From the sequence record PZ445527.1: 64,000 nt of DNA; one strand, 5' to 3'. Positions 1 through 64,000 of the stretch are shown in pieces. Numbering within the stretch: the stretch's first letter is position 1; each line of letters begins with the position of its first letter. Below the pieces are notes generated by a model. That model had not been told where the DNA came from. It ran no database searches and saw nothing but the letters and a program-made list of their open reading frames with translations. Source of the stretch: a phage. The position numbers were made by a program, and so were the translations under genes.

Positions 1-93
1 GTTGCCGAACAATCTTTCGAACCTTTCAAAAATTTGCCCGCGCCCACCGACCAAAATTAAGAGATCTCGAGTGTTACGCGTGACCTAACGATT

Positions 94-1077
94 GTGACCT
101 CACGTGCGAGCGAAGTTAAGAAACGTTATCAGAAGTTCAAGCAAGAGGCTTCAAATACTGAATGCCCTACTTGCGGTACTCACCTGGATACAACTGCTGC
201 TCAAAAAGCAATGAATATGGCTAGAACAGAATATGATCCTCTGTTCAAAGAAAAGCAATCTCTTGAAGCTAAGCTAGAGCAGCTGAAGAAAGAACAACTT
301 GAGTACGTTGCGTATACTAGAGCAAAGGATGCTTTGGATAAAGCAGTGGTAGCTAGAGACGAGTTCAAAAATTCAATGAGTGATGCTTCTTTTGAAGAAC
401 TCAATGTGCAAATCCTACAGGTGCAAATCCGACAATTAGAACAGGAAATCGCTGATGGCCGCTCTAAGGTTGCAATTGCTAAAGAGCATAATGCAAATGT
501 CGAATTAGCCAATGCAAAATATAAAGCGAAACTAGAACAGATTGAGAAGGCTGAAGCAGAAATGTCTGAGATTACTTCCAAACTTGCTGGAGTATCAGAA
601 GCTGTAGCTGATCTTGATATTCTGATCGCCGCATTAAAAAATCTGGTAGGATATAAACTAGAGCATAGTGTGAAAGTATTTGAAGAACTAATTAATAAAT
701 ACCTTTCCATTATGACTGGCGGTAAATTCGCACTTGGATTTGAACTTGATGAAACGAAGTTACAAGTAGTAATCTTCAATGATGGAAACCGTACCAGTAT
801 GGAGAACTGCTCTACTGGTCAGCAAAGTAGAATTAATCTAGCAACCCTATTAGCTATTCGTATGCTGTTAACATCTATTAGTAAAGTTAATATTAATCTT
901 CTATTCCTTGATGAAGTAATTAGCTTTATTGATACAAAAGGACTTGATACTCTAGTTGAATTATTAAATGAGGAAGAAAGCCTAAATTCTATCATTGTTT
1001 CTCATGGTCATTCGCATCCACTGGCCTATAAGATTACTGTCAAAAAAGATGCAGAAGGATTTTCCTACTTAGAATGA
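94..1077 (+). CDS. SbcC/Rad50-like recombination ATPase, C-terminal portion (D13-like)
   Basis: CPTC zinc-hook-like motif, coiled-coil region, ABC signature-like STGQQS, Walker B/D-loop LLFLDE; stops in all three frames within nt 58-91 so the N-terminal half is not contiguous; GTG start. Confidence 0.55.
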   Translation: MTSRASEVKKRYQKFKQEASNTECPTCGTHLDTTAAQKAMNMARTEYDPLFKEKQSLEAKLEQLKKEQLEYVAYTRAKDALDKAVVARDEFKNSMSDASFEELNVQILQVQIRQLEQEIADGRSKVAIAKEHNANVELANAKYKAKLEQIEKAEAEMSEITSKLAGVSEAVADLDILIAALKNLVGYKLEHSVKVFEELINKYLSIMTGGKFALGFELDETKLQVVIFNDGNRTSMENCSTGQQSRINLATLLAIRMLLTSISKVNINLLFLDEVISFIDTKGLDTLVELLNEEESLNSIIVSHGHSHPLAYKITVKKDAEGFSYLE

Positions 1078-1080
1078 AAT

Positions 1081-1572
1081 ATGGCTGATCCAAGAGTTAC
1101 TGTAGAATACCTTTGGAATAGATATGATTATAGGGATGGACTGCTAATAAATAAGCAGACTAGGGGTAGGATGAAAGCAGGAGTACCTGCAGGTACTCCT
1201 AATAAGGCCGGATATCTAAGGGTTACTTTGTTCCAGAGGCAAGAGTATGTTCATAGACTGATATTTTTTATGTTCAACAATTATTGGCCAAAGGAAATAG
1301 ACCATATAGATAGAGATGTTAGTAATAATAGAATAGAAAATCTAAGAGACTGTTCTAGATCCCAGAACATGGCTAATAGGTCTAGCCCAAATACAGTTAG
1401 AGGAGTCCATTTTAATGGTAGTAGCTATATCGCTAGAATTGGCAATCCTTTCAGCAGAAAAACTGAGTATATTGGTAGCTATCCAACTGAAGAAATTGCG
1501 GCAAAAGCCTATGATATTAAAGCAAAAGAATACTTCGGAGATTTCGCAGTATTAAATTTCCCAGAGGAATAA
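1081..1572 (+). CDS. HNH homing endonuclease with AP2-like DNA-binding domain
   Basis: HNH motif EIDHIDRDVSNNRIENLR; C-terminal AP2-like segment YIGSYPTEEIAAKAYD. Confidence 0.75.
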   Translation: MADPRVTVEYLWNRYDYRDGLLINKQTRGRMKAGVPAGTPNKAGYLRVTLFQRQEYVHRLIFFMFNNYWPKEIDHIDRDVSNNRIENLRDCSRSQNMANRSSPNTVRGVHFNGSSYIARIGNPFSRKTEYIGSYPTEEIAAKAYDIKAKEYFGDFAVLNFPEE

Positions 1573-2054
1573 TGGCTGTAGATAGTAGAGAAAAAGGAAA
1601 AAGAGCTGAGTATCAAGTAAGAGATATTCTTAGAGAGCGAACAAAGCTAGAGTGGGAGAGAGTGCCTGGCTCTGGTGCGTTTGGTCAAAGTCATGGATTA
1701 AAAGGGGACATCTATCTCCCTCCACAAACAGGAAAAATCAGTAAGTACTGTTTTGAAGTAAAACATTATAAAGACGACGCATTATCAAGTAATTTATTTA
1801 ATGTTGGTGAATCCACTCTAGAGAAGTGGTGGCAGCAGTGCTCACGTGAAGGTGAGCAGATGAACTCCAAACCTGCATTAATATTCAAAAAAGACAGAGG
1901 ACAGTGGTTAGTAGCTTTGGACAGCTCAGACCCGATGGTTGACAACTTAATGAGTCGTACCCATATGGTGTTAAATAAGAAAGACATGGAAATCGTAATC
2001 GGTTTATTTGAGCCGTGGCTACATAATGCATCTGTTGAGGACTTAATTAAATAA
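1572..2054 (+). CDS. D14-like protein, possible PD-(D/E)xK nuclease
   Basis: GDIYLP ... EVKHYK resembles a D...E-x-K nuclease core; sits between HNH and flap endonuclease genes. Confidence 0.45.
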   Translation: MAVDSREKGKRAEYQVRDILRERTKLEWERVPGSGAFGQSHGLKGDIYLPPQTGKISKYCFEVKHYKDDALSSNLFNVGESTLEKWWQQCSREGEQMNSKPALIFKKDRGQWLVALDSSDPMVDNLMSRTHMVLNKKDMEIVIGLFEPWLHNASVEDLIK

Positions 2055-2929
2055 TGAGTAAATCCTGGGGAAAATTTATTGAAGAAGAGGAAGCTGAAAT
2101 GGCTTCCCGTCGTAACCTAATGATTGTCGATGGAACTAACTTAGGCTTTCGCTTCAAACATAACAACAGTAAAAAACCATTTGCCTCAAGTTATGTTTCC
2201 ACTATTCAGTCTCTTGCAAAATCTTATTCTGCTAGAACTACAATAGTTTTAGGAGATAAGGGGAAGTCTGTATTCCGCTTAGAACATCTCCCCGAGTATA
2301 AAGGTAATCGTGATGAAAAGTACGCACAACGTACAGAAGAAGAGAAAGCGCTAGATGAGCAGTTCTTCGAGTATTTGAAGGATGCTTTCGAATTGTGTGA
2401 AACTACATTCCCAACTTTTACCATTCGTGGTGTAGAAGCAGACGATATGGCAGCTTATATCGTTAAGCTCATCGGGCATCTTTATGATCATGTTTGGTTA
2501 ATCTCTACAGATGGTGACTGGGATACTTTATTAACAGATAAAGTTTCTCGTTTTTCTTTTACTACACGTCGTGAGTATCATCTTCGTGATATGTATGAAC
2601 ATCATAATGTTGACGATGTAGAGCAGTTTATCTCTCTAAAAGCAATTATGGGTGATTTAGGGGATAATATTCGTGGTGTTGAAGGGATCGGAGCAAAACG
2701 CGGATATAATATTATTCGTGAGTTTGGTAACGTACTGGATATTATTGATCAGCTTCCACTGCCTGGAAAGCAGAAATATATACAGAACCTGAATGCATCG
2801 GAAGAACTGCTTTTTCGAAACTTGATTCTGGTTGATTTACCTACCTACTGTGTGGATGCTATTGCTGCTGTAGGTCAAGACGTATTAGATAAGTTTACAA
2901 AAGATATTTTGGAGATTGCAGAACAATGA
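2054..2929 (+). CDS. D15: flap endonuclease / 5'-3' exonuclease (T5 D15-type)
   Basis: 291 aa; N-terminus MSKSWGKFIEEEEAEMASRRNLMIVDGTNLGFRF matches the T5 D15 exonuclease as I recall it; FEN motifs. Confidence 0.93.
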   Translation: MSKSWGKFIEEEEAEMASRRNLMIVDGTNLGFRFKHNNSKKPFASSYVSTIQSLAKSYSARTTIVLGDKGKSVFRLEHLPEYKGNRDEKYAQRTEEEKALDEQFFEYLKDAFELCETTFPTFTIRGVEADDMAAYIVKLIGHLYDHVWLISTDGDWDTLLTDKVSRFSFTTRREYHLRDMYEHHNVDDVEQFISLKAIMGDLGDNIRGVEGIGAKRGYNIIREFGNVLDIIDQLPLPGKQKYIQNLNASEELLFRNLILVDLPTYCVDAIAAVGQDVLDKFTKDILEIAEQ

Positions 2930-3372
2930 TTAAAATTAAGTTAACTCATCCAGATTGTATGCCTAAGATTGGCTCTGAAGATGCCGCAGGTATGGATCTG
3001 CGAGCATTCTTTGGTACTAACCCTGCCGCAGATTTACGTGCTATTGCACCAGGCAAATCCTTAATGATTGACACCGGTGTCGCGGTGGAAATTCCGCGAG
3101 GTTGGTTCGGTTTGGTGGTTCCGCGTAGTTCTTTAGGAAAGCGCCATTTGATGATCGCAAACACCGTAGGAGTAATCGACTCAGACTATCGTGGCACTAT
3201 TAAGATGAACCTCTATAATTATGGTTCTGAGATGCAAACTCTGGAGAATTTCGAAAGACTTTGTCAGTTAGTAGTAGTACCACACTACTCAACTCATAAT
3301 TTTGAAATTGTTGACGAACTAGGGGAGACTAATCGTGGGGAAGGCGGATTTGGAAGTTCAGGAAGTAAATAA
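2926..3372 (+). CDS. dut: dUTPase
   Basis: dUTPase motifs AGMDL, RSS, IDSDYRG, GGFGSSG; start overlaps D15 stop. Confidence 0.9.
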   Translation: MIKIKLTHPDCMPKIGSEDAAGMDLRAFFGTNPAADLRAIAPGKSLMIDTGVAVEIPRGWFGLVVPRSSLGKRHLMIANTVGVIDSDYRGTIKMNLYNYGSEMQTLENFERLCQLVVVPHYSTHNFEIVDELGETNRGEGGFGSSGSK

Positions 3373-3612
3373 TTTTACTGATCCTAATATGGTAAGGTCC
3401 TTTGAACATTCTTCTGCTATAACAAGCATAATGATATGTAAAAGAACCATACGTAAACAATGTAGTTCTTAAATAGGTCGTGAAGGCAATGTAATCTATT
3501 GGAATGAAGGGGGCTTTTGTTGAATTGTGTGGCAATTCGGAAGATCATATACTTAGAGCTATGTTAGCCGTATTTAAGTTAGGTATTATTGCTGGTAGTA
3601 GATAATAATAAA

Positions 3613-3644
3613 CCCCGGTGGACAATCCACCGGGGTTTTCTTTT
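3613..3644. terminator. bidirectional rho-independent terminator between convergent dut and tail-fibre genes
   Basis: hairpin CCCCGGTGG-acaat-CCACCGGGG followed by T-run on + and A-run upstream (T-run on -). Confidence 0.7.
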
Positions 3645-5826
3645 ATTTAGCAAGAAGTTGTTTTACTAGTTCCTTGAGTTCGTCAATTTGCTTCTGTTGT
3701 GCTTGAATACAACCTAAAAGATCCATTACAATTGGGTTAATATCTACACTAGGTCTATCTTGATATTCCTCCCCGATCTTGTTTCCTTCGTCATCAAAAA
3801 CCTCGGTTCCTGGTATTGGGAATTGGTTGTGTTTTATATATTGAGGCGCTATTTTTTCCGCATCCTCAGCAATTATCCCAAATCTAACACGTTGTTTTTC
3901 ATCATCCTTATAAACGAAGTTAACCATTTCAAGGTTTGTAACTCTTGATAGAGCCTCATTGCTATCTGCGGTTGAAATATCCTTTTTATACTCCCTTCCT
4001 GAAGTACCTTGAACTGCAAGAACACCACCTGTACTTGGAAGGGTGTTAATAAATTGATTAGTGTTATCATATATATTTCTTTGTACAAAATAAGGAGGAT
4101 TTCCAGCTAGCGAAGGTATCTCAAAAGATACTCTTGCTCCAATATCTGTTGAGCCACTTCTACCAGTAGCAGCTATCTCAACTCTAGGGTAAGAATTTTG
4201 TTTCAAAAAAACACAAGTTCCATTAATACTAGCATTAGAGTATAACTCAGCGAAAATGTTAACTGTTGCGTCTTCACCTATTTGAAGAATCTTTTTCCTA
4301 TAAGACCCGTCTGCTTTATATGAGTGGGCCGAAAGACTTCCGTCTGTTTCATGACCTAACCTAATAGCAGCTGTCCCATCTTCTCTATAAAAAGCAATCC
4401 ATTGATTAACTGACGCACTAGGACGCAACATAACAATAGCTTCCGAATTTAGGAATTTTTGCGTTTCCTCCCATTGTCTACCAATCTTTTGCCTTGCTTC
4501 TGAGGCTGTTATTGCTCCAGTTCCACCTCGCTCAATAGCAAGAGGTTTTGACTCTCCAGTAGTTGACTGAACGCCCCACTTGCCGTTATTGGCAATAAAC
4601 ATGCTAAGATTGCCATCAGGTGATGTAATCTGATTGAACTTGCCAGCATCTGTACCTGTAGTACAAAAAACTCCTTGCACCCCAAGATTTACCTTTGCGT
4701 CTGTTACATTCCTTGCGCCAGTACCTCCTTTGGCAACTGCCAAAGGTATAAACTGTTTACTGGTATTATCATAAGCACCCCATCCCTGTAGGTCATTAAT
4801 ATATAAATGGTAATTACCATTACCACTTTTTATTTGAGTCTCTCCACTAGGTAATTGAAAGTATCTATTAATTTGATTATCAAGAACTCCCTTCCACCAA
4901 ATAGCTCCAACATTTTTTGTCCAGCGATAGCTATATAGTGTCCCAGTATAATCACCAACAAATACCCCAGTGTAACCATGGACGCCGTCCATAGCAGAGA
5001 TAAAACCAGCTAATACGTTTTCTGAAGAAGCAATACTTGGATATCCAGTAGTTGTACTCTTAACAATACGTATAAAGCCTAGAAATTCAGATGGTTCAAC
5101 AGTAATATCAGAAACGTGTCTTGGAGAATCCCCAAGACCTATAGAAGCTTTCATACCAGAAGCTACATTTTCAGCTTTAGTAGCAGATGCCGCCGCATTA
5201 GTTTCTGAGGTCTTAGCATTGGTTTCTGATGCTTTAGCAGCATTAGCACTGTTAGCAGCAGCAGTTTTACTATTATTAGCATTAGTTTCTGAAGTTTTAG
5301 CAGCAGAAGCAGATGCAGCAGCATTAGTTTCTGAGGTTTTTGCTGCTGAAGCAGATGCAGCCGCAGCAGTTTTGCTACTATTAGCATTGGTTTCTGAGGT
5401 TTTTGCAGCCGTCTCACTAGCTTTTGCATTGGTTTCTGAAGTTTTTGCAGCCGTCTCACTAGCTTTTGCGTTAGTCTCAGAAGTTTTTGCGTTAGCCTCA
5501 GAAGTTTTGGCGGCTCCAGCACTGTTAGCGGACGCAGTAGCAGAAGAAGCAGACTGAGTTGCAGACTGCTGAGAAGATGCCGCAGAAATTTCTGCTTCAT
5601 TTTCAGAATCTTTAGCATTTAGCTCCGACTGTTTTGCATTAATTTCAGATTGCTTAGCTGCTGCAGCAGATGCTTTAGAAGACTCTATAGCAGAGACTAG
5701 CTCTCCTGCTGTAATAGAGCTGATTGTACTTCCCAGAACTATAGTATATTTAGGATATTTACTTGCAGTTATACTATTCTGGTCCATAGTGACCATTTGC
5801 TGTAAAATTATTTTAGTTATAGCCAT
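3643..5826 (-). CDS. L-shaped tail fibre protein (pb1-like) with C-terminal intramolecular chaperone (peptidase S74-like) domain
   Basis: N-terminal Ala/Ser/Thr-rich repeats (AKTSETNAKASETAAK...); C-terminal auto-chaperone-like domain; first gene of the late operon. Confidence 0.75.
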   Translation of the reverse strand: MAITKIILQQMVTMDQNSITASKYPKYTIVLGSTISSITAGELVSAIESSKASAAAAKQSEINAKQSELNAKDSENEAEISAASSQQSATQSASSATASANSAGAAKTSEANAKTSETNAKASETAAKTSETNAKASETAAKTSETNANSSKTAAAASASAAKTSETNAAASASAAKTSETNANNSKTAAANSANAAKASETNAKTSETNAAASATKAENVASGMKASIGLGDSPRHVSDITVEPSEFLGFIRIVKSTTTGYPSIASSENVLAGFISAMDGVHGYTGVFVGDYTGTLYSYRWTKNVGAIWWKGVLDNQINRYFQLPSGETQIKSGNGNYHLYINDLQGWGAYDNTSKQFIPLAVAKGGTGARNVTDAKVNLGVQGVFCTTGTDAGKFNQITSPDGNLSMFIANNGKWGVQSTTGESKPLAIERGGTGAITASEARQKIGRQWEETQKFLNSEAIVMLRPSASVNQWIAFYREDGTAAIRLGHETDGSLSAHSYKADGSYRKKILQIGEDATVNIFAELYSNASINGTCVFLKQNSYPRVEIAATGRSGSTDIGARVSFEIPSLAGNPPYFVQRNIYDNTNQFINTLPSTGGVLAVQGTSGREYKKDISTADSNEALSRVTNLEMVNFVYKDDEKQRVRFGIIAEDAEKIAPQYIKHNQFPIPGTEVFDDEGNKIGEEYQDRPSVDINPIVMDLLGCIQAQQKQIDELKELVKQLLAK

Positions 5827-6248
5827 TATTGAGTTACCCCATCACTAATATAAACTTTGCCTTCCATAATACGGAAAGAACTAGCAGCACTACCAACAGC
5901 TGTTCTAGTAATAATTACATCATAGTATCCAGCTAATCTCTGTCTAGGATTATATCTATCTCTTTCTTTGGATGCTTTGGAAGCAATAGTAGTTACAGCA
6001 CTAACGGGTAGACTTATAGATGCTACTCCTTGCTTCGCATCAACAATAGATGTAGTAAAAGATGCTAAAGTTTCAGCCCCATCTTCTAGATTGCTTTTAA
6101 TAGTACCTCTTAAAGAGAAACCAGTAAGGTCTACCGGTTTAGATGTAGAGGGATAAACACTATCATCCACATCCATAAATTGCATAAGTAAACCATAAGG
6201 TACGTTCTCGTCTACTACTAAATCAATAACTCTATTTTCTGTACTCAT
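5826..6248 (-). CDS. collar/baseplate-associated protein (T5 p132-like)
   Basis: 140 aa; position between tail-fibre and pb4-like genes matches T5 order. Confidence 0.55.
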
Positions 6249-6252
6249 TATT

Positions 6253-8355
6253 TTACCTTATATGGATATACCCGTTTTGCAGGTCTATCTTCATTTTGTA
6301 GGATCCCTCTGGGTTAGAGGATAGTGCTGCTGCACGATCATATATAATATTTACACCAATTTGTGATAAGAAAGCATTGTTAGCAACAATTTTACTAGCA
6401 GTTACCGTGCCATTAACTATCATATCCCCGTGTAAAACCATTGCAGGACTAGCCCATGCCGAACCATTCCACTGCCTAGTAAACGCTGTTCCTGGTGCTC
6501 CACTTTTATACTCGGTTAATACATCATATTTAACAGGGCCAGTACCAAAGTTAGATGTAAAGAATGAATTAGCTTGTGAATCATTCCATGCTGTTAAATT
6601 AGCGATAGCAAGAGAATACATTCCTGGACCACGTTGTCCTGTATCTCCTGGCCTACCATCAGCACCAGGTTTACCATCAGCCCCCGGTCTACCATCAACA
6701 CCTTCTGTACCACTCCATTGAACTACGTCTGACCAGCTAGTTCCAGATACTAATTGATTAGTAACAGGATCTAAAGTACCTGTAGAACAGTAAATATTTT
6801 GAGTATTAGATGTTCTATTAGGTGGAGTTTTTGACCAACCTGAAGGTGGATATGCAGGGCTTGTAGGTTTAGCAGGTAGTGAGGTTCCTAGAGTATAGAT
6901 AAATACTGTTTGCTTACCTTGTATACCTGTTGCTATATCGATGTCACCGTTAGGTGTACCAATTACAACCCCACTAGAGATTCTTAATGTATCACCGTCG
7001 TAACGAATGTACTGGGTAGCATTGCCAATATCCAGTTTTGGTTTAGCAGTAGCATTATCCATACCCATCCAGATACCAGATCTTGTATCACCCCAAGTTT
7101 TGCCTTGAGTATAAATTGCTGGATTATCTTGACCAGTTAGATTGGTCATAACAAAATTCGCAGCATTTATAGTTTTAGTGATTACACTACCATCAACGTT
7201 AACTATCTTTTTAATAGGGTCAAAAGATATTGGTGCTTTTCCTTCTGCATCTAGAAGACCTATATTAATAGCACCAGTAGCAGCATCTATCAGGAAAGTT
7301 TGTTTCCAAGTAGAACCATCTTTGATCTTGCCCTTAATATATGCGTAGTTTACCTCAATACCGGTTTCGTTTACAAAACTGTTATCTAGTGGAGTATCTT
7401 CCTTTAGTATAAAAGTTTGTACAGCAGAGTCGGTAGTATCCTGCTTACTTGGTCCCCAGGCAATAGACGACACTTTAAATTTATGCTCTACTTTCCACGG
7501 GAATGATATAATTGTTGCTGATTGGGCAGCACCCACATTAATTTTTTGTGCTTTAGTCCATCCAGTTCTTGCAAACTCTGCTGAATCTATATAGGATAGA
7601 ACAAACTCACGAACATTAGCCCCTGCACCTCTATTCCAATCCCACTGAACACGCAAATCATAGCGTTCTTTACCATCTGCAATGCGCGCTGCTTTAAACT
7701 CAATATTAGTGGGTGCGGTAGGAGGAACAAAATTATAGTTAACTTCAAAGACAGTAGGATACTCATAGTATCCAGATGAATCAATAGTAACACCGTCTGG
7801 TAGGCTTATTTGACCAGAAATTCTTACTTTATAGAATCCGATTGGTACGCCACCAAACATAATAGTTGGCATCAGTGCACCAACGTAATATTTAACCCAC
7901 GGGTTATTGGCATTAGAATTATTCTTTAATTCTATAGTACAATAATCGGCCTCCCCTGTAGTATCTATATAAACTATGGGGGCCCCAACCCCAACATCTA
8001 CTGGTTCTGACTCGCATCGAGCACCTGTGATTCTAGGTGCTGATTTCATTTTAAAAGTTTGCTTATCAGATAGATTAATTCCTATCTGTGCATTAAGAAG
8101 TTCAGAGTCTATTATGGAATCATAAAATGCACCCTGAACTTCATAAGTTGTTGTAGGTTTTAGATTATTAATAGTTACAGAGAAAGTATCAACACCCGTG
8201 AAGTCTCTACGAGTAATATTACTACCTTCTTTTAGCCAAAAAGATCTGCCTATAACGTCATAATCTGAGTAAATAGAATGCTGGATATACGCCAACGTAT
8301 ATCCAGTTAAGACGCTATTTAGAACCATTTTAGCTGGTGCATTATTTGAGATCAT
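6253..8355 (-). CDS. baseplate central fibre protein (pb4-like) with collagen-like repeat
   Basis: 700 aa; Gly-X-Y run [24 protein letters not shown]; synteny. Confidence 0.65.
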
Positions 8356-11205
8356 TTAAATAGTAGCCCAACTAACAGATTGTTCCCCACTTTCCCCTTC
8401 AGCTCGTATCCTAAATCGTAACTTACGATTGATACCTAGAGCACCTGAGTTCAGCAAAGCAAAATCCGCCTTATTATATGTTAATAGATAGTCATAAGTA
8501 TAGGCATCCTCTATCCTAATACTACGAAGCATTCTATCCTGAGAATCATGTATTTCTAGAGTGTAATAGATTTCTGGAATTATTTCTTCCTCAGGTATCT
8601 TATCCCAGGCAAGTTTCACATCTGGACCAACAAATTCAGTCACATCTCCAGAAGCTGTATTAGTTACTCTGAAGTTACTAACTACACTCAAGTTTCTAGC
8701 AGAGTTAAGATCCACGGAAAGAGTAACAGGAGAACTACGTCTACCGTTAATATCAACAGCACGTAGTTCAAAAATAGCTAAACCAGCAGGCTCACCTATA
8801 ATCTCCTGAATCATCCTTTCATTAGGATTATTCTCTAATTGCTGAATTATGTAAGGATCTACATGACCTGAATGAGCTATAGAGTAGTATACTACGTTAT
8901 TAGTAAGACTAGGTAGCCAAGATAGTTCCCCATTTTTACCTATAGCACCTATCATACCACCAGGAGTAGGAGTGTATTTAAAGTCTCTAGGAGGTAGAAC
9001 GTTATTACTAATATCAGGAATATCATTACCACTATTATCTACCTGTTCGGAATTAATAAATACATCTTCCCCGTACTCTTGGAGGACTAGATTAATTTTA
9101 CCATCACGAGTATTTTCTACTTCGTCAACCAGGAAGAACTTGTCTTTCCACCCATAACGCTCATAAGTAAACGCAATCGGATCATTTGGCTCTATACCAA
9201 TGAACTTATAAGGTACTGAGAAGCTAAGCGTACGTGAGTATCTAGATTTTTTAAGCTCTCTATCTGCGTAACTACGAGCAGTGTAGTAGTTAGTAATATT
9301 TGCAAAAGATAGCTGAAGTTTTTTATCCAAACCCTTATCTTGTTCTTTAAACTTAGAGTTATAGAATGTAATAGAGTTTGTTTTCCAACTTAGCGCAGGG
9401 TCTACTAAGGATGCTTGTACTGAGTTAAATTTATTTCTACCAGTAGTATCAGATAAGTCTAAGTCCCCATAAGTATCCAGAAAACTTATCTTCAGAGGAG
9501 TTGTAGAATGCTTCTCTACAGTTATTCTATACTCACCAGATAAGTTATTTATAGCTCCGCCAAAAGAATCCAGTACTCCTTGAACATTTTTAAATACTGA
9601 TTCGGAAGTATCTAATATAGTGTTTAACTGAACTACTTGGCGATGTTCAGAAATAGAATCACTCCAACCAACATATCTCCAATATGGTTGCCAGCTAACC
9701 TGATAAGATTCATCAATTATATCTAGAATTTTTGCTTCTGATATAATCTTTTGTAGGGGGAACTGATCTAGAGTTATATTAGCCCCATAACGTTCAGAGG
9801 TTAGATAGTCCATAAGCTGCCAGATACCGTTAAGGCTAGTTTTATCAGCTTTAACAGACCCATCAGAACTATATACTTTGACTTTCTTACCTTGTACTTC
9901 AGCACTAATTTCTGGAATTTCAGTTCTGTTCTCATTAATAGTAAATCTAACTACAGCGTAGGCTGTGTCTAAGAGCTTATAACGAGAATCCCAGTATTCT
10001 GGTCCATTGCCGTTTTGATTCTGTAAATAGAAACCTTTTCTTTTAGCAATATCCACTAATACTTGAGCTGCTGTCTGGTCTGGTTTGCCATGAAAGGTCC
10101 ATATTCTTATGTCACCATTACCATCATTATACTTATACTCTTGCCCATGAACAGAAGGTTGAGAAGTACTTGTACCAGCAGCTAGTCTATGCATTGTATC
10201 ACCCACTAGTTTCTTACGACCGAAACAGGTTCTAGCATTGGAATCCGTTTCATCGAAACAGATCATTGGGCTGTCCCCAATATAGAAATCTAGGAATCCG
10301 TCAATTTCTCCTTCCGAAAAAGCATAAACTACATACACTATATTAGGGTTATTTAGCTCAGTATCTGCAAAAATAGGGATACCAGGAATTTTCTGAACCC
10401 CATATACAACAGGTATAAATTTAGCAGCTAAGTTAAAGTCTAAATCAACTTCTTTAGTTACAGTCTCATAATACTTTTTAAGACTGTAACTTCTTGATAG
10501 ACCAAAGAGTTTCTTCTTGGACTGAAGTTTATAGCGTTCTTCTTTAACTTGGTATTTAGCTAAGATAGTGGTACTTTTATTAGAGTGGAAGAATCCATAG
10601 TCTTCTTGATATTCAGGACGTTTAGCACCATTAGAAGGCTGTAATTGTCCATTAACAACTTCAAGTCCTCGGTGAGAAGCATCATCGGTATAACGACCAT
10701 TCACCCTATCAAAGTCGTAGAACTGGTTGGAACAGTTCCATGTGATAACAGAGGTTCCTATTCCTGAAGTAGTAACATTATCTTTTATTCCGCCTCCGGT
10801 AATTCTACCACGGAAGAATAATAAAGGGCCGTCTGTACTAGGATCTACTGGAAGAATATTTCCTTCTTCATCAATTATTGCTTGATGTATAGTAATAGTT
10901 CTATCTAAGAAAGATACCCCATTTTGAACTAGTTTTAATACTTCATCTTCTGCTGTACCAGTTATAGTGAAAGATAAACTACCAATAGATAATTGGCGGT
11001 TCTGCTTATGGGAGCTTATACTTTTTACTTTACCTGATCTATATAAGATCCCGTTATAAGTAACATCTCTAAAGTAGTCAGTTAAATAAATATAAGTAGC
11101 AGCAGAGCCAGATGAACTAGGAAGCTCTAAAGCTATAAGACAAGCTGTTTTTAGCTTGTCATGAGTATTAAGATATGTTTTAGCACTATCGAGTATCTGC
11201 TTCAT
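8356..11205 (-). CDS. baseplate hub protein (pb3-like)
   Basis: 949 aa; located between distal tail protein and pb4-like genes. Confidence 0.7.
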   Translation of the reverse strand: MKQILDSAKTYLNTHDKLKTACLIALELPSSSGSAATYIYLTDYFRDVTYNGILYRSGKVKSISSHKQNRQLSIGSLSFTITGTAEDEVLKLVQNGVSFLDRTITIHQAIIDEEGNILPVDPSTDGPLLFFRGRITGGGIKDNVTTSGIGTSVITWNCSNQFYDFDRVNGRYTDDASHRGLEVVNGQLQPSNGAKRPEYQEDYGFFHSNKSTTILAKYQVKEERYKLQSKKKLFGLSRSYSLKKYYETVTKEVDLDFNLAAKFIPVVYGVQKIPGIPIFADTELNNPNIVYVVYAFSEGEIDGFLDFYIGDSPMICFDETDSNARTCFGRKKLVGDTMHRLAAGTSTSQPSVHGQEYKYNDGNGDIRIWTFHGKPDQTAAQVLVDIAKRKGFYLQNQNGNGPEYWDSRYKLLDTAYAVVRFTINENRTEIPEISAEVQGKKVKVYSSDGSVKADKTSLNGIWQLMDYLTSERYGANITLDQFPLQKIISEAKILDIIDESYQVSWQPYWRYVGWSDSISEHRQVVQLNTILDTSESVFKNVQGVLDSFGGAINNLSGEYRITVEKHSTTPLKISFLDTYGDLDLSDTTGRNKFNSVQASLVDPALSWKTNSITFYNSKFKEQDKGLDKKLQLSFANITNYYTARSYADRELKKSRYSRTLSFSVPYKFIGIEPNDPIAFTYERYGWKDKFFLVDEVENTRDGKINLVLQEYGEDVFINSEQVDNSGNDIPDISNNVLPPRDFKYTPTPGGMIGAIGKNGELSWLPSLTNNVVYYSIAHSGHVDPYIIQQLENNPNERMIQEIIGEPAGLAIFELRAVDINGRRSSPVTLSVDLNSARNLSVVSNFRVTNTASGDVTEFVGPDVKLAWDKIPEEEIIPEIYYTLEIHDSQDRMLRSIRIEDAYTYDYLLTYNKADFALLNSGALGINRKLRFRIRAEGESGEQSVSWATI

Positions 11206-11816
11206 AGACTTTCCCTCAAGGAAAGTGAAATACCAGAATAAGTACCATTGTTATTTAGGGTAGAACCGAAGGAATCTCCGTTCATTAGCTTAGTTCTAAA
11301 TAAGATACCATTAAAAACTGGTTTTTCACTACCCGTAGTAGTAATAAATAGATCAGGATATAGGGAAATATTCCATACGTTTCCTGAGCTACTAAAATTT
11401 GTTATTTTATAAACTTTAGGATGATTAGATAACTTAAATAGGTCTCCAGCTTTTGGCTGTCCAGTTAAGGTTCCATTAGTATTTAGTATAATTTGAGAAC
11501 CTTTTTGACCAGCAGGTATGGTAACACTCTTAGTATCACCACGTACTCTAAATGCTTCATACTGAGGCAGGAGTACATCTAAATAATCTCCAGTTCTTTT
11601 ATATTCTAAAAGCTTAGAGTCTAGAAATGCATATTCATCCGGGAAAAGTTCCGGGTATGAGATATTAATTCCCCAGTATTGAGCAGATATTTTAACCTCT
11701 TTGACTTTACCATTAGGTAATTCATCACGAATCATAGGGTCGTTATCTACTAAATTGACGCTTTCAAAACCTAACCCTGGGTACTCTGGGTTCGTGTATG
11801 GATCTGGTAGTCTCAT
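11202..11816 (-). CDS. distal tail protein (Dit, pb9-like)
   Basis: 204 aa; immediately downstream of tape measure gene. Confidence 0.65.
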   Translation of the reverse strand: MRLPDPYTNPEYPGLGFESVNLVDNDPMIRDELPNGKVKEVKISAQYWGINISYPELFPDEYAFLDSKLLEYKRTGDYLDVLLPQYEAFRVRGDTKSVTIPAGQKGSQIILNTNGTLTGQPKAGDLFKLSNHPKVYKITNFSSSGNVWNISLYPDLFITTTGSEKPVFNGILFRTKLMNGDSFGSTLNNNGTYSGISLSLRESL

Positions 11817-11925
11817 AGTTAATTTCTCCTCTTTAATAACAATATTATAATAGTATTGGAAAATTTTATCAAGAAATTTTTATTTTTCCATAAAGAAAAG
11901 GAGGACATAAAGTCCTCCTCCAATA

Positions 11926-14900
11926 TTAAGAATTACCAAGAGATTTCAGGGTGGTTCCATTCTCATTAAGAGCCAGTTCCACGGCATCTCTGAAAGCAGT
12001 ACTATTATTCGATGCAAAATCTCTGAAGCTTGCTGCATCCATAGTGCTGATATTCAGGATAATAGGTCTACCAGAAGAGGACCTTGATCCTTCGGAAAGC
12101 TGATCATTAGGCGTAGCTTTCATAGGAACCATAGGAGTAATTACCTCGGTACCATGCTCACCCATTTGATAGCTTACTCCAGGGTACATCATACCACCCT
12201 CAGCACGCGGAACAAAGGAGTTAGCATTACCAATACCTTTATCACCACGTAGGTAGGATAGTTCTCCTGAACTAGCTTGCATAGATACATCAACATTTTT
12301 CTGTCGTTCACCTAGAGTTAAGTACTTAGTAGTATTTGCTCCAGAATCCACAGAGGGTATAGAGGATGCACTAGAAGCAGAGGCTAAGGATAGTGCGCCT
12401 GCAGCAGCCGCAGTGGCCATCATCGTTAACCCTAATGGTAAGAACGGACGGGTAGCTGCAGCGTTCATCATAGCTACGGCTGTAGATATGATTATTTGCT
12501 TTTTAGCTTCTCGCTGCTGTATCTTAGTCTTTTCTGCCTCCAACTTCTTGATTTTAGCTTTAGATTCCTCAGACTTACCATCACGCTTCTGTTCTGCTGC
12601 AATAGCCTGGTCTATTGCACTTATTTGCTGGTTAGCAGAATATGCCATCATCTGTCCCACCATCTGCATACCTGCAGATATGGTTGTTATACTATCCAAG
12701 CTATTTTGTGCATTAGCCACCACTGCTAAGGAGAAATTACCTATGCTGTTAGCCAATGCTGTAGAAGCAGAATCCACTTCTGACATCTTAGCTATAGCCT
12801 GATCATACATAGACATTCTATTCTCAAAATCAGCAAACTCTTTATCATCACCAGATAATCCATTGGTAGGAGTGAATGTACCCCCTAGTGAGGATATGAC
12901 TGATTTGTACTTTTGATTCTCTCTTTGCTTTTTAAGCTGTTCTAGGGCCGCTGAAGTTTTATAAATCTCATTACGATATTTTATTTCTTCCTCAGTATTA
13001 GCCTTAGACAGTTCTAGCTGTTGCTGCAGAATGGATAATCTTTCCACAAGAATTTGAGATTGACCAGTAACATTTCTTTGTGTTTGGCTAACCTCTAATG
13101 CATCCATGAGGGCTGACACATGTGAGGCAGTTGCCTGATTTTCTGCTTCCCATATTTCTCTACTTATTTGTGCTTGAGCACGCCTTGACTGTTCTACTTT
13201 AGCTTGACCATCCGCTTGTTTAGAGTATAACTTCGCTTTTTCCTGCTCTAACTGCAGCTCTAGTCTTAACTGCGCTAAACGATACTGAGTACTCGTCATA
13301 GTGCGGTCATTCAGAAGAGCTATTTCTCTGTCAACACCAAGAATTTTATCTGTTTGATCCTTAACCTTTTTAGCGGTTTCAAATCCTTGAGCTTTAGTAT
13401 TAAGAATTTCTGTCTCTATCTTAGCTACTTGTTTTAATGCTTCGGGATCATTAGGGTTAATAGCTAGCAACGCTTTTGCTGCCGTAAGTTGTTCCTGCTG
13501 TTGACGCAATAATACTTCTCTAGCTGCTGCCTCTGCCTTAGCCTTGTCCTTAGTCTGGTTGTAAACCTCATCTTTGCGCTTAGCTACTTCCAGTGCATTT
13601 TGCTCACTCTTATCCATAGCAGTTACATATTCTGCTAGGCCTTTCTGAGCATTCTTAATTTGATCTAGGCTTGTGAAACCTAGATTTAGATCCTTAACTA
13701 GAGTATCTGCACTTTGCCCAGTTATTTTAGAAGTATCTTCTATTGCCTTTACAACACTGTTTAGGTCACTAGAGGCTTTCTTAGCGTTAGTAATACTACT
13801 TGCCGCCATTTTTATGTTATTTGCAGTATCACTAGAACTTTTCTTCAGGAAGTCAAAGTTCTTCTGTATCTCTGCTGCAGCTTTGAGGTTCTTAGGATCA
13901 ATTTCGAATACTCCTTTTTCTCCCGGGACAGCAGTGGCAGCATACTTCATTTTAGCTCCTAACTGCTCAGCCAGATTGCCATTACGTAACAGAGCTTCCC
14001 CGGTATCCTGTACCGCTTGTCTTAGAACCTTCTCAGTTTTGGCTCGTTCTTCTATTTCTTTGTTTTGACGAGCCAACTCATTAGTAAGTTGTACTACTAA
14101 CAGATTACTCTCATCTCTAGGAAGACCACCAAAAGCAGTCAATGCATTGACAAAAGGAGCAGTAAATGATTGTTTTGCTCTAATATCATCCAACTGCTGT
14201 TTAATCTCTTGAGCTTTCTTAATACGTTCTTCACTTTCTTTAAGATATGTATCCAGATCTTCTTGAGCCCCTACAGCATTCCCTATTAAAGCTGTAACGT
14301 TTTCAGATGGAGTAATTTTAGCGGATGCACTACGTGCCATTGCAGAAACTCTTGATTGAGAAGCCTTAGTTTGGTACAAGAAAGTATTAAGGGTATCCAT
14401 AACAGGATTTAAGTATGTAGCAGCACTTTGTTGTAAACTTCTTAGAGCTGAGTTAGCATTGGCAGCAAATTGTTCCCAAGAGGTTGCCTTAAGAGCATCA
14501 TCAAGGTATCCAAATCTACGAGTAGACTCTGCAATAACCTCATTTGCATATGCTTGTTGTTTCTGGTAGGTAGTCAGGCTATCTACAGTATATTTAATGC
14601 CTGTACTGGTAGCATTTAACTGTTTAACATAATTTGCATACGCATCGTTAAGACGAATAGTAACACCAAGTTCGTCCAGAAGTTCGATTTCTTGTTTTGA
14701 TACACCCTTAATTACACGGTTAAGTGCATCAGTCATATCAACACCAAGAACAGCAGCAGCACGACGTGCTACTAAACCAAACTGCTCCAATTGTTCACTG
14801 TCAAATCCATAAGCGGAGGCAGTAGATGCTTGACGCATAGCTTCTTCAAAGGATATAGCACCATTAGTAGCGTTTTGTAGGGATAAAGCTAATGTCTGTA

Positions 14901-15588
14901 CCGGTGTGCCTGTTATGGTGCCAACAATAGTACCGAACTGTTCTAGCCTATTTAGCTGGTCACCTACTTTTAGGCTCTCAAAAGCAGTCTGCAGGACGAA
15001 TACGTTAGAAGCAAGAGCTGCATACATAATAGGTAAACTACCACCAATTTTAGCCATTGCTGCAAAATCACGAGTAGCGCCACGAGCGGAACCAGAAGTA
15101 TTACCTATAGCTCTAGAAGCCCTGCTAGCAGCACCTGTAGTATTATTAAATCCTTTAGCTGTACCTCCTAAAGCCCTATTGGTGTCATACAATCTATCTT
15201 GAACCTTCTCTGTTGCAGCTGCAACATCATTACCCATTGCTTTAACAGACCTAGATACTCCATCAAATCCAGCCTCTAGTTTGTCTGCTACTTCAATCAT
15301 TGCAATAGCTAGATCATCCAGCTTAGCACCTATACTATCAATAGATTTAGTGATACTAAGCATGCCCCTACTAGCTTGCATATTTGTAAGACTTTTTGCT
15401 GCCCTATCCGCTGCCCTCTCAATGGAGTAAAGGGTTTTGGGCATTTTACCTAACTGCTCATTTGTCAGTTCGGAAGCAGCAGCAGCGTTTTCTAACGCAT
15501 CAGATACGTTTTCAATAGACTTTGCAGTACGGGTTGCCCCTTTCTGTTTAACGTCTATTAGTAATTCTCGTATTAGCTTATCAGTCAT
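11926..15588 (-). CDS. tail tape measure protein (pb2-like)
   Basis: 1220 aa, extended coiled-coil, hydrophobic segment, C-terminal region; size matches T5 pb2. Confidence 0.88.
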   Translation of the reverse strand: MTDKLIRELLIDVKQKGATRTAKSIENVSDALENAAAASELTNEQLGKMPKTLYSIERAADRAAKSLTNMQASRGMLSITKSIDSIGAKLDDLAIAMIEVADKLEAGFDGVSRSVKAMGNDVAAATEKVQDRLYDTNRALGGTAKGFNNTTGAASRASRAIGNTSGSARGATRDFAAMAKIGGSLPIMYAALASNVFVLQTAFESLKVGDQLNRLEQFGTIVGTITGTPVQTLALSLQNATNGAISFEEAMRQASTASAYGFDSEQLEQFGLVARRAAAVLGVDMTDALNRVIKGVSKQEIELLDELGVTIRLNDAYANYVKQLNATSTGIKYTVDSLTTYQKQQAYANEVIAESTRRFGYLDDALKATSWEQFAANANSALRSLQQSAATYLNPVMDTLNTFLYQTKASQSRVSAMARSASAKITPSENVTALIGNAVGAQEDLDTYLKESEERIKKAQEIKQQLDDIRAKQSFTAPFVNALTAFGGLPRDESNLLVVQLTNELARQNKEIEERAKTEKVLRQAVQDTGEALLRNGNLAEQLGAKMKYAATAVPGEKGVFEIDPKNLKAAAEIQKNFDFLKKSSSDTANNIKMAASSITNAKKASSDLNSVVKAIEDTSKITGQSADTLVKDLNLGFTSLDQIKNAQKGLAEYVTAMDKSEQNALEVAKRKDEVYNQTKDKAKAEAAAREVLLRQQQEQLTAAKALLAINPNDPEALKQVAKIETEILNTKAQGFETAKKVKDQTDKILGVDREIALLNDRTMTSTQYRLAQLRLELQLEQEKAKLYSKQADGQAKVEQSRRAQAQISREIWEAENQATASHVSALMDALEVSQTQRNVTGQSQILVERLSILQQQLELSKANTEEEIKYRNEIYKTSAALEQLKKQRENQKYKSVISSLGGTFTPTNGLSGDDKEFADFENRMSMYDQAIAKMSEVDSASTALANSIGNFSLAVVANAQNSLDSITTISAGMQMVGQMMAYSANQQISAIDQAIAAEQKRDGKSEESKAKIKKLEAEKTKIQQREAKKQIIISTAVAMMNAAATRPFLPLGLTMMATAAAAGALSLASASSASSIPSVDSGANTTKYLTLGERQKNVDVSMQASSGELSYLRGDKGIGNANSFVPRAEGGMMYPGVSYQMGEHGTEVITPMVPMKATPNDQLSEGSRSSSGRPIILNISTMDAASFRDFASNNSTAFRDAVELALNENGTTLKSLGNS

Positions 15589-15600
15589 AATTTATTTTTC

Positions 15601-15636
15601 CCAATAAAAAAGGCTCTGGGCAAATCACCCAGAGCC
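15601..15636 (-). terminator. intra-operon rho-independent terminator upstream of tape measure gene
   Basis: hairpin GGCTCTGGG-caaatcac-CCAGAGCC followed on - strand by TTTTTTATTGGGAAAAATAAAT; same motif as the terminator after the capsid gene. Confidence 0.6.
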
Positions 15637-15671
15637 AAGCCTCATCGTGGAACGCCCATTGGAGGAAACTT

Positions 15672-16040
15672 TTACCGTGCTCGAGATTTAGCATGTGGCT
15701 TAACGTTAGGTATTCTACCGTTTTGCGGCTTATGCTTCTCAGCACGTTTACGTGCAGCGTCTACAGCTTTAGCATCAAATATATTGATAATGTGTAGAAC
15801 AAATTCTTTCTCTATAGGATCGGTAATCCCATAAATATCGAATAAAACACCTAAAGCAGCCCTGTCTTTACCTATAAAGATAGGGAAGTCACCAGGTATG
15901 AAACAGTCAACTAGACTATTATAAATATTCATACTAATAGCTACAATAGGTGGAAAGTCTTCAAGTTCAACAGGCATAGCCTTAGGATCAGGCTCTATAC
16001 CCATTGATTCACAAAGTATTAAATATTGTTGTTTAGTCAT
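15672..16040 (-). CDS. putative tail assembly chaperone (downstream frame)
   Basis: 122 aa between tail tube and tape measure genes; its frame is open upstream to nt 16127 and overlaps the 3' end of the preceding ORF in the +1 frame. Confidence 0.4.
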   Translation of the reverse strand: MTKQQYLILCESMGIEPDPKAMPVELEDFPPIVAISMNIYNSLVDCFIPGDFPIFIGKDRAALGVLFDIYGITDPIEKEFVLHIINIFDAKAVDAARKRAEKHKPQNGRIPNVKPHAKSRAR

Positions 16041-16101
16041 TTTAGATGCTGAGCTTTTAATACACTTATCTGCAAAATCAGCAACAGCATCTAGTAATTC
16101 T

Positions 16102-16506
16102 TTACGCTTTTGAGCTACGAAAAGTGTCTAAGTGGAACACTGTCTGGTTGATCCAAGAATCAAACGCAGCAGAGTTCTGCATAAGCATTACAGCATTATC
16201 ACGACTAAAGGGAACTTCAGTAGTAGGATCAGCATCTGTTTCAATCAGCATCAGCTTCTCAACGTCACCTACAGTCAAACCAGTCCAACCTTTAATTGCA
16301 GCATCAACGAAAGCTTCAATAAACTTATCGTCATCCTGTACTTGAACTAGAGTACCATTAACCCACTCATCGCGTTTGGCGGAAGAGATAACACGCTTCG
16401 AGGTAGCACGAGACATATAGTTAAGCTCTAACTTAAAGTTAGGCATACCTGGGTATGAAAGAGTAATAGTACGGGTATCGAGAGTAATATCTTTTAAGTT
16501 AATCAT
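16102..16506 (-). CDS. putative tail assembly chaperone
   Basis: 134 aa, acidic; canonical position between tail tube and tape measure genes. Confidence 0.45.
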   Translation of the reverse strand: MINLKDITLDTRTITLSYPGMPNFKLELNYMSRATSKRVISSAKRDEWVNGTLVQVQDDDKFIEAFVDAAIKGWTGLTVGDVEKLMLIETDADPTTEVPFSRDNAVMLMQNSAAFDSWINQTVFHLDTFRSSKA

Positions 16507-17402
16507 TATTTTCTTTCTCCAAAGAAGTTTATTTCTACAGGATCTGAATCAGCAGTAGGAATTACATCATACTCTACCTGATACAAATCTGAGAATTTTA
16601 GGCGTTTTGAAATACGTGCTAAAGGAAATGTTACAGAAACATATTTATTTTTAATAATTAGTGGAGTTCTTGTTTCAGGATCTAGATTCAAGAACTTATC
16701 TCCTACCAATCTCTTAACGTAATAGAAAGCTAGCGTTGCGGAAGCATTCATTTCATTGACATAAGCTCGTTTATTAGTATAAACTTTATTTATATCAAAT
16801 ATACTTCTATCTTCTCTCCAAGAACATTGTTGTTGGAAGGACATAGATGCTGAAATTAATGCCGGCAGCGGAGCGCTATTAGTATACACAGCTGGAGGAC
16901 TATACGGAAGTACTTCACCTTGTGTAATTGTATATCCATCACGGAAAGTAGATACTTCAGAGAATTTTCCAGACTCAATACCAACATTTAGAATTGGTAC
17001 ACTCTTATCTAGAGAAAAATCAACTGTTGATACATAACAGTTTTCGAAATAAATACAGCTATTATTATAATTAATAATATACATATTGAACATAATAGGT
17101 TCAATATTGGGAGTATTTCTTGGCAAAAATAATGAATTTCCCTCACGCGTGAATCCCATCCAATCAAAGAAATTAGACTCAATAAGCGTAGTACTGAAAT
17201 TTATTGCCAATGAAATAGATGAAGGATCTTGAGCATTAATAATAGAGTCTGCATAGTTTGTACGATTATGAATAGTACGTCTAAGAGTTTTAAACTCTTG
17301 AAAAGACGTACTAGCGTCATAGTTAGAGAGGGCATCAAAATGATACCCTCTACCATCATACTCAATAACTATTTTAGACTCTCGCATGAGAGAATAAAAC
17401 AT
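16506..17402 (-). CDS. tail protein (T5 p140-like)
   Basis: 298 aa; synteny downstream of major tail tube gene. Confidence 0.5.
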   Translation of the reverse strand: MFYSLMRESKIVIEYDGRGYHFDALSNYDASTSFQEFKTLRRTIHNRTNYADSIINAQDPSSISLAINFSTTLIESNFFDWMGFTREGNSLFLPRNTPNIEPIMFNMYIINYNNSCIYFENCYVSTVDFSLDKSVPILNVGIESGKFSEVSTFRDGYTITQGEVLPYSPPAVYTNSAPLPALISASMSFQQQCSWREDRSIFDINKVYTNKRAYVNEMNASATLAFYYVKRLVGDKFLNLDPETRTPLIIKNKYVSVTFPLARISKRLKFSDLYQVEYDVIPTADSDPVEINFFGERK

Positions 17403-17406
17403 TTAA

Positions 17407-18798
17407 TTAACCACCTGTTACAGTAATCTGTTTAGTACCTTTAACTCCAGAACCATCTTTAGCAGTAGCTTCTACAGTTACTGCACCAGTTTTACCAGCA
17501 TTTGCTGTTAGTAACCCTGTTGCACTGATAGTAGCTGCATCACCGGCAGTGATAGCCCAAGTAACTTCCTTATTCTTTGCGGAAGAAGGAGTAACTTCAA
17601 CACTCATCTGAAGAGTAGCTGATCTATTTAATGTAGTAGCATTTCCAGCAGACTTAACAGTAATTGCGGTTACAGCTTCAGAAGCACCGTCACCGTTAAC
17701 AATTAGATTATTAATAGTTGTTTTGGTATATTTACTAGAGAAGCCCAAGTAACCCTCATCACCAGCATCCAGATCTGACGGAATAGCTTTAAATTCTACT
17801 GAAGTACCAAGTACATCATCAGTCTCAATAGTAGGAATATTAACGTGTGCCTGTTTAGCTACCAGAATAGCGGCAGGACGTTCATCATCGTATTCACCAC
17901 CAAGTACCAGAGCGATTTCGAAGCGGTTAACTACTTTCAGAGCTTTGATAAGATCTTTATACAGTTCCATAGAACCAAGAGATTTATCATTCAGGTAAGC
18001 AGTTAATGAACCAGTTAATTCAAAAGCACCAGTAAATGAGCCGATAGGAATAGTAACACGAGACATTACGTTAGGTGTCAGATAAGTAATGTTGTTGTTA
18101 ATAGTAAAAGTACCACCGGTAATTGGTATATCATAAGACTTATTGGTATCCATGTCCTTGATCTTCAAGACAGTTAATTTGTTCTTAATGTAAGAACCCT
18201 GGATAGTCATATAAGTTTCATCATCAATACCTATTTTATCTGGATCAAATGGTTGCGCGTCCAGTGGGATTAGCTGGTTACCATTACCAGACCAAGTTAC
18301 ACGACCAATATCTTCAATATCAACGTTAACTTCTGCCTGATTAATCTGACAGGAATCGATATAACTCCATGTTTTATCAGTCAGAATGTAAATATGTAAC
18401 ATTGCTAACTCATGATAGGAGTTATCTTTAAAGTTAACCATGAAGTTAGTAGCATTATTATGTGCTCCAGTAGTTCCTTCAAGATTAATAGCTCTACCAC
18501 TAGAAAGTGCATGCCATAACATATAGTCAGGAACAATTTGTTTGCTAGTAGTTTTATCCTTGTAGGGCAGGATATAGGTAGAGAAGCTCCACTCAGCCGC
18601 ATTCAAGGAATCGTTAAAACGTTTAGAACCACGAGTTGGACGCGGACCAGCTTCATTAACAGTAATATCTGTTGAGTTACTGTCCTGACCCCAAGAAATA
18701 TCATCCTGAACTAGAATCTCTTGCGTGTTGGTCTTATTGTGACCAGTCTTAACCGTAGACACGAAGATTCGAGTATTACGTAATAGTTGTAAAGACAT
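17407..18798 (-). CDS. major tail tube protein (pb6-like) with C-terminal Ig-like domain
   Basis: 463 aa; C-terminal Thr/Ala-rich Ig-like segment; size and position match T5 pb6. Confidence 0.82.
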   Translation of the reverse strand: MSLQLLRNTRIFVSTVKTGHNKTNTQEILVQDDISWGQDSNSTDITVNEAGPRPTRGSKRFNDSLNAAEWSFSTYILPYKDKTTSKQIVPDYMLWHALSSGRAINLEGTTGAHNNATNFMVNFKDNSYHELAMLHIYILTDKTWSYIDSCQINQAEVNVDIEDIGRVTWSGNGNQLIPLDAQPFDPDKIGIDDETYMTIQGSYIKNKLTVLKIKDMDTNKSYDIPITGGTFTINNNITYLTPNVMSRVTIPIGSFTGAFELTGSLTAYLNDKSLGSMELYKDLIKALKVVNRFEIALVLGGEYDDERPAAILVAKQAHVNIPTIETDDVLGTSVEFKAIPSDLDAGDEGYLGFSSKYTKTTINNLIVNGDGASEAVTAITVKSAGNATTLNRSATLQMSVEVTPSSAKNKEVTWAITAGDAATISATGLLTANAGKTGAVTVEATAKDGSGVKGTKQITVTGG

Positions 18799-18824
18799 TT
18801 AATTATTTTCTCCTAATCTGTAAC

Positions 18825-19310
18825 TTATCTGCGAAGTGACCTACGTGGAGGCTGATACCTCACTGTTACATTTATTTCTGCTAAACCATATGGGGCCAGT
18901 AGACCCTCATCTGTACTAACTGATGTAATGATCATATCAGTTGCCTCACATGGGAAGGTCGATCCATTAGGTTTACTAACAGTATATTCTAAATTTCCAC
19001 CTGTGTCAATAACGGTTTTTATATCCGCTACGAGTTTTTCAAGTTGCTCTTGAATGTCTGTTTTCTCTTTATCGTACACCAGGATTGGAAGTTCTAAAAA
19101 CATCCACTGTTGGCCTGAAGGAAGATACTGCCCAGTTTCAGTTCCGATATGAACTGCTACATAAGGAAACTCTCGTATTTCCTCAAATTTATAAGTTTGA
19201 CGAGAAACGTTTCCATATAGGTTATTAAAATATTCGTCAGGTTGAGAACCATCCATTTGTTTAGAGATTCGGTCAACCATAGCTTGTGCAATACTTGTTC
19301 TATGGTCCAT
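18825..19310 (-). CDS. tail terminator protein (p142-like)
   Basis: 161 aa; immediately upstream of tail tube gene. Confidence 0.5.
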   Translation of the reverse strand: MDHRTSIAQAMVDRISKQMDGSQPDEYFNNLYGNVSRQTYKFEEIREFPYVAVHIGTETGQYLPSGQQWMFLELPILVYDKEKTDIQEQLEKLVADIKTVIDTGGNLEYTVSKPNGSTFPCEATDMIITSVSTDEGLLAPYGLAEINVTVRYQPPRRSLRR

Positions 19311-19313
19311 TTA

Positions 19314-20081
19314 CTAGGTTCCTTGATTAACCTTAATTTTATATCTGGAGTGAATTAGGTCTCTTGCAGCTTTTGCTATAGCCTCACCAATAAGTTTTTG
19401 TGGGTTTCTAGCGCCAGGATAAGGTCGTAGGGATAATCTTCTATATGTAGATACTGCTGGGTTGAATACAGAATATGGACGAGTCATATAATTATATGTT
19501 ACGTTTAATTCAGGAGAGCCTTTACTGGTTTCAGAATCACGAAGCATAACATCTTTAATTTTTAAAGAGTTTGCAAAGCGACCAGTTCTAAACTTTAATG
19601 GTGCTCCAGCTTTTTTCATATCCTTTATTAAGTATTCTTTAGCAACTATCTCTAGTATAGTCTTCATATTGCTGTTAGACACGAAACGTCCAGAAGCACC
19701 TGTTACTGCACCAGAATATCCATCTTCTACGTCTCTAGGATCACCAAAGTTTACCTGCACTCTACCAGTAGAACGTTTTTTACCTACTGAGGATTTTTTA
19801 CCAGCGGTTGCTTGTATTAGATTCTCCAAAGCACCTAAGTCTCCTGTTAGATCTAAGCTAGAAGAAACTGCTTTTAGTATAGAGGCTGTTCTAACGTTAA
19901 GGAGATCTTGTGATACAGGTTTTGAAAACTTGAAAGATACTTGAGCAACAGTACCATCTCTGGTAGGATCTTTTAATCCTGTTTCAACAGAGTATACAAC
20001 AGTATTCTTATTGTTCTCAGATCGGCTTGCAGTATCTAGCTGCTCCTTAATAATTTGTGTAGCTAAATCAGAAAGAGACAT
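19314..20081 (-). CDS. head-tail joining / tail completion protein (putative)
   Basis: 255 aa; between head completion and tail terminator genes. Confidence 0.4.
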   Translation of the reverse strand: MSLSDLATQIIKEQLDTASRSENNKNTVVYSVETGLKDPTRDGTVAQVSFKFSKPVSQDLLNVRTASILKAVSSSLDLTGDLGALENLIQATAGKKSSVGKKRSTGRVQVNFGDPRDVEDGYSGAVTGASGRFVSNSNMKTILEIVAKEYLIKDMKKAGAPLKFRTGRFANSLKIKDVMLRDSETSKGSPELNVTYNYMTRPYSVFNPAVSTYRRLSLRPYPGARNPQKLIGEAIAKAARDLIHSRYKIKVNQGT

Positions 20082-20593
20082 TATACTCTCCTGTAAACTT
20101 CAATAATAGTACGAATATGCTCTGGAATGCCAGACTTAGTATTATTAAAAGTAACTGTTTCTCCGCCAATTGTTTTAGCTTGACGGTAATCCTGTTTATG
20201 CCAATGGTCTACTAGCATACATGCTGCAAGTTTGAGATCCTCAGGCATTGGATTAAATCCCCCTTGTGTGTACTCTACATCCATATAACCTTCTGGAGGA
20301 CTAAATTTAAGAAGTATAACCCCATCAGAGTACAACTTATACTGTTCGGGATCTATCTCCTTATCATTAATAGTCATTTTGATTATTGAAGTAGCTGAGG
20401 GAGAGCTTAAAAAGTATTTTTTACGAGTAGGTTTTGTATTGATTAACTGGTCTACCGCATCAGCATCATCCATACCTAAAAGGCTAGTAATCAGCGCATT
20501 GGCAGCAGTAATCATCACCTCTACTCCAGATTCTAGTTCCGGTCGTTTTAACCCGCCATATAATCTATAGTCTTCAGCTGTGATTATTTGCAT
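20081..20593 (-). CDS. head completion / connector protein (putative)
   Basis: 170 aa; first gene after major capsid terminator. Confidence 0.4.
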   Translation of the reverse strand: MQIITAEDYRLYGGLKRPELESGVEVMITAANALITSLLGMDDADAVDQLINTKPTRKKYFLSSPSATSIIKMTINDKEIDPEQYKLYSDGVILLKFSPPEGYMDVEYTQGGFNPMPEDLKLAACMLVDHWHKQDYRQAKTIGGETVTFNNTKSGIPEHIRTIIEVYRRV

Positions 20594-20599
20594 TTATTT

Positions 20600-20631
20600 T
20601 TCCCAATAAAAAAGGAGAGCCGAAGCTCTCC
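20600..20631 (-). terminator. rho-independent terminator after major capsid protein gene
   Basis: hairpin GGAGAGC-cgaa-GCTCTCC followed on - strand by TTTTTTTATTGGGAAAAATAAATG, which runs into the next start codon. Confidence 0.7.
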
Positions 20632-20652
20632 TTATCGGCTGAAAAGCCTGTA

Positions 20653-22029
20653 TTAAGATGCAGCGTAAGCACCGGATACAACGCCATTATTAAAGTAACG
20701 TTGCAGGTTAACACGCTGAGTAACGTAGTATGCATCACGCTGTTTACCAGCTTGGCGCTCACGTTCAACAGTAACAGCACGCTGACGCGGCATTACGAAG
20801 TTATCTTTATAAACAATAACTGCGAATTCTGCTGAGTTAGCTTTAGTCGGGAAATACTCGGAAACTACAACCGGCAGACCATAAATACGACCAACCTGAC
20901 CCTGCAGTTTAACAGCATCGTTACCAACTTGGGAAACATCCTGCCATTCTTCATCTTCCAGCAGATCGTAGTAAGCATCCATAGATACGATCAGTACCAG
21001 CTTGCTCAGTTTCAGACCATGGCGGCCCAGTTTACGACGCAGTTTAGAGATAGTCTTAGCAGTTACCTTCACGGAACCGTCAGCTTTAGCTTCTGTGACA
21101 ACCTTAGCACTATCTTCACTAGCAAGGGTCAACAGACCTTTCGGCTTACCAGAACCATCACCAGTCATAAACGCTTCTTCGATAGAAACAGCGTGTGCTT
21201 CAATCAGACGTTTACGCAGCAGCGGTAACAGAGAGAAGATTGCATCTTCTTCAGTTTCATCAGTAATGAAGGACTTAGCAGCCAGTTTGTAGGTTTTAAA
21301 ACTAATTTCAGTTAATGCACCTTTAACTTCGTTACCAGTAGTATTGTCAGTACCATAAGCGGAAGCATCTACCCAAGTAGCTTTACCAGCTTCTGGTTCA
21401 ACCAGCATAGTAAGAATCTTACTAGACATCGGCAGTTCTTCGAACAGTGCACCAACTACCAGCTCTTTCTGCAGATCACGAATGATACGCTGGGAGAAAA
21501 TAGTTTCATAGTTTTCACTGGAAACCTGAACTGAAGAAGAGGTGTTTACAGCTTTAAGGTGATTCTGACCATGTTCAGTTTCGAATACGCCTTTTTCCAT
21601 TACATAAGATAACAGAACCAGTTTTTCAACTTCATCTTCAAAGGCTTCCTGAGTACCGTACAGTGCTTTAGCAACACTATCCCCTACGAAGGAACGACCT
21701 TCACGAGCTGTCAACAGGGATTTGATTTCATCCTGAAGACCAACAATAGTTTCCTGTTGTTTTTCTACAGTTTGTGCAAACAGTTCTGCACTCTTCTTAG
21801 ATTTCTCATCCAGGGACTTAACCAGTTCCAGAGCTTCTTCCAGACGCTTACGGTCTTCGCCAACTGCCTTAGAAACCAGGTCATTCATACGAGCCAGTTC
21901 TTTTTCTTCCTGCTCTTTACGCATACGTTCAGCTTCCTGAGCTTTCTGAGCAGCGGTCAGACCTTCCAGAGATTTAGCCAGATCACCCAGACCAAGTTCT
22001 TCTTTCAGCTTATTAATATCAATAGTCAT
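20653..22029 (-). CDS. major capsid protein precursor (pb8-like, HK97 fold with N-terminal scaffold domain)
   Basis: 458 aa; N-terminal coiled-coil scaffold-like region; follows prohead protease gene. Confidence 0.88.
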   Translation of the reverse strand: MTIDINKLKEELGLGDLAKSLEGLTAAQKAQEAERMRKEQEEKELARMNDLVSKAVGEDRKRLEEALELVKSLDEKSKKSAELFAQTVEKQQETIVGLQDEIKSLLTAREGRSFVGDSVAKALYGTQEAFEDEVEKLVLLSYVMEKGVFETEHGQNHLKAVNTSSSVQVSSENYETIFSQRIIRDLQKELVVGALFEELPMSSKILTMLVEPEAGKATWVDASAYGTDNTTGNEVKGALTEISFKTYKLAAKSFITDETEEDAIFSLLPLLRKRLIEAHAVSIEEAFMTGDGSGKPKGLLTLASEDSAKVVTEAKADGSVKVTAKTISKLRRKLGRHGLKLSKLVLIVSMDAYYDLLEDEEWQDVSQVGNDAVKLQGQVGRIYGLPVVVSEYFPTKANSAEFAVIVYKDNFVMPRQRAVTVERERQAGKQRDAYYVTQRVNLQRYFNNGVVSGAYAAS

Positions 22030-22046
22030 TTTTAAATAATTCTCCG

Positions 22047-22679
22047 TTATTCTTTAACGTAGCCTAAAGCTATCGCAAGTTTTTCTAGTTCAGAAAGATT
22101 ACGTTCTTGAGCTGGGACAGCTTTAGAACTTATTGCAGTAAAAGATTTACGCCATTCAGTATAATCATGACCATTCATGCTCTTAGCGAGATTGAACGTT
22201 GAGTCTTGATTACAAGGTACAGAAACTACCGAAACTTCGTATAGTTCTAAATCTTTAATAATAAATATATCAGTAGCTTCATCCCACTCTGCATCTAGGC
22301 AGCGGAATCCGATACTAAAAGTTTTCAGTACACCGTTTTTAATTAGTGAAAAGATAGCCGGATCGGAACTTTCATAGATCTCACATTCGATTTCGAGACC
22401 CATTTCAGTAGGGTTAAGATCAATACACTTACCGATTGGACGACGATGATCGTGTCCGAAAAGAATAATCGGGTTTTTCATGTAGTTAGTAAGTGCATTA
22501 GACGTTTTCCACGCAGAAGCAGGAATTATATCACCAGCGCGATCTTTACTAATTGTATTAGCGAATCCACGGATTTTTACAACGCCCTCTTTGGATTCGC
22601 TATCAATAGATTTAATATAAGCATCTAAATGAACCGGTGCTGATTTCAACTTATTATAGTCAATAGCAGCTTGTGTCAT
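22047..22679 (-). CDS. prohead maturation protease (pb11-like)
   Basis: 210 aa; GHDH and ELYEVSVVS motifs typical of HK97-type prohead protease. Confidence 0.8.
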   Translation of the reverse strand: MTQAAIDYNKLKSAPVHLDAYIKSIDSESKEGVVKIRGFANTISKDRAGDIIPASAWKTSNALTNYMKNPIILFGHDHRRPIGKCIDLNPTEMGLEIECEIYESSDPAIFSLIKNGVLKTFSIGFRCLDAEWDEATDIFIIKDLELYEVSVVSVPCNQDSTFNLAKSMNGHDYTEWRKSFTAISSKAVPAQERNLSELEKLAIALGYVKE

Positions 22680-22682
22680 TTA

Positions 22683-23174
22683 TTAGCCTCCAACACCAGG
22701 GTTAACTGTCACAGTACACGCAGTAGAATCCTTACTTACTCGCTTACTATCTGTTACAGTTACTTTATAAGAGCCGGCATCCTCAGCTGCTGCTGCAGGC
22801 TTAGTATAGGTAGCCCCTGAAGCACCAGGAATAGGAGAACCATCTTTAGTCCATGCATAAGTATATGGACCAGTACCACCAGTTGCAGTAACAGAGAGTG
22901 TTAATGCTGCTCCCTCTTCAACTGACATGCTCGCAGTTAAATCTTTAGAAAGAGTTAATGGTGGAGCCGGTGGAGCAGGAGGAACTGCTTTACCATAAGC
23001 CTCTACAAATTTCTTCCATACTTTACGGTTAGTATGCGCAGATGAAAGCCCTAGTTCTCTACGCAGAAAAGCATAGCTAGGAACATATTTATGCGCAGCA
23101 ACCGTAGCAAAGAAGATATGAGATTCTGGCAGTTTTTCACCAAAAATGGTCTTTAGACCATTATAATCAATCAT
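22683..23174 (-). CDS. capsid decoration protein (pb10-like) with C-terminal Ig-like domain
   Basis: 163 aa; Pro-rich linker PPAPPAPP then Ig-like domain. Confidence 0.65.
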   Translation of the reverse strand: MIDYNGLKTIFGEKLPESHIFFATVAAHKYVPSYAFLRRELGLSSAHTNRKVWKKFVEAYGKAVPPAPPAPPLTLSKDLTASMSVEEGAALTLSVTATGGTGPYTYAWTKDGSPIPGASGATYTKPAAAAEDAGSYKVTVTDSKRVSKDSTACTVTVNPGVGG

Positions 23175-24388
23175 TCTTTATCTCCCTCGGTGGAACCTTG
23201 AGGTCTACCACCTTCTTGACCAGATACACCTGTTGCAGAACCAGCAACGTTAGCAGGAATACGAATCCTATCCATCTGCTCATCATCTAAAGGTTCAAGG
23301 TTCAGCTCTAAACGAGCTTCGTTACCAGTCATAATACCATTATTAACCAATGAGGTTAAATGTTTAGCCTCAGCTTCTTTATCTGGTGTTAATGCAGCTA
23401 CCTCCTTAGTATTAGGGGTAATCTTATAACCAAAAAAGAAAGTAAGAGAACTAGTCAGTTTGTTCAGCATAGGAATGATAGTCATATAATAGAACAATTC
23501 GATGTTTGGTCGAATATTCGCATTATTACCACCATCAAGCAGTACTTGCGGAACTCCAAAGGCTAGACAAATAGATTTATTGAATCCTTCGATGTCTTCC
23601 TTAAAGTCTAGATCTTTAAAAGAGGATATTTGGGAGTACGGTTTAGCTTTCATGCCACCATCTAGAATCAGGACAGAAGACTGACCAGTACTAGGATTAT
23701 AATCGAGTTGTAATTCTTCTTGTTTACGCTCACGCAATTTCTTGTTCAGGATTTCATCCGTTTCAAGAATAAGACCAATCACGGTTCCGTTATCTAGGAA
23801 TTTCTCTTTAAAGTTAAGCATCTTAGAACGCTTCTCAAGAGAATCAATAACAGTAGCAACACGAGATTGTCCAGAAATTTGAGAGTTTGTGCCACACACG
23901 TAACTGTTATCCTTTATAAAGATAATCTCATCTACGCGATAGTTTATCTGATTATTAAATATAAATTTTTTGATAAACTTATTGGCATCTGCCTCGACCT
24001 GCATAAGAGCAGCCGGGACATGGTAAAGCGATGTGCCATCCCAATAGATGTATGCACAACCTTCAAAAAGTAGGTCAGTGACTACAAGTCTACGGAATGT
24101 GCTTATATCCATGAATGGATTAGGTCGTACATTTAAGAGAGTGTCTAGAGTCTTTGTCTTGATGCCATTGGCATACGTGACAATATTATATTTATCTCCG
24201 ACAGTATAAGAACACTCCGCCGCACTATCTATAACCATATTAGCAGTTCTATTGAGAATCTCAATTTTACTGTAGGCTTGTCCAGTGGTAAAAGGCTTAC
24301 GGTTAGTGCGATGACTAACTGGTTCCATGTCTCTTATAATACGTTGACCCGGATTTAGCTTTTCAGTAATCCAGCTTTTAAAACCCAT
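23171..24388 (-). CDS. portal protein (pb7-like)
   Basis: 405 aa; between terminase and protease genes. Confidence 0.82.
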   Translation of the reverse strand: MGFKSWITEKLNPGQRIIRDMEPVSHRTNRKPFTTGQAYSKIEILNRTANMVIDSAAECSYTVGDKYNIVTYANGIKTKTLDTLLNVRPNPFMDISTFRRLVVTDLLFEGCAYIYWDGTSLYHVPAALMQVEADANKFIKKFIFNNQINYRVDEIIFIKDNSYVCGTNSQISGQSRVATVIDSLEKRSKMLNFKEKFLDNGTVIGLILETDEILNKKLRERKQEELQLDYNPSTGQSSVLILDGGMKAKPYSQISSFKDLDFKEDIEGFNKSICLAFGVPQVLLDGGNNANIRPNIELFYYMTIIPMLNKLTSSLTFFFGYKITPNTKEVAALTPDKEAEAKHLTSLVNNGIMTGNEARLELNLEPLDDEQMDRIRIPANVAGSATGVSGQEGGRPQGSTEGDKE

Positions 24389-24840
24389 TATAAGAACCTT
24401 GCGAATCCTGATTTTGTTTCAGTCTTGACTTGTGTCTTTTCTTGAGGATTCTGTATTTTGTCTTTCTGCTTTTGAACCCACGCTTTTTGCTTATTAGCAG
24501 AAAATAAGGGAGGTTCTTTCGTGTAAACCTTATGTAATAGTTGGTGATGGTGCTGGCACAATGTTACCACGTCCCTAACTAACTCATGCTCATATTTCTT
24601 GTAGAATGCTTCCCTATTTGAAAGGACGATATTCTCATCAGTGAAATCCAGCTGGAGTTCTTTAGCAAATTTTTTTATTAGCTGAGATATAGTATGATAA
24701 TGATGAAGTTCTAGGTCTTCACTACTACCACATATAGCACAGCAACCATCCTTACTATACCTAGATTTTATACCATCCCTCATTATGGAAATGGCATCAC
24801 GTTTGTACTTAGTATTAGTGGCCATACTCCTCCAATCCAA
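24388..24840 (-). CDS. HNH endonuclease (packaging-associated or homing)
   Basis: zinc-finger CAIC ... HHYH ... CQHHH HNH motifs; start overlaps portal gene. Confidence 0.75.
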   Translation of the reverse strand: MDWRSMATNTKYKRDAISIMRDGIKSRYSKDGCCAICGSSEDLELHHYHTISQLIKKFAKELQLDFTDENIVLSNREAFYKKYEHELVRDVVTLCQHHHQLLHKVYTKEPPLFSANKQKAWVQKQKDKIQNPQEKTQVKTETKSGFARFL

Positions 24841-25342
24841 AGCTACTTAGAAAGATTACTATATCCTCTAGGGCAACATTGAGATTCCATCTAATGTGGT
24901 ATAGCATATATGACCCTTATTGTGTTATAGATGTAGTTTTTATTAGTATAGTTATTTAATGGCACATACCCTATTCTGAGTATTTTGGCTTTAATAGCTA
25001 CATCTAGTGATATAGTGTAAAGGTGCAATGTGGTGTTGCTTCCCAAACGTGTGCTCTCTGGCATCTAAATACTGTTTTTGTACGTTGGTTTACATATTCA
25101 CCTACAATTTGGATTCCACGATCAGCTAATCTAATATTTATATCTTTTATTGTTAGCTTTTGTCGACCTATAGAATCTCCTACACCCCATGTAGAGCATT
25201 AATTTTTCTTGTTTACGTTCTATTATGGGAGAAGTTCTCCCGATCAATGAATATAGTATACATAATCGTATCGAATTTGTAAAGGAGATTTTAAAATACA
25301 GGAATGGGGTACCAACTGAGTAGTATCCCATCCTATACTTAT

Positions 25343-26659
25343 TTATTTACCACGGGAAATAGAGTAAATTCCATAGCGCAGCGCATCACAAAGGTGAGAG
25401 TTAGCATCATGACGTGGTTTTTCACGTGATAATTTCTCTTCACCTTCTTGGAAATCCCACTTATAGTTCTGCAATGCATGGATTAATGAGGAACATGAAG
25501 CATCTACAATAATCTTACCCTGTTGGAACAGTGCTTGCAGGCATGCTAGACCATCTAAGACAGATTTTTTAGCTGGAGCCGATGCAATTTCATGCTCATA
25601 AGCTAAGTCCTGGCGGAACTGAGCTGCTGCAGAGTCAACAAAAATACGATCAACTTTATAACGATCTATACAGTGCTGAATATAAGCAGCATGCTGAGCT
25701 GTAGTTTTCTCCGCCTGCTGGTATTCTTCTAACACATAGTAGGTATCTGTATCGTAATGATATTTAATAGTAAGAACTGCTGTAGGATCACGATAACCAA
25801 CGTCAATACCAAGCAACGTTTCGAATGCTTCATCATCTTTAAAGAAGTGACGCATACCTTTGAGGTCTTTAACATGATCGATAGCATTAAAGGTATCAAA
25901 GATCTGGCCTTCGAATACAGAGAAGTCAGCCTCGTATTCCTGGCGGAAGTAGTTTTTACTAACTGTACGACGTGCTTCCTCAATGTCATTCAGATCAGCA
26001 CGAGGATTATCACGATATGTACCATGAATAGATACCCAGTTAGGTAACGTATCATCGAATCCGTAGGCGTAAAACTCTTTAAACCAGTTACCCCCACGAG
26101 GGGTGGAAATAAATAGAGCCTTAGAATTAGGTTTATCTAGAGTAGGACGCAGCTGAACCCTGAAGGCATCACCACCCACGTCGGAAATTGCCGCCTCGTC
26201 AAAGATGATAAAATCATATGAACGCCCAACTGCGGAGTCAGCCTGAGCCGCGGAAGCTAGTTTAAATAGAGAACCATTAGCTAACTCAATCTCTTTATCT
26301 TTAGCGTTTTCACGTTCGGTTTGTAGGCCATACTTCTTAATAAGACCACGAATCTGAGACCATCCGATATTAGCCAGTGAATAGTTAGGGGCAACTACTA
26401 GTACCTTCACATTAGGTTCCAGCAATTTTAGGAACCCAAGTGTATACGCTATAAAAGACTTGCCTACACGGCGTGATACACACGCCGTTACAAAACGATG
26501 TCTAGGGTCTTCTAGGGCATTGATAATTGCTATTTGAGGGCCATTAGGTGTAATACCCTCTTGTGCTAGTATTCCAGAAACAGGTAGACGGAAGAAACGT
26601 TTGTCTATTCCGAAATCAATAACGTCTACTGTATTAACATAGGGTCTTGATACTTCCAT
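25343..26659 (-). CDS. terminase large subunit
   Basis: 438 aa; Walker A-like VSRRVGKSF; C-terminal nuclease-like region. Confidence 0.88.
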   Translation of the reverse strand: MEVSRPYVNTVDVIDFGIDKRFFRLPVSGILAQEGITPNGPQIAIINALEDPRHRFVTACVSRRVGKSFIAYTLGFLKLLEPNVKVLVVAPNYSLANIGWSQIRGLIKKYGLQTERENAKDKEIELANGSLFKLASAAQADSAVGRSYDFIIFDEAAISDVGGDAFRVQLRPTLDKPNSKALFISTPRGGNWFKEFYAYGFDDTLPNWVSIHGTYRDNPRADLNDIEEARRTVSKNYFRQEYEADFSVFEGQIFDTFNAIDHVKDLKGMRHFFKDDEAFETLLGIDVGYRDPTAVLTIKYHYDTDTYYVLEEYQQAEKTTAQHAAYIQHCIDRYKVDRIFVDSAAAQFRQDLAYEHEIASAPAKKSVLDGLACLQALFQQGKIIVDASCSSLIHALQNYKWDFQEGEEKLSREKPRHDANSHLCDALRYGIYSISRGK

Positions 26660-27141
26660 TACTTTTTACCTCCAGTAGCTAGGGAAGTAATTAGGTCCAT
26701 GTAGTTTTGATCCCCGGCTCCAGCAATAATGTTATTCTGGATATTGGTCTGATTAGCAGGAGCTCGAACGGCAGCTTTAGCTTTTTCTAACTCTACCATC
26801 ATCTTCATTTCTTCCATCTTCATCTTATGTGCTTTCCAGAGAATATCCATAATATCCTGGTCAGAACCCATGCCAGTTTCTTCTAACTCTTCTAGCTTGC
26901 GCTTAATAACTTCGTCTAGAACACCAAATAAACGATCTCTATTACGGAATCCGCTTTCCATAAAAATATCGTTTAAGTAGTTCTTAACTTCACTACGATT
27001 CATAATATCTCGGAAAGCTATTTCTGACATTCCAAGACTACGTGCGGCAAAAGGCACATCACTGCCGCACTGTAAATAAGCTTCAATCACATCCATCCCT
27101 TCAGGGGACATAAGATCTGGTACTAATACATCATTTGCCAT
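26659..27141 (-). CDS. putative terminase small subunit / DNA-binding protein
   Basis: 160 aa with N-terminal HTH-like segment; directly upstream of and overlapping terminase large gene. Confidence 0.45.
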
Positions 27142-27151
27142 ATTTCCTCCT

Positions 27152-28939
27152 TTAGGTAAGGCGTTGAATTGTTACTCTTAATCTAGGTAAGAAGACGGCG
27201 GCGGATTCATTTGCATGTATAACTACACCCAACTCAGCGTTACCGTTACCCAAATTTTTAATAGTATAAATAAACCCACTTCTAGTAAATGTTAAGTCAT
27301 CTGGTCGACTAGCCCACTGTTGTGTATAACTATAGGAAGCTGTAGTATGAAATGGCACCAAATGATTAGGAGGTAGAGTTAATATTTGATGAAATATCCC
27401 ATCACCTCCTGTATAACTTTGCTGCCTTCTCCCCTGCACCTGCCATGCAGTGCCACCATATGTTCGTATAGGACCCCCTGCTGTATTAAGGTTTCCAGCA
27501 ACCACCTCAGTAGTTAGGATTACTGTAGAGTTTGCATTTGGTAGCCCAAGACTTACTGTGGATAAGGCTACATACTTATTACCTGTACCTGGGTAAGAAG
27601 GGTTTATGTCATCACCTATGTAAGTACTAGCTACGTTATTCGGTAGTAATCGTAAAGGTACTGAAGAAGGCCCCCAAACGACCCCGTGCTCATTACCTAT
27701 AGTATTATTGTTGGAATTAACATACCATTGTTTACCGGCAGAGAATTTGTAAATACTTATCTGAGACTTAGAACCCCCATAATTTACGGGAGACCATAGA
27801 GAGCCATTATTAGACCCCACAATTTCGCATCTTGCTGTAGTATCTCCAAATACTCCAGTATAAGCAACGTTATTTCCAATATATTCCATATCAGGTCTAG
27901 ATGATAAGTTACCAAAGGCATTCTGATTAATGAATTTGTAACTAGTATTTGGAAGACTAACACCTTTTATAGTAAAGTTAGAGGGGCTTATAAGAATATC
28001 GGATCCAGTAAATGGGTTACTAGCAACGCTCATACCACCATTAGAATATCTAAGGTTCAGCACATACCAGATAACTTTGGTTGGAGTAATATTATAACTA
28101 TCTTGCACATACTGCTTCTTTGCTGCTTGTGATGCTAAGTTAGACGTTGAGCCTCTACATACATAAACCTTATCTGGATAGGTTGAAGAATTATATAGTA
28201 CACTAACATTACTTGGCGTAGTACCCTTTTTACCAGCGTATCCACGTATATTGGAGTTACAAACATAAAACCAAGTATGCCCCCTTTTCCCCGCCCCTAT
28301 AGGAGCCTGCCAGTTAGGGTGCCAGAAGTCAACATTACCACTATTTATCGATACTTTAGATGCTCCGGCTGGAAATCCTGCTAGAGTCCACGCTCTGCCC
28401 ATAGCTTCGGCGGCGTACGCCCCTCCTGGTCTGTATAAGTTAAACCCAGAAGCCTGTGATATAGTACCGCCAGTACCTTGTCTAGCTATTGATTCTTCAT
28501 GCCCTAGACTAGAGTTATAAGTATAAGTACCATGTGCTAAACTATTACCAGATGCAAAAGCTGATGTAAGACCTACTTCAGCACCAGCCCTACCAATAGG
28601 AGGGTCTTCAAAAAATGCAAGAAATTGTCCAACCTGGGATTGAGTACCGTTCAAAAAACCACGATGAGTACCATTAATTTCAACAGCGGTTAGTATAACT
28701 CTACCAGGATCGTTGCTCTTTAGATTAGCTATTACAGAAGGCATTTGGCACACAAAGAACCCATTACCCGCGTTACTTAATGCACTCTCATACGTACTCT
28801 CGACTAGAACAAATGGCATATCAGAATGAAATATAGTATTGGCGTTAGGAGTTTTGTGAGCATTAATATCCCCACCATTCACCTTGTTTAGTGATAATAC
28901 AGTTTTACCATCACTATATTTTCCAGCGAAAAAACCCAT
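27152..28939 (-). CDS. receptor-binding tail protein (pb5-like)
   Basis: 595 aa Gly/Ser/Thr/Asn-rich; divergently paired with lipoprotein gene as in T5 oad-llp. Confidence 0.65.
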
Positions 28940-28964
28940 ATAATCTCCTATTATAAAAATGTAT

Positions 28965-28993
28965 TTGCTTTCATCCCTCTATTTTGCTATAAT
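28965..28993 (+). promoter_or_regulatory. sigma70-like promoter for llp-like gene
   Basis: extended -10 TGcTATAAT (28985-28993), -35-like TTTGCT 17 nt upstream, RBS GGAGAG before ATG 29025. Confidence 0.5.
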
Positions 28994-29024
28994 ATATTCA
29001 TAAATTAGAAATGGAGAGATAAAT

Positions 29025-29291
29025 ATGAAAAAGTTTGTGACTGCACTAGTTGCCGCAGTTATGTTATCTGGTTGTGCACCTGCCCCCAAACCATTTTGTA
29101 CGGGATTTGTAAAATCTTTTGGTGGTGCGGGAGAGGAACATTACGGCCTCAAGGTTCAAAAAGTTCGTATTAAGGGAGATCGCTTTCCAGTAGTACAGCT
29201 CCGTACTAAATTTGGGTGGTGGGATCTCAGTCAGTTTGACCTTAAATATGGTGATTGTAAATTTAAACTAGAGCAATCTAATTACCTGTAA
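29025..29291 (+). CDS. llp: Llp-like lipoprotein (candidate receptor-blocking superinfection exclusion)
   Basis: 88 aa; signal peptide with lipobox LSGC; divergent from receptor-binding protein gene. Confidence 0.65.
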   Translation: MKKFVTALVAAVMLSGCAPAPKPFCTGFVKSFGGAGEEHYGLKVQKVRIKGDRFPVVQLRTKFGWWDLSQFDLKYGDCKFKLEQSNYL

Positions 29292-29467
29292 TTAGTATAA
29301 AGCAAAAAGACATCTAAGTAAACTAAATTTTTTATTTCTTGGATGGTGTACTGGCAGAAACCACTATATGAGAAAAGTTGAAGTCCTTCTAGGAGTTCAC
29401 AGGCACGGTTGGTTGCGCACAAATTGTAGAATATTTTAAATACCACACTTATAGGAGCATAAAAGAT

Positions 29468-29596
29468 ATGTCAAACAAGAGAAAGAGCAGACGTGGAGAA
29501 GTGTATGATAGTTGGATTAATAGCTTTGGATTCGGAACTATCCTATTCTTTATTTTCGTAGGTTTTTGGTTGGCAGCTATGGCGGGGTGGATTTAA
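29468..29596 (+). CDS. small membrane protein (42 aa)
   Basis: RBS AGGAG 7 nt upstream of ATG; one TM helix; stop overlaps next start (TAATG). Confidence 0.45.
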   Translation: MSNKRKSRRGEVYDSWINSFGFGTILFFIFVGFWLAAMAGWI

Positions 29597-29703
29597 TGGA
29601 ATGGGTAATTATTGCACTACTAGGGGTTGTGATTATTGGGCAATGTATTTTAGATAATCACTTAGCTAGAATTGAAACTTTATTAACGGAGAAACGTAAA
29701 TGA
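29596..29703 (+). CDS. small membrane protein (35 aa)
   Basis: translationally coupled (ATGA overlap with next ORF); one TM helix. Confidence 0.4.
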   Translation: MEWVIIALLGVVIIGQCILDNHLARIETLLTEKRK

Positions 29704-29894
29704 TAGAAGTAGTAGCTACACTAATAGTAATACTAGTCTGGGCAACTTTCATTGTTTCTTATAACGCATATGTTCGCCTAAAAACTCTAGAGGCTCAGGT
29801 AAAGCAGCAACAATTTGCTATAGAAAAATTATTAGAACTGCAACGTTGTGATAGTATCCGTATTCTGCAAGTTGAGAGGGAATTAGATGTTTAG
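29700..29894 (+). CDS. small membrane protein (64 aa)
   Basis: N-terminal TM helix then coiled-coil-like segment. Confidence 0.5.
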   Translation: MIEVVATLIVILVWATFIVSYNAYVRLKTLEAQVKQQQFAIEKLLELQRCDSIRILQVERELDV

Positions 29895-30132
29895 TATTAT
29901 AGTTGCTTTTATTATCGGGATAATCGCGGGAGTTTTCGGAATGACTGCGGCTATTAACAAGCATCGCAAATATATTGCGGAAGTATCGCGGGAGATTGCG
30001 GAAAGGGAGCGGAGGTTTGATGAGAAGCGTGCGGAGTTTGAGCGGGAGTGGAATGATGGTTCTCGGGCGTCGCGGAAGAGATTCCGTGAGTTCAGACCAG
30101 AACACAGGTTTGATGACCCTTCTATGCGCTAA
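29887..30132 (+). CDS. small membrane protein (81 aa) with Arg/Glu-rich cytoplasmic tail
   Basis: N-terminal TM helix; overlaps preceding ORF. Confidence 0.5.
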   Translation: MFSIIVAFIIGIIAGVFGMTAAINKHRKYIAEVSREIAERERRFDEKRAEFEREWNDGSRASRKRFREFRPEHRFDDPSMR

Positions 30133-30243
30133 TTGACTTTTGCCAAATTCTTTGGATTACGTACGCGTGGGTGTGCTCACTACCTCCGGCGAAAATACTT
30201 AGTCTCCTAACCGCCACCCCCGTTACTATTATCATGCTAACTG

Positions 30244-30280
30244 TTTCACCCTGCAACCATTTTAATTGCAAGGTGAAACA
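30244..30280. terminator. long hairpin between convergent genes (candidate bidirectional terminator)
   Basis: GTTTCACCCTGCAA-ccattttaa-TTGCAAGGTGAAAC, 14-bp stem with one mismatch. Confidence 0.5.
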
Positions 30281-30296
30281 ATTTCAACTTTAATTA

Positions 30297-31031
30297 TTAT
30301 GCGACTTTTAGTTTCTCAATATATTGTTGCGGGCTGCAACTATATTCTGCGCGTTCTTCCTCGGTCATACTTTCCCAACATAATTGCAAACGGTCGGCTA
30401 GGAACTGATAATCATTATCATCGTCGAGAGATTCATCGATAAAGGTTTCACCTATCAATGTAACGCCGATTGATAGAATATCGTTAACGGCTTGCGCGTC
30501 CAGCGTTTTAAATCCGTATGATGCCGCCGCCGCCAATACTCCTTTATGGTCGTCGATCATCGTGAAATCAGCGTTCGGATATAGCTGCTTAAATAACTCA
30601 AAATAATGGCTTTTATATATAGCGTCTTTACTGTGGTATATTTCGCTAACTTTATCAGCTTCAAAATATTTATGTAGTGTATCGCGGGAAAATACACGGA
30701 TATTACTATCCCCACGCCCTCGCAGTCCTTGCTTGCGTAGGTAATAATAATCTGATTTGCTCATTAGTCGAGCGGTGCAAATAATGTTTAACGTGTTGGC
30801 GTCATTCATGCATTGGCGCATATATGTAACAAGCGGCAATAGTGTGTCTTGCATTATTAAATCATGTTTACACGCTTCATTCTTATACTTATTTAGATCT
30901 AGATTGCCCTCACTATCAAAGCAAGGCGCTACGCGATGGAATGAATTAACGACCGTGCCGTCAAGATCCCAAATCATGACGCGGGAAATATGCGGGAAAT
31001 TACGGGTAATATTCGTTTTAACTTGATTCAT
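30297..31031 (-). CDS. dmp: 5'-deoxyribonucleotidase (HAD family), T5 Dmp-like
   Basis: 244 aa; HAD motif I WDLDGTVV; size matches T5 Dmp. Confidence 0.8.
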   Translation of the reverse strand: MNQVKTNITRNFPHISRVMIWDLDGTVVNSFHRVAPCFDSEGNLDLNKYKNEACKHDLIMQDTLLPLVTYMRQCMNDANTLNIICTARLMSKSDYYYLRKQGLRGRGDSNIRVFSRDTLHKYFEADKVSEIYHSKDAIYKSHYFELFKQLYPNADFTMIDDHKGVLAAAASYGFKTLDAQAVNDILSIGVTLIGETFIDESLDDDNDYQFLADRLQLCWESMTEEERAEYSCSPQQYIEKLKVA

Positions 31032-31105
31032 TTTGTTACGTTCTCCATTAAAGGGATTAAATTAAATTAATTCAGCCCACTGGATGGGCTGGACTATTCC
31101 AGCTA

Positions 31106-31501
31106 TTAAAGGCCAGACGCTAACGCATCAGCGATGACGGTAATATCTTCGCCCGATACGCTGGAACGAATCCCCGCACAAGTATATACTTTTGCGCTCG
31201 CTAGCTGGTCATCAAGGCAAGCGGGGCAAGGCGTGACAACTGCAAAGGCTAACCCTGATTTCACCGCGTCAATAATGGTCGTTTCCTGCTTCATCGTGTC
31301 AATGTAAACGCCTTTCGCCTTGATGCGGCTGGATAGTTTGCCCGTGGTATAGGCGAAAGTAGTGATCTGTAGCGCCTCATTAAACTCGATTAAATCATCG
31401 ACAACGTGACCGGCCTCAACGTGATACCGCTCACCATTAGAATAAACCAGAACGATAGAAGACTGAGCGCGATCGAATGGAATACGGTTAGAAATAGCCA
31501 T
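31106..31501 (-). CDS. hypothetical pre-early protein
   Basis: 131 aa ORF between dmp and A1. Confidence 0.5.
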   Translation of the reverse strand: MAISNRIPFDRAQSSIVLVYSNGERYHVEAGHVVDDLIEFNEALQITTFAYTTGKLSSRIKAKGVYIDTMKQETTIIDAVKSGLAFAVVTPCPACLDDQLASAKVYTCAGIRSSVSGEDITVIADALASGL

Positions 31502-31570
31502 TTTTATAACTCCAATTAATTTAATAAACTTTTATAGGGGCGGTATATTTCAACCGCCAACCTGATTTAT

Positions 31571-33235
31571 TTACGCAAAAAATTTACCGTTCTTAAAGTC
31601 GATCAAAGTGCGCTGACCGTTTGCATAGGTAATTAAATGCGTTTGCGTCCAGCTTGACGCGCCAACGTTGTAACCCATGTCCAGACTACCAGCCACGCCG
31701 GCGGTATATACCCCGCCGTAAATGCTGGCGGTATGAGTGTGCCCCGTGTTTAATTTGCCCAATTTCTTAAATTGCTTCGGATTGCCGCGGCTCCCGTTTA
31801 TGCCATTGTGACCGTGTACGCCGCACTCAATGCCTGCAATCTTGAAAGATTGGTCAGTCGTTAGAAAAATGGCGTTAAATTCACAACCTGCAACCTTGCG
31901 CAACGCATAATCAAGCACGTTGAAAGTATCGTCTTTTTCTGCAATAGCTCCGTAAATTGCAGCATTAAGGCGGTGATATAGTTCCGCGTTCGCTGGGTCG
32001 TCTTTAATGTTAGCATTACGATCATCAAGCCAACGGGATAGCGCCAAATCGTGATTCGATTCAACAATGATTGTTTGAGAAAAATCGCGCTCCATCGATT
32101 CCAGCACGCGACCGGTATCGATAAGATCATCCAGAATTTTATCACGTCCAGCGGCGTACTGTTTTGCTAGGAATACACCGCTGGCGCGATTGTGATGGTT
32201 GCGTGATGTAAAATCATGCACGTCATGCACGAATTGATATTTTGGTTTAAGAATATCAAGCAAGCTATTTTCGCCAGCCCATGACGCTGCGGCGCAATCG
32301 TCATCTAATTTTTCGGCGTGTATGTCACCATATTGCAAGCCTAAAACATGCCCCGACGTTTCATAGCATCCGGCGGGAGTGGCGCAAATATTCAAATCGT
32401 AAAACACGCCGCTTTCATCCATCGTTTCAAGCTGGCGAACAAAAAATTCTCCGTCTTCGTCGAACTCGACAACAAGCGCGCCAAAGTTATGCAGCGCCTC
32501 CGCTTTCTGTCCTGCTTTCTGCTGGATGTAATTTTTTAGCGTTGCCGTTCCGGTTGAATACATACGGCGCACTACTTCACCTTTTAAAGCTGGAACGCTT
32601 TCGGCGGTGATTTTAGCCGCTCCAATTGCCAGACCTTCAAGATTAAGCGCGGTTGCAGTTTCAGCGAATCCAGAAAGCGGATAGTCTGCGGTAGGTAAAA
32701 CGTTAATTTCAGCCATGAAAGCAAAGCGGCGGTTATTTAAAAATACATTCTTATTGCAGATATATTTGTCAAAAGCGGAATCATATTTGATTCCGTTGGC
32801 GCCCTCGCCATTTTGAAAACCGTTTTTGTTATAAATAAACTTGCTAACCAGCAAATCAGCGCCGATAAATTGGGCATATTGCTCCAGTGAGGCCAAAAAG
32901 TTTTTATGCGGGAACGTATTATTCTGAATCGATGTAATAATAAAGCGTTTTCCCTGCTTTACTTCCCATTGCTCGATCGTGCTAGAAATAACTCCAGCGG
33001 CTTCAGGGCGGTCATCGTTTTTTATGGCTTTTGCTACTTTCGCCGCTTTTGGTTTCGCTGGTTTATTTGCTTCCAGCCAGTCACAAATCGCAGTGGAATG
33101 TTTTGCAGTATCGTAAACCGCTTTTGATATATCGTCGCATACTTCCAGCTTAGTAGCGCGCAGACGTTTACCGTAGAAATTGAAATCAGCGGCAAGGTTG
33201 AGGATCTGGGTTTGTTTTTCTGCGGAAATAACCAT
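31571..33235 (-). CDS. A1: A1-like pre-early protein (calcineurin-like metallophosphoesterase / nuclease)
   Basis: 554 aa; metallophosphatase motifs GDIHAE, HDVHDF, ESNHD, GHTH. Confidence 0.8.
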   Translation of the reverse strand: MVISAEKQTQILNLAADFNFYGKRLRATKLEVCDDISKAVYDTAKHSTAICDWLEANKPAKPKAAKVAKAIKNDDRPEAAGVISSTIEQWEVKQGKRFIITSIQNNTFPHKNFLASLEQYAQFIGADLLVSKFIYNKNGFQNGEGANGIKYDSAFDKYICNKNVFLNNRRFAFMAEINVLPTADYPLSGFAETATALNLEGLAIGAAKITAESVPALKGEVVRRMYSTGTATLKNYIQQKAGQKAEALHNFGALVVEFDEDGEFFVRQLETMDESGVFYDLNICATPAGCYETSGHVLGLQYGDIHAEKLDDDCAAASWAGENSLLDILKPKYQFVHDVHDFTSRNHHNRASGVFLAKQYAAGRDKILDDLIDTGRVLESMERDFSQTIIVESNHDLALSRWLDDRNANIKDDPANAELYHRLNAAIYGAIAEKDDTFNVLDYALRKVAGCEFNAIFLTTDQSFKIAGIECGVHGHNGINGSRGNPKQFKKLGKLNTGHTHTASIYGGVYTAGVAGSLDMGYNVGASSWTQTHLITYANGQRTLIDFKNGKFFA

Positions 33236-33332
33236 AATAATAAAACTCCATTAAAGGGATTAAAAACGTTTGTTATTGGCAAATATTGCCAGATATAACG
33301 CCTCAAATAATAGGCGTTATAATTTGCAATAT

Positions 33333-33548
33333 TTAACTAATTGGCATTAGGCTAGAACTAACCCCACAAGCAATGGCGGCTATTAAACAAAGTAAGCCCA
33401 ACCGCTTTGCTAATTTAGCTTTACGCTTAAAATAATACGAATCCAGATCATTTTGGAAGTATGCAAATAATAATGAGGCCGCCATAATAAATAAGCCTAG
33501 AATGAGGGATTCAGTAGGGTAAAAGACCATTTTAATAACTCCAGTCAA
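33333..33548 (-). CDS. small membrane protein
   Basis: 71 aa, two predicted TM helices. Confidence 0.4.
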   Translation of the reverse strand: MTGVIKMVFYPTESLILGLFIMAASLLFAYFQNDLDSYYFKRKAKLAKRLGLLCLIAAIACGVSSSLMPIS

Positions 33549-33586
33549 AGGAAATTATAGCGGGGAATATTCCCCGCTAATTAAAT

Positions 33587-33994
33587 TTATTCGCCTGCGG
33601 CTTGTTTTACTTCATCGGCAACGCCTAACAGCTGCGCCACGGCGTCCAGCGTTTCTAATTTTGCGCTTTCCAGGGATGCCAGATCGTCAACGTCTTTGAT
33701 AATGCCGGAATCAATGGCATGTTTTGCAATAACGCGCACGTAATGCGCTTTGCGGATAGAACTACCGCCGCCAACTTTGCGCGGCTTATCGCTTTTCTGA
33801 TACGCTTTCGCGCTGGTCAATTTTGAGCGAACGGACACGGGAGAAGTCGCGCCAACTGCTTTTGCAATTTCTCTCAGGCCGTCGCTGTTGGCGAACTCCA
33901 AGCCGTTCTCATTGATTAGCTGTTGATACATGGTAACAGCCTGCTGGGTGTTTTCTTCATTCCAAGAGAATTTTGCGGTTTTAACGTTAGTCAT
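33587..33994 (-). CDS. A2: A2-like pre-early DNA-binding protein
   Basis: 135 aa; position upstream of A1 as in T5. Confidence 0.65.
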   Translation of the reverse strand: MTNVKTAKFSWNEENTQQAVTMYQQLINENGLEFANSDGLREIAKAVGATSPVSVRSKLTSAKAYQKSDKPRKVGGGSSIRKAHYVRVIAKHAIDSGIIKDVDDLASLESAKLETLDAVAQLLGVADEVKQAAGE

Positions 33995-34090
33995 GATATA
34001 AACTCCAATTAATTTAATTTAAGGGATAAGATTAACACAATGTTAATCGTTATATACCCCGAACTGCTGGGGTATATAAAGTTAACACTA

Positions 34091-34342
34091 TTACGCTACA
34101 GCTTCCCATTTTTCGTTACGTTGAACAACCTTTACAACGTCGCCGGATTTAACGCGAACGTTATAAATAGTTTTCCCGTTGTTACTCCGTTCCGTTTCAG
34201 CGTAAACCGCATCAATTACATCAAACGGCATAAGCGACGCGCCTTTAATGCGTTCGGCTTTTCCGGTTAGTTCATCCGTTTTAGTAACGAAAGGAATGAA
34301 GACGGATTGACCAATTTTCGGCGCATTAGTAACGTTTTTCAT
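34091..34342 (-). CDS. hypothetical pre-early protein
   Basis: 83 aa ORF upstream of A2. Confidence 0.45.
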   Translation of the reverse strand: MKNVTNAPKIGQSVFIPFVTKTDELTGKAERIKGASLMPFDVIDAVYAETERSNNGKTIYNVRVKSGDVVKVVQRNEKWEAVA

Positions 34343-34569
34343 AGTATAAACTCCAGTTTATTTCGTGGATTGTTCCGCATTACCTGCTAAAAAGTAACAG
34401 GTAATAAGAAAAAATCCGCTCGCCAATATAATCAATTTAAAGAACTCCACTCAGGCCGCTATATCCCGTTAGGGGGCGGGGCACATTTTGGCAAGTACCG
34501 GCCGTCAAATTGTATCAAGTTATCGCTCTTATCGAACTGGGTACATCTTAAAGCCTATCGGCTAGGGTG

Positions 34570-34773
34570 TCAAACTATTTTTTGCAGTTTTTTATGATTT
34601 TCCTTCAGGTCGATCATAATATTTCGCCAGATCATTTCTAGACCTTGCTGGCGGCCTTTCTTGTACTGCTTAAATCGATATTTTACCGATCTTTGCGCTA
34701 TTGTCAATAGCTTTCTAGTATTGCCATCCAGTTTTTTGGCTGGTTTACCAGTGACTAATAAAGTTTGTTTCAT
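34570..34773 (-). CDS. hypothetical basic protein
   Basis: 67 aa Lys/Arg-rich ORF. Confidence 0.3.
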   Translation of the reverse strand: MKQTLLVTGKPAKKLDGNTRKLLTIAQRSVKYRFKQYKKGRQQGLEMIWRNIMIDLKENHKKLQKIV

Positions 34774-35446
34774 ATCTGCGATCCCTTATAATGTAATAAG
34801 TTTGCCGCCGATAGACTTTAAGATATACCCAATTTTTAAAGAGCGCGGCGGTAAACTTCCCGCCGTGTAGTTCGTCATTGCCGCCCTACGAGATAAATAA
34901 TAACAAATGCCAAAAATGGCGCAACCTTATTTTTGTAAAGAAACGTAAAGAAAGCAAATACTCGCACCGCGTCCGGCGATTGCCCAAGTTTAAAGGAAAC
35001 GGGCGCGCGGATACCATAAAATCCAGCAGATAGGCAAGTAATTTTTTCATTTATATTTGCCTTGCCCTACTTGATTTTTCTAGAATCCATCAGGTGACGA
35101 TAAACGGGCTATCCCTTTATGATGGGATACCTGAAAAATTTACCTCGTTGTAGGACGTTTTAGGCCGCTTATTTTCGAGTTAACAAATATTTAACAAAAG
35201 CAAAATTGAAAAATAGTTGTAAAAGGTATTGACTTTTAAAAATCAAGATTAAACGAGTTATTTTATAAAATTAATTAATTGACTTTTATTTGTTGTTGTG
35301 TACTAGAAAGATAGCAGACTAATAATTACTAGAATGATAATCATGCTGGTGGATTGTAACAGCCTGAACCATTAGCAGACTACTAATTCCGGAAAATCTC
35401 ATTAGCCAACTAACTATTTCCTGAGTTATAATATAAACATAAATTA

Positions 35447-35600
35447 ATGAGAAATAATAACTATAAAAATAATCACCATTATAATAATAACTATAAAAAT
35501 AATAACTATAAAAATAATCGCCATTATAATAATAATTATAAAAATAATCGCCATTATAATAATAACTATAAAAATAATCACCATTATAATAATAACTATA
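35447..35600. repeat. tandem direct repeats, about 26-27 bp unit, about 5.5 copies
   Basis: unit ATAATAA(C/T)TATAAAAATAATC(A/G)CCATT repeated head to tail. Confidence 0.85.
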
Positions 35601-35639
35601 AGAAACTATCGGTCTAAGTGAGAATCACTATCATTTAAG

Positions 35640-35721
35640 TTATTCACAAAGTTATCCACAGCACAAAATGATTTGACACGATAGGCGGCGATATAAGGGC
35701 TTATCCACAGACTTATCCACA
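35640..35721 (+). promoter_or_regulatory. cluster of DnaA boxes
   Basis: TTATTCACA (35640), TTATCCACA at 35652, 35701 and 35713 (three perfect consensus boxes), all same orientation. Confidence 0.75.
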
Positions 35722-36041
35722 GGTTTTCCTACTGTATAAATATACAGGGTAAAAAGGTAGTGTTAACGACTGCAATCAATTTTAAGCGGCCTAAATCGCT
35801 TTCTAACGAGCTAAATGATGCGGGGTAATATTAAAGTAAAGCCTCCACCCGTTGCCCTGGGTGAAGGGTATTGATATTTCTACTTTTACCGTTAACAACG
35901 AAAACGAGTAATAATTAACCTAATGTAAAGTTTTGTAAAGGTCGCCATAATCGGTGGCTTTTTTGTTATAATGCCCCTACACCGTTTGAGGACGGTTGAA
36001 AATTTTCCCAAAAAAATTTTGGAGGCTTAAAATGGTTGCGT

Positions 36042-36262
36042 ATTCTTCTTCTGACGCTCTTTTCACTGGAAAAGGCTGGGTATCAAATCGCTGGATCATT
36101 CAAGAAATGGTGCGGGAGTTCGGCATTGCTAAAACTTACACTACCATTCAGGCGCTTTATGATAATGATCAAATCGATCAGCAAACGGCGGGCTTTTTGC
36201 TGGATACCCTGAAGGCGGAACATTGTACTAAAAAACAAGCCGCCAAAATTGCTTTAATGTAA
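36042..36262 (+). CDS. hypothetical protein (73 aa)
   Basis: RBS GGAGG 6 nt upstream of ATG 36042; first gene of + strand cassette between inverted DnaA-box arms. Confidence 0.5.
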
Positions 36263-36304
36263 CTAATAACGGGGCGTTATTTTCGCCCCACTAACTAGGG
36301 GGGA

Positions 36305-36457
36305 ATGAAAATGGTTATTTTTCGATCAATTCTGGCGGGTATCTTGGGCGCTGTTTTATCACTTTTTGCCATAGCTTTCGGCGTTCACGCGGTTATTGTT
36401 GGCGCGGGTATCGCCGTTTTTTCTTATTTGCTGGGCTGCATGAGTAAAGGGGAATAA
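36305..36457 (+). CDS. small membrane protein (50 aa)
   Basis: two hydrophobic helices; G-rich RBS. Confidence 0.4.
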   Translation: MKMVIFRSILAGILGAVLSLFAIAFGVHAVIVGAGIAVFSYLLGCMSKGE

Positions 36458-36459
36458 AA

Positions 36460-36672
36460 ATGATCCGCAACGTTTCTCTTGCTCGTTCGAAAGGCTTTAA
36501 GCTGGTGGACGTTAACACGTTCGAGCGGGAAGATTGTAAAATTGAATATATAGCACGGAATAAAAACGCCTTCCGTGTTACTGAAAAGAAATTCGATAAG
36601 CGCGGCAACGTGATCGCTGAAACGGTTAGACACTTTGCCACCTTTTACGCGGCCTTTCGTGGGGTACTATGA
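36460..36672 (+). CDS. hypothetical protein (70 aa)
   Basis: ORF tightly packed after previous gene. Confidence 0.5.
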   Translation: MIRNVSLARSKGFKLVDVNTFEREDCKIEYIARNKNAFRVTEKKFDKRGNVIAETVRHFATFYAAFRGVL

Positions 36673-36794
36673 AAAGCGTTGTTATTGTTATCCTTGCAAT
36701 GGTTGGCGGTTTTACCGCCACCTTATTTAAGAATGATCCCCTTTCATTGGGGATTTTTATGCTTTTATCTGGTTACCTGATTGGGAGGTTATAA
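36669..36794 (+). CDS. small membrane protein (41 aa)
   Basis: ATGA start/stop overlap with previous ORF; TM helix. Confidence 0.4.
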   Translation: MKSVVIVILAMVGGFTATLFKNDPLSLGIFMLLSGYLIGRL

Positions 36795-36795
36795 A

Positions 36796-37140
36796 ATGGT
36801 AATTTATGAAGGCAATCGCTTTGTTACTAATTGCCGCCCGGCATTGTTAGCAAACTACTTAAACCAGCTTTCTCCTGAATATAAGGGCGTTGTTAATATT
36901 TACGAGGGAAAAGCGCATTATAAGATTAATGCGGTCGTTGCCCGTGAACTAGCGTTTCAATTTTTGACCTTTGCATCTTGTGATATTCAGGTCATGGGGG
37001 AGGCGTTAATCGCAGAAAATGAAAATGATTTTATTAATATTTTTCGCAAAGTATGCACCGAGCGCCTGATAATGAAAGGCGCATATATTCAATCCACTGC
37101 GGATAGTATTGAAACAGCGTTTCGAAAGGTGGCACAATGA
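36796..37140 (+). CDS. hypothetical protein (114 aa)
   Basis: RBS GGGAGG then ATG 36796. Confidence 0.5.
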   Translation: MVIYEGNRFVTNCRPALLANYLNQLSPEYKGVVNIYEGKAHYKINAVVARELAFQFLTFASCDIQVMGEALIAENENDFINIFRKVCTERLIMKGAYIQSTADSIETAFRKVAQ

Positions 37141-37155
37141 AATTATATATTTTCG

Positions 37156-37434
37156 TTGGTAATAGTAAGGCAGCTAATGATTCCGCTGGGGGCGATAACG
37201 TTCGCCACTATTGGCAAAAATATATTTACTAGGGTTATTATGAGCAATAAAATTATTATAACTAAAACTACCACAATGGTAGACGTTTTTTACGTGCCCG
37301 ATACGCCGGAAAACCGGCAAGCGGTCGAGCGGGGTGATTATGGTAGCGTTATTTATGATGCCGATGGCTATTATCGGCATTTGGTCGATTCCTATGGGGA
37401 AGAGGAGAAGATCACGCATCGACTACCAGACTAA
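37156..37434 (+). CDS. hypothetical protein
   Basis: 92 aa ORF, start uncertain. Confidence 0.35.
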   Translation: MVIVRQLMIPLGAITFATIGKNIFTRVIMSNKIIITKTTTMVDVFYVPDTPENRQAVERGDYGSVIYDADGYYRHLVDSYGEEEKITHRLPD

Positions 37435-37469
37435 TAATAACGGGGCGCAACTATCAGGGAGTGCCCCCA

Positions 37470-37507
37470 ATTCTCAAATGAGAATCATTCTCAAATGAGA
37501 ATGATTC
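37470..37507. repeat. overlapping near-perfect palindromes TCAAATGAGAAT(C/G)ATTCTCATTTGA
   Basis: dyad symmetry read directly; flanked by GGGGCGC...GTGCCCC inverted repeat. Confidence 0.8.
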
Positions 37508-37747
37508 TCATTTGACCGCGCCCGCGATGGTTAGCCTGCTAATGATTAGGGTGTTACGTGTCGCCTTGTGTGATCGTTAGCTCGCTAACTAATTTTCAAG
37601 CCTCCTCCAATTTTGCCCTTGTTTTAGTATCCCCGCCAAAATTAAACGCGTTAGAATGCGATTCAGGACGTTTTAGCGGTATATTAGAATTATTCACTGC
37701 ATAGGAATACTGTATAAATATACAGTAGAATAACCTGGGGATAAGTC

Positions 37748-37816
37748 TGTGGATAACGCTTCAAAATGGCTAGGATTCTGTCAAGTCAAATCGTGCTGTT
37801 GATAAGTCTGTGGATA
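37748..37816 (-). promoter_or_regulatory. DnaA boxes in inverted orientation
   Basis: TGTGGATAA at 37748-37756 and 37808-37816 (reverse complement of TTATCCACA), preceded by palindrome TACTGTATAAATATACAGTA (37708-37727). Confidence 0.75.
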
Positions 37817-37839
37817 ACTTAAATAACAGTGTTTCTCAC

Positions 37840-38047
37840 TTCCGTTTTTAAATGCGAATCATTATCATTCGTATTCCACTATCTAACCGATAATCATTCC
37901 ACTTTTTAAATGAGAATCGTTTCACTTCTTGAATAGTTCTCATTCCCTTTCTTAAATGCGAATAATTATCATTCGCATTTCACTTTTTAAATGAGATTGA
38001 TTCTCATTATCATTCGCATTCAGGCGAGCAGGGCAATTGCCCTGCGC
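37840..38047. repeat. array of AATG(C/A)GAAT...ATTCGCATT palindromic motifs ending in perfect 18-bp palindrome GCAGGGCAATTGCCCTGC
   Basis: repeated TTTTTAAATG(A/C)GAAT units and dyad-symmetric AATGCGAATAATTATCATTCGCATT. Confidence 0.75.
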
Positions 38048-38050
38048 TTT

Positions 38051-38276
38051 TGTGCAAATCCGACATCTGCTCCAAGGGTTACGTGCTGGCGTGTATGTGC
38101 AAATCCGACAATTTTTGGTAGTGTGCAAATCCGACCCGAAAAATTTTTATAGTGTGCAAATCCGACGACGAATCTGTCTCCCAAAAACTCCAGCAATCAC
38201 GAACTGCGTTCGAATCCTGTGGGATATGTGCAAATCCGACATGGTTTTTCTAGGATTAAGATGTGCGAATCCGACA
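38051..38276 (+). repeat. six direct 14-mer iterons GTGCAAATCCGACA (one variant GTGCGAATCCGACA)
   Basis: copies at 38051, 38097, 38123, 38154, 38228, 38263; irregular 25-75 bp spacing; same orientation. Confidence 0.85.
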
Positions 38277-38605
38277 AGATTTTTGTGACTTCGATTGAAG
38301 GGTGTGTGATTGTGTGGGTTTGAGGAGAAGATGAGAGAGCGAGAGAAATTTTGGGACTAGAAGGATGTGGGCGCAGGATTGGTGCGGAGCACCTGATTTG
38401 CGGGGATTTTGGGGAAGATGTGGGATAATTTGGGAAGATTTGAGATAGGTGCAGAAAAAGTGAAATTTTATTAGCAAAATGGGGCAAAATAGCTTGACAA
38501 GTGAAAATTTCTGTGGCTCTAAAAACTCAGGCAATCATGGGCCTTCGGCCCGAAATAATGCTGCTATTTTCAGGAGAGTAGGAGTTCCTAAAAACTTAGG
38601 CGTTT

Positions 38606-38654
38606 GTGCAAATCCTACCATAAATTTCTAGAATATCAATGTGCAAATCCGACA
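38606..38654 (+). repeat. two further copies of the 14-mer iteron
   Basis: GTGCAAATCCTAC (38606) and GTGCAAATCCGACA (38641). Confidence 0.8.
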
Positions 38655-38694
38655 GTAATTTCTGGAAATGTGTTTTCGAAAAATGTCTCCTAGA

Positions 38695-38770
38695 AATAAC
38701 CGCCCTCCCTATAACCGCCCTATATTAACCGCCTATTGCTAGAGTTTCTAGGAACAATGAAAACCGCCTG
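38695..38770 (+). repeat. four direct AACCGCC heptamer repeats
   Basis: ATAACCGCCCTCC, ATAACCGCCCTAT, TTAACCGCCTATT, AAAACCGCCTGAG. Confidence 0.6.
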
Positions 38771-39189
38771 AGTTGACTAAAGTTTTCATAAAAACTTAGG
38801 AGTCTAGAAGAAAGTGTTGTGCCATCCTAGCAGATGAGCGGCAACAGGTGTATCATCTTGAATGTAAATTATATGGTCAAAAGTTTTACTTTTATTTTAA
38901 ATATAAGATCCCCCAGGGTTCTCATATAGAGCTTTGCCCCCGCCAGAAGGTCTCGTGATGTTTCTAGCAATTTATATTAAATTACTTATTAACTTGTCCT
39001 GTCGCTCCGTATCCTCCGCTACAAGTTAGTAATTTTAAATTACTGAACCACCACACCTTCTGTGTGGCAACTCTAAATGGTTAATTCTATTAACTCATAG
39101 AGTTATGATAACATACATTTAGCTATCTGTCAACGAAAGTTTGTATTTGAGTCTCGGTACAGGTATTGTGCACCGAGACATGCAGAGTA

Positions 39190-40074
39190 TTATAATAATT
39201 CTTGGTATGCTTTTTGATACGCCTCAGTATCTGTAGGTGTATCTTTTGCTAACGCAATTAGTTCATCTGTTATCTGAACATTCGTACTATAACGTTGGTG
39301 GAACTCTTCTGGGATTTCTAGGTATCTATTTATGAACGCTGCAGCAAGCGGTGTAACTAACCCAATTTCTAGGGATAACTTAACTTGTTTCTCATAAATT
39401 AAATATTGAGAGTCAGATGGGGTTGGTGGGGTTACATCAACTTTTTCTGGTTCTTTTTCTGGAAGCAATGGATTGTTATACAATGCTTCATCTGGAAGCA
39501 CAGATTTACGCTCTTTAAATATATAAGTTTCTAGATCCGATGCTTTAGATCCTGAGTAAACAGCGAAGATGCTAGCTTTACCTTGAGATGCCCTAACTGG
39601 TAAGTAACTAGTAGGATAGCTCCTTAATGCATCGTGGAATGGACTTCCTGAGTATTTGTACGTATCCCCATAGAGATCATCAATATTCATTCGTTCATCT
39701 TCAAAGATATGGAAAGAGCTAAATGATGGAATGGTGAAGTATTCCATCTGTAACCCATAAACTAAGAAACGATGTGCATATGCGCTAATCTTTAAGACTG
39801 TAAATGCTTTCTCACCTTCTTTATAAGAATTGCCCTTTGAAGTAACTTGATAACGCTTACAAAACATCTCTACTAGACGTTTCTCATTAATATTGAGTGA
39901 GGAATATAAACGTCCATTTAGCCCTAGAAGGGCATCAAACATAAATGCTAACTTATCTTTTTCTTCTTGGGACAGTTCTGGAAATGGTAATACTTTCGCA
40001 TTAGGAACATTATTGTTCTCTTTAGGTTTTGTTTTACCAGCATTTTGTCTTAGCTTATCTTTAAAGTTATACAT
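39190..40074 (-). CDS. hypothetical early protein
   Basis: 294 aa ORF, first early gene next to repeat region. Confidence 0.55.
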   Translation of the reverse strand: MYNFKDKLRQNAGKTKPKENNNVPNAKVLPFPELSQEEKDKLAFMFDALLGLNGRLYSSLNINEKRLVEMFCKRYQVTSKGNSYKEGEKAFTVLKISAYAHRFLVYGLQMEYFTIPSFSSFHIFEDERMNIDDLYGDTYKYSGSPFHDALRSYPTSYLPVRASQGKASIFAVYSGSKASDLETYIFKERKSVLPDEALYNNPLLPEKEPEKVDVTPPTPSDSQYLIYEKQVKLSLEIGLVTPLAAAFINRYLEIPEEFHQRYSTNVQITDELIALAKDTPTDTEAYQKAYQELL

Positions 40075-40153
40075 TATTATCTCCCGTTTTTAAGGTCTGG
40101 ATGACCTTCTTTTTATTTTAGAGCCTCCATAGAGGCTCGTGTATTAGGAATTA

Positions 40154-40765
40154 TTAATCCTTTTTACTTTCGTTAATAACAGCCCCTAATGCTTCCATAA
40201 TTGCATCTTCTAAACTTCCATGTTTATCAGGATTGCTTAAGTGAATAGTATAAACAGAATTCCTAGAAACTCCAGAGTCCGCTGGTGCTACGCTTTTCAT
40301 GTCAGATTCAAAAGCTTCTTGAGTATGTTTCAATTGTACAGAAGGTCCATAATCTTCACCAACTCGGTAGGACTGATTAGACGACAGTGTACCACCACAT
40401 GGAACATTGTGCAAATCCGACGTTATTTTAGGGCTGTTCCACATTGTAATTGGCCCTGACTGCCACGGATCTCGAATAGTCACAGGAGTACTAGGACGGT
40501 TAACCTCAGTCTTCACAAGTTTATAGCCAGCATCGATTAGTGTATTAATTAGATTATCAGCTGGGATGCGAGCTTTGCCAAAGATCTTACGAGCGTTGTT
40601 GAGCCTACCTTCAAAATCTTTACATGCTTTAATATTAGTGTGCGCAAAGGTTAGCTTCATAGATTTGAACTGTACAGTGGCAGTTAAATCTTTAAAAGCA
40701 TAATCCCACGTATTCAGTTCATGATCTGGTACTACTTGAATAGATTGCTGTGCATATAAAGTCAT
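40154..40765 (-). CDS. hypothetical early protein
   Basis: 203 aa ORF; contains an in-frame copy of the GTGCAAATCCGAC iteron at 40429-40441. Confidence 0.55.
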   Translation of the reverse strand: MTLYAQQSIQVVPDHELNTWDYAFKDLTATVQFKSMKLTFAHTNIKACKDFEGRLNNARKIFGKARIPADNLINTLIDAGYKLVKTEVNRPSTPVTIRDPWQSGPITMWNSPKITSDLHNVPCGGTLSSNQSYRVGEDYGPSVQLKHTQEAFESDMKSVAPADSGVSRNSVYTIHLSNPDKHGSLEDAIMEALGAVINESKKD

Positions 40766-40950
40766 TATTTATTCTCCAGTTTGTCTAACATCTTATGAGC
40801 TGCTAGGTTATATTGTTTAAGTTCACGATTAAGGATTTGGTTCTCACACTTTAGTTCTAGGTTCTCCTTGTTAAGGAGATTGCAGATTAGTAGAAGTGCT
40901 AGTATAACTAGCAGAGAACCTACGAGCATTAAAAGAAAAAGAGTTTCCAT
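40765..40950 (-). CDS. small membrane protein
   Basis: 61 aa, N-terminal TM helix. Confidence 0.45.
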   Translation of the reverse strand: METLFLLMLVGSLLVILALLLICNLLNKENLELKCENQILNRELKQYNLAAHKMLDKLENK

Positions 40951-41183
40951 TATTTAATTCCCATGTAACGTTTGAGATACATGATGAAGTCTTCTGTTGT
41001 ATGTTCTACGCTACCCTGAACCACAAACAACTTTAAAGCCTCACGCTGTAATTTAAGAGCAGCTAACTCACCGCGTAATTTTGTTATATCTTCCGCTAGT
41101 TCTCTAGCTCTGCGCATAATAGCAAATGATACAGATGTTACAATAAATAACATAACTGCTAAAATAATTACTATGAACTCCAT
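40950..41183 (-). CDS. small membrane protein
   Basis: 77 aa, N-terminal TM helix and coiled-coil. Confidence 0.45.
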   Translation of the reverse strand: MEFIVIILAVMLFIVTSVSFAIMRRARELAEDITKLRGELAALKLQREALKLFVVQGSVEHTTEDFIMYLKRYMGIK

Positions 41184-41461
41184 ATTAACATCCAGCTCTT
41201 ATCGTATATTTGGGCATGTTCTACTAATTCATTTATTGATATAGAATTATCGTAGATACTCTCTAGTAAACATTTTCTGTCAAATTTATCTACCAAATAC
41301 TCCGCGCCATTTATCACTACCCTATATAGCTCTGGAACTAAGGGGTGTTTGTTTGGTATTGGGCGACTGCCTAAGTCTATTTCATTATATCCCCACGTTG
41401 TTTTAAATAGTTTGTTACTAAGTGCTGCTAGTGGGTTTGACCATACAATATAGCTACTCAC
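41171..41461 (-). CDS. hypothetical protein
   Basis: 96 aa ORF. Confidence 0.45.
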   Translation of the reverse strand: MSSYIVWSNPLAALSNKLFKTTWGYNEIDLGSRPIPNKHPLVPELYRVVINGAEYLVDKFDRKCLLESIYDNSISINELVEHAQIYDKSWMLIWSS

Positions 41462-42002
41462 TATTTATCTCCATTCTTAACTTTGAAAACTTATTATACC
41501 AAACTATGTAATTATCGTCAATTACAAATTTATGATAACATGCTGGTACGGTATAAGTTCCATAATCCGTGACACGCTGCACAACCTTGTGTGCGCACAG
41601 TCGACATCCATGCCCTTCTAAATGAGATCTAGCAGTTTGCCAGTAATAACCATCATGGTCTGGACAATAGATCTCGACTTGCTGTTGCATTGTCTTATAA
41701 TTTACACGCTCATACCCGAAGAAAGCCCCGTGAGCTGCAATAGCTTTCTTGATAAATATAAGGTTTAGCGCTTCTTGCTGGAAGTCGGGATGTAGCTGCT
41801 TAATTTTAGTTCTATTAATAGACCCATCCGATTTGATGAACCTATTTATTGGAAAGTTGTTAGCTTCCTCGATTAATAATTCATTTACTTTCTCTCTCAT
41901 ATTAGATACTCTCACAACTAAGGTGGAAACATTCGTAAGCATCCCCAGTAAACTCTTTATCTTGTAATAAACACTTAGCCTGGTCTTCCGGTACTCCAGC
42001 AT
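41454..42002 (-). CDS. Cys/His-rich putative zinc-binding protein
   Basis: CPDHDGYYW...HLEGHGCRLCAH; start likely at an internal Met. Confidence 0.45.
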   Translation of the reverse strand: MLEYRKTRLSVYYKIKSLLGMLTNVSTLVVRVSNMREKVNELLIEEANNFPINRFIKSDGSINRTKIKQLHPDFQQEALNLIFIKKAIAAHGAFFGYERVNYKTMQQQVEIYCPDHDGYYWQTARSHLEGHGCRLCAHKVVQRVTDYGTYTVPACYHKFVIDDNYIVWYNKFSKLRMEINSE

Positions 42003-42105
42003 CTAATAATTGTTGTTTACTTGGCTTTTCAGCAAATACCTTTACAAAATACTCGCCATCCTGATTATACTCATTTATATCTCTAGTAAGGACATATACT
42101 TGCAT
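41902..42105 (-). CDS. hypothetical protein
   Basis: 67 aa ORF. Confidence 0.35.
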   Translation of the reverse strand: MQVYVLTRDINEYNQDGEYFVKVFAEKPSKQQLLDAGVPEDQAKCLLQDKEFTGDAYECFHLSCESI

Positions 42106-42161
42106 TTAAAGTTCCTTGAAAACATAAAAGGCCAGAACAATTAAGTCCTGGCCTCCTAAAA

Positions 42162-42599
42162 TTAATGAAGTTGTTTACCACTTCTTAACATAGTGGCCGT
42201 TTCCATAAGACCTAGCGTAGCATCACGCTTATTGATCTGTTTACCAAGTTCATCAGTACGTTTACTGATGTAAGCATTAATAGCCATATTCATAGCTGTA
42301 GCGAGATCTTCTTTGGTTATCTCTTCATCGTCTAAAGCTAATTTAGCCAAAGAATCAAATGTGCTAGAGAGTCCTATAAGATCTGAGGTTTCTCCAGCCA
42401 AAATAGGATTAATATTATCTACTGTTACTTCTAGCATGGAGTTGACAATATCTTCACCGTCTATTAGACCAGTTTCAATATTACTCTCCCACTCCTTCAT
42501 CTGCTCCAATAATGGATTTTTCTTTTCTGTCATGGTAGAGGTTTCCTGTGTCAGTCGGTAAGAAGGATGATTGCGTTTTAGGTGGATGTTGCTTAGCAA
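42162..42599 (-). CDS. hypothetical acidic protein
   Basis: ORF; true start probably internal (MTEKKN). Confidence 0.45.
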   Translation of the reverse strand: MLSNIHLKRNHPSYRLTQETSTMTEKKNPLLEQMKEWESNIETGLIDGEDIVNSMLEVTVDNINPILAGETSDLIGLSSTFDSLAKLALDDEEITKEDLATAMNMAINAYISKRTDELGKQINKRDATLGLMETATMLRSGKQLH

Positions 42600-42942
42600 T
42601 CCAGTTAAGAATCAGCACGCGACTAGGAACAATATCGGTGTTATACCAAAAATCGTGAACCCATTGACGAGCGTCTTCAAACTTACCAAATTTATATGCT
42701 TTCTTAAACAATTCAAATCCAAAACAATCTGGTGTAAAGTCTACTTCGCGATATTGAATTACTTTAGAACCAGTTAGGTCTTGGATCGCTGCATTAATTT
42801 CTGTATGTGAGAATTTTGTTTCATGAAACTTATTAAAGAATCGGTAGTTGAAGCGTCCGTTCGTTTCGACAAACAACTGGATGAAAAGATCGTTAAATTG
42901 GTTATCAAACCAGTAATTCTGTAGTTGTTGTAGTGCTGTCAT
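42481..42942 (-). CDS. hypothetical protein
   Basis: 153 aa ORF. Confidence 0.45.
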   Translation of the reverse strand: MTALQQLQNYWFDNQFNDLFIQLFVETNGRFNYRFFNKFHETKFSHTEINAAIQDLTGSKVIQYREVDFTPDCFGFELFKKAYKFGKFEDARQWVHDFWYNTDIVPSRVLILNWIAKQHPPKTQSSFLPTDTGNLYHDRKEKSIIGADEGVGE

Positions 42943-43139
42943 TTACGAACCCCGTTAATCGCCATAATGATGCCTTCGTACATAAAAGGAAGTAGCCCAG
43001 AAGTATAGAATATACTTTCCGTTATTCCTAGATGTCGAAAAAGTACATTAAATAACGCTGTTAGAAATACAATCTGAGGCAATAATACAAAATACTCAGT
43101 TACAATCTTTGGTGCCTGATAAACAAGACGTTTTATCAT
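42939..43139 (-). CDS. small membrane protein
   Basis: 66 aa, two hydrophobic segments. Confidence 0.4.
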   Translation of the reverse strand: MIKRLVYQAPKIVTEYFVLLPQIVFLTALFNVLFRHLGITESIFYTSGLLPFMYEGIIMAINGVRK

Positions 43140-43238
43140 TGTTTTTAAGTCTCCTTATTACTTTGGCCTGCTCCACAATAATGAAAACTGCGAGCACTAA
43201 TAGTGCTATTAGCCCCGCAGTAATTGGTACTAAATCAA

Positions 43239-43583
43239 TCATGGGAGACGCCATACGTAATTAGCTGTCTGTAGGACCATAGGAGTACCATTATGGTGCA
43301 TTACTACAGACGTTGGAGAGTAACTATTCGCCAGTTCTGTACGAACCATCTCACGTTCTTCTCCAGTTTCAATATTTTTAACAACCACCTTCATTTTGAG
43401 AGGTGTCAGTTCAGAGAGCGGTTTCCAAGAGTCCTCAATTTCAATTCCTACCTTTTTCTCAATTAACATGAGAACTTCTAGTGTATCATCTGGAATACTA
43501 ATATTATTATTTACAAACTGTAACAGCTCATGCAAAGTATTTAATTCGTTGAAATTAAGTTTCATCTTTAAGAATATCCTCAA
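43239..43583 (-). CDS. hypothetical protein
   Basis: 114 aa ORF. Confidence 0.45.
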   Translation of the reverse strand: MRIFLKMKLNFNELNTLHELLQFVNNNISIPDDTLEVLMLIEKKVGIEIEDSWKPLSELTPLKMKVVVKNIETGEEREMVRTELANSYSPTSVVMHHNGTPMVLQTANYVWRLP

Positions 43584-43800
43584 TCATATCACAGGACTGT
43601 TGCAATTCGTCAGCAATGCGCTTAACATCGGTCTTCGTCACTTTACCGATTAACATCACTAGTAGCATAGAAAATATAACAAGGGGAACTGGAATAACAA
43701 ATAATGCTACCTTAACTACATTCTTTGGTGCCCATGTATGGTATTTAGTAACTAGAACTCCCACCACGATTAGATAAAATGCTAGAATAAACATCATCAT
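43555..43800 (-). CDS. small membrane protein
   Basis: 81 aa, two TM helices. Confidence 0.45.
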   Translation of the reverse strand: MMMFILAFYLIVVGVLVTKYHTWAPKNVVKVALFVIPVPLVIFSMLLVMLIGKVTKTDVKRIADELQQSCDMIEDILKDET

Positions 43801-44078
43801 TTTTTAATCTCCGTAATTATCTGTGCACGCATTACTTTATTAGGTAATTTTGTATTCCCAGCTATTGCTTCAATATTATTTAGTTTTTCTTTAAGAATAT
43901 CTGAGCGTCTTTGTGCTAATTCAATATCTTGCTCTTGCTCTAGTAACCGGTGGTGTAGCCCATCATTAGTAATGAGCATACTTTCCATGTTTTTTCGTGC
44001 GTTTACAATCCCAATAACTCCACCAATCGCTACTAGCGTAGTAAGAACCAGTAACCCAATAAGAATTTCAATCAACAT
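43797..44078 (-). CDS. small membrane protein with coiled-coil
   Basis: 93 aa, N-terminal TM. Confidence 0.45.
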   Translation of the reverse strand: MLIEILIGLLVLTTLVAIGGVIGIVNARKNMESMLITNDGLHHRLLEQEQDIELAQRRSDILKEKLNNIEAIAGNTKLPNKVMRAQIITEIKK

Positions 44079-44241
44079 TAAATGTCCTTACATTTTTCAT
44101 TGTTTGGAACTAGTTTACACATCTCCACATTTAACTCGTGGATAGAATTGTCTAGTTCTTCTAAACGTGTGTGAAGAAAAACTATACTATATATTAACAC
44201 TCCTAAAAGGAGTGACAGCATAAAAATGGATAGTCTTTCCA

Positions 44242-44538
44242 TTATTTCTTACCTTTCAGTTGTTTAACTTCACGCTCAAAGCTAGCTGCACGGCGTTCTG
44301 CCACTGCTTGATGCTCCTTAGCAAAGCGTGCCTCTTGTTTTGCTAAGTTAAAGGCCATAGCGTTCTTGTTAAGAGAATCATACATCTTCTTCATCGCCGG
44401 AATAGACATTTTCATCAGTTGCCCCTCAAATCCTTGCATGTCGAGGAGAATTGCTAATACATTGGCCATTTCAGTCTTGGTAAGGTTAGAGGCGTCGAAG
44501 TCTTTAGTCATGTTTTCCATTAGAATTTCCTCTCTCAT
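44242..44538 (-). CDS. hypothetical protein
   Basis: 98 aa ORF with own promoter-like element upstream. Confidence 0.5.
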   Translation of the reverse strand: MREEILMENMTKDFDASNLTKTEMANVLAILLDMQGFEGQLMKMSIPAMKKMYDSLNKNAMAFNLAKQEARFAKEHQAVAERRAASFEREVKQLKGKK

Positions 44539-44544
44539 TAATTT

Positions 44545-44590
44545 ATGAACTTATTATACAGAATTTTGAGGTTTAAAGCAACTGAATTTT
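44545..44590 (-). promoter_or_regulatory. early sigma70-like promoter
   Basis: on - strand TGTATAAT (reverse complement of 44553-44560), A/T-rich upstream, then AATTAATGAGAGAGG RBS region. Confidence 0.45.
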
Positions 44591-44598
44591 TTAATTAC

Positions 44599-45030
44599 TT
44601 ACCAATCGTTAACAACACCAGAGAACTCAGAAGCAAAAACTTTCTCAAATTTTTCTGCAATTTCAGGATGATCCTTACAGATCAACTCAATACATGCTTC
44701 TGGAGTCATTCCTTCGTCTTCAGGATCACCATAATACTTGTCCCAAAGATCGTCAGGGATGATGTGCTCTGCCAAATCTTGGAAAGAGATTAGCTGATAA
44801 CGTTCTGCTTCCTCAGGGATAAGGATTTCACAAAGATCTTTATCTATATCACTACGGTAATCAGCAATTAGCAGGGCATTGCAAGCATGACACTCCCAAA
44901 CCATCAAGCGTTCAGAAATAGAATTAGACTTATCCTGAATGTAGGACTGAAACAGGGTTCGAAAAGTAGCTTTAACTTGTTCAAACTTATCTGCTGCTGC
45001 AAAAACTAGAGCTTTATCAACTTTGTTCAT
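44599..45030 (-). CDS. hypothetical protein
   Basis: 143 aa ORF. Confidence 0.5.
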   Translation of the reverse strand: MNKVDKALVFAAADKFEQVKATFRTLFQSYIQDKSNSISERLMVWECHACNALLIADYRSDIDKDLCEILIPEEAERYQLISFQDLAEHIIPDDLWDKYYGDPEDEGMTPEACIELICKDHPEIAEKFEKVFASEFSGVVNDW

Positions 45031-45057
45031 TTTGTTTCCTTCTCATCAATTTATAAA

Positions 45058-45100
45058 GTAATTATACAGAAACTTAGGCATTTTAGCAAATAAAACTTTT
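45058..45100 (-). promoter_or_regulatory. early sigma70-like promoter
   Basis: - strand TTTGCT-18nt-TGTATAAT (reverse complement of 45061-45068); downstream TTTATAAATTGATGAGAAGGAAACAAAATG. Confidence 0.45.
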
Positions 45101-45197
45101 AATTAAAATGCCTAATCCTGTACTAATAGCAATACAAATGATTATAAGTATTGCTACTGCTTGTATGACTCGTTTAATGATAACCTCAGCTATATAC

Positions 45198-45719
45198 TTA
45201 GACATTTAACATCCAGCTAGTTTTATCATGGGAAGTATACTTACCACTCATGATGTCTTCCAGGCGTACTGGTGATTTTGCATACTCTACACAAACGTTA
45301 ATATAACGAGGGTCTCCCATTAACTCAAAGTGAGTATGCCCATGTAAGTTCTTTTTACCCCTCAGCTCCTCTGGATGTACTGGAGCATGGGAAAGCCAAA
45401 AGTTTTTATACTTAACTAGGGATTGTACATTATCTACTACTCCTACTAAGTCTTTGAAAGATAACCCTTCTCGTTCTAAGTCGTGGTTCCCCAAAACTAA
45501 TATAGTTCTAACATTGCTAAAGAGTTTTTCGAACTTTTCCAAACCATTTCTAGATACAAATGCATCTCCTAAAATATAAAATACTGTACGCTTATCTTTC
45601 ATGGATGTAATAGTATCCATAATAAATTCATCATGCTCTTCCATAGTAGAGAAGATTGGTCTGAATTTAGTAATATTTGCATGTCCTAAATGGAGATCAC
45701 TCCAAAAGCAAACTTTCAT
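45198..45719 (-). CDS. metallophosphoesterase (calcineurin-like)
   Basis: DLHLGH, GDAF, GNHD, GHTH motifs. Confidence 0.7.
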   Translation of the reverse strand: MKVCFWSDLHLGHANITKFRPIFSTMEEHDEFIMDTITSMKDKRTVFYILGDAFVSRNGLEKFEKLFSNVRTILVLGNHDLEREGLSFKDLVGVVDNVQSLVKYKNFWLSHAPVHPEELRGKKNLHGHTHFELMGDPRYINVCVEYAKSPVRLEDIMSGKYTSHDKTSWMLNV

Positions 45720-46594
45720 TAAAGGATCCTCTGTACACCACAGCTATTATTTTTGTCAGTGGTAAATGCTGTGATTTTGCCAGTTTCATCATTAACCTGC
45801 GCAACCGTCAACTGCCCGTTGAAAACACCGCCAGTATCAAGATAAACACGGTTTTTATAAAGAAGTGGGTAAGGTACTCCAGTATGCCCGTGAAACACGA
45901 AATCTATCCCTTTAACTTCTGGCACTTCCACCATATATTCTTCTTTAAATCCTGCATAACGCTGGAAATAGGGGTGTTCCTCAACATTTTTAGACAAGTG
46001 GAAGCCTATTTCTTGGATTACATCTCGATCCCATAAATATGGTTCAACATGGTATCCAGGAGGGTCATGTGGGTCTTCCTTAGCTGCTTCTACTTGTGCA
46101 ATAAGGTTATCCCATACTGGGGTTTCAACTTCGTTACCACATTCTTTGTACATAAAAGGTACACCACCATGAACAACACCATATTTCTTGCCACGATGTT
46201 TAACAGTTAGGAATACTGGCATTTTTTCAGCCATGTCTTCGGCAATATTTTTAATGGTATCTGCATCTAGTTCATTCATAGCCCACATACCACCGTTATA
46301 CATCCAGTTAGCCCAATCTCCTACAATCATAAACTGGTCATGATTTCCACGAACGCTACAGAAACGTGGATTATACAGGAATTTGGCTAAAACTTGTAGG
46401 TTCTGCGTGCCTCGATCAATTAAATCTCCCACGCATACAACGCAATCTTTCTTGCCGTTATAGCCAGCTAATTGTAGTGCATCTTCTAGCAAATCGTTGC
46501 ATCCATGAATATCACCAACAAAGAATAAGTTAACATCATCAGGTACTACTAGTGTTTTATGTACATTAAATTCTTTTTTCATAATTATTCCCAA
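45719..46594 (-). CDS. Ser/Thr protein phosphatase (PPP family)
   Basis: GDIHG, GDLIDRG, GNHD motifs. Confidence 0.75.
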   Translation of the reverse strand: MGIIMKKEFNVHKTLVVPDDVNLFFVGDIHGCNDLLEDALQLAGYNGKKDCVVCVGDLIDRGTQNLQVLAKFLYNPRFCSVRGNHDQFMIVGDWANWMYNGGMWAMNELDADTIKNIAEDMAEKMPVFLTVKHRGKKYGVVHGGVPFMYKECGNEVETPVWDNLIAQVEAAKEDPHDPPGYHVEPYLWDRDVIQEIGFHLSKNVEEHPYFQRYAGFKEEYMVEVPEVKGIDFVFHGHTGVPYPLLYKNRVYLDTGGVFNGQLTVAQVNDETGKITAFTTDKNNSCGVQRIL

Positions 46595-46830
46595 ATAACA
46601 TTTAAAATAGTTGTACCATAGTTATTCGATAGTTTGAGAGTATAACCCTCTTTATTGAGGGCTTTTATAGCCTCATAACTAATTTCGTCACGATTAAGCT
46701 GTACAAAGGAACCTCCAATCTCGACAGAAGATACTATCCTCCGCTTAACCCATCTATACGTTTTCTTTCGGCTCTTAAGGAGTGCAGCTCTATTAACCCT
46801 AGCTAAATGTTTTGCTTGCTCTGCTAACAT
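46585..46830 (-). CDS. hypothetical protein
   Basis: 81 aa ORF; extended -10 (TGGTATAAT on - strand, 46858-46866) upstream. Confidence 0.45.
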   Translation of the reverse strand: MLAEQAKHLARVNRAALLKSRKKTYRWVKRRIVSSVEIGGSFVQLNRDEISYEAIKALNKEGYTLKLSNNYGTTILNVIWE

Positions 46831-46927
46831 TTAATCCTCCTATCAATCTATATAAATATTATACCAAAATTTTTAGCAAAAAGCAAGTAAAATAAAAGCC
46901 TGATCCGCTAAGATCAGGCTTGGTTTA

Positions 46928-47224
46928 TTAATCCTCTGGATTATCATCCAGGAAATTTTTAATAGCTTCGTGCATAGTTTCCTTACGAAGCTGACGTCCA
47001 ATCAAAATATGGTTAGCTTCTACTCGACCATTAGGTAAGCGATCTGCCAGAACTACTACAGGTACTTGACGTACACCAAATTTCTGCATTAATTCTGTAT
47101 TATCAGTCTCTTTATGGACTTCCAAGTTATAGTCATTGACTACTTTATCAAATACTGGCTCGAAAAGAGCACAAGGACGACACGTGGAACCTTTTAATAA
47201 ATAAATAATTTTGCTCATATACAC
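46928..47224 (-). CDS. thioredoxin/glutaredoxin-like protein
   Basis: CRPC redox motif, about 98 aa. Confidence 0.55.
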   Translation of the reverse strand: MYMSKIIYLLKGSTCRPCALFEPVFDKVVNDYNLEVHKETDNTELMQKFGVRQVPVVVLADRLPNGRVEANHILIGRQLRKETMHEAIKNFLDDNPED

Positions 47225-47231
47225 TCCTATT

Positions 47232-47771
47232 TTACTTGTTAAGCTCTTCTAAATCTGGTATATATCCAAGAAACTCCTCAATTAAAGCGTACTCCCCAGC
47301 AATCTCCTGTCTAGACTTATTCGCTAAGTCTACTGCCAGAGCTAAGTCTTCATAATTGAAGGTTCCTTTCATACGTTTTCGGCCTGTTTCATCCGTAATT
47401 TGAACTCTCCATTTCTGCCTATCTTTAGCCCACATAACATTTGCATATCCAGATTTGGACTTTCTATGCTTCTTATTACGACAATTTTGTGGTTTAGATG
47501 CAGAACGTAAGTTTTTCCATCGGTTATTTTGTGGATTTCTATCTATGTGATCCACAAATTCAGGTATATATCCTTCCATATATAGGAAGGCCCATCTATG
47601 GGCTCCCTGCCTCTCCCCTTCCACCATTATCATTATGTAATCATTGTTATATAGAGTTCCAGCTTCCATTCCCCTCTTTACATACTGATTATTACCATCT
47701 ATCTTCCAGGTAAATATCCCGGTTTCTGGATTATATTCTAGTAATTCTTTTAGTCTTTCTTGAGTGATCAC
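47232..47771 (-). CDS. HNH homing endonuclease
   Basis: HNH motif EFVDHIDRNPQNNRWKNLR; AP2-like C-terminal region. Confidence 0.75.
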   Translation of the reverse strand: MITQERLKELLEYNPETGIFTWKIDGNNQYVKRGMEAGTLYNNDYIMIMVEGERQGAHRWAFLYMEGYIPEFVDHIDRNPQNNRWKNLRSASKPQNCRNKKHRKSKSGYANVMWAKDRQKWRVQITDETGRKRMKGTFNYEDLALAVDLANKSRQEIAGEYALIEEFLGYIPDLEELNK

Positions 47772-48172
47772 AATTTATTAATGGCCTCTAAGAAGTTTTT
47801 CATGCACTTAACAGTTGCGGTGCTGAGGTCTAGAGTAGTTCCTAAACATTCTGTTAATGCTGCCTGGTAAGGCGCTTTTAAACGCCCTTCAGGGACTTCT
47901 ACCTTTTTGTAGGTTTTATTCTTTACTTTATCTAGCATAGCTTCAAGAACATTGAGAGGCAACTTCGCACCCTCAATATTCACACCAAGCATTTCGGTCA
48001 GCATGTTATTAAGATCAATACGAGTAAGTTTCTTGCCTTTAGACATAGTAGTTCCTGCCTTCTTCTCAAGTTTTTTACGCTCTGGTGAATCGAGGTCACG
48101 TAATGCGATGTTCAACTCATATGGAGCCATGTTATAATGTTCCGCCATTTGAGTGTAGAAACGATCAGACAT
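47768..48172 (-). CDS. hypothetical protein
   Basis: 134 aa ORF. Confidence 0.5.
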   Translation of the reverse strand: MSDRFYTQMAEHYNMAPYELNIALRDLDSPERKKLEKKAGTTMSKGKKLTRIDLNNMLTEMLGVNIEGAKLPLNVLEAMLDKVKNKTYKKVEVPEGRLKAPYQAALTECLGTTLDLSTATVKCMKNFLEAINKL

Positions 48173-48247
48173 AGTATATACCTCTCTTAACTAATTTATG
48201 TATATATTATATAATAACTAGGGCTAAAAGTCAACTACTTTTTTATC

Positions 48248-48664
48248 TTAATCTACTGCATGTATAAATCTTTTCCTAACTAGATACATAGTTATTGGGT
48301 AAATTGAGTACATAAGTATAGGGGAGAAAAGGGTGAAATACGCTGTAACTCCCCCAGCTAACATCAAAGGTATTAATGCTAGAGTAAGGGCCATAAGAAT
48401 CATACCGAATGAAACAGCCAAAGCTATGGATATAGGATTCTCTAGTTCCATCCATAACCAACAATATTTCGTATCTCTGTGGCAATTGCATTTACAAACG
48501 CCGAATAAACCCATAATTATATACTCTAGTCCGTGAATAACCTTTATTAATAAGCTATTTCGGGTAGTTAATGCAATGATAGTAAAGACTATCATTAAAA
48601 CGAATACTACTAGACTTATTTTCCAAATACCTAGCAGCATCATAGTGAATAGTTCTGCAAACAT
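48248..48664 (-). CDS. integral membrane protein
   Basis: 138 aa, about 4 TM helices. Confidence 0.5.
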   Translation of the reverse strand: MFAELFTMMLLGIWKISLVVFVLMIVFTIIALTTRNSLLIKVIHGLEYIIMGLFGVCKCNCHRDTKYCWLWMELENPISIALAVSFGMILMALTLALIPLMLAGGVTAYFTLFSPILMYSIYPITMYLVRKRFIHAVD

Positions 48665-48703
48665 GGCTTTCTCCTATCTTCAAAAGTTATTAAAGCCCCC
48701 TTT

Positions 48704-48730
48704 GCCTAAAAAGGCGGGAGTATTCCCGCC
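48704..48730 (-). terminator. rho-independent terminator after endolysin gene
   Basis: hairpin GGCGGGA-gtat-TCCCGCC followed on - strand by TTTTTAGG. Confidence 0.55.
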
Positions 48731-48739
48731 GTATCTTAC

Positions 48740-49153
48740 TTAAATCAATTCTATATGTGGGCCATCAAAAGTACCACGTTGGATTTCATCCTTATAACTT
48801 CCGTTCTGGTTCCAATCACCACCCCATCTAATCTTTACCCCTAGCTCTTCTGCTGCCTTAAAGAAGGCATCTGCCACTAATTTGAATGATTCTAAATCAT
48901 TCCAATCAATCTTCCCATTTTTAAGAGGAGCAAAGTCAACGGCCAGCCCTTGTACGTGTTTTGACTTGCTCGGGTCTTTTAAAAACGAGGTTCCATTCTT
49001 AATATTTTGGGCGCTTTGTTCTAAGGAACGTAATCCTTCTGTAATTGTAAAATCATATGGGCTTAATTCTAAAGCTCTATGAGTTACTCTTACTAAATCT
49101 GGATGAACACCCTTTAATCTATCTAAACTTCTTTTACTAAATTTAAAACTCAT
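48740..49153 (-). CDS. endolysin, L-alanyl-D-glutamate peptidase (T5 endolysin-like)
   Basis: 137 aa; H...D...H zinc-peptidase signature (HVQGLAVDF ... GDWNQ...HIE); adjacent to holin. Confidence 0.8.
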   Translation of the reverse strand: MSFKFSKRSLDRLKGVHPDLVRVTHRALELSPYDFTITEGLRSLEQSAQNIKNGTSFLKDPSKSKHVQGLAVDFAPLKNGKIDWNDLESFKLVADAFFKAAEELGVKIRWGGDWNQNGSYKDEIQRGTFDGPHIELI

Positions 49154-49860
49154 ATTGACCTACCTAAAGACCTCTGTTGTGGGGAACAGAGCTTTGCTAA
49201 ATATTCCTTGAACTGTTCAGAATCAGCTGTATCTACCGGATTATCTTTCCAAGCAATACCAATGTACCCAGCATAGATATTTTTTAGATTGAAGTATGGA
49301 CAAGTGTATATGTAATTAAAAGTAATGTTTTTAAACGCAGGTATATTTAACCCCATATATTTATTTACTCTTACACTTAAATCCGATGCGTAGTTAAAGC
49401 CCTCTAAATGACGTCTGTATAATTCAGACGTTTTATTTACCGCTTTATCGGCCAAGTCAGCCCTATCTAATTGCGCATTACTTTCCCATGCAATAATATT
49501 GGAATAATCATTGATAGCATCTGGTTTATACTTGACTACAAAAACAGCATCTGCACCCGTCTGAGAGAAGAGAACCATGCTCTTTTCCCTCGCCACATTA
49601 GGGAAGTTATCTATCCTCTGGGTTTGTAAATCCTGTAAAACTGCAGACGTGGAAAAAGTCTTTAAGAATGACATCACTTCACTAGTATTACTAACGAATA
49701 AGAAAATAATGACAGCAACTAAGATAGTTAGCAGACGTTTAAGAAGCGATGCTGGGTCTTTCGCTTCTTGGAGCAGTACTGTTAATAATTGTAAGAACTT
49801 TTCCAATTTGTAACCTCCTCTAACCAGTACCATTATACTAATTTTGGAGGAAAATTTCAA
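49150..49860 (-). CDS. holin (T5-type)
   Basis: 236 aa with single TM helix (LLTILVAVIIFLFV); immediately upstream of endolysin with overlapping stop/start. Confidence 0.65.
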   Translation of the reverse strand: MKFSSKISIMVLVRGGYKLEKFLQLLTVLLQEAKDPASLLKRLLTILVAVIIFLFVSNTSEVMSFLKTFSTSAVLQDLQTQRIDNFPNVAREKSMVLFSQTGADAVFVVKYKPDAINDYSNIIAWESNAQLDRADLADKAVNKTSELYRRHLEGFNYASDLSVRVNKYMGLNIPAFKNITFNYIYTCPYFNLKNIYAGYIGIAWKDNPVDTADSEQFKEYLAKLCSPQQRSLGRSI

Positions 49861-49962
49861 TGGGTTTTTAAATGTTATACTTGGAGCACAAAATTATGTC
49901 GTTGTCAAGAAGAATTTTAGATAAAAGAAAAGCCAGGGTACTTAACCCTGGCTTAAAATTAC

Positions 49963-50562
49963 TTACTCTTCGTTGCGCTCCTCGGATTGAGGTAACTGCG
50001 CTTTATTATATTGCTCAGATCGATATTTTGCCAAGATTTCAATACGTTTATGGATTTCCTTGCTATCTAGATAGATATTTTTGTTGTCTTTTACCATCTC
50101 GTCGATTTCATCTATTGAGAAGAACGGATAGTAGACATCTAGCATCATATCTTCTACGAACTTGTTGTAAGATTCATAGGCTTTCTTGATTTCTTGACCT
50201 TTCTCACAGAACCCGCCAGAGAACGTGTGTCCCATTAGCGTAGCATGTGGATGTACTACCCATCCATGACAAGATAGGAAAATTGTGCAGTAAGCAGAAG
50301 CACTAGGACCAATCAGGTGTCCTATAACTGTTCCACGGCAATTAGCAATTAAGTTAGATAACTGTGCAGCGGTATCAACATAGCCACCAGGGCCATTAAT
50401 CATCAGATTAATTTCATCGTCCTCATTTGCCTGCATAAGTACCATTGATAAATCACGGTATTCATCCGGCGGACCAAGTTCTTCATCAAAGAAAAAGGTA
50501 TACTCGTTAGATTGGCGAATAGAGTGGAACAGGTTAGTCTTTTCTTCTTTTTTATTAGTCAT
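49963..50562 (-). CDS. ClpP-like serine peptidase
   Basis: INGPGGYV and GPSASA motifs resembling the ClpP family. Confidence 0.5.
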   Translation of the reverse strand: MTNKKEEKTNLFHSIRQSNEYTFFFDEELGPPDEYRDLSMVLMQANEDDEINLMINGPGGYVDTAAQLSNLIANCRGTVIGHLIGPSASAYCTIFLSCHGWVVHPHATLMGHTFSGGFCEKGQEIKKAYESYNKFVEDMMLDVYYPFFSIDEIDEMVKDNKNIYLDSKEIHKRIEILAKYRSEQYNKAQLPQSEERNEE

Positions 50563-50574
50563 AGCGATCCTTGA

Positions 50575-51327
50575 TTATCCAACTAGTGGTTCTAGCTCTA
50601 AGTCACAGAAGTTATACACTTCTAGTTTAAGGTTATTGATACCATCGAATTTATTAACTAATTCATGAGTAATATATTTTGCAGGAATACCACTTTCAGA
50701 TGGATGATCTGATTTAATAGTGAACTTCTGCTCAGCGGGCACTACATTTACTAGTAAAGAATCCATATCTAAATGGTTTGTTTCTCTGAGTAACTCTCCT
50801 TCATTGGGGAATCTCACATCTGTTATTACGGCGACATCTGGGTCGTCTTTAGCGATGGATTGCTCCAGAATTATGAGCCAAATGCGTTCATGTACTAGCT
50901 GCCTTCCTAGCTCTGTTCCTACGAGCTGTAACATTTTTCTCGGAGAAATAAATAAACTATAAAGTCCATCTTCTTTATTCTCTGAGATAAGTTGTTGAGG
51001 ATTAAGATATTTTTCCTCAAAAATAGGCCAAACGTACGAGAAGTCCTCAAACTTATCGATACCATATTTAAACCATACGTCTCTAGCTCGCTCCAATTGA
51101 TATTGTGTGACCGTAAACCATTGGTCAATCTCTTTCCCCCTGCGCTCTCCTAGAAACTCTGGAGTTACCCCGAGGATTACGGATGCAAGCTCATAAACTG
51201 GTTTAGCAAAACTGTAACGACGTGGTAAACACGTTGGATACGTGTCATTACACCAATCGATAATTAATTTTGCAACGGTATCTTTTCCTGCACCTGCCTC
51301 GCCATGTAAACCTACTAATACTGACAT
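50575..51327 (-). CDS. dnk: deoxynucleoside monophosphate kinase
   Basis: P-loop GLHGEAGAGKDT similar to T4-type dNMP kinase; 250 aa. Confidence 0.65.
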   Translation of the reverse strand: MSVLVGLHGEAGAGKDTVAKLIIDWCNDTYPTCLPRRYSFAKPVYELASVILGVTPEFLGERRGKEIDQWFTVTQYQLERARDVWFKYGIDKFEDFSYVWPIFEEKYLNPQQLISENKEDGLYSLFISPRKMLQLVGTELGRQLVHERIWLIILEQSIAKDDPDVAVITDVRFPNEGELLRETNHLDMDSLLVNVVPAEQKFTIKSDHPSESGIPAKYITHELVNKFDGINNLKLEVYNFCDLELEPLVG

Positions 51328-51680
51328 TAATCTTTCCTATTGTTAATGGGTGGATAGTAAATTAAGCAACGTTTTTCTTGTAAATCTTGGCGATAGAAGC
51401 AAACCATACTAGTCAATCGTGAGATATATGAATATTCTGCCTCCCGACATTTTGCTAACATATTCCAATCTTTATATGGTACAACAACTACTACACCATC
51501 TTCGCCATTTGTAGCTAATTTCTTTTCGAATTTGAAATCAAAGCTACAAGGCTGAAGTCCTTTAGGCCAATCTACATGAGCTGTTGGTAGCTCATGTGTA
51601 GGTTCTGGCTTTACTTCTTGTGCACAGCCTGTGATTGTGATTGCGGCTGTGAGCAGTATTCCACACTTCCAGTTAAACAT
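51327..51680 (-). CDS. candidate o-spanin (outer-membrane lipoprotein)
   Basis: signal peptide with lipobox ITGC; overlaps 3' end of upstream i-spanin-like gene in a different frame. Confidence 0.5.
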   Translation of the reverse strand: MFNWKCGILLTAAITITGCAQEVKPEPTHELPTAHVDWPKGLQPCSFDFKFEKKLATNGEDGVVVVVPYKDWNMLAKCREAEYSYISRLTSMVCFYRQDLQEKRCLIYYPPINNRKD

Positions 51681-52054
51681 GCTAATCTTTCCTCGAACTC
51701 CTTACTCTGCTTTTTAGCAATTAATGTAACCAATCCAGGCTTTGCAGCTATAATATCTTGACGACTAAGTGCTTTATCAAGCTGGGAGATCTTCTTATCA
51801 AGATCTTGTTGGGAAATATTATGGAAAGTGAAATATTGATTCATACGTGTTTCACGTTGTTCACTTTCAACTTTAATCTTGTTTAAGGAAGTTTCTAGAG
51901 TAGAGATCTTTTTAGTAGCTACTGCAAGATCACCTGATAGAGTCTCAACCTTATTAACTAAGTGATAAGCACCGAATCCGATGCCTATCGCTAGACCTGC
52001 TCCCAGGATATACCATTTACCTTGCCATAGAGAACTAATAAAGTTTTTTATCAT
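51611..52054 (-). CDS. candidate i-spanin (Rz-like)
   Basis: N-terminal TM helix then coiled-coil; 147 aa. Confidence 0.5.
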   Translation of the reverse strand: MIKNFISSLWQGKWYILGAGLAIGIGFGAYHLVNKVETLSGDLAVATKKISTLETSLNKIKVESEQRETRMNQYFTFHNISQQDLDKKISQLDKALSRQDIIAAKPGLVTLIAKKQSKEFEERLACLTGSVEYCSQPQSQSQAVHKK

Positions 52055-52731
52055 CTTTTCATATTCCTGAATGACGTAACCGTATCAAATCCATGTGCTG
52101 CTAGGCGGTCTTTATCAGAAGTGGTAATAATATCTGGTTCTCCTGTTCCAAGTACACCCCAAATATACTGCTCGATTCTTTGGTGCAGCCGATATAGGTT
52201 AGGTTCCACACTCTGCCACGGAATACCTGATAGGTGTAGACGCGGATTAGTTATAACCTTGAAGTATTTATTGTTATCTTTATCATTTGGAACTAATGAA
52301 TCTAGAACTGCTAACGGTACTCTTAACTCAGTTAAGGCTTCTTCAGCTTTGGGGGTAACTTCTTCTTGCCATGCTAAGATAGACTCTTTTGGCTTCCCCC
52401 TATTTATGTCTAGCAAAGAAAACCCTGTTGACCATCCCTTCTCCTCCAAAATTTCTAACGCCTCGTCCAAACTGAAGGTTTTTACTTGGGTATCCAGTAC
52501 ATCAATGTGGTATAACCAGTAAATCTCCCCAGCTAGGAAGAAAGGCAAAATTTTAAAGTAGCCAATCTTTCCCTCAATACGAGCAATCCTACGTTCTTGC
52601 ATGATCATATAGTTGTCATCATCTGGGGCTTTTATTGTTAGCTCTTCAGTTTTACGTTCCCAAACGCGATCGGGGTCGAACAAACTGTTCTGCAAATCAT
52701 ACACATCTACGAATTTAGAGATGATTCTCAT
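52051..52731 (-). CDS. hypothetical protein
   Basis: 226 aa ORF. Confidence 0.5.
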   Translation of the reverse strand: MRIISKFVDVYDLQNSLFDPDRVWERKTEELTIKAPDDDNYMIMQERRIARIEGKIGYFKILPFFLAGEIYWLYHIDVLDTQVKTFSLDEALEILEEKGWSTGFSLLDINRGKPKESILAWQEEVTPKAEEALTELRVPLAVLDSLVPNDKDNNKYFKVITNPRLHLSGIPWQSVEPNLYRLHQRIEQYIWGVLGTGEPDIITTSDKDRLAAHGFDTVTSFRNMKR

Positions 52732-52885
52732 ATTTAATCCTCTTGCCTCAATCTATGAATATATTATACAAAAGTTTGGGCATCTATGCAACTAAAATTT
52801 TATTACAAAAATAGCCCAGTCGCAAAAGTGCAGGCTGGGCTTTGTCATTATTTGCTTTTGCTAGTAAGTTGACTTAGTGTCAATC

Positions 52886-53266
52886 TTATGTAATATTAGT
52901 TTCTCTAGCTTTGCGTAGTACCCCTGCATTTCTCCATAACTTAATATCGTCTACTGTTTCTTTATAAGGAGCTATGGTAAAACCTAGTGGGCCAGCACTA
53001 AATAATCCTAAGAATCCTATTGCACGCATATAGAATAAACATTCTTCGCCTGTCATTTCTTCAACTGCTTTTCTTTGTTTTTCGTTTTCAAACTCGTGAT
53101 CCTTGTTGTCTATACGAAGGTGTTTAATGAACCATTCAGCAGAATATTCATCTAAGTGTCTAAGTATGGCTACTGCATACCCAGCACCAATTAAAAACCA
53201 AGTGGTAACAAGAATTAATACTATAGTCATATCATCTCCAGTTAAGGTCAGCGACCAACTCACCAC
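52886..53266 (-). CDS. membrane protein
   Basis: 126 aa, N-terminal TM helices. Confidence 0.45.
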   Translation of the reverse strand: MVSWSLTLTGDDMTIVLILVTTWFLIGAGYAVAILRHLDEYSAEWFIKHLRIDNKDHEFENEKQRKAVEEMTGEECLFYMRAIGFLGLFSAGPLGFTIAPYKETVDDIKLWRNAGVLRKARETNIT

Positions 53267-53340
53267 TTACCGCACTAAGGGGCACGACTCCCTTATCCGT
53301 AACAGTTGCAGGTGACGCAACTCGGTCCTACGCGAGTTCT

Positions 53341-53625
53341 TTAAGTATTCTGCATTTCTGCTTTAAATTTTCTCATATTACGGGTTTTTCGGTAATAGAA
53401 AAATACAGATGTTGGGCCTAAAAGAATGTCTATAATAAATATTGCAGATCTAGCACACCTGAGCAACGTTTTATCATCAAGAGGTGCTAGGTCTGATGGA
53501 CGTGTTTTATGTACAACATATAAGATCACATCTTTATTCTTGGAGATGAATAAATCATCTATTAGACTATAAATAGCAACCACAGAGCCGATGACGAACC
53601 AAAGAGCAAATGGAGAAACAATCAT
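53341..53625 (-). CDS. membrane protein
   Basis: 94 aa, two TM helices. Confidence 0.45.
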   Translation of the reverse strand: MIVSPFALWFVIGSVVAIYSLIDDLFISKNKDVILYVVHKTRPSDLAPLDDKTLLRCARSAIFIIDILLGPTSVFFYYRKTRNMRKFKAEMQNT

Positions 53626-53918
53626 TTCAGATCCTTTTCATTAATTAAAATATTTGTAAATAATGGAGTATTTCCTAAACTCATAGTAGGTCCAAATGTT
53701 TTCATAGCTACCCATAACTGCATAGTAATCATGCCATCTTTAATTTCTGGATCTTTATACTCCTCGATACGTTTTTTAGCAAAGGCAACTACATCTGGAG
53801 TGCTGCCATTCTTTATAACATGATCATGCCAAAATTGTGCATCCTCACTACGCAGGAATGTTAAGATGTCCTTAGTTGCTGGAATCTGCACTGTGCTATT
53901 GATGTTTAGCTTTTTCAC
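53622..53918 (-). CDS. hypothetical protein
   Basis: 98 aa ORF. Confidence 0.45.
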   Translation of the reverse strand: MKKLNINSTVQIPATKDILTFLRSEDAQFWHDHVIKNGSTPDVVAFAKKRIEEYKDPEIKDGMITMQLWVAMKTFGPTMSLGNTPLFTNILINEKDLK

Positions 53919-54315
53919 GTTCTTCTCTCCGACGTTTGCATTCTTTCATCATATGAGCTGCTACTACTTCATGGTAGTAGTCATTAATGTTATCTTCTGG
54001 CAAGAAATGCTTAATAGTCTCTAGCTGACAAATAACTCGATGAAGATGATTATTTGGTAGACACAATTTCATACCTGCAACAAATCCAGAGAAGCCTGGA
54101 ACACTGAACATGGGTTGGGCTTCTACTCTACCTTCAGAGTTGATATTAAGCTCAATTGAGATACCCATTTTCATGCTATAAAGCTGGCAGTATTCCCCAT
54201 TACCAGATCTTGACCAAATAGTGAAGTCTTCATCAATTTGATCTTGGATTTCTGTAATTGCAAATTTAATTCTAGGATCTAAATTATTCATCTTCACCTT
54301 CAAAGTCGCAATCAT
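53896..54315 (-). CDS. hypothetical protein
   Basis: 139 aa ORF. Confidence 0.45.
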   Translation of the reverse strand: MIATLKVKMNNLDPRIKFAITEIQDQIDEDFTIWSRSGNGEYCQLYSMKMGISIELNINSEGRVEAQPMFSVPGFSGFVAGMKLCLPNNHLHRVICQLETIKHFLPEDNINDYYHEVVAAHMMKECKRRREEREKAKHQ

Positions 54316-54694
54316 AACGACAAGTAAAAGAACTAGAGCTATTAGTACGTTGAGTAGTTATCTCACCGCGTTTGCTAATGGTAATAGCTGGTGTAGAGAA
54401 ATTTTTGTTAGTGTATACCTCTACTTTACCATTACGTTCCCTAACATCACGAACTTTACCATACTCGGTAATAATACCATTCTGTTGTACCCTAACATTC
54501 CCATTTTTCATAAAAACTTTGGTAGATGCTAGAGAACCGAAACTAACTGCTGAAACCATCAGTGCAATAATAAACTTATTCATCATGGTCTTCCTCATTG
54601 CAGTCACGGCATACATCATAATCATTGAAGGAATGTTCGTGGGCTTCACACCACCAAGAACAAGAATCACAGAGGAATATTTCGGTTTTCTCAA
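54284..54694 (-). CDS. putative secreted protein
   Basis: 136 aa with N-terminal signal-like hydrophobic segment. Confidence 0.45.
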   Translation of the reverse strand: MRKPKYSSVILVLGGVKPTNIPSMIMMYAVTAMRKTMMNKFIIALMVSAVSFGSLASTKVFMKNGNVRVQQNGIITEYGKVRDVRERNGKVEVYTNKNFSTPAITISKRGEITTQRTNSSSSFTCRYDCDFEGEDE

Positions 54695-54857
54695 GTGCTT
54701 GGCCTAAAAGATCATCAGCTTCCTCAGCAGTAATCTTCAATCCACATACATCTGCCACACGTTCTTTAATTAAGCGACCTGCCTCATGGTAAGACATACA
54801 GGTTCCAACAACACTATGCTCGACAACGTGAATAGCACAGTCTAGACGAGTTTTCAT
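54576..54857 (-). CDS. Cys-rich small protein
   Basis: 93 aa; CDSCSWWC and CRDC motifs; promoter-like TTGTTATAAT upstream on - strand. Confidence 0.45.
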   Translation of the reverse strand: MKTRLDCAIHVVEHSVVGTCMSYHEAGRLIKERVADVCGLKITAEEADDLLGQALEKTEIFLCDSCSWWCEAHEHSFNDYDVCRDCNEEDHDE

Positions 54858-54933
54858 TTCAAACCTCTCTCATCAATTTATAAATATATTATAACAAGAA
54901 AAGAGAGGTTTAGCAAATGAATTATTTCAGAAA

Positions 54934-55281
54934 TTAGTCGTAGCACCACCATAACCCACGCTTACGCATGTCATGATCGCGATTATAGTCGTAATTTTCT
55001 GGATCTTTCATCACGCGGTGGAGTTCTTGACGATTCCCTTGACGAACCATTTTATTAGAATGCCACTTAACATTCTTACTAATGGAATTCCAGTTATAAC
55101 CATCCTTTTTCTCATTACGAATGGTTGCTTCCTTCATTTCTTTTTTGATGTCGTCCCAGGATTTAGCATAAGTAACACGAATCCAGTAGCCATTTTCTTT
55201 TAGGAAAGAATATTCTTGAGAGAATTGTTCTTTAGACTTCCACCACTGATCACCAGATTGTTTACGATAAGTACGGCTCAT
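54934..55281 (-). CDS. hypothetical basic protein
   Basis: 115 aa ORF. Confidence 0.45.
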   Translation of the reverse strand: MSRTYRKQSGDQWWKSKEQFSQEYSFLKENGYWIRVTYAKSWDDIKKEMKEATIRNEKKDGYNWNSISKNVKWHSNKMVRQGNRQELHRVMKDPENYDYNRDHDMRKRGLWWCYD

Positions 55282-55402
55282 ATTACCTCCATTAAGTCTT
55301 TTAAACTAACCTAATGTGGATGAATTTTGTTATACATATATTATGTACCTTTATACAGAAAAACCCCAGACTACTTATTCAATAGCTGGGGTTTGTTATT
55401 AA

Positions 55403-55714
55403 TCACAGATCGGGGCGCTTATCTTCTAAACAGTCCGAGCTAATATCTTCTCCGAATCCTACGAAGCCATCAAATTCATTTGAAATATCCGTAATCATTG
55501 CTTCCATTTTCCTAATCTCCGAGGTTTTCATCCCTGCTTTACTATTCTTAAAGTGTTTGCGAGGATTCCCGCACATCCAACAAGAACAGATACAAGGAGT
55601 AGTAGTGATAATACCTAACCGTTTAGGGCTTTCTTCATGCGGGAAGACTGTCCAATATTTCTTGCGGTTGTTCTTCACACGTTGCCGGTGATGACGTCTT
55701 AATGCTCGATCCAC
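55403..55714 (-). CDS. putative zinc-binding protein
   Basis: CICSCWMCGNPRKH motif. Confidence 0.45.
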   Translation of the reverse strand: MDRALRRHHRQRVKNNRKKYWTVFPHEESPKRLGIITTTPCICSCWMCGNPRKHFKNSKAGMKTSEIRKMEAMITDISNEFDGFVGFGEDISSDCLEDKRPDL

Positions 55715-55795
55715 ACATTTCTCCTAAAACTTGGGAGATAAATGGAGTTTGCTCGACTACCTTACGTAGTTCGTAGAAACCGTATCCAAGCCCCA

Positions 55796-56164
55796 TTACA
55801 TCGCCTGAGTAAATGTACGACTAATAACGTCGTTCTGCTGTTCACGCGTCAGTGCGTTAAAACGCACAGCATAACCAGAAACACGAATGGTTAGCTGAGG
55901 ATATTTTTCAGGATGTTTCTGAGCATCCAAAAGCTGGTCACGACTTAACACATTGACATTTAGGTGTTGACCCCCTTCAATTTGAGGGGCGACTTCCACC
56001 TTGACTTCACGAAAGGATTCGGGGTCAAAGTGAGGTGTGATACCTTCTAGATCCTCAACTAGAACTTTTTGTTTAAGTTCACCATCTTTAGAGTATAATT
56101 GAATAATCTGATTATTATGAACAATATTAATTACGCCAGATTTAAGATTTTGATATGCTTTCAT
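55796..56164 (-). CDS. grcA: autonomous glycyl radical cofactor (GrcA/YfiD-like)
   Basis: 122 aa; C-terminal glycyl-radical motif [13 protein letters not shown] and GGQHLNVNV...[19 protein letters not shown] closely resemble E. coli GrcA and the pyruvate formate-lyase C-terminus. Confidence 0.8.
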
Positions 56165-56529
56165 TAGATCTCCCTGATGTTAGAATTTGGCTCAGCTTTT
56201 TGTTAACCCAGAAGCAAGATAAAAACTGGAAGGCAGGCTTGCTTTTCTCTTAACCACTAGGCTACTTTTGGGTGCTAGCATTCCGGTGAGATTGATGGTC
56301 TCGGTTAAGAAGAAAAACACGGGACTTCTGTTTTAACGTCGTGCTCCCGGATTGATGCGACTACGTGATTGCTCGCGCTAAGACAATGGCTATCTAAAGT
56401 CTTAGCTTCTACATTTATACTCCTGGATAGCATGGAGTTGCAGTCTACTTCCTGCTGTCACGCCCGGTCATTTATAGAATGTGGACTCTCTTCTCAGCAA
56501 GTTCTGGCACTATGGCCTGATCTTCTGTT

Positions 56530-56604
56530 TGGTAGTTAGTAGTGGAATCGAACCAGGTTCCACGGTTTACAAGACCGTTGCATCGCCAGCAATGCTTTAA
56601 GAGC
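56530..56604 (-). tRNA. tRNA-Thr(UGU)-like element with unpaired acceptor stem
   Basis: CCA end, T-loop TTCGATT, perfect anticodon arm ACGGT-CTTGTAA-ACCGT, D-arm GCAT-TGCTGGCG-ATGC; the 5' seven nucleotides do not pair with the 3' acceptor strand; abuts HNH gene stop. Confidence 0.35.
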
Positions 56605-56996
56605 TATCGTTGTCTTGTTGAAACTCTATTTCTGGCCCTATGCGTAGAGGTCATAGAGTGGCAGTTAGGGCAGAGAATCTTTAGATTTTCTGGAGAACAG
56701 TTAGTTGCATCTCCATCTATATGATCTACCTCAGTTAAAACTGCTCCGTCAATTGGATGTTTCCCATCCCAACCACATACTTCACAAGCAGTACCACGAG
56801 TATCCCACAGCCACTTCCTAACAAAAGGTTTTAATTGTGCAGCTTTACCAGTATAACCAGGTTCTTCACCTGCCAGCCACTTTAATACTTTTTGCTTTGT
56901 CTGGTACTCCTGCTGACAAGCAGGACCACAATACTTACCTGCGGAACCTCTACTTTTAGGTTTTGTGATTCCGCAATTTAAACAAGTAAACTCCAT
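56604..56996 (-). CDS. HNH endonuclease with N-terminal zinc finger
   Basis: CLNC...CGPAC zinc finger and HNH motif EVDHIDGDATNCSPENLKILCPNCHS. Confidence 0.75.
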   Translation of the reverse strand: MEFTCLNCGITKPKSRGSAGKYCGPACQQEYQTKQKVLKWLAGEEPGYTGKAAQLKPFVRKWLWDTRGTACEVCGWDGKHPIDGAVLTEVDHIDGDATNCSPENLKILCPNCHSMTSTHRARNRVSTRQR

Positions 56997-57160
56997 GTTG
57001 CTTCCTATTTCAACGGGATTTCTTTTTCAATAACAAGGGCTTATCAGTCATAACTGTCATTGCCATTTGTTGTAGAAATTCAAAGGTGAAGGCTACACGT
57101 TCTTCACCAATCTCTACTTCTACACGTTTCTTTTGTTTGTCAACCTTTAATTTTAGGCTA

Positions 57161-57382
57161 TCAGCCATCTTCGGATTCTCGTTGCTCGGCTACTGCTAGC
57201 CAGTCTGGTAAAAGAAACTTAGTACGAAACTCTTCATACGTTTCTTCTGGATAAAAGCTAAAACCCCCTTTCTCATCATTCAAGATAACAGAGCCGTCAG
57301 TTTGTTCATATGCTCGATATGTTTCTCCAATAATGATAACTCGCTTATCAGTACTTTTATTACGAAACTCAAAAACGTGCAT
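57161..57382 (-). CDS. hypothetical protein
   Basis: 73 aa ORF. Confidence 0.4.
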   Translation of the reverse strand: MHVFEFRNKSTDKRVIIIGETYRAYEQTDGSVILNDEKGGFSFYPEETYEEFRTKFLLPDWLAVAEQRESEDG

Positions 57383-57398
57383 AACGTTTCCTTAAAGT

Positions 57399-57474
57399 TG
57401 GAGCGGCTAGAGGGAATCGAACCCTACTCAGCGAGGCTTGGAAGGCCTGCGACACAACCCGTGTGCTTAACCGC
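57399..57474 (-). tRNA. tRNA, anticodon tentatively UCC (Gly)
   Basis: encoded CCA, T-arm TAGGG-TTCGATT-CCCTC, 7-bp acceptor stem with one G-U; anticodon loop CTTCCAA; atypical short D-loop. Confidence 0.5.
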
Positions 57475-57482
57475 TTATTGTT

Positions 57483-57557
57483 TGGCAGGGGATATTGGAT
57501 TTGAACCAATGATCTCGACTTCAAAGGCCGTTGTGCTAACCGTTACACTACTCTCCA
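57483..57557 (-). tRNA. tRNA-Gln(UUG)-like
   Basis: perfect T-arm ATTGG-TTCAAAT-CCAAT, D-arm GTGT-AACGGTTA-GCAC, anticodon loop CTTTGAA, CCA encoded; acceptor stem pairs poorly (4 of 7). Confidence 0.4.
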
Positions 57558-57648
57558 ATTGTTTGGCTGGAGTGCCTGATTCAATCCCAGGCACCTTCGG
57601 AGTCAGAGGCCGACGACTTGACAATTGATCTACACCTCAAGAATACTA

Positions 57649-57885
57649 TTAACTAGATGCTGGTTCTGCTGGCTGAGATACAGCAGGCTGTTCTAATGTA
57701 TCTGGTGCTGATACAGAGAAAAGAGCTTGTAATGCTGCAATATCACGCTCGTAAGTTTCAATACGAGTAGTAAGAGTATCTACCATCTGTTTATGATAGG
57801 CTAAGTTATTCTGAGATTCATCTCGAAGGGTTTGCAGTTCTGCAAGACGTGTTAACATAATTTCACTAATTAAAGCATTACTCAT
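57649..57885 (-). CDS. hypothetical protein
   Basis: 78 aa coiled-coil ORF. Confidence 0.45.
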   Translation of the reverse strand: MSNALISEIMLTRLAELQTLRDESQNNLAYHKQMVDTLTTRIETYERDIAALQALFSVSAPDTLEQPAVSQPAEPASS

Positions 57886-58075
57886 TTGTTTCTCCTAAAT
57901 TTTCCGGTTCTTCTAAACGTTTGCCTTCATGATCTACTCGAATAACTCCGCATCCTTCGCAAATCACAACTGCACCATAACCTTCTTTGACTTCAGCTTC
58001 TGTAATCAAACCAGAAAGATCACCAGTATCTCTGCCCCACATATCAATGGAGCATTGTTTGCAGAAATCAGCCAT
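57878..58075 (-). CDS. zinc-ribbon protein
   Basis: CKQC ... CEGC. Confidence 0.45.
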   Translation of the reverse strand: MADFCKQCSIDMWGRDTGDLSGLITEAEVKEGYGAVVICEGCGVIRVDHEGKRLEEPENLGETNE

Positions 58076-58100
58076 ATTTTATTTCCTATTTAAGTTAATT

Positions 58101-58177
58101 TGGGGTGGCTAGTGGAACTCGAATCCACATAGGCCTGATTCACAATCAGGATCATTAACCAATTATGATATAGCCAC
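58101..58177 (-). tRNA. tRNA-His(GUG)
   Basis: hand-folded cloverleaf: acceptor GTGGCTA/TAGCCAC, D-arm TCAT/ATGA, anticodon arm CCTGA-TTGTGAA-TCAGG, T-arm GTGGA-TTCGAGT-TCCAC, discriminator C, CCA encoded. Confidence 0.85.
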
Positions 58178-58406
58178 AATTGAAAACTCGCAGGGTTAGC
58201 GAAACCATCCTCAATTAGCATGTTCTAGAATACTAATCAAGTTATCTCCTATTGCACGCAGCTCAAGACGAGTACGAATTTTCAATTGTGGCGGCTCTCA
58301 GAAACTCTTCTATTCTAGCCTCAGAAGCTTACCCCCGAACGCATGTCGGGAAAGTCTTTCCAAGCGCATCAAATAGCACCGTTACACTTTGAGCCATTGA
58401 TGTATC

Positions 58407-58476
58407 AAGGAATAGAAGGACTTGAACCTTCATGAGTTAGACCATTTAACTCAACCGCTTTTTAGGGTATATTTCT
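58407..58476 (-). ncRNA. aberrant tRNA-like element
   Basis: canonical T-arm GAAGG-TTCAAGT-CCTTC and acceptor-like ends, but only one internal hairpin (TGAGTTA-AATGGTC-TAACTCA); no separate anticodon arm found. Confidence 0.3.
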
Positions 58477-58543
58477 AGGAGTGGATGTTCCTAGTAAACC
58501 TATTCGGCAGTCCCGTCTACCAATTCCGGCATATTCCAAGATT

Positions 58544-58638
58544 TGGAGGTAGGTAAGGGGATCGAACCATTACACCGTATCACTACGGTCAACCGATTTC
58601 AAGTCGGAGTCCATCGCCAGCCGTTGGATTGACCTACC
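58544..58638 (-). tRNA. tRNA-Ser(UGA)
   Basis: acceptor GGTAGGT/ACCTACC, anticodon loop CTTGAAA, long variable arm ACCGTA-gtga-TACGGT, T-loop TTCGATC, CCA encoded. Confidence 0.82.
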
Positions 58639-58650
58639 TTATAAATTGTT

Positions 58651-58735
58651 TGGTGGGTTAGGAGAGACTCGAACTCTCACGCACTTAAGCAAGGGCTTCT
58701 AAGACCCTCGTGGCTACCAATTACACCACTAACCC
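58651..58735 (-). tRNA. tRNA-Leu(UAG)
   Basis: acceptor GGGTTAG/CTAACCC, anticodon arm AGGGT-CTTAGAA-GCCCT, long variable arm, perfect T-arm GAGAG-TTCGAGT-CTCTC, CCA encoded. Confidence 0.8.
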
Positions 58736-58741
58736 CTAATT

Positions 58742-58816
58742 TGGTGGACAGTAGGAGAGTCGAACTCCTCACTCCTGAGTGCAAGTCAGGTATTTTCCCA
58801 GATAAACTAACCGCCC
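58742..58816 (-). tRNA. tRNA-Ala(UGC)
   Basis: acceptor GGGCGGT/ACTGTCC (two G-U pairs), anticodon arm CCTGA-CTTGCAC-TCAGG, T-arm AGGAG-TTCGACT-CTCCT, CCA encoded. Confidence 0.82.
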
Positions 58817-59185
58817 AAATTCTTTAATTTACTAAGGCTATTAGCTCGGCGTAACTACAGCACCTTCGCTTCAAGCGGAAGGAACCGCGTCATCTCGCAA
58901 ACCCAATACACTATTCAGTTGCCGCTGAATCTAGTGGACTAATCTAGAACTTCTCCCGAGTCGTAGGGATCGTGCTTTTTGGCAGCCAGTCCTAGGTCGA
59001 GCTAATACCTTAGTGAATTATGATGAGGATTTCTCCCATATCAATTTATATAAATATTATAACAAGAAATTAATCATCAAGCAATTGAGTTTTTCTTGAA
59101 ATTGGTAGCGGGTTCCAGTACTGCCCTGGACTTACTTAGCTTATGAGACTAAGAAGAACTCTATGCCTTCCACCCGCAATTGTTT

Positions 59186-59309
59186 GGTTATTCTAGACAG
59201 GATTCGAACCTGTTATCACTTGTGCGGACTTACGAGAACCATTCTTTCACTCGAATCGAACGAGCTTCTGCCCTAGCCAAGCTGGTTTCCCCATCAACCA
59301 CGCTAGAAT
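59186..59309 (-). ncRNA. about 121-nt tRNA-like element containing two T-arm-like hairpins
   Basis: perfect 7-bp acceptor-like pairing ATTCTAG/CTAGAAT enclosing D-arm-like TGGT-TGATGGGGAA-ACCA and T-arms GCTCG-TTCGATT-CGAGT and ACAGG-TTCGAAT-CCTGT. Confidence 0.3.
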
Positions 59310-59431
59310 GTTTGATTGTTTTCAGTGCAAGAGTCCGAGTCTTGGACACGACCGTTTCGCAAGTACATAGGCAGCTTATCATGAGTCAGCACTTCCGAAT
59401 TGCTAGCCCCGTGTTCTGCACTGAAATTTTA

Positions 59432-59779
59432 TTAGTTTAACCGTAAAGTATTATCTAATTCACCATTAATTGTTCGGCATTCCTCTGGAATTGCTGGTGT
59501 GGCCTTGTATTCCCACCACTCAGCACCATCATATTCCCCACGTTCTAGCCAAGTTCCGTCGGCAAACCATACATTACCATAAAGTAATTGTCCACCGTAT
59601 CCAGAATCATACTCAAAGTCTAGGTTATCAAGAAAATCCTCAATATCTTCTTCTGTATAGCCTAAAGGTAATACCCAAACTTTTTTATCCCCATAATACC
59701 CGAATTCTATTTTAATACACTTAATTTTAGAATTGGTATTTTTTAAGGCAAGTAACAACTCTTCTTTAGCATTACGCAT
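59432..59779 (-). CDS. hypothetical protein
   Basis: 115 aa ORF. Confidence 0.5.
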   Translation of the reverse strand: MRNAKEELLLALKNTNSKIKCIKIEFGYYGDKKVWVLPLGYTEEDIEDFLDNLDFEYDSGYGGQLLYGNVWFADGTWLERGEYDGAEWWEYKATPAIPEECRTINGELDNTLRLN

Positions 59780-59802
59780 AGTATATTCTCATACTGAATT
59801 AA

Positions 59803-59879
59803 TTTGGCGCGACTGATGGGATTTGAACCCACATTCCCTCCCGTGATAGGGGAGTACCATTACCAAGCCAGCCACGGTC
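59803..59879 (-). tRNA. tRNA with atypical anticodon loop CTATCAC (anticodon uncertain)
   Basis: CCA encoded, T-arm GTGGG-TTCAAAT-CCCAT, acceptor 6 of 7 paired, perfect anticodon stem CTCCC/GGGAG. Confidence 0.45.
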
Positions 59880-59890
59880 GCATAATTTAT

Positions 59891-60076
59891 TTACTCAGCT
59901 TTGAGTTTTTCAATAGCTGCATTAAGTTCTTTAAGAAACTCTTTTCGTACATTAAGACGATTGAGACTTACTAGTATATCATGTTTAAGTTCTTCGATGT
60001 ATTTCTTCTCAACTTCAATATTGTTGATAGTGCTATCACGATGAACTTCTAGCTGCGCAATCACATTCTTGGACAT
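59891..60076 (-). CDS. hypothetical coiled-coil protein
   Basis: 61 aa ORF. Confidence 0.4.
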   Translation of the reverse strand: MSKNVIAQLEVHRDSTINNIEVEKKYIEELKHDILVSLNRLNVRKEFLKELNAAIEKLKAE

Positions 60077-60178
60077 GCTTGTTTCCTCAGTTATTAATGA
60101 AAATGGTATCTGTGGCTGAATTAGATGTCAGCAATGATAGCTGGTTGGCTACCGGTTTACTTAACTCTACACAGAATT

Positions 60179-60261
60179 TGGCGGGCCGTGTAGGATTCGA
60201 ACCTACGTTGTCTTTCGACACGGATTAACAATCCGCCGCCAAACCGCTTGGCTAACGACCC
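60179..60261 (-). tRNA. tRNA-Asn(GUU) with unusually long variable region
   Basis: acceptor GGGTCGT/ACGGCCC, D-arm GCCA-AGCGGTT-TGGC, anticodon arm GCGGA-TTGTTAA-TCCGT, 13-nt variable region GTCGAAAGACAAC, perfect T-arm, discriminator G, CCA encoded. Confidence 0.65.
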
Positions 60262-60416
60262 TAAAAAATTTATATTGCTGACTAGGGTTTTCACCTAGAC
60301 GGAGTTAGCACCGTAGCGTGTAGCGGCATACCTCTCCAAACCGTGCCTCATCTTTCAATTACGGAGACAGTGTTCCTACGCGTGCCTGAATTGATTTAAC
60401 AATTCTTTCAGCAAAT

Positions 60417-60492
60417 TGGACGACCGCATGAGGATTGAACTCACATAAAAAGGATTTGCAATCCTTCGCCTAAGCCATTCAGCCAACGGTCG
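60417..60492 (-). tRNA. tRNA-Cys(GCA)
   Basis: acceptor CGACCGT/GCGGTCG, anticodon arm AAGGA-TTGCAAA-TCCTT, T-loop TTCAATC, CCA encoded. Confidence 0.82.
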
Positions 60493-60670
60493 ATTTATCT
60501 TGTTTTTCGAGATCTTCAAACTCTAAATCATTGAAGTTCCCTAGAGTACGGGTATAGAACCCATCCCCTGCGTCATAGCCTGATTTACCACAATCACACA
60601 TTTTAAATTCGCGCAGGTGTGTGAAAACATGTTCAGAACCACAACACTTAAATCTAACTAATCGTTTCAT
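60479..60670 (-). CDS. zinc-finger protein
   Basis: 63 aa; CCGSEH...CDCG motifs; 3' end overlaps tRNA-Cys by about 14 nt. Confidence 0.4.
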   Translation of the reverse strand: MKRLVRFKCCGSEHVFTHLREFKMCDCGKSGYDAGDGFYTRTLGNFNDLEFEDLEKQDKSTVG

Positions 60671-61009
60671 TAGCTTCTCCAGTTCAATTTATGTAATTAT
60701 TATATAGAACTTTTGGGAACTAAGCAACTACATTTTTTAAGAATTTGATGCCTTTCTTTTTCTTCTTATATTTCCACGTTAATGGATTCTGTCGATTATG
60801 AACGCTTGAGATCTTTGTCTCGTCAAAGTTCTTCAATATCATGTAATCACAAGATAATTGTTCTAGTGGAATGTGATCACCGTCAAAAGCGTATACATAA
60901 GGCTGTTGACTAGCACGATAATGATAGACTTTGTTAATTCTACGTTTCAGCGACTTATCCGCGCAGTAAATAAAGAAGTTTTAAGGGTGCATCAGCATCT
61001 CCTTCAATT

Positions 61010-61093
61010 TGGTGCATCGTGCTGGATTTGAACCACCAACCCCGAAGGGCACGGATTTACAGACCGCTGCAATAGCCATTCTGCCAACGATGC
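61010..61093 (-). tRNA. tRNA-Tyr(GUA)
   Basis: acceptor GCATCGT/ACGATGC, D-arm GCAG/TTGC, anticodon loop CTGTAAA, long variable arm GCCC-ttc-GGGG, discriminator A, CCA encoded. Confidence 0.82.
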
Positions 61094-61143
61094 ACATTTA
61101 AAAGTATTCAAATACTAGTTTAAACACTTTTAAATATGTTTCC

Positions 61144-61160
61144 AAATTAGATAACTATTA
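61144..61160 (-). promoter_or_regulatory. extended -10 promoter element upstream of tRNA-Tyr
   Basis: - strand TGGTATAAT (reverse complement of 61147-61155). Confidence 0.4.
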
Positions 61161-61221
61161 TACCAAGTTTTAAGGCACTGAGCAAGTCAGATTTTGAAGA
61201 ACTTGCTCAGTGCTGTATTAG

Positions 61222-61506
61222 TTAGTCGAACTTAGGAGTGACAGATAAGGAGAACGGAAGTTCAAAAACTTCTTCACCCTCATTACTAACGGTAACTACA
61301 CGACCTTTAAGTTCAGACATTAAAATATCAATATCAGCTTTTGCATCTGGAGCCATGCCAGCTTCAATACATTTAGCTTTAACTTCCGGTAAAAGCTCTA
61401 CGTTATAGAGATAGAGCCACTCAATCTCACCTTCCCAGTCTTCCCAGTCTTCCCAGGATTTGCAGATTGCACTTTCAATACCAGTTGCTACAACACGATT
61501 TTGCAT
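61222..61506 (-). CDS. hypothetical acidic protein
   Basis: 94 aa ORF; repeat WEDWEDWEGEIEW. Confidence 0.5.
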   Translation of the reverse strand: MQNRVVATGIESAICKSWEDWEDWEGEIEWLYLYNVELLPEVKAKCIEAGMAPDAKADIDILMSELKGRVVTVSNEGEEVFELPFSLSVTPKFD

Positions 61507-61539
61507 TCGTTAACTCCTTCATCAATTTATATAACTATT

Positions 61540-61580
61540 ATACCAGAAATTTAAAGCAAAAGGCAAGTACATTTTTAAAA
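61540..61580 (-). promoter_or_regulatory. early sigma70-like promoter
   Basis: - strand TGGTATAAT (reverse complement of 61543-61551) then ATATAAATTGATGAAGGAG RBS region. Confidence 0.45.
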
Positions 61581-61596
61581 ATTCTGTTTGGAGGAG

Positions 61597-61803
61597 CTAA
61601 ACTCCAGATTCTTCTGCCAAGTCTAGACTAATAAGAGTTATAGCCATAATTGCTGCACCGTGTTCTTTTTCTCCGGTGTTTTTAGCAGAGTCTATAATAT
61701 CCTTAATCTGTTCGTAATAACTTTTTACTTCTTGTTCAATGCCTGCCTCGGCTATCATGCCTTTAGTCATGAGTCGTTGCATGGTAATTTCAGTATTAGC
61801 CAT
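61597..61803 (-). CDS. hypothetical protein
   Basis: 68 aa ORF. Confidence 0.45.
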   Translation of the reverse strand: MANTEITMQRLMTKGMIAEAGIEQEVKSYYEQIKDIIDSAKNTGEKEHGAAIMAITLISLDLAEESGV

Positions 61804-61978
61804 GTTGTTTCTCCAGTTTCATTTTTAATAGTTTACAAATGAAATCAACGTCTTCATCCGTGCCTAGATCTCTATCTTCAAGGGTTGCCTTGAAATTTTT
61901 TGTTAGTTCCATAAGAATAACTTCCCTGGAACGACGTGTTGGCGGGGGTGGATGTCTATACATCTTATTTCCTTAATT

Positions 61979-62053
61979 TGGTGGGTCGGAGGAGAATCTA
62001 ACTCCTACTCGTTAGCTTATGAGGCCACCGCTTTAACTTTAAGCTACCGACCC
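61979..62053 (-). tRNA. tRNA-Met or Ile2 (anticodon CAU)
   Basis: acceptor GGGTCGG/CCGACCC perfect, D-arm GCTT/AAGC, anticodon loop CTCATAA, T-arm AGGAG-TTAGATT-CTCCT (atypical T-loop), CCA encoded. Confidence 0.65.
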
Positions 62054-62059
62054 TATGTT

Positions 62060-62148
62060 TGGCGGAAGAAGTGGGAATCGAACCCACAAGGCTATATTTC
62101 AAACCGACAGATTAGCAATCTGCTGCAATACCGTTATGCTATTCTTCC
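62060..62148 (-). tRNA. tRNA-Ser(GCU)
   Basis: acceptor GGAAGAA/TTCTTCC perfect, anticodon arm GCAGA-TTGCTAA-TCTGT, long variable arm, T-arm GTGGG-TTCGATT-CCCAC, CCA encoded. Confidence 0.8.
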
Positions 62149-62168
62149 GAATTTATAAATATATTATA

Positions 62169-62687
62169 TTAGAAATTTAGCTTCATAGCAAGAAAATTTT
62201 TCAAGTTTTCGGTAGACATCTCATCCACATCTACAGGAGAAACAAATCCATTTAATTGTCTAGCAAATTTTTTACCAGCAGGATCATTATCCCCAACAGC
62301 TACCAATTTAAAAGGTAGTAATTTCAATTGCTTTAATAGCGCTTTTCCTGGAGAAGAACCCAACATTGCCAAGGCTGGATAACCAGCGTTATGTAACGCA
62401 ACTGCCTTAAATACAGATTCAGCAATCAATACCACTTTTTCATCTCCATTGAGAGTTTCTAGTCCCCATACACACTGTGTAGTAGAATAAGTAAAATATC
62501 TAGCTTCAAAGGGGCACTTACCATGACCTTTTGGAGCAGAAGGATTATAAGTCTGATAGCCTCTCAACATCCCAGAGAAGTCATACAATGGGACTGTTAG
62601 CCATCCTTCCGGGCTTAACCAGCAATGATATTTATCTGTATCAAACCCTCTAGATAAGAGATGTTCTGTTAGTTCATCAACAGTCAT
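62169..62687 (-). CDS. Toprim-like domain protein
   Basis: 172 aa; LIAESVFKA (conserved Glu) and GDNDPAGKKFA (DxD) resemble a Toprim fold. Confidence 0.4.
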   Translation of the reverse strand: MTVDELTEHLLSRGFDTDKYHCWLSPEGWLTVPLYDFSGMLRGYQTYNPSAPKGHGKCPFEARYFTYSTTQCVWGLETLNGDEKVVLIAESVFKAVALHNAGYPALAMLGSSPGKALLKQLKLLPFKLVAVGDNDPAGKKFARQLNGFVSPVDVDEMSTENLKNFLAMKLNF

Positions 62688-62783
62688 ATTTGATCCCCTA
62701 GTTAGTTGTATAAATACATTATACAGAAAAGCCCTGCGCTCTCCAGTGAACGCAGGGCTTACTTCGAATATTACGTGTGGGTA

Positions 62784-63731
62784 TTACTTGTTACGCATAT
62801 CCATAATCATTTGGCCATCGTAACCAGTGCCAACCACAGTCTGCGGTACACCACCTTGATACTTCTGAGCACGAATCATTTCAACTTCTAGTTGCTTCCA
62901 GCGAATCATCTCAGGAGTAATGGTACGTTGCAGAGCGGCGTTAGCTTCAGCTTCTTTCTTAGCTGCGTACAGTTTAGCATCTGCATCACGTTCGTTTGCA
63001 ATAGCTTGGTTGTTACGAGCTTCACGATCTGCTTCTGCTTGTTTAACCTTCTGCTGTGCTTCTTGTTCAACACGAGCCAACTCAGCTTTCGCAGCATTAA
63101 CTTGTTCTTCACGAACTTTGGTATTCTGTACCTGTTCCATGATTACAGGCGGCAAAGTAATATCCTGAAGGAACACTTGCTTAACTGTGTAACCATAAGG
63201 GCGTGCATACTCTTCAACTTCCTGTTGAATTGCAGTTTGCAATTGAGCCTGAATTTTAGCATCAAACAAATCTTGTGCTTTAGGTACAGACTTACCAAAC
63301 TCACGAATAGTAGACAGTAATTTTTCAGTTACATACTTGTCTAGTGCCTGATCCTGAGTACCTGCATTAATACGGTTAATCGGTGCCTTAGAACCATCAA
63401 ACTGCAACATAACAGTCAGGTCAACAGTGGATTTAAACTTATCCTGACTAGGAACCTGAAGTTTATCTAATTTTACAGCAATATCTTTTGTACTGAAAGT
63501 ATCGAAAGATGCAAACGGGTTTACAATATGGAAACCAGGTAATACTGGATTAGGGTCTACTTTACCAAGAAATGTTTGGGTTTTAACCGTACCATCAGAA
63601 ACAATAGTATATGAATTAAAAGCTAGGATTAAACCTGCTAAACCAACTACAGCACCAATACCCCAACGTTTAATAGTACGGATTACTTTCTGCTCAGAAG
63701 TCAGTTCTTTCATATTTTTAGTAGCAAACAT
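62784..63731 (-). CDS. SPFH/Band-7 (prohibitin/HflK-like) membrane protein
   Basis: N-terminal TM helix, SPFH-like core, long C-terminal Ala/Glu/Gln-rich coiled-coil. Confidence 0.65.
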   Translation of the reverse strand: MFATKNMKELTSEQKVIRTIKRWGIGAVVGLAGLILAFNSYTIVSDGTVKTQTFLGKVDPNPVLPGFHIVNPFASFDTFSTKDIAVKLDKLQVPSQDKFKSTVDLTVMLQFDGSKAPINRINAGTQDQALDKYVTEKLLSTIREFGKSVPKAQDLFDAKIQAQLQTAIQQEVEEYARPYGYTVKQVFLQDITLPPVIMEQVQNTKVREEQVNAAKAELARVEQEAQQKVKQAEADREARNNQAIANERDADAKLYAAKKEAEANAALQRTITPEMIRWKQLEVEMIRAQKYQGGVPQTVVGTGYDGQMIMDMRNK

Positions 63732-63764
63732 ATATTTCCTTTGTTTTAGTTACAGTTAATAAAA

Positions 63765-63839
63765 TTGGCCGAGGTGACAGGATTCGAACCTGCATAAAGG
63801 AATTTAGAAGACTCCTGCCTCTCCCTTAGACTACACCCC
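63765..63839 (-). tRNA. tRNA-Arg(UCU)
   Basis: acceptor CGGGGTG/CACCTCG, D-arm GTCT/AGGC, anticodon arm GGAGT-CTTCTAA-ATTCC, T-loop TTCGAAT, CCA encoded. Confidence 0.82.
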
Positions 63840-64000
63840 GTTTAAGTATTTTTAAGAACTCTCGTAAAAACTCTTAAAAATACAGACGATACCGGGAGAG
63901 TCATAAGTCTCACTCATTAAGTATTTCAAGACAAAATACAGTAACGTCTATTATTTTCCAGTTTAAGTCAGGGTGACTTAGTGGTTATGTCCTGCGGTAT

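Follow-up and report, generated by a model that had tools for sequence, protein, structure and literature searches.

Phage T5 transfers its DNA into the host in two steps, and about 8% of the genome enters first. The stop after 8% of the genome has been injected and the later restart have been a question since the 1960s, and the "injection stop signal" (iss) region is the accepted cis-acting candidate. It has been known since 1987 (Heusterspreute et al. 1987; Wang et al. 2005) and is called Repeat Region 3 by Davison (Davison 2020, bioRxiv 10.1101/866236), who listed for T5 the same DRC and DRE repeats, palindromes palC-palJ and DnaA boxes as are found here. In the same work the first-step shear point was estimated at 7.9%, around position 9618 in AY587007, which is in DRE2. 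In T5 the iss comes after the last of the rightward pre-early ORFs and ahead of the terminal-repeat end; its elements follow in the order palD, DnaA-box pairs, DRE/DRC dyad units, palJ, nick and DRD iterons.

Smaller known elements resemble parts of this region. E. coli Fur operators have the 7-1-7 form TGATAAT-N-ATTATCA, and in the extended iucA operator and the entS, entC and fhuF operators several adjacent sites stand in a row, overlapping sites being offset by 6 bp. LexA (SOS) operators contain the palindrome CTGT-N8-ACAG, oriC-type clusters contain consensus TTATCCACA boxes paired 3 bp apart, and T5 nick sites have the consensus Pu|GCGC.

Position and identity of the region

The window analysed here is a stretch of 64,000 nucleotides (64 kb) from phage record PZ445527.1. 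BLAST of both T5 ends placed T5 position 5 at 30178 and T5 position 121750, the right repeat end, at 38519. The long terminal repeat, which is the DNA of first-step transfer, is present as a single (collapsed) copy at 30174-38519, with late genes on its left and early genes on its right. Region 37440-38047 aligned at about 94% to T5 NC_005859 9140..10149, annotated as 'injection stop signal (iss)', and 37620-38060 showed 94% identity with T5 over 441 bp. There were 448 phage records matching the region, the top match with 94% identity. It is part of the long terminal repeat: the rightward pre-early genes precede it, A1 and A2 are upstream of it, and the right end of the repeat comes a few hundred bp later; palD, the DnaA-box pairs, the DRE/DRC units, palJ and the DRD iterons follow each other as in T5. 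Judged by sequence and place, 37440-38047 is this phage's copy of the iss region, the non-coding stretch with which the first-entering 8% ends, a feature already known. The preliminary description had put it at the boundary of the pre-early genes and the iterons as a plausible stop element; that location is supported, because the T5 shear-point estimate maps inside the dyad array. There are two differences from T5: an extra module of about 150 bp with a duplicated dyad (37440-37620), where T5 has ORF T5.017 and a G+C-rich terminator, and a slightly different unit composition of the array.

Relatives were taken from a phage collection and from a neighbouring-gene search, and the alignment contained the window and 17 relatives (18 enterobacterial T5-like phages). 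Searching IMG/VR with the exact DnaA-box pattern was dropped as a route to relatives, since mostly unrelated contigs were returned. Mean identity among the relatives was 92% in the DnaA/LexA core, the best-conserved non-coding block, versus 81% in the dyad array, the least alignable part. An Rfam scan of 35300-39300 with E up to 1 gave nothing relevant, the sole match (at 36147) being a chance one.

The whole of 37440-38047 had been described before as one palindrome array. Dyad groups are indeed found at both ends, but 37516-37839 is made of other elements: two TTAGC-NN-GCTAA dyads, a LexA-type palindrome and two DnaA-box pairs, with no AATGMGAAT-type array. The region would thus be a mosaic of dyad units as sites of a dimeric protein, a LexA/DnaA core and a palJ hairpin with a nick motif. 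We consider it reasonably probable that this explanation as a whole is correct, with the dyads binding a dimeric protein that is most likely the host Fur.

First dyad group and optional module

Directly 3' of the last pre-early ORF (37156-37434) there is a G+C-rich hairpin on the plus strand (37443-37469, GGGGCGC...GTGCCCC; RNA fold -15.6 kcal/mol, z = -3.0), the stem of an operon terminator. Where relatives lack the optional module, TTTT comes after this stem. Next to it are two Fur-box-like TGAGAAT-N-ATTCTCA dyads at 37474-37515 (22.0, 19.7 and 22.0 bits with the Fur matrix described below), which together form a perfect inverted repeat, two 20-nt arms separated by 2 nt (TCAAATGAGAATCATTCTCA AA TGAGAATGATTCTCATTTGA), the longest perfect inverted repeat in the window. 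The near-perfect palindromes reported earlier at 37470-37507 are present and belong to this repeat. The two dyads are spaced 17 bp; the pair is a 17-bp tandem duplication, which none of the 17 aligned relatives shows. The dyad occurs as one copy in eight relatives carrying the module and in none of T5 and six others; a copy is also kept in Vibrio phage VCPH (18.7 bits, Fur matrix).

Relatives either carry the remainder of the module (37516-37620) as a whole or lack it. It contains the stems TTAGC-CT-GCTAA (37531-37542) and GTTAGC-TC-GCTAAC followed by TAATTTT (37576-37596); these stems are conserved across the aligned relatives, and their 2-nt centres vary. Because T5 performs two-step transfer without the module, the module, including 37470-37515, cannot be essential for the stop.

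LexA-type box and DnaA-box core

The palindrome TACTGTATAAATATACAGTA at 37708-37727 (palD of Davison) agrees with the E. coli LexA consensus at 19 of 20 positions. LexA-like boxes were found at 37708-37727 and 35730-35749, with one and three mismatches to TACTGTATATATATACAGTA, respectively, and no other site in the 64 kb had five mismatches or fewer. The palindrome CTGT-N8-ACAG is common to palD and LexA operators; no SOS-controlled gene is known here. In the 18 enterobacterial phages palD is essentially invariant (three single-base changes), and it is kept in Klebsiella, Pectobacterium and Vibrio relatives. The promoter scan of the region gave no convincing candidate overlapping the box, and in the literature searched we found no paper linking LexA to T5 first-step DNA.

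Two DnaA-box pairs with consensus boxes, described by Davison, form the core IRD'-spacer-IRC' on the minus strand at 37736-37817. The first pair consists of TGGGGATAA (37736-37744) and TGTGGATAA (37748-37756), the second of TGTTGATAA (37797-37805) and TGTGGATAA (37809-37817). The 3-bp pairing is that of oriC-type clusters, although no replication start is known at this place. The inverted partner of the core (IRC-spacer-IRD) is also present: 35616-35747 is an inverted repeat of 37710-37840 and holds four consensus DnaA boxes and the second LexA-like box. The oriC- and LexA-type elements sit between the dyad groups, not within them.

Main dyad array

The main array at 37845-38021 is built of dyad units CTTTTTAAATG(A/C)GAAT(C/G)ATT(C/A)TCATT, which correspond to the DRC/DRE repeats and palE-palI and score 12.5-20.7 bits with the Fur matrix. 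There are full dyads at 37850-37876, 37954-37980 and 37989-38009, and partial units at 37889-37899, 37908-37921, 37931-37944 and 38004-38021. The repeated AATG(A/C)GAAT units noticed earlier at 37840-38020 are confirmed, as the 25-nt unit TTTTTAAATG(A/C)GAAT(C/G)ATT... occurs five times at 37840-38022 and in seven family copies in all. A 67-nt direct repeat is formed by 37833-37899 and 37937-38003 (79% identical). Exact AATGMGAAT/ATTCKCATT half-sites number nine in the 608 bp of the region and two in the other 63.4 kb, and dinucleotide-shuffled versions of the region contained 0.05 on average and never more than 1.

Relatives have between 3 and about 11 units, and the motif is retained throughout. 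Conservation of the dyad motifs in related genomes, on which the preliminary description had made its reading depend, is found, and the same motif is kept in the Klebsiella and Pectobacterium relatives. Across the 18 phages the A+T-rich dyads showed almost no compensatory pairs between the arms, and mismatches were as frequent as under independence. The paired palE columns 37959/37975, for example, were CG in 5 phages, AG in 6, CT in 5, CA in 1 and AT in 1, which is independent variation. Since the arms vary independently and the unit number shifts with the motif kept, the AATG(A/C)GAAT dyads behave, in their pattern of variation, as protein half-sites and not as hairpins; hairpin selection was rejected for the A+T-rich dyads and accepted for palJ alone. 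This agrees with the earlier view of the dyads as sites of the dimeric-protein type, and the motif also fits the operator model of a dimeric repressor. Protein binding at the dyads may contribute to pausing or resuming the DNA transfer; the stop itself may instead be caused by the DnaA-box core or the downstream iterons.

palJ, nick motif and iterons

The perfect 18-bp palindrome GCAGGGCAATTGCCCTGC (palJ) exists as described before, although its position is 38028-38045 and not 38027-38044. Read on the plus strand it is a terminator-like hairpin followed by GCTTTTGTG (RNA fold -16.5 kcal/mol). Its stem of seven pairs, six of them G-C, with a T-rich tail is that of Rho-independent terminators; the tail found by the terminator scan has only four T, so the efficiency is uncertain. 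One phage, L137, carries a compensatory G:C to A:T change (GCAGAGCAATTGCTCTGC), Epseptimavirus members have a 6-7-nt loop insertion at the centre, and palJ is absent from the Klebsiella phages. Because of the compensatory change and the tolerated loop insertion, palJ fits a terminator-like hairpin and not an operator of fixed spacing, contrary to the proposal that it is a symmetric operator.

The right arm of palJ overlaps CCCTGCGC (38040-38047), which on the minus strand reads GCGCAGGG and is by homology the nick-site motif of T5. Three annotated T5 nick sites share Pu|GCGCAGGG, the major T5 interruption is annotated at the homologous position 9748/9749, and CTGCGCTT is invariant in all 18 aligned phages. 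The 7.9% single-strand interruption is thereby predicted on the minus strand between 38047 and 38048. Here the right arm of palJ plus GC makes up GCGCAGGG, while the other two T5 nick sites have no palindrome at the nick. We propose that palJ would end rightward pre-early transcription and that its right arm would be the recognition motif of the 7.9% strand nick.

Downstream, outside 37440-38047 but adjoining it, are the iterons TGTGCAAATCCGACA (DRD repeats) on the plus strand at 38051-38654: seven copies and one TGTGCGAATCCGAC variant at 38262. They belong to repeat families conserved in relatives and flank the end of the terminal repeat.

Fur as the candidate host protein

The protein most likely recruited by the dyad units is Fur, the iron repressor of the host, and we regard the units as candidate binding sites. 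The Fur matrix was built from 12 Fur-regulated E. coli promoters and seeded with the literature consensus, and it contains 12 sites only. With it the dyads scored 18-22 bits, compared with 9.2-22.3 bits (mean 16.4) for true operators in leave-one-out scoring. Matches of at least 14 bits numbered nine in the 608 bp versus a mean of 0.05 in 1000 dinucleotide shuffles. As controls, there were two off-target matches in 83 kb of E. coli DNA, and three of four held-out Fur promoters were detected (14.5-21.0 bits). The column correlation between the unit matrix and the Fur matrix was 14.4 out of 19, which was reached by 0 of 2000 column shuffles (p < 1/2000).

The dyads TGAGAAT-N-ATTCTCA have the 7-1-7 form of Fur operators, and the G and T bases contacted by Fur Arg57 and Tyr56 are kept. 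The matches stand in groups with 6-bp offsets (37474/37480, 37491/37497, 37848/37854, 37952/37958/37964 and 37987/37993/37999), and this layout mirrors entS, entC, sufA and fhuF under the same matrix, with matrix scores equal to those of real operators. In addition, the 13-mer AATGAGAATCATT is common to this region and the aerobactin (iucA) promoter region, in which the matrix has its best site there.

Other features differ from Fur operators. There are 6-12 units here and 1-3 there, and a T-rich flank is conserved here. One unit position has G in 77% (GAGAAT/GCGAAT), whereas the Fur matrix has 25% G with T commoner (GATAAT), and the conserved CACTTTTT flank is outside the Fur consensus; the sites may therefore be those of another protein of related specificity. 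The dyads overlap no recognisable promoter, as only weak 9-of-12 promoter-like matches occur in the array, no gene is downstream and the T5 annotation has no promoter here, so that the classical operator-over-promoter reading was dropped. Against Fur it also counts that T5 destroys host DNA within minutes, so that an iron sensor would have no obvious regulatory purpose. Our search found no paper that connects Fur with the first-step DNA of T5 or that reports Fur boxes in rV5-like phages.

Other regulators were compared by eye, through their known consensus sequences. CRP has the wrong spacing (TGAGA-N5-TCTCA here versus TGTGA-N6-TCACA), Zur matches only the outer AAATG/CATTT, and ArgR and IHF were considered and dropped in the same way, without matrices.

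If the dyad units recruit Fur, then together with DnaA and LexA host proteins would load the last-entering few hundred bp of the first-step DNA. Proteins binding DNA already inside the cell are expected to favour entry and not to stop it, which speaks against Fur. We hold only tentatively, as a possibility that is still in doubt, that the dyads are high-affinity Fur boxes forming a host-protein platform with the LexA and DnaA boxes, and that holo-Fur, and with it the iron status, influences pause and restart. In a variant of this idea, the array would sequester host repressors that are set free when the host chromosome is destroyed.

Dyad clusters in other phages and the A2 protein

Similar dyad clusters (up to 23.4 bits) were found in non-coding DNA of Phapecoctavirus, Vequintavirus, Certrevirus and Mydovirus. 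The Phapecoctavirus cluster matched the region with 85% over 55 bp and had the same unusual GAGATT variant; this likeness may come from horizontal transfer and not from independent selection. The presence of dyad clusters in phages without A2 favours a host factor over a phage factor.

The dyads could instead be operators for the pre-early dimer A2, alone or with A1, whose binding would release the pause or direct A1/A2 cleavage nearby and thus start the second step. We judge this rather unlikely, less so than the readings that follow. Second-step transfer requires A2, which the literature reports to be a DNA-binding dimer; A2 is encoded in the window at 33587-33994 (PHROG 1725, 'DNA binding protein'), and palD-palJ were proposed by Davison as candidate A1/A2 sites. 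In Vibrio phage VCPH, whose A2 is only about 41% identical to its nearest relatives, the array is replaced at the same position by about ten copies of a different palindrome (GCAACTGTTGC), as expected from co-evolution of protein and site. This swap, despite a Vibrio Fur with the same consensus, looks more like co-evolution with a phage protein and counts against Fur. However, A2 homologues are confined to T5-like phages (Demerecviridae), and tblastn gave none in the four myovirus genera that carry the clusters. The dyad motif is also unchanged in the Klebsiella relatives, whose A2 is 65% identical, and in the Pectobacterium relatives. The literature found reports no sequence specificity of A2. 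Its AlphaFold model (pLDDT 85) is all-helical, with no Foldseek match in the PDB below E = 0.7, and says nothing on specificity; Pfam matches were absent for A1, A2 and the two final pre-early ORFs. A phage protein common to T5-like phages and the myoviruses was rejected as well: A2 is restricted as above, and the DNA-binding protein beside the CR9 cluster is assigned to a different PHROG and does not resemble A2.

Structural and origin readings

It is improbable that the palindromes act as nucleic-acid structures, either as cruciforms or hairpins hindering the passage of DNA, or as weak intrinsic terminators (hairpin plus CACUUUUU) that keep host RNA polymerase from transcribing, and thereby pulling in, DNA past the first-step region. 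The full dyads can be folded (37470-37520, -27.9 kcal/mol, z = -9.6; palE, -9.5 kcal/mol, z = -4.3), and the whole array folds as single-stranded DNA with z = -6.3. The terminator scan picked palE and palJ, each with a T-run behind it, and the evolution of palJ is of the hairpin type. On the other hand, the independent variation of the arms is not that of stems, many units are single half-sites, a stem contains 2-3 G-C pairs, and the first-step pause is generally known to need neither transcription nor protein synthesis. This reading is good for palJ and poor for the dyad array.

That the repeat region is a replication origin, or a packaging or end-formation signal of the terminal repeat, and not an injection signal is very improbable and suits the iterons better than the dyads: the oriC-like layout of paired DnaA boxes, the eight TGTGCAAATCCGACA-type iterons flanking the repeat end and a stretch strongly rich in G and poor in C that extends to the repeat boundary speak for it, but the dyads are 500-1000 bp from the repeat end (38519), and T5 origins were mapped near the genome centre with replication genes silent in the first step (Davison, bioRxiv 10.1101/866236).

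Implications for T5-like phages

Rediscovery of the region by itself adds nothing new, but roles for its many palindromes had not been assigned by anyone. The dissection splits its 'multitude of repeats' into separate parts, namely the dyads of Fur type, the LexA-type and DnaA boxes, a terminator hairpin that runs into a nick motif, and an optional module that the stop cannot depend on. The likeness of the dyads to Fur boxes is the addition of this analysis, and we found no paper reporting it. If Fur binds the dyads, the mechanism of two-step transfer could be directly open to simple experiments. If this reading is true, the Fur-box clusters in unrelated virulent myoviruses would mean that lytic phages quite generally exploit the iron sensor of the host, in a way not recognised so far.

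Identity with the T5 injection stop region

The region 37440-38047 is the already described injection stop signal (iss) region of T5. In the T5 RefSeq record, 9140..10149 is annotated as 'injection stop signal (iss)' and a major single-strand interruption is annotated at 9748/9749. The suggested comparison with T5 gave a nearly gap-free alignment of 37620-38720 to the annotated iss, with 94% identity over 441 bp. All 448 phage records matching 37400-38700 were T5-like (Demerecviridae), and the best match was Escherichia phage VAH1 (94%).

When both T5 genome ends were searched with BLAST, the window showed late genes (portal, terminase) as far as about 27.2 kb, a single long terminal repeat between about 30174 (T5 position 1) and 38519 (T5 position 121750), and early genes beyond it. 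The window assembly is therefore either collapsed or joined in a circle. T5 injects the long terminal repeat first. The region lies 470-1080 bp from its right end, with the genes of the pre-early proteins A1 (31571-33235) and A2 (33587-33994) upstream.

Davison compared 25 T5-like phages and named this region 'Repeat Region 3', with palC-palJ, IRD'-spacer-IRC' with paired DnaA boxes, and the direct repeats DRE1/DRE2 (66 bp), DRC (four copies) and DRD (nine copies), and put the estimated shear point of the first-step DNA in DRE2 (bioRxiv 10.1101/866236). The repeat units of the preliminary description are the DRC/DRE repeats and palE-palI, its iteron array is DRD, and its 18-bp palindrome is most probably palJ. 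Its placing of a putative transfer-halting element here agrees with the hypothesis in the literature.

The rightmost part of the terminal repeat, 38301-38519, showed strong strand asymmetry (G 36.5%, C 7.8%, 66% purine) and GGGAAGAT-type short repeats reaching the inferred end. Between the terminase genes and the repeat, 27200-29420 had no match to T5, in which the genes for pb5 (receptor-binding protein) and Llp (lipoprotein) lie at this place, so the receptor of this phage may be other than FhuA.

Mosaic composition

Alignment of 18 enterobacterial T5-like phages separated five kinds of element: an optional module (37440-37620), a core (37621-37839), the dyad array (37845-38021), palJ with a nick motif, and the DRD iterons. 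The optional module is present in eight relatives and absent from T5 and six others; in its place the six others carry a plain terminator hairpin with TTTT, and T5 an ORF and another terminator. The module contains one dyad AAATGAGAAT-G/C-ATTCTCATTT and two TTAGC-NN-GCTAA dyads. Among the 18 sequences, a second copy of the first of these dyads exists only in the window, where a 17-bp tandem duplication has produced a 42-nt palindrome. The symmetry noticed at 37470-37507 is real: the perfect inverted repeat at 37474-37515 has arms of 20 nt, and the window has no longer one. T5 performs two-step transfer without the module, which therefore cannot be an essential stop element. Even so it is an old module, and CAAATGAGAATAGTTCTCATTTGACCGCGCCCG sits at the equivalent place in Vibrio phage VCPH. 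The TTAGC-NN-GCTAA palindromes (37531-37542, 37576-37596) have conserved stems and variable 2-nt centres among relatives; the second, followed by TAATTTT, may be a terminator belonging to the module.

No non-coding block is better conserved than the core (92% mean identity), which contains two DnaA-box pairs along with the palindrome TACTGTATAAATATACAGTA and is an inverted repeat of 35616-35747. The dyad array is the least alignable block (81%) because the stretch from the DnaA boxes to palJ has a variable number of units, from three in Klebsiella phages to about eleven in two Salmonella/Escherichia relatives, yet the consensus CTTTTTAAATG(A/C)GAAT(C/G)ATT(C/A)TCATT is retained across the differing unit numbers. 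The reported AATG(A/C)GAAT array was confirmed by nine exact half-sites in 608 bp, against two elsewhere in 64 kb and 0.05 in shuffles of the region. Its repetition was found as seven copies of a 25-nt unit by a repeat finder and as a 67-nt direct repeat (37833-37899 and 37937-38003).

Match with Fur operators

The phage units read TGAGAAT-N-ATTCTCA or TGCGAAT-C-ATTATCA, and the 7-1-7 motif of Fur, the host iron repressor, is reportedly TGATAAT-N-ATTATCA. We built a 19-bp Fur matrix, seeded with the literature consensus, from upstream regions of 12 Fur-regulated promoters, a small set: fepA-fes, entS, entC, fhuA, fecI, fecA, cirA, fiu, tonB, exbB and ryhB of MG1655, and iucA of a ColV-type plasmid. 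True operators scored 9.2-22.3 bits (mean 16.4) in leave-one-out analysis, and three of four held-out promoters were detected (sufA 18.9, fhuF 21.0 and feoA 14.5; fhuE 10.5). The phage dyads scored 22.0, 22.0, 20.7, 19.7, 19.1 and 18.0 bits. Nine matches of at least 14 bits lay in 37440-38047 (1000 dinucleotide shuffles: mean 0.05, maximum 2), eight in the rest of the 64-kb window, and two in 83 kb of E. coli DNA outside known Fur promoters. Between the Fur matrix and a matrix of 79 distinct phage units the correlation was 14.4 out of 19, a value that none of 2000 column-shuffled Fur matrices attained.

The matches were grouped at 6-bp offsets, as in the entS, entC, sufA and fhuF operators; this hexamer phasing is typical of Fur. 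The variant half-sites AATGAGAA and CATTCTC also occur in real operators (iucA, entC and exbB; fhuA, fecI and ryhB, respectively). The core of the phage unit, AATGAGAATCATT, is part of a 43-nt aerobactin promoter sequence that lies 20 bp upstream of iucA and was matched at 100% identity in 791 plasmids. The dyads keep the guanine and the thymines that Arg57 and Tyr56 of Fur contact. On the other hand, at a position where Fur sites favour T the phage units mostly have G (77% G, against 25% in Fur sites), and their conserved T-rich flank is a caveat to the match. The dyads match Fur operators in sequence. That Fur binding is their selected function is possible, though we lean against it, and simple binding of Fur in vitro seems to us a better prospect.

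Fur matrix matches were also seen in other parts of the terminal repeat. At 30401-30425 (T5 228-252), GGAACTGATAATCATTATCATCGTC scored 21.2 and 17.8 bits; it lies inside the dmp gene, some 230 bp into the repeat from its left end, and is kept in T5, whose second overlapping site scored 16.2 bits. The A+T-rich tandem repeats at 35450-35600 (TATAAAAATAATCACCATTATAATAATAAC...), immediately left of IRC-spacer-IRD and probably Davison's Repeat Region 1/2, held several matches of 13-16 bits.

Host or phage protein

The main rival is that the dyads are operators of A2, a pre-early DNA-binding dimer required for second-step transfer according to the literature on T5, and so the obvious phage candidate. 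By tblastn, A2 was confined to Demerecviridae. Clusters of these dyads also occupy long non-coding gaps in large, unrelated myoviruses. Fur matrix matches reaching 14 bits numbered seven in Phapecoctavirus ukendt (maximum 23.4), four in Vequintavirus JES2013, eight in Certrevirus CR9 and three in Mydovirus KB57. The DNA-binding protein encoded beside the CR9 cluster is unrelated to A2. In the Pectobacterium T5-like phage My1, a four-dyad cluster is found elsewhere in its repeat. Recurrence without A2, the unrelated neighbour and the differently placed My1 cluster favour a factor that would be supplied by the host.

Two results count against a host factor. Vibrio phage VCPH (L124 3150-3300, AP014889) carries about ten tandem GCAACTGTTGC palindromes between its DnaA boxes and its iterons, where enterobacterial T5-like phages carry the AATGMGAAT array. 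The dyad array is also 85% identical over 55 bp to the Phapecoctavirus cluster, with the same GAGATT variant, close enough that horizontal transfer may explain it. The AlphaFold model of A2 (pLDDT 85) was no help, because it is all-helical and had no significant match in PDB.

The myovirus clusters lie at 2476-2590 of the Phapecoctavirus sequence L123 (NC_052661 27694-27808), and at L151 1539-1700, L152 1460-1580 and L153 1494-1545 of the other myovirus sequences. Each has 3-8 Fur-box-like dyads, after which a G+C-rich element (…GGGCAGGCCCGGTG(A/T)TTGTCTC…) is conserved and a hexamer resembling TATAAT is present; the phages are virulent, with Escherichia, Cronobacter and Klebsiella hosts. No annotation covers these clusters except ORF185 of JES2013, which spans its cluster.

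Half-sites or hairpins

A second rival takes the dyads as structural hairpins, or as tandem weak terminators keeping RNA polymerase from pulling more DNA in. Single-strand folding gave z = -6.3 for the array and -9.6 for the doubled palindrome, which is no functional evidence because dyad symmetry entails folding. The arms of each dyad varied independently in the 18 phages. The paired palE columns 37959/37975 were CG in 5, AG in 6, CT in 5, CA in 1 and AT in 1, and 36 of 180 palI cells were mismatched; the compensatory pairs expected under base-pairing selection were missing. The dyads behave as protein half-sites, and we infer that a dimeric protein would bind them, as the preliminary description suggested.

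That reading does not extend to palJ, which is a hairpin with a nick motif and no operator. The palindrome is present and perfect; it spans 38028-38045, so its first placing was one base too far left. It was called terminator-like (7 pairs, 6 of them G-C, tail GCTTTTGTG; RNA fold -16.5 kcal/mol). One relative has the double change GCAGAGCAATTGCTCTGC with pairing kept, and in four Epseptimavirus relatives the arms are intact but separated by 6-7 additional central bases, so palJ evolves like a hairpin, unlike a dimer site of fixed spacing. Its right arm and next two bases form CCCTGCGC (minus strand GCGCAGGG), and the three annotated T5 nick sites compared (7.9%, 18.5% and 32.6%) are all Pu|GCGCAGGG. 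CTGCGCTT was invariant in 18 of 18 phages, including Klebsiella phages without the left arm of palJ. Because of this common and invariant motif, we predict the 7.9% nick of the window on the minus strand between 38047 and 38048, the exact end of 37440-38047. The first interpretation was wrong in detail for two of its three elements, the optional module and palJ. The 7.9% nick, at the base of the palJ hairpin, has a parallel in the T5 32.6% nick, which is 26 bp past a site annotated as 'efficient bidirectional terminator' (L154, the T5 sequence, 27179-27248; T5 39678-39747); the 18.5% nick is within a gene and has no hairpin.

LexA-type boxes and possible mechanism

The core palindrome at 37708-37727, TACTGTATAAATATACAGTA, matches the consensus box of the SOS repressor LexA, TACTGTATATATATACAGTA, at 19 of 20 positions, and a second copy at 35730-35749, TACTGTATAAATATACAGGG, at 17 of 20; no further site with at most five mismatches was found in the 64 kb. 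Each inverted DnaA-box region of the terminal repeat has one near-consensus candidate site, and conservation of the two extends to Vibrio T5-like phages. The 37708-37727 box shows essentially no variation across the 18 phages, and the Klebsiella, Pectobacterium and Vibrio relatives retain it as well. LexA, SOS and Fur are unmentioned in Davison's text (bioRxiv 10.1101/866236), and full-text literature search revealed no paper tying them to T5 first-step DNA.

The weakest rival takes the region as an origin or packaging signal. We propose that Fur, LexA and DnaA sites would jointly load the distal end of the first-step DNA with host proteins. Proteins bound to DNA that has already entered should promote entry, except where the complex is tethered, as by the membrane-bound DnaA that Davison proposed. 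In a region itself already described, the Fur-box reading of the dyads is the new and testable element.

Follow-up and report, generated by a model that had tools for sequence, protein, structure and literature searches.

Direct repeat D of a T5-like phage is an oriented, conserved array of 14-bp sites that brackets the right boundary of the terminal repeat and may serve in its recognition

What are the directly repeated 14-mers that crowd a short non-coding stretch of the phage record PZ445527.1, and what would recognise them? In the window (the whole 64,000-nucleotide stretch of DNA that was analysed), an initial annotation had described eight same-strand copies of such a 14-mer, a recurrence judged to be far beyond chance. 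Both statements are borne out. When the window was scanned with up to two mismatches, 11 matches to GTGCAAATCCGACA were found, all on the + strand (five exact, five with one mismatch and one with two), against a chance expectation of 0.31 in the 64 kb, and this number was reached in none of 100 shuffles. Eight of the 11 copies lie within 603 bp (38052-38654, Table 1), the first of them starting at 38052 and not at 38051 as first reported, which shows that the motif does not occur at similar density throughout the genome. The copies of the array are irregularly spaced (successively 45, 26, 31, 74, 35, 343 and 35; overall range 26-378 bp). Each intergenic copy is directly preceded on its 5' side by a T and usually followed within a few bases on its 3' side by a short T-tract, and the copies of the window fit a consensus (T)GTGCAAATCCGACA of 14-15 bp. 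Allowing three mismatches added a single weak match on the + strand (52690) and, on the minus strand, only GTTCRAATCC-type matches at 57493, 60189 and 61020 and one match at 12897. It should be noted that the core of the motif, GTGCAAATCC, is one base off the tRNA T-arm sequence GTTCRAATCC and that these three minus-strand matches are located where the T5 map puts the tRNA cluster; the likeness is probably fortuitous, as judged from the flanks of the motif, which form no T-stem.

By its sequence, the window comes from a T5-like phage. Its region 37700-39000 shares 93.6% identity with T5 9403-10746 and is matched by 448 phage records. The array is made up of members of the 'direct repeat D' (DRD) family of T5 (Davison 2015, 2020) and lies in the non-coding Repeat Region 3, where the long terminal repeat of the T5 type has its right end. 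The sequence of this region that appeared in 1987 is reportedly that of Heusterspreute. Davison (2020) credits the first description of DRD to that sequence and to the 2005 T5 genome paper (Wang 2005, record AY587007), and treats DRD as part of Repeat Region 3, the injection-stop region, giving no role to the repeats. In record AY587007 the copies are annotated as 'direct repeat D copy 1-10', with copies 11 and 12 inside exo2/D13, and in record AY543070 the same stretch appears as 'injection stop signal (iss)' and 'major DNA single-chain interruption'. The motif, its strand and the order of the copies are the same in T5 and in the window, the spacing is near-identical, and in both phages the array lies between the last pre-early ORF and the first early gene, with additional copies in ORF019 and a pair in exo2/D13. 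By contrast, the array comprises nine copies in T5 and eight in the window, where T5 copy 9 (GTGCAAATCCGATG) has no counterpart at up to three mismatches, and the terminal repeat measures 10.1 kb in T5 and about 8.3 kb here. The repeat, which the initial annotation had not recognised as known, is an already annotated and published T5 element found here in a close relative.

Two questions meet at this element. How T5 halts DNA entry once 8% of the genome has been injected, and how it resumes, has been asked since the 1960s; papers published between 2023 and 2026 call the cis signal for this stop and restart untested, a 2023 paper on BF23 states that experimental studies of the repeats are lacking, and a 2026 PNAS paper describes the mechanism of second-step transfer as poorly understood. 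The other question is how T5-like phages create terminal repeats of 8-10 kb. Compact, sharply delimited and conserved over great distances, the DRD array is a cis element located at both events and clearly lends itself to mutagenesis and binding assays. The present comparison adds the deep conservation of the motif, its bracketing of the repeat boundary and the nucleotide-level constraint on the copy within ORF019, which sharpen the old question of its role.

Table 1. Features of the window that are discussed in the text (positions are those of the window)
Feature	Position	Strand	Basis or remark
DRD copy 1, exact	38052..38065	+	T5 AY587007 'direct repeat D copy 1'
DRD copy 2, exact	38097..38110	+	motif scan
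DRD copy 3, 1 mismatch	38123..38136	+	motif scan
DRD copy 4, 1 mismatch	38154..38167	+	motif scan
57-nt double module DRD5-TTTCTAGGAT-DRD6 (copies at 38228 and 38263)	38227..38283	+	motif scan, repeat family D5
57-nt double module, second copy (DRD7 at 38606, DRD8 at 38641)	38605..38661	+	motif scan, repeat comparison
Isolated DRD copy GTGCAAATCCGACG, 13/14, antisense in ORF019 homologue (40154-40765, -)	40409..40422	+	T5 copy 10
Adjacent DRD pair, 15-nt offset, sense strand of D13/SbcC-like gene, encodes VQILQVQIRQ	406..434	+	T5 copies 11 and 12
Terminal repeat, single copy in the window	30174-38519		homology to T5 termini
Right boundary, TTGACAagtgaaaatttctgtggctc / TAAAAACTCAGG, cut between 38519 and 38520	38494..38531	+	inferred by homology
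Left boundary between 30173 and 30174, then AAAATACTTAG and TAACCGCC; DRD absent	30174..30215	+	homology, module comparison
Hairpin palJ (GCAGGGCAATTGCCCTGC), overlaps nick-1 consensus CCCTGCGC	38028..38047	-	homology to T5
palD palindrome and two DnaA-box repeats (TGTGGATAA at 37748 and 37809)	37710..37818	+	upstream part of the same non-coding region
A2, pre-early DNA-binding protein, candidate DRD binder	33587..33994	-	phrog_1725 'DNA binding protein'
Putative terminase small subunit (TerS), candidate DRD binder	26677..27138	-	phrog_3802 'terminase small subunit'

Regarding the distribution of the motif, an exact-match scan of IMG/VR gave multi-copy matches only in T5-like contigs of 104-123 kb. 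To avoid ascertainment bias, 28 loci were sampled via the neighbouring ORF019 protein and not via the motif. All 26 of these T5-like loci with a full flank carried 6-9 array copies (at up to two mismatches) on the same strand and none on the opposite strand, with near constant spacing, and none was array-free. The motif is also kept in Yersinia phage phiR2-01 (A2 73% identical), in the Sugarlandvirus GZ8 of Klebsiella (A2 64%), where four copies make up a 27-nt tandem TATATGTGCATATCCGATGATGATTTT, in a 122-kb T5-like contig (L063/L064), and in the Vibrio phages Achelous and Thalassa, of which A2 is 39-41%, TerS 47% and D13 about 43% identical. Proteus phage Stubb has a single degenerate copy (TGTGCGTAATCGAC) and no array. 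In an alignment of 27 arrays, conservation was 0.87 in the motif columns and 0.82 in the spacers; the motif has no special footprint among close relatives, the whole 1.2-kb region being 82-87% conserved, and this footprint test is non-discriminating because the whole non-coding region is conserved.

The copies inside genes give another view of the constraint. The initial annotation had placed a ninth copy, as an exact match, at 40428-40441 inside a 203-aa ORF; the copy does lie in that ORF, which is the ORF019 homologue, but at another position and with one mismatch (Table 1). Among 29 distinct ORF019 sequences, the third-position conservation of the nine motif codons was 0.99 compared to a gene mean of 0.82 (rank 1 of 195), and several residues encoded by these codons vary while their third positions stay conserved. 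The sole common variant of this copy, GTGCATATCCGAC, is an A/T wobble that is also seen in the Sugarlandvirus array. These results indicate selection on the DNA sequence of the ORF019 copy. The adjacent pair in the D13/SbcC-like gene (406-419 and 421-434) had been overlooked. Its second copy is exact in 27 of 28 relatives, fetched via the protein regardless of the motif, and the synonymous-site test ranked the pair 30 of 323 in a gene too conserved to give power. In the Vibrio D13 homologues (about 43% identical; L189, L190, L192 and L193), CAAA(A/T)CCGACA occurs twice, 63 nt (21 codons) apart, at about 639-715, near the position of the T5 pair, and is read in another frame (K-x-K-T/S-D) than the T5 pair (VQIRQ). 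These sequences are suggestive of a counterpart of the DRD pair, or could be an internal peptide repeat. The D13/SbcC-like gene of the window also carries, at 58-60, an in-frame TAA in place of the GAA found in T5 and in each of the 28 relatives sampled. This codon, which comes shortly after the nick-4-like motif GCCCGCGCCC, represents either a sequencing error or a premature stop that only this genome has.

The orientation of the copies on a single strand, their conservation down to proteins of about 40% identity and the constraint on the coding copy are most reasonably read as those of protein-binding sites, one of the likenesses that the initial annotation had proposed. We infer from these sequence features that the copies would be binding sites for a conserved sequence-specific DNA-binding protein of T5-like phages. 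The initial statement that the 14-mer matches no DnaA, sigma70 or IHF consensus also stands. As a DnaA box the motif was rejected, having no match to TTATCCACA and lying apart from the DnaA boxes, which are found separately at 37748 and 37809. It was likewise rejected as a promoter or a known RNA: promoter-like matches were not enriched (9 compared to 5.6 +/- 2.6 expected) and no -35/-10 pairs track the DRD copies, promoter and terminator scans gave nothing tied to them, and an Rfam scan of the region returned no matches. Compared by eye with the consensuses of host factors, the motif matched none of DnaA, IHF, Fis, CRP, LexA, matS, the XerC arm of dif and sigma-54; in the comparison with CRP, the half-site spacing is 5 in DRD and not 6.

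A host protein conserved from Vibrio to Enterobacteriaceae, acting with the DnaA boxes in an injection block or in membrane anchoring, could have been the reader of such sites. The 14-bp motif was preserved while the phage proteins diverged to about 40% identity, and the DnaA boxes and an SOS-box-like palindrome of the region are equally conserved. Against this, the direct comparison gave no match to any of the host consensuses named above, and the array has disappeared from a Proteus phage, the host of which would possess these conserved proteins as well. We regard recognition by a host protein as unlikely.

The position of the array with respect to the terminal repeat is the most informative of our observations. 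The single copy of the repeat lies in the window between the late region (27152-30173, with the receptor-binding protein and a lipoprotein) and the early region (38520 onward), which indicates that the source record is collapsed or circularly permuted and is not a virion map. Six DRD copies are located inside the repeat and two outside, in unique DNA. The 57-nt module DRD-TTTCTAGRAT-DRD is duplicated, with one copy on each side of the boundary: the DRD5-DRD6 module is the last inside the repeat, with 236 nt between its end and the boundary (243 nt when counted from the end of DRD6 itself), and the DRD7 module starts 86 nt past the boundary. A homologous right boundary was found in GZ8, L063/L064 and Thalassa, and bracketing was seen wherever a record holds both repeats, in at least five lineages. 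The numbers of copies inside and outside the repeat are six and three in T5, L061/L059 and L063/L064, four and three in L086/L088, four and four in GZ8, six and one (within 1.5 kb) in phiR2-01, and six and two in Thalassa, the two ends of which have an exact 7,395-bp repeat in common. In each of these phages the cut comes after a TTGAC(A)...G-rich stretch. The repeat boundaries in database records are depositors' calls; in the L008/L010 record the boundary falls 36 nt past copy 6, still within the gap, which is probably an imprecise deposit. In Stubb (L158, 11405-11432), the PhageTerm-predicted repeat end, 11415, falls exactly on CCCTGCGC/C and is adjoined by the lone DRD-like copy. Some 750 bp to the right of it there is a TTGACA...G-rich site that resembles the T5 boundary, and the end deposited for Stubb may be an artefact of the nick.

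In every lineage examined the right boundary falls inside the array, with repeat lengths of 7.4-10.2 kb and proteins whose identity falls to about 40%. This is the most diagnostic fact at hand. Such an architecture is that of terminase recognition sites. Short direct-repeat clusters that flank or adjoin the terminase cut are the usual form of pac and cosB sites, as exemplified by P1 pac, lambda cosB, SPP1 pacL/pacR and the T7 concatemer-junction repeats, and repeated short sites flank the repeat boundary in all seven phages or contigs listed above. We tentatively favour, as a possibility still short of probable, that the array is a pac/cosB-like terminase recognition array marking the right boundary of the repeat. 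The terminase small subunit would bind the oriented DRD sites that flank a conserved cut site (TTGACA...G-rich / AAAAAC, between 38519 and 38520 in the window) and, once bound, would direct the nuclease to the place where its cut gives rise to the right genome end. Packaging would then start at this right end, next to DRD1-6, and run leftwards, and the left end, which is the end of first-step transfer, would be packed last and leave first. Such an order agrees with the last-in, first-out rule for packaged DNA. At the left boundary, where the cut would be a termination cut, the cut-site modules would suffice without DRD.

The sequences around the two boundaries are compatible with such a division. 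Ahead of each boundary there is TTGAC with a G-rich run, and AAAAWACTYAG and TAACCGCC are found just right of both, with DRD at the right boundary only. TAACCGCC is present in one copy at +35 of the left boundary and in three tandem copies at +178 of the right one, and AAAAACTCYRGCAATCA occurs at 38183 and again at 38521, one base past the right boundary (sites compared: 30174-30215 with 38520-38733, and also 38183-38199, 38590-38600 and 38790-38800). At the left boundary of Thalassa, TTACCGCC is found at about +37. From these comparisons, AAAAWACTYAG and TAACCGCC are possible terminase cut-site modules. It is also observed that 38494-38552 holds a consensus TTGACA just inside the boundary with a weak -10 about 17-18 nt downstream; beyond the boundary, after 20 nt of unique DNA, comes a GGGCC-TTCG-GCCC tetraloop hairpin. 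Both elements are almost invariant in 27 relatives, and GZ8 has another hairpin at the same place; they could yield a small transcript or be a structural part of the cut site.

The likeness to known packaging sites has its limits. Like the arrays of P1 pac, lambda cosB and SPP1 pacL/pacR, DRD forms clusters of short repeats, which would lie beside a fixed terminase cut and are split by the repeat boundary, with six copies on the left and two or three on the right of it, in at least five lineages. By contrast, the DRD array is more spread out (12-250 bp from the cut, over some 600 bp in all) and the binding of TerS is putative, and neither the Dam-methylated hexamers of P1 nor the IHF-bent R sites of lambda are seen in the DRD array. 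In the P1, lambda and SPP1 systems only the initiation site carries the repeats. T7, which packages from concatemers, has short direct-repeat arrays adjoining the boundaries of its direct terminal repeat; that repeat measures 160 bp and has 7-bp units at either side, whereas T5 has repeats of 8-10 kb with the 14-bp DRD at the right boundary only. The binder of the array and the direction of packaging are what we infer from this architecture, and one paper reports that the left end of T5 is packed first; were this so, the array would act at the termination of packaging and not at its initiation. In the literature searched, nothing specific was found on T5 packaging signals, nor any binding or in-cis packaging experiment on DRD. 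The ORF019 and D13 sites are without obvious packaging role.

The array is also located at the stop of first-step transfer, the shear point of T5 being at about 9618 and DRD1 at 9672, and position alone therefore cannot separate packaging from injection. In the main alternative, which is conceivable if somewhat unlikely, the DRD copies would instead be sites for A2, alone or with A1, in second-step DNA transfer. A2 made from the injected DNA could bind the oriented sites as they enter the cytoplasm and release the block or ratchet the DNA, and transfer would resume; alternatively, A2 could target the A1 nuclease to cut to the right of the stop signal, as in Davison's model. The classical 7.9% shear point lies about 50 bp before the start of the array, which falls in the region annotated as the injection stop, and A2 has been purified as a DNA-binding dimer that is required for second-step transfer. 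Near the array, only dmp, A1 and A2 are common to the T5 type, Stubb and Thalassa, and they are the only pre-early proteins shared by the T5 type and Thalassa, which keeps DRD. However, a role in transfer gives no reason for the repeat boundary to lie within the array in every lineage, most copies would still be outside the cytoplasm at the pause, and a non-palindromic site is unusual for a simple dimer. Moreover, the A2 of Stubb is more T5-like (46% identical) than that of Thalassa (39%), yet the array is lost in Stubb.

Stubb bears on both candidate binders. It retains A2, with the SVRSKL-type helix conserved, and TerS (51% identical) while having one degenerate DRD copy and no array, so TerS and DRD do not co-vary. 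This result weighs mildly against each of the two as a strictly DRD-dependent protein, and covariation cannot choose between them because both are retained without the array. A2 and the PHROG-assigned TerS have the same phyletic range, and Pfam and PDB sequence searches with them gave nothing useful. The TerS gene is directly upstream of TerL (25352-26659). The order in 24400-27138, on the minus strand, is TerS, TerL, HNH-motif protein (24400-24825) and portal. This order matches the HNH-assisted packaging-module layout of other phages, and the Stubb homologue of the HNH protein is annotated as 'nicking endonuclease'.

The favoured role as a terminase recognition array and a role in injection could be two sides of one element. 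The DRD array would then act as one polar protein-DNA checkpoint, whichever way the DNA is being transported: during packaging it would set the right-end cut of the terminase for the 8-10 kb repeat, and in the left repeat it would be the pause site of DNA entry, restarted by A1/A2. We consider this combined role improbable. If true, it would explain why, all the way from coliphages to Vibrio phages, no more than about 500 bp separate the injection-stop point from the repeat boundary.

The initial annotation had also likened the 14-mers to iterons. As origin iterons bound by a phage initiator, with the ORF019 and D13 sites as secondary origins, the copies would share with those of P1 oriR, pSC101 and R6K their direct repetition in the same orientation near DnaA boxes, here 230-310 bp upstream; the oriC-like look of these boxes was noted by Davison, and the additional sites elsewhere in the genome are conserved. 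In contrast to those iterons, for which phased units of 17-22 bp would be expected, the DRD units are shorter (14 bp) and spaced by 26-378 bp with no helical phasing. There is no adjacent Rep-like initiator gene: the flanking ORFs gave no significant Pfam match (one sub-threshold DUF2201_N match in ORF019), and ORF018 and ORF019 are of 'unknown function' in PHROG. The origins of T5 have been mapped near the genome centre in work cited by Davison (2020). The word iteron in its replication sense does not fit these features, and a role of the array as a replication origin is very unlikely.

The remaining likeness proposed at first was to nicking sites. Judged from the homologous site of T5, the nick in the minus strand falls between 38047 and 38048, and DRD1 starts 4 nt past the nick-1 motif CCCTGCGC, an adjacency (CCTGCGCY-N2-4-(G)GTGC...) that is kept in GZ8, Thalassa and even Stubb. 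The nicks of T5 follow R^GCGC, and according to the literature additional sequence must contribute to the choice of the site. DRD could be this additional sequence; the T5 major nick sites (R^GCGCRGG) lie on a single strand, as the DRD copies are all in one orientation, DRD1 abuts nick 1, and 363 bp separate the D13 pair from predicted nick 4. However, no DRD-like sequence was found within 1 kb of T5 nicks 2 and 3 (CCCTGCGCTCTCC), even at four mismatches, which leaves two of the four unique major nicks without a nearby DRD; nicks 2-4 were placed in the record by consensus matching only. DRD is without GCGC, the nick motif CCCTGCGC being a separate element, and eight or nine copies are unneeded for one nick. 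As a general nick determinant DRD was thus rejected on account of nicks 2 and 3, the likeness to nicking sites comes down to DRD1 abutting nick 1, and we give hardly any credence to DRD as a guide of T5 nicking among R^GCGC sites.

Upstream in the same non-coding region, it is the part with palD and the DnaA boxes, and not DRD, that is Davison's candidate for the injection-stop element. The palindrome CTGTATAAATATACAG, which represents the T5 'palD' and its inverted partner, is found at 37710-37725 and at 35732-35747, two copies compared to 0.22 expected, and has the consensus form of a LexA/SOS box, CTGT-N8-ACAG; LexA is not mentioned in Davison (2020). Each copy of CTGTATAAATATACAG adjoins DnaA boxes, and similar palindromes are found in Thalassa, Achelous and Stubb.

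What the first reader, a model, noticed from the sequence alone, without database searches (positions are those of the whole stretch)
44545..62740. Recurrent early-promoter module TG(G/T)TATAAT followed by ATTTATA-AATTGATG upstream of many - strand genes
At least a dozen early genes are preceded, in the gene-sense strand, by an extended -10 (TGGTATAAT, TGTATAAT or TTGTTATAAT) and, 10-15 nt later, a conserved ATAAATTGAT(G/A) element merging into the RBS (seen near 44553, 45061, 46858, 48200, 52760, 54889, 55320, 59059, 60690, 61147, 61543, 62150, 62715). The second conserved element goes beyond a plain sigma70 promoter and may be a shared 5'-UTR regulatory or RNase-processing site.
Basis: seen in the sequence. 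Interest (0 to 1): 0.42.

Follow-up and report, generated by a model that had tools for sequence, protein, structure and literature searches.

The report
T5-type early promoters, already known
The repeated motif is the well-known strong early promoter of phage T5 and its relatives; its second conserved block is the transcription start and first transcribed bases, so the finding is real but already described.

Summary
The window is a T5-like phage (Tequintavirus), 91-95% identical to known phages. The recurrent module is real. Two further copies in range are degenerate.

The second block always begins exactly 6 nt after TATAAT. By homology with T5 promoter N25, where TATAATAGATTCAT is -12..+2, it is +1..+9: the transcription start and initial transcribed sequence. 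Its distance to the start codon varies (21-27 nt). Three copies drive tRNA or stable-RNA genes with no RBS.

The copies are one-to-one orthologues of features annotated in T5 (T5P8-T5P20, T5P41; "repeat b" and "repeat c") and of named BF23 promoters (P13b-P15c). The same consensus, including a "+1 region TAAATT", was published for phage AKFV33. It recurs in Vibrio, Klebsiella and Aeromonas relatives.

Published N25 experiments show that the native initial transcribed sequence promotes promoter escape about 10-fold. I found no RNA structure, no Rfam family and no consistent dyad.

Verdict: already known, low interest.

The parts
44538..44593 (-). Promoter module, orthologue of T5P8. -35 TTGCTT 44581-44576; -10 TATAAT 44558-44553; discriminator AAGTTC; +1 at 44546 (ATAAATTAAT). 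The 26-nt leader runs to the ATG at 44520 (ORF 44242-44520).
45046..45101 (-). Promoter module, orthologue of T5P9, named 'promoter P-F 30' in NC_005859. -35 TTGCTA 45089-45084; -10 45066-45061; +1 at 45054 (ATAAATTGAT). The 24-nt leader runs to ORF 44599-45030.
46843..46898 (-). Promoter module, orthologue of T5P10. -35 TTGCTT 46886-46881; TGn-extended -10 46863-46858; +1 at 46851 (ATAGATTGAT). The 21-nt leader runs to ORF 46585-46830. It sits directly after the terminator hairpin at 46921-46896.
48191..48246 (-). Promoter module, orthologue of T5P11. -35 TTGACT 48234-48229; -10 48211-48206; +1 at 48199 (ATAAATTAGT). The 27-nt leader runs to ORF 47768-48172.
52748..52803 (-). Promoter module, orthologue of T5P13. 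-35 TTGCAT 52791-52786; -10 52768-52763; +1 at 52756 (ATAGATTGAG). The 25-nt leader runs to ORF 52051-52731.
54873..54928 (-). Promoter module, orthologue of T5P14 and of T5 'repeat b copy 1'. -35 TTGCTA 54916-54911; TGn-extended -10 54893-54888; +1 at 54881 (ATAAATTGAT). The 24-nt leader runs to ORF 54576-54857.
59041..59096 (-). Promoter module, orthologue of BF23 'promoter P13b' and T5 'repeat b copy 3'. -35 TTGCTT 59084-59079; TGn-extended -10 59061-56; +1 at 59049 (ATAAATTGAT). It has no RBS. It drives a structured stable RNA (the RNA 2H homologue) followed by tRNA-Ala, tRNA-Leu and tRNA-Ser.
60684..60739 (-). Promoter module, orthologue of T5P18 and BF23 P14b. -35 TTGCTT 60727-60722; -10 60704-60699; +1 at 60692 (ATAAATTGAA). 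The 22-nt leader runs to ORF 60479-60670.
61142..61197 (-). Degenerate promoter module, orthologue of T5P19 and BF23 promoter 14a. -35 TTGCTC; TGn-extended -10 61162-61157; +1 region CTAATTTGG (6/9 matches). The 57-nt leader runs to tRNA-Tyr, with no RBS.
61522..61577 (-). Promoter module, orthologue of T5P20 and BF23 P15c. -35 TTGCCT with an 18-nt spacer; TGn-extended -10 61542-61537; +1 at 61530 (ATAAATTGAT). The 24-nt leader runs to ORF 61222-61506.
62148..62203 (-). Promoter module, orthologue of BF23 P15b. -35 TTGCTA 62191-62186; -10 62168-62163; +1 at 62156 (ATAAATTC). Only 8 nt separate +1 from the 5' end of tRNA-Ser(gct), and there is no RBS.
62703..62758 (-). Degenerate copy at the position of T5 'repeat c copy 2'. 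TGTATAAT 62725-62718; +1 region ATACAACTA (5/9 matches); poor -35 that overlaps terminator hairpin 62760-62729. The 24-nt leader runs to ORF 62169-62687 (Toprim, 'primase'-like).
28953..29008 (+). The 25-nt leader runs to a lipoprotein-like ORF at 29025-29291.
55314..55369 (-). It is a promoter-like TATAAC box without the second block (0/9 matches) and is not a member of the motif family.
49817..49872 (-). Early promoter, orthologue of T5P12 (TTGAAA-17-TATAAT), upstream of the holin/endolysin genes. It lacks the block (2/9 matches), which shows that the block is not obligatory for early-region promoters.

Best explanation
Each copy is a T5-type early promoter read by the host sigma70 RNA polymerase. 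Its parts are an A-tract near -43 (UP-like), a -35 box TTGCT(T/A), a 17-nt spacer, a -10 box TATAAT, a 6-nt AT-rich discriminator (consensus ATATTT or AGTTAT), and then the conserved block ATAAATTGA.

The block is not a separate element. It is the transcription start (A at +1, preceded by a pyrimidine) plus the first 9 transcribed bases, known as the initial transcribed sequence or 'downstream region'. These promoters bind polymerase very tightly and are limited at the escape step. The native AT- and purine-rich initial transcribed sequence lets the polymerase clear the promoter efficiently. It also gives a short, unstructured AU-rich leader that runs straight into the Shine-Dalgarno sequence, or into a tRNA or stable-RNA gene.

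Shown here: the motif, its fixed register to the -10 box, its orthology to annotated and named T5/BF23 promoters, its conservation across the family, its enrichment among promoters annotated as early in T5, and the absence of RNA structure.

Shown by others on the homologous T5 N25 promoter: the +1 position and the roughly 10-fold effect of the initial transcribed sequence on productive transcription.

Inferred: that the same start site and the same escape function apply to each copy in this phage.
For: Enrichment and register:
- 12 matches against 0.18 expected.
- The block begins exactly 6 nt after TATAAT in all copies. Leader length to the start codon varies from 21 to 27 nt, and three copies precede tRNA or stable-RNA genes.
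- All 12 PWM hits for the block scoring >=12.4 are attached to a TATAAT at that spacing.

Register of +1: PMC7472727 states that TATAATAGATTCAT is -12..+2 of T5 N25. The N25 sequence I recalled matches T5 at 100% and is annotated 'promoter' and 'repeat c copy 6'.

Orthology: the copies correspond to T5P8-T5P20 and T5P41 and to 'repeat b' and 'repeat c' of AY587007, to 'promoter P-F 30' of NC_005859, and to BF23 P15b, P15c, 14a, P14b and P13b.

Published consensus: for T5-like phage AKFV33 it is TTGCTw, TATAATA, a -43 AAAAATT and a '+1 region (TAAATT)' (PMC3326045).

Function: changing +3..+20 of N25 lowers full-length RNA about 10-fold and lengthens the escape half-life from 3 to about 45 min with purified RNA polymerase (PMC12464699). 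The effect of the initial transcribed sequence on promoter strength in vivo exceeds 10-fold (PMC5961368, citing Kammerer 1986).

Constraint: the same +1..+9 consensus appears in Vibrio phage Brizo, Klebsiella phage Roth49 and Aeromonas phage AhP_Mru1. It carries 0.64-1.01 bits per position against 0.30-0.55 in the spacer.
Against: No transcription start has been mapped in this phage; the +1 assignment rests on homology and spacing.

The N25 experiments swapped +3..+20 as a block, so which bases matter is unknown. General studies found no universal motif for fast escape (PMC5961368), so escape efficiency alone does not obviously explain why this exact 9-mer is kept across genera.

The block is enriched among promoters annotated as early in T5: 20 of 34 early, 1 of 5 pre-early and 0 of 3 late. 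That hints at an additional class-specific regulatory role.

Some early promoters work without it (49837 and 55334).
Confidence: 0.82

Rival explanations
1. The discriminator plus the +1 block is mainly a class-specific regulatory determinant. A phage factor, such as the RNA-polymerase-binding protein gpT5.026 or a partner, selectively weakens open complexes at promoters carrying this sequence. This would shut early genes off at the early-to-late switch. This rival is compatible with the best explanation as an added function.
For: In T5 the block is present in 20 of 34 promoters annotated as early, 1 of 5 pre-early and 0 of 3 late. PMC7472727 reports three relevant things. gpT5.026 lowers RNA polymerase affinity for the -5/+2 non-template segment of N25 about 8-fold. 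Early transcripts rise about 5-fold in its absence. Early and late promoters differ mainly in the discriminator (ATATT). The window encodes a protein 100% identical to gpT5.026 at 42484-42942.
Against: [quoted passage not shown] The published effect concerns -5/+2, not +3..+9. The late (3) and pre-early (5) promoter samples are tiny. There is no consistent dyad or other operator-like symmetry across copies.
Confidence: 0.18
2. The block works at the RNA level. It would be a shared 5'-terminal leader element for RNase E processing or stability control, or an AU-rich ribosome/S1-binding enhancer.
For: The block would form the 5' end of every transcript. It is AU-rich and predicted to be unpaired in all nine leaders, which suits S1 or RNase E access. 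AA|AUU at +3..+7 fits the loose RNase E preference RN|WUU; that preference is from my own knowledge and was not tested.
Against: Three copies precede tRNA or stable-RNA genes with no RBS, one of them only 8 nt before the tRNA. Fold z-scores range from -1.9 to +1.05, so there is no structure beyond chance. There is no Rfam family. The block never occurs away from a -10 box, for example inside operons before internal genes. The known roughly 10-fold effect of this region was obtained with purified RNA polymerase alone.
Confidence: 0.07
3. TAAATT at +2..+7 is a -10-like element (TAnnnT) that re-binds sigma70 region 2. It would cause a promoter-proximal pause near +15..+20, as at lambda PR' and lacUV5.
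For: The most invariant positions of the block are T+2 (12/12), A+3 (12/12) and T+7 (11/12), which are the key -10 positions. A T-G step at +7/+8 resembles the YG pause motif discussed in PMC5961368 and PMC12464699.
Against: A full-text search for T5 N25 together with promoter-proximal pausing returned only the two escape papers, and neither reports such a pause on native N25. Native N25 is described as the variant that escapes most easily, with escape at +11. AT-rich sequence matches TAnnnT easily.
Confidence: 0.06
4. The similarity is a by-product of AT-rich sequence, or of recent neutral duplication of one promoter cassette, and the second block has no function.
For: The genome is about 38% GC. 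T5 annotators listed these stretches simply as 'repeat b' and 'repeat c'.
Against: 12 matches against 0.18 expected in dinucleotide-preserving shuffles. Spacers between the boxes have diverged (0.3 bits per position) while the block is kept (0.7-1.0). The same block appears in Vibrio, Klebsiella and Aeromonas phages of other genera and subfamilies.
Confidence: 0.01

Closest known systems
Bacteriophage T5 early promoters: the N25/T5P33 family, 'putative early promoter T5P8-T5P38 and T5P41' and 'repeat b' / 'repeat c' in AY587007. Primary source is Gentz & Bujard 1985, J Bacteriol 164:70, as cited in PMC7472727.
   Same: Same architecture element by element, and one-to-one positional orthology. 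For example, T5P14 is ...TTGCTAAACCTCTCTTTTCTTGTTATAATATTTATATAAATTGATGAGGGAGG, and the window's 54893 copy is ...TTGCTAAACCTCTCTTTTCTTGTTATAATATATTTATAAATTGATGAGAGAGG.
   Different: Only point substitutions. The copy at 62723 has lost the block that T5 keeps there ('repeat c copy 2').
Named promoters of the BF23 tRNA gene region (AJ604530): P15b, P15c, 14a, P14b and P13b.
   Same: Same positions relative to tRNA-Ser/Met, tRNA-Tyr, tRNA-Cys and the RNA 2H stable-RNA gene.
   Different: The gene content of the tRNA cluster differs in places, for example homing endonucleases and some tRNAs.
Promoter consensus of T5-like phage AKFV33 (PMC3326045).
   Same: TTGCTw for the -35, TATAATA for the -10, a 17-18 nt spacer, a -43 AAAAATT and a '+1 region (TAAATT)'.
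   Different: That paper calls the +1 region 'AT-richness' and does not discuss the TTGA extension or the fixed register.
Initial transcribed sequence / 'downstream region' control of promoter escape. Sources: Kammerer et al. 1986, EMBO J 5:2995 (cited in PMC12464699 and PMC5961368); Hsu laboratory work on N25 variants; Heyduk & Heyduk 2018.
   Same: The same sequence region (+1..+20) of the same promoter family. It is shown to set the abortive/productive ratio and the escape half-life.
   Different: The experiments were done on N25 only, with block substitutions, and not on the copies in this window.
Sigma70-dependent promoter-proximal pause elements of lambda PR' and lacUV5 (from my own knowledge).
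   Same: A -10-like TAnnnT hexamer within the first transcribed bases.
   Different: No pause has been reported for native N25. This is a resemblance only and was not tested.

Membership tests
sigma70-dependent bacterial promoter | A -35 hexamer resembling TTGACA | tested here: met
   TTGC(T/C/A)N in 10 of the 12 in-range copies, TTGACT at 48211, and no TTG only at 62723. TTG is 11/12 at each position.
sigma70-dependent bacterial promoter | A -10 hexamer TATAAT, 16-18 nt from the -35 | tested here: met
   Perfect TATAAT in all 13 copies. The spacer is 17 nt in 11, 18 nt in one and 16 nt in the degenerate 62723 copy.
sigma70-dependent bacterial promoter | Transcription actually starts about 7 nt downstream of the -10 box | not testable with these tools
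   Inferred from the N25 numbering (-12..+2 = TATAATAGATTCAT; PMC7472727). There are no 5'-end data for this phage.
T5-type early promoter (T5P series, 'repeat b' / 'repeat c') | An A-rich block near -43 | tested here: met
   AAAA at 9-10 of 12 copies, 30-33 nt upstream of TATAAT. This matches the '-43 region AAAAATT' of PMC3326045.
T5-type early promoter (T5P series, 'repeat b' / 'repeat c') | An AT-rich discriminator of the ATATT type | tested here: met
   Discriminators are ATATTT, ATTTAT, AGTTAT, ATATTC, ATATAC and similar. T at the fourth position is 12/12. The early-class consensus ATATT is given in PMC7472727.
T5-type early promoter (T5P series, 'repeat b' / 'repeat c') | Conserved +1 region ATAAATT(T)GA | tested here: met
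   >=7/9 matches in 11 copies (10 in range plus 28988) and 5-6/9 in two degenerate copies. The same holds for 20 of 34 T5 early promoters.
T5-type early promoter (T5P series, 'repeat b' / 'repeat c') | Positional orthology to annotated T5/BF23 early promoters in an early-gene region | tested here: met
Extended -10 (TGn) promoter | TG at -15/-14, that is TGnTATAAT | tested here: inconclusive
   Present in 5 of the 12 in-range copies (6 of 13 counting 28988). Four copies have TGTATAAT, which is the wrong register, and three have no TG. It is not a defining trait of the module.
Cis-regulatory 5'-UTR RNA element or RNase-processing site | A conserved RNA secondary structure, or a match to a known RNA family | tested here: not met
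   Nine leaders give z-scores from -1.9 to +1.05, with the block unpaired in all. Rfam finds only tRNAs.
Cis-regulatory 5'-UTR RNA element or RNase-processing site | Association with mRNA leaders and RBS regardless of the promoter | tested here: not met
   The block is never found away from a TATAAT, and it is present before tRNA and stable-RNA genes.
Operator for a dimeric DNA-binding regulator | Dyad symmetry with a fixed centre across copies | tested here: not met
   The longest palindromes have centres ranging from -7/-6 to +7/+8 among the copies.

The most novel reading that the evidence does not exclude
The exact discriminator plus +1..+9 sequence, rather than mere AT-richness, is the class tag of early promoters. 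Phage-modified RNA polymerase, carrying gpT5.026 (which is encoded 100% identical in this window) or an unknown partner, would use it to switch early promoters off selectively at the early-to-late transition. A related possibility is that the -10-like TAAATT at +2..+7 imposes a sigma70-dependent pause. Either reading would make a 40-year-old 'downstream homology' a true regulatory element.
Probability: 0.15. Interest if true: 0.45.

Novelty: already known. Interest (0 to 1): 0.1.

Why it matters
It matters little for discovery. The module is the classic T5 early promoter. The N25 family, which underlies common 'T5 promoter' expression vectors (from my own knowledge), belongs to it. The start and downstream block are already noted in the T5 and BF23 annotations and in the AKFV33 genome paper.

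The practical value is in annotation.
- The copies mark 12 early transcription units in this phage, including those for the tRNAs and a stable RNA.
- They fix likely transcript 5' ends.
- They help pick true start codons, for example 44520 rather than 44538.

One question remains open: why this exact 9-mer is kept across Demerecviridae that infect Escherichia, Klebsiella, Vibrio and Aeromonas, and whether it takes part in early-gene shut-off.

Tried and rejected
(1) I scanned for the second block alone with a PWM. At a low threshold it is not enriched (39 hits against about 30 expected). It is therefore not a free-standing element.

(2) The generic sigma70 scan is uninformative in this AT-rich DNA: 57 sites found against 56 expected. 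Only the composite motif discriminates.

(3) I tested for RNA structure in the leaders and found none. Rfam at the gathering threshold and at E<=1 finds nothing at the modules.

(4) I tested for operator-like dyad symmetry and found no common centre.

(5) I tried to read the primary papers, Gentz & Bujard 1985 (PMC214212), Kammerer et al. 1986 (PMC1167252) and Hsu et al. 2006 (PMC2528282). They are not held. Their content is cited only through later open-access papers and from my own memory.

(6) The 35427(+) motif hit is rejected as a promoter copy. It has no -35 box and lies at the edge of an AT-rich tandem-repeat zone.

(7) A full-text search for sigma-dependent pausing on T5 N25 returned nothing specific.

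(8) Loci L003, L004 and L007 did not reach the Python sandbox. I worked around this with the DNA search, DNA alignment and get_sequence.

Full report
IDENTITY OF THE WINDOW. Window 44400-52400 is 91-95% identical to T5-like phages such as Shigella phage SHSML-45, Salmonella phage Shivani and Escherichia phage DT57C. Positions 1-25000 match the T5 late tail-gene region at about 92%. Positions 25001-44500 match the receptor-binding protein, A1, dmp and terminase region of relatives. The window therefore runs from late genes, through pb5/llp and the pre-early block, into the early region.

THE OBSERVATION. I anchored the candidate sites on TATAAT and printed them in register. This gives a clean family: an A-tract, then TTGCT(T/A), a 17-nt spacer, TATAAT, six AT-rich bases, and ATAAATTGA(T)GAGAGG. 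The pattern TATAATNNNTNYATARATT with up to 1 mismatch occurs 12 times, against 0.18 +/- 0.41 expected from dinucleotide-preserving shuffles; no shuffle reached 12.

One listed site (about 55320, TATAAC at 55334) lacks the second block entirely. Two hits lie outside the range on the + strand. The one at 28988 is a complete module in front of a lipoprotein-like ORF. The one at 35427 has no -35 box and sits at the edge of an AT-rich tandem-repeat zone.

The column profile shows block-wise conservation. The A-tract is 9-10 of 12. TTGC is 10-11 of 12. TATAAT is 12 of 12. Within the second block, T+2 and A+3 are 12 of 12 and A+1, A+5, T+6 and T+7 are 11 of 12. The spacer carries only about 0.3 bits per position.

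The 'extended -10' is canonical (TGnTATAAT) in only 5 of the 12 in-range copies. Four have TGTATAAT, which is the wrong register, and three have no TG.

WHAT THE SECOND BLOCK IS TIED TO. The block begins exactly 6 nt after TATAAT in every copy. Its distance to the start codon varies from 21 to 27 nt. Three copies have no RBS at all:
- 62168 sits 8 nt before tRNA-Ser.
- 61162 sits 57 nt before tRNA-Tyr.
- 59061 sits 233 nt before tRNA-Ala.

A PWM of the block alone is not enriched at low stringency (39 hits against about 30 expected). All 12 hits scoring >=12.4 follow a TATAAT at the fixed spacing. Of the 18 sites in the window with TTG at the -35 position and a perfect TATAAT, 12 carry >=5/7 of ATAAATT at that position and 11 carry >=6/7. 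The block is therefore part of the promoter and not of the translation signal.

REGISTER. PMC7472727 states that TATAATAGATTCAT corresponds to -12..+2 of the T5 N25 non-template strand. The A that lies 7 nt after TATAAT is therefore +1, and ATAAATTGA is +1..+9. The N25 sequence I recalled from memory matches T5 at 100%. It is annotated 'promoter' and 'repeat c copy 6' in AY587007.

ALREADY ANNOTATED AND PUBLISHED. AY587007 annotates 'putative early promoter T5P6...T5P38 and T5P41', together with repeat families b and c. I extracted these features. T5P8, 9, 10, 11, 13, 14, 18, 19 and 20 are near-identical orthologues of the window copies at 44558, 45066, 46863, 48211, 52768, 54893, 60704, 61162 and 61542. 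T5P41, the llp promoter, corresponds to 28988(+).

NC_005859 names the orthologue of the 45066 copy 'promoter P-F 30'. The curated BF23 tRNA-region record AJ604530 names P15b (62168), P15c (61542), 14a (61162), P14b (60704) and P13b (59061). The AKFV33 genome paper gives the consensus 'TTGCTw (-35)... TATAATA (-10)... [quoted passage not shown]

FAMILY-WIDE CONSERVATION. Without using the motif, I collected every TTG-N20-TATAAT site in roughly 40-kb early regions of three divergent Demerecviridae:
- Vibrio phage Brizo (Ermolyevavirinae): 17 sites.
- Klebsiella phage Roth49: 16 sites against 0.5 expected.
- Aeromonas phage AhP_Mru1 (Shenzhenvirus): 10 sites against 0.37 expected.

The consensus at +1..+9 is ATAAATTGA, ATAAATTAA and ATAAATTCG respectively. 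In these genomes 13 of 17, 10 of 16 and 5 of 10 sites have >=6/7 of ATAAATT at +1. The information content at +1..+9 is 0.64-1.01 bits per position, against 0.30-0.55 in the spacer. This rules out chance and neutral duplication, and it shows selection on the block.

CLASS SPECIFICITY. Among T5's annotated promoters the block (>=6/7) is present in 20 of 34 early, with 5 more at 5/7. It is present in 1 of 5 pre-early and 0 of 3 late promoters. The window's late promoter at 11849(-) is the orthologue of T5P39 and has TATAAT-ATTGTT-ATTAAAGAGGAG instead. Some early promoters lack the block (49837 = T5P12 and 55334 = T5P15).

MECHANISM. For N25, replacing +3..+20 (the 'anti' initial transcribed sequence) cuts full-length RNA about 10-fold, expands abortive products and lengthens the escape half-life from 3 to about 45 min with purified polymerase. 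N25 forms extremely stable open complexes and is rate-limited at escape, which occurs at +11 (PMC12464699). PMC5961368 credits Kammerer et al. 1986 with the first demonstration that the initial transcribed sequence changes promoter strength in vivo more than 10-fold. It also notes that no universal motif for this region is known.

My best explanation is therefore that the block is the start site plus the initial transcribed sequence of a very tight-binding promoter, kept because it allows efficient clearance. As a by-product it supplies a short unstructured AU-rich leader.

RIVALS.
Nine leaders fold no better than shuffles (z from -1.9 to +1.05), and the block is unpaired in all of them. Rfam finds only tRNAs. 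The block also precedes tRNA and stable-RNA genes. This rival is not supported.
- Operator for a dimeric regulator. Palindrome centres differ among copies. Not supported.
- Class-specific regulatory tag. PMC7472727 shows that gpT5.026 binds the RNA polymerase beta subunit and lowers affinity for -5/+2 of N25 about 8-fold. Its loss raises early transcripts and lowers late transcripts about 5-fold each. The authors point to the early-class discriminator ATATT. The window encodes an identical gpT5.026 at 42484-42942. This remains possible as an added function.
- Sigma70-dependent pause through the -10-like TAAATT at +2..+7. This is suggested only by which positions are invariant. I found no literature support.

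VERDICT. The 'separate 5'-UTR or RNase element' part is not supported. The feature is the known T5-type early promoter, including its known downstream homology, so novelty is 'already known' and interest is low.

Noticed in passing
window 58817-59049 (- strand): The 233 nt between promoter 59061 and tRNA-Ala fold far better than shuffles (MFE -76.2 against -57.0 +/- 4.7 kcal/mol, z = -4.07, 0 of 200 shuffles) and match no Rfam family. BF23 record AJ604530 annotates the homologous stretch as 'RNA 2H, stable RNA with unknown functions'. It is conserved in more than 400 phage records and its function is still unknown.
   Followed up: partly
window 58180-58540, 59190-59440, 56200-56600 and 60280-60400 (- strand): These are other non-coding gaps in the tRNA cluster. 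Sub-threshold tRNA-like hits lie at 58407-58476 (22.2 bits) and 59189-59239 (20.6 bits). They probably correspond to the 'tRNA-like RNA' and stable RNA genes (RNA1, RNA2, RNA3, RNAI, RNAIII, RNAIV) annotated in BF23.
   Followed up: partly
window 42484-42942 (- strand): This 153-aa ORF is 100% identical to T5 gpT5.026, the RNA-polymerase beta-subunit-binding protein implicated in the early-to-late transcription switch (PMC7472727).
   Followed up: yes
window 35440-35610 (+ strand): An array of AT-rich tandem repeats of about 30 nt (ATAATAACTATAAAAATAATC(A/G)CCATTATA) lies in a non-coding zone between the pre-early block and the early genes. It may correspond to the repeat-rich region at the first-step/second-step DNA transfer boundary that is annotated in T5.
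   Followed up: no
window 27152-29291: A 595-aa ORF on the - strand (27152-28939) is paired divergently with an 88-aa lipoprotein-like ORF on the + strand (29025-29291, MKKFVTALVAAVMLSGC...). The arrangement matches the T5 pb5/llp pair. The llp-like gene has its own early-type promoter module at 28988.
   Followed up: partly
window 44520-44538 (and other copies at about +9): Several copies contain an ATG inside the block (ATTGATGAGAGAGG, or AATTAATGAGAG in the 44558 copy). It lies upstream of the Shine-Dalgarno sequence and is sometimes in frame with the gene. A mechanical ORF call starts the 44242 gene at 44538, whereas the SD-spaced start is 44520. This is a likely source of start-codon mis-annotation.
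   Followed up: partly
window 11849 (- strand): A late promoter orthologous to T5P39 reads TTGATA-17-TATAAT-ATTGTT-ATTAAAGAGGAGAAATTAACTATG. From memory, its leader/RBS is the same string as the synthetic 'RBSII' of pDS/pQE expression vectors.
   Followed up: no
window 62729-62760, 49930-49954, 48713-48730, 46896-46921 (- strand): Strong intrinsic-terminator hairpins sit immediately upstream of promoter modules (or overlap them), so the terminator's T-tail doubles as the promoter's upstream AT-rich region. T5 'repeat a' covers such a junction.
   Followed up: no
whole window: Late tail genes, pb5/llp, the pre-early block and the early genes are contiguous. This implies that the assembly has the long terminal repeat collapsed or the genome circularly permuted relative to the T5 reference.
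   Followed up: partly

Follow-up and report, generated by a model that had tools for sequence, protein, structure and literature searches.

Gene organisation of the locus

The window, that is, the whole stretch of DNA analysed, was 64,000 nt of phage sequence (PZ445527.1). Two open reading frames (ORFs) of 147 and 117 amino acids, candidates for an i-spanin and an o-spanin gene, were located at 51327–52054 as originally predicted (Table 1). According to the ORF list and the raw sequence, the ORFs lie in different frames and have exactly 70 nt in common, with the o-spanin gene downstream; the overlap had been given as about 70 nt. Two-component spanins are recognised, among other features, by an o-spanin gene that is embedded in the i-spanin gene, overlaps it or directly follows it.

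The two genes are tightly joined to their neighbours. The stop codon of a T5.047-like gene overlaps the ATG of the i-spanin gene (ATGA), and the o-spanin stop and the start of the dNMP kinase gene (dnk) overlap by 1 nt, which suggests that dnk is translationally coupled to the o-spanin gene and belongs to the same operon. The T5.047-like gene is preceded by a hairpin with its T-run and, after these, by a TATAAT-containing stretch, at the position of an annotated terminator and promoter in T5. A Clp-like protease gene follows dnk and is itself followed by a terminator-like hairpin. The holin and endolysin genes have a promoter-like site and a terminator-like hairpin of their own. These tight junctions and terminator- and promoter-like signals, read from consensus matches and gene junctions, point to a spanin operon (T5.047-like gene, i-spanin, o-spanin, dnk and Clp-like protease) that would be separate from the holin–endolysin unit.

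In place of the listed holin start, TTG 49860, we adopted TTG 49806, which gives a protein of 218 amino acids as in T5 and has GGAGG ahead of it (GGAGG, 7 nt, TTG). The extent of the holin–endolysin cassette, originally predicted as 48740–49860, was corrected accordingly to 48740–49806. The separation of the pair from this cassette had been put at about 2 kb; the holin start and the o-spanin stop are about 1.5 kb apart. The ClpP-like protease and dNMP kinase genes that were said to lie in between were found there.

Table 1. Features of the spanin locus and its surroundings in the 64,000-nt window.
Feature	Position	Strand	Evidence or remarks
T5.047-like gene, first of the putative spanin transcription unit	52051..52731	(-)	PHROG 4243, E 5e-105
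Candidate i-spanin gene	51611..52054	(-)	147-aa ORF, ATG start; T5.045 ortholog; PHROG 739
Predicted i-spanin N-terminal transmembrane helix, aa 15-33	51956..52012	(-)	Hydropathy; inside modelled helix 3-77
Predicted i-spanin periplasmic alpha-helical, coiled-coil-prone region, aa 34-98	51761..51955	(-)	AlphaFold2 model and heptad analysis
70-nt overlap	51611..51680	(-)	i-spanin aa 126-147 (C126, C134 included) and o-spanin aa 1-23
Candidate o-spanin gene	51327..51680	(-)	117-aa precursor ORF, ATG start; T5.044 ortholog; PHROG 812
Predicted o-spanin lipoprotein signal peptide, aa 1-19	51624..51680	(-)	PROSITE-like lipoprotein pattern; lipobox ITGC 51624-51635
o-spanin conserved Cys pair C94...C105, motif CFYRQDLQEKRC	51366..51401	(-)	Aligned to T4 PseT.2 C87/C98
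dNMP kinase (dnk)	50575..51327	(-)	Pfam DNMK, PHROG 139; 247/250 identical to T5 Dnk
Clp-like protease, last in putative operon	49963..50562	(-)	Pfam CLP_protease, PHROG 1827; 197/199 identical to T5.042
T-type holin, 218 aa, TTG start	49150..49806	(-)	Pfam Phage_holin_T, E 6e-112; 206/218 identical to T5.041
Endolysin, M15 L-alanyl-D-glutamate peptidase type	48740..49153	(-)	Pfam Peptidase_M15_4, PHROG 465
Hairpin and T-run, then TATAAT-containing stretch, upstream of T5.047-like gene	about 52840-52765	(-)	Sequence inspection
Terminator-like hairpin after Clp-like gene	49930-49954	(-)	Terminator scan
Promoter-like site ahead of holin, TTGAAA-17-TATAAT	49832-49860	(-)	11/12 match
Terminator-like hairpin after endolysin	48713-48730	(-)	Terminator scan

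Orthology with the spanins of phage T5

Judged by its sequence matches, the window is from a T5-like phage (Demerecviridae). A 1-kb query around the pair matched 447 phage records. The matches listed, with identities of up to 96%, all came from T5-like phages that infect Salmonella, Escherichia or Shigella. The original prediction had proposed a comparison with annotated T5-like spanins, and this comparison identified T5.045 as the ortholog of the i-spanin and T5.044 as that of the o-spanin, with further counterparts in Bf23, Shivani and HildyBeyeler. The o-spanin was identical to T5.044 at 113/117 positions (96.6%) and the i-spanin to T5.045 at 124/147 positions (84%), both without gaps. With Bf23, the o-spanin shared 106/117 and the i-spanin 142/147 residues. 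RefSeq names both T5.044 and T5.045 'Rz-like spanin', and explicit i-spanin and o-spanin annotations were found in Bf23, Shivani, HildyBeyeler, IrisVonRoten and others. The two proteins matched two PHROG families that are also named 'Rz-like spanin' (i-spanin: PHROG 739, E 6e-37; o-spanin: PHROG 812, E 9e-30), with no competing family for either.

Kongari et al. 2018 (PMC6139136) define a T5 family for i-spanins and likewise for o-spanins. Its members there are T5, EPS7, Stitch, SPC35, AKFV33, FFH1, DT57C, My1, phiR201 and Shivani, and the overlap of the T5 spanin genes is given as 70 bp (PMC6139136). The finding, including the length of the overlap, has therefore already been described, and the type phage T5 has this spanin pair among its known, annotated genes.

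Phage T5 and the window have in common the protein lengths (147 and 117 amino acids), the 70-nt overlap, the lipobox ITGC and all periplasmic cysteines. The flanking order of endolysin (lys), holin, Clp-like protease, dnk, o-spanin and i-spanin is also shared, and together with the T5.047-like gene at its end the order in the window equals that of T5.040–T5.047. The sole difference in synteny is the HNH endonuclease gene hegF, which in T5 lies directly upstream of the i-spanin gene and is missing from the window. At the protein level, the i-spanin differs from that of T5 at 23/147 positions, located at the N-terminus and on the helix surface, and the o-spanin, unlike that of T5, has an additional cysteine (Cys6) in the cleaved signal peptide.

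Targeting signals and predicted structure

Transmembrane segments and lipoprotein signals were called heuristically, from simple hydropathy and pattern rules. In the i-spanin, the best 19-residue Kyte-Doolittle window was at residues 15–33 (YILGAGLAIGIGFGAYHLV, mean 1.55), and there was no second hydrophobic segment. Among the 14 residues ahead of residue 15 are two lysines (K3 and K13), whereas acidic residues are absent, a charge pattern that fits an N-in/C-out (type II) topology. Within the predicted transmembrane helix, ILGAGLAIGI was invariant among 22 distinct relatives.

The periplasmic part of the i-spanin is predicted to be mainly helical. A single-sequence AlphaFold2 model (pLDDT 66.6), used for secondary structure only, placed helices at residues 3–77, 82–97, 106–114 and 118–128, with block-mean pLDDT values of 89–96 over residues 41–70. 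In the best heptad register, 75% of the a and d positions were hydrophobic over residues 34–77, compared with 32% overall. The type II membrane protein with a coiled-coil periplasmic domain that had been claimed is thus in keeping with the heuristic hydropathy call, the modelled helix and the heptad pattern. Two periplasmic cysteines, C126 and C134, were invariant in the relatives.

The N-terminus of the 117-aa protein (MFNWK, CGILLTAAIT, ITG|C) matched the PROSITE-style lipoprotein pattern, with Cys19 as the lipobox cysteine. The predicted mature part comprises 99 residues and begins with C-A-Q, so that positions +2 and +3 are Ala and Gln. It contains four more cysteines (45, 78, 94 and 105) that were invariant in the relatives; the additional Cys6 lies within the signal peptide. 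This agrees with the lipoprotein with an ITGC lipobox and several cysteines that had been described from the ORF. The cysteine pair formed by C94 and C105 was also present in phages KpGranit and PSTCR5. The single-sequence AlphaFold2 model of the o-spanin had low confidence (pLDDT 48.8) and does not fix the fold. In both subunits, periplasmic cysteines would be available for homotypic intermolecular disulfides.

In Escherichia coli, Asp at position +2 of a lipoprotein leads to avoidance of the Lol pathway. Such an inner-membrane retention signal, which the original prediction had named as evidence against its own reading, was absent, since position +2 is occupied by Ala and not by Asp. For this reason the o-spanin is predicted to be sorted to the outer membrane.

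Homology to T4 spanins and comparison with lambda and P2

The spanin subunits of phage T4 fall into the same two PHROG families as the window proteins (PseT.3: PHROG 739, E 1.3e-37; PseT.2: PHROG 812, E 5e-42). The relationship was also detected directly with BLASTP, for the o-spanin with PseT.2 (E 1e-7) and for the i-spanin with PseT.3 (E 4e-5), the latter two having the KPGLV (AKPGLV) motif in common. In the o-spanin alignment, CFYRQDLQEKRC was aligned on CYYRQELKEDKC of PseT.2, with C94/C105 at the place of C87/C98 and an identical spacing (C-x10-C). In the T4-like phages Merlin and PEi20, tblastn with the o-spanin further matched a gene annotated as o-spanin and a pseT.2 gene. A lambda Rz-am Rz1-am lysogen is complemented by T4 pseT.3 and pseT.2, and T4 spanin function needs both cysteines of PseT.2 (PMC6139136).

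The identity of the window spanins to PseT.3 and PseT.2 was only 24–30%, and there are several differences. T4 is the prototype of 'separated' spanin genes, whereas the window pair overlaps by 70 nt. The T5-type i-spanin is longer at its C-terminus, by approximately 30 residues with two cysteines that PseT.3 lacks, and the T5-type o-spanin has four periplasmic cysteines compared with two in PseT.2. The strand and helix elements in the low-confidence o-spanin model loosely resemble the beta1-alpha-beta2 organisation of PseT.2 (PMC6139136). In both T4 and the window phage, the spanin genes are far from the holin and endolysin genes, among early-type genes. The T4 spanin genes are remote from t and e (PMC6139136), and therefore remoteness from the holin and endolysin is not unusual for the PseT.3/PseT.2 superfamily.

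The comparison with the spanins of lambda (Rz/Rz1) and P2 (LysB/LysC) draws on PMC6139136 and established knowledge. Both consist, like the window pair, of a type II inner-membrane protein and an outer-membrane lipoprotein, have their two genes on shared DNA but in different frames and contain periplasmic cysteines. P2 LysB/LysC is the prototype of the 'overlapped' architecture, which the window pair shares. In contrast, lambda Rz1, the prototype of the 'embedded' architecture, is wholly embedded in Rz, and its mature form of 40 residues is proline-rich and unstructured, unlike the window o-spanin. The lambda and P2 spanin genes also lie within the lysis cassette, unlike the window pair. Sequence similarity between the window spanins and those of lambda or P2 was not detectable.

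Conservation in related phages

The comparison set comprised 23 IMG/VR loci with relatives of the i-spanin, together with T5, Bf23 and Shivani. The overlapped architecture was analysed in 23 loci, corresponding to 22 distinct sequences, and lipoboxes and cysteines were tabulated for 24 loci; the window was included in both sets. Both ORFs were present in all 24 tabulated loci, with the ITGC lipobox, Ala at +2 and conserved cysteine positions; the +2/+3 residues of the relatives were Ala-Gln or Ala-Glu. ITITGCA was invariant in the distinct overlapped sequences (22/22). The start codon of the o-spanin was GTG in three further loci (L006, L014 and L016), in which the ITGC-A lipobox was identical. 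The same 70-nt overlap was found in T5, Bf23 and 19 IMG/VR relatives.

Neither frame contained an internal stop codon in the 22 distinct sequences from the 23 overlapped loci. In the part that encodes the i-spanin only, 72/124 third codon positions were variable, compared with 33/125 and 17/125 of the other codon positions. The part that encodes the o-spanin only gave 47/95 compared with 14/94 and 9/95. Given this third-position-skewed variation and the lack of internal stops, both genes are real and under purifying selection.

In Shivani-type phages, an inserted endonuclease gene splits the i-spanin from the o-spanin gene and both are intact. Among distant Demerecviridae, KpGranit (Sugarlandvirus) has the order spanins, dnk, Clp, holin and endolysin, with an overlap of 88 nt and the lipobox ASGC, and PSTCR5 (Priunavirus) has an overlapped spanin pair with an overlap of 49 nt and the lipobox IVGC. 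The overlapped pair is therefore conserved across these Demerecviridae. The full gene order was confirmed for T5, Bf23 and KpGranit. The distance of the pair from the lysis cassette, which had been deemed unusual, is the normal, conserved layout in T5 and in more distant Demerecviridae.

Alternative explanations

All features by which a two-component spanin is recognised in sequence were found in the pair, which bears out the i-spanin/o-spanin architecture that had been claimed. We therefore assign the two genes, with high confidence, as an i-spanin/o-spanin pair orthologous to T5.045/T5.044. No T5-family spanin was found in the literature to have been studied directly by experiment, and the assignment of spanin function thus rests on homology and targeting signals. 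This leaves some room for a reading in which the 117-aa protein is an outer-membrane lipoprotein with a function other than lysis, such as masking a receptor or excluding superinfecting phages in the manner of T5 Llp, and the 147-aa protein is an unrelated neighbour. The location of the pair outside the holin–endolysin unit, in a putative operon with nucleotide-metabolism and protease genes, would suit such a lipoprotein, as would the silence of Pfam and NCBIfam, which had no model that recognised either protein. However, the T4 spanin genes are likewise remote from t and e, and the only PHROG matches of the two proteins were to spanin families. Both proteins are homologous to validated T4 spanin subunits, down to the essential cysteine pair, and in divergent Demerecviridae the two genes remain physically linked and overlapping. 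We consider a non-lysis lipoprotein very improbable.

Out-of-frame overlapping ORFs are often artefacts, and many deposited relatives annotate only one gene of the pair or mislabel it. One ORF could on these grounds be a chance open frame arising from the overlap with a single real gene. Yet each ORF has a long coding part of its own that shows the third-position skew and is free of internal stops in the 22 distinct sequences. Each ORF also has an independent significant PHROG match, and the Shivani-type phages keep both genes intact even where they are separated. The chance of a spurious frame is negligible in our view, and the two-gene spanin pair is the reading followed below.

A unimolecular spanin of the T1 gp11 type was rejected for the 117-aa protein. 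Its 19-residue hydropathy windows above 1.2 start only at residues 1–2, its C-terminus (YYPPINNRKD) is polar and a separate i-spanin exists. Sub-threshold matches in Pfam and NCBIfam (Med21, FtsL and similar) were disregarded as coiled-coil noise, because these databases hold no model for the T5-type spanin family. Sequence searches of the PDB found no relative with a solved structure; the matches to Crov539 (E 0.049) and to a designed protein (E 0.1) were attributed to chance.

Proposed role in lysis

The model of spanin collapse and membrane fusion considered here was taken from work on lambda and T4 as summarised in PMC6139136. The i-spanin would be anchored in the inner membrane by its single N-terminal helix, with the helical, coiled-coil-prone domain extending into the periplasm. 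The o-spanin would be exported, receive its lipid on Cys19 and lose its signal peptide to signal peptidase II, after which the Lol pathway should deliver it to the outer membrane, into the inner leaflet. Through their C-terminal parts, the two proteins may then bind each other and form a bridge that spans the periplasm and passes through the meshes of the peptidoglycan. The complex could be stabilised by homotypic disulfides, most likely via C94 and C105 of the o-spanin. Once the holin triggers and the endolysin destroys the peptidoglycan, the freed spanin complexes would collapse and either fuse the outer membrane or disrupt it, so that the progeny is released.

Since the spanin genes appear to sit in a separate transcription unit, the spanins are probably synthesised earlier than the holin and the endolysin and independently of them. 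Early synthesis would do no harm, because spanins have no activity as long as the peptidoglycan is intact. The putative co-transcription with dnk and the Clp-like protease gene, driven by a promoter other than the holin–endolysin one, also raises the idea that the bridges are assembled long before lysis and serve a further purpose before it, for instance tethering or stabilising the envelope during the long T5 cycle. We regard this as a speculative and very unlikely addition to the lysis function.

Annotation of T5-type spanin genes

The finding is correct but ordinary, and matters little beyond the right annotation; the correct labels for the pair are i-spanin and o-spanin. As lysis genes need not cluster, searches for spanins should extend beyond the neighbourhood of the holin and endolysin genes. 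In many deposited genomes of T5-like phages, the spanin genes are called hypothetical or their two names are swapped. The o-spanin is truncated in the annotation of KpGranit and omitted from that of PSTCR5.

Spanin genes and their junctions

In the Shivani-type relatives (loci L002, L023, L024 and L025), the spanin overlap was interrupted by a 718-nt insert, as already reported by Kongari 2018 (PMC6139136). The insert contained a gene for a 232-aa protein with T5orf172/MUG113 (GIY-YIG-like), CapR and zinc-finger domains, and both of its junctions carried a motif of approximately 12 nt, TTGGA(A/G)TACTG. This duplication of the motif suggests that the overlapped arrangement is the ancestral form. 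The i-spanin of these relatives was shortened to 141 aa, with C126 and C134 retained, and the first five residues of their o-spanin were altered.

At the other end of the i-spanin gene in the window, its ATG was overlapped by the stop codon of the upstream T5.047-like gene (junction 52051-52054), the product of which was identical to T5.047 at 131 of 233 positions. In phage T5, by contrast, these two genes are separated by hegF, which encodes an HNH homing endonuclease and is missing from the window. The window o-spanin has an additional cysteine at position 6 (codon 51663-51665, minus strand), inside the cleaved signal peptide. In the comparison of loci, it was shared only with L004, the other relatives inspected having leucine, and it is probably neutral.

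Several deposited records of relatives contained faulty spanin annotations. In Klebsiella phage KpGranit, the CDS named 'putative o-spanin' was cut to 39 aa, without signal and lipobox, while the full ORF begins at ATG 3001. The o-spanin of Providencia phage PSTCR5 was unannotated, and in several other records the label 'i-spanin' was wrongly given to the o-spanin.

Lysis genes and their surroundings

The endolysin of the window was identical to that of phage T5 at 89 of 137 residues (65%), whereas the neighbouring holin, Clp-like protease and dNMP kinase (dnk) were 94–99% identical to their T5 counterparts. This difference in identity suggests that the endolysin allele was swapped by mosaic replacement inside an otherwise conserved block. 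The T5.039 homolog, directly upstream of which lies the endolysin terminator, is probably a multi-pass membrane protein; T5.039 itself is annotated with four transmembrane domains. A part in lysis control is conceivable for this homolog. At the position equivalent to the homing-endonuclease-like ORF of the window, Shivani has an HNH/AP2 homing endonuclease.

The holin starts at TTG 49806 (minus strand), preceded by GGAGG, which gives a T-type holin of 218 aa, the same length as T5.041. The start at TTG 49860 (minus strand; 236 aa), from the mechanical ORF call, was rejected; this TTG opens TTGAAA, the −35 hexamer in a promoter-like sequence ahead of the holin (TTGAAA-17-TATAAT, 11/12 match, 49832-49860, minus strand).

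Coordinates of features in the window and in relatives
Feature	Record	Coordinates	Strand	Assignment
Homing-endonuclease-like ORF, 179 aa	Window	47232-47771	-	HNH_3 endonuclease domain, E 1e-13
T5.039 homolog, 138 aa, hydrophobic	Window	48248-48664	-	PHROG 5944
Endolysin	Window	48740-49153	-	
T5.047-like gene	Window	52051-52731	-	
Shivani-type split spanin locus	L002 (Shivani)	3628-5073		
Shivani-type split spanin locus	L023	3001-4446		
Full o-spanin ORF	L029 (KpGranit)	3001-3330		
o-Spanin	L030 (PSTCR5)	3001-3327
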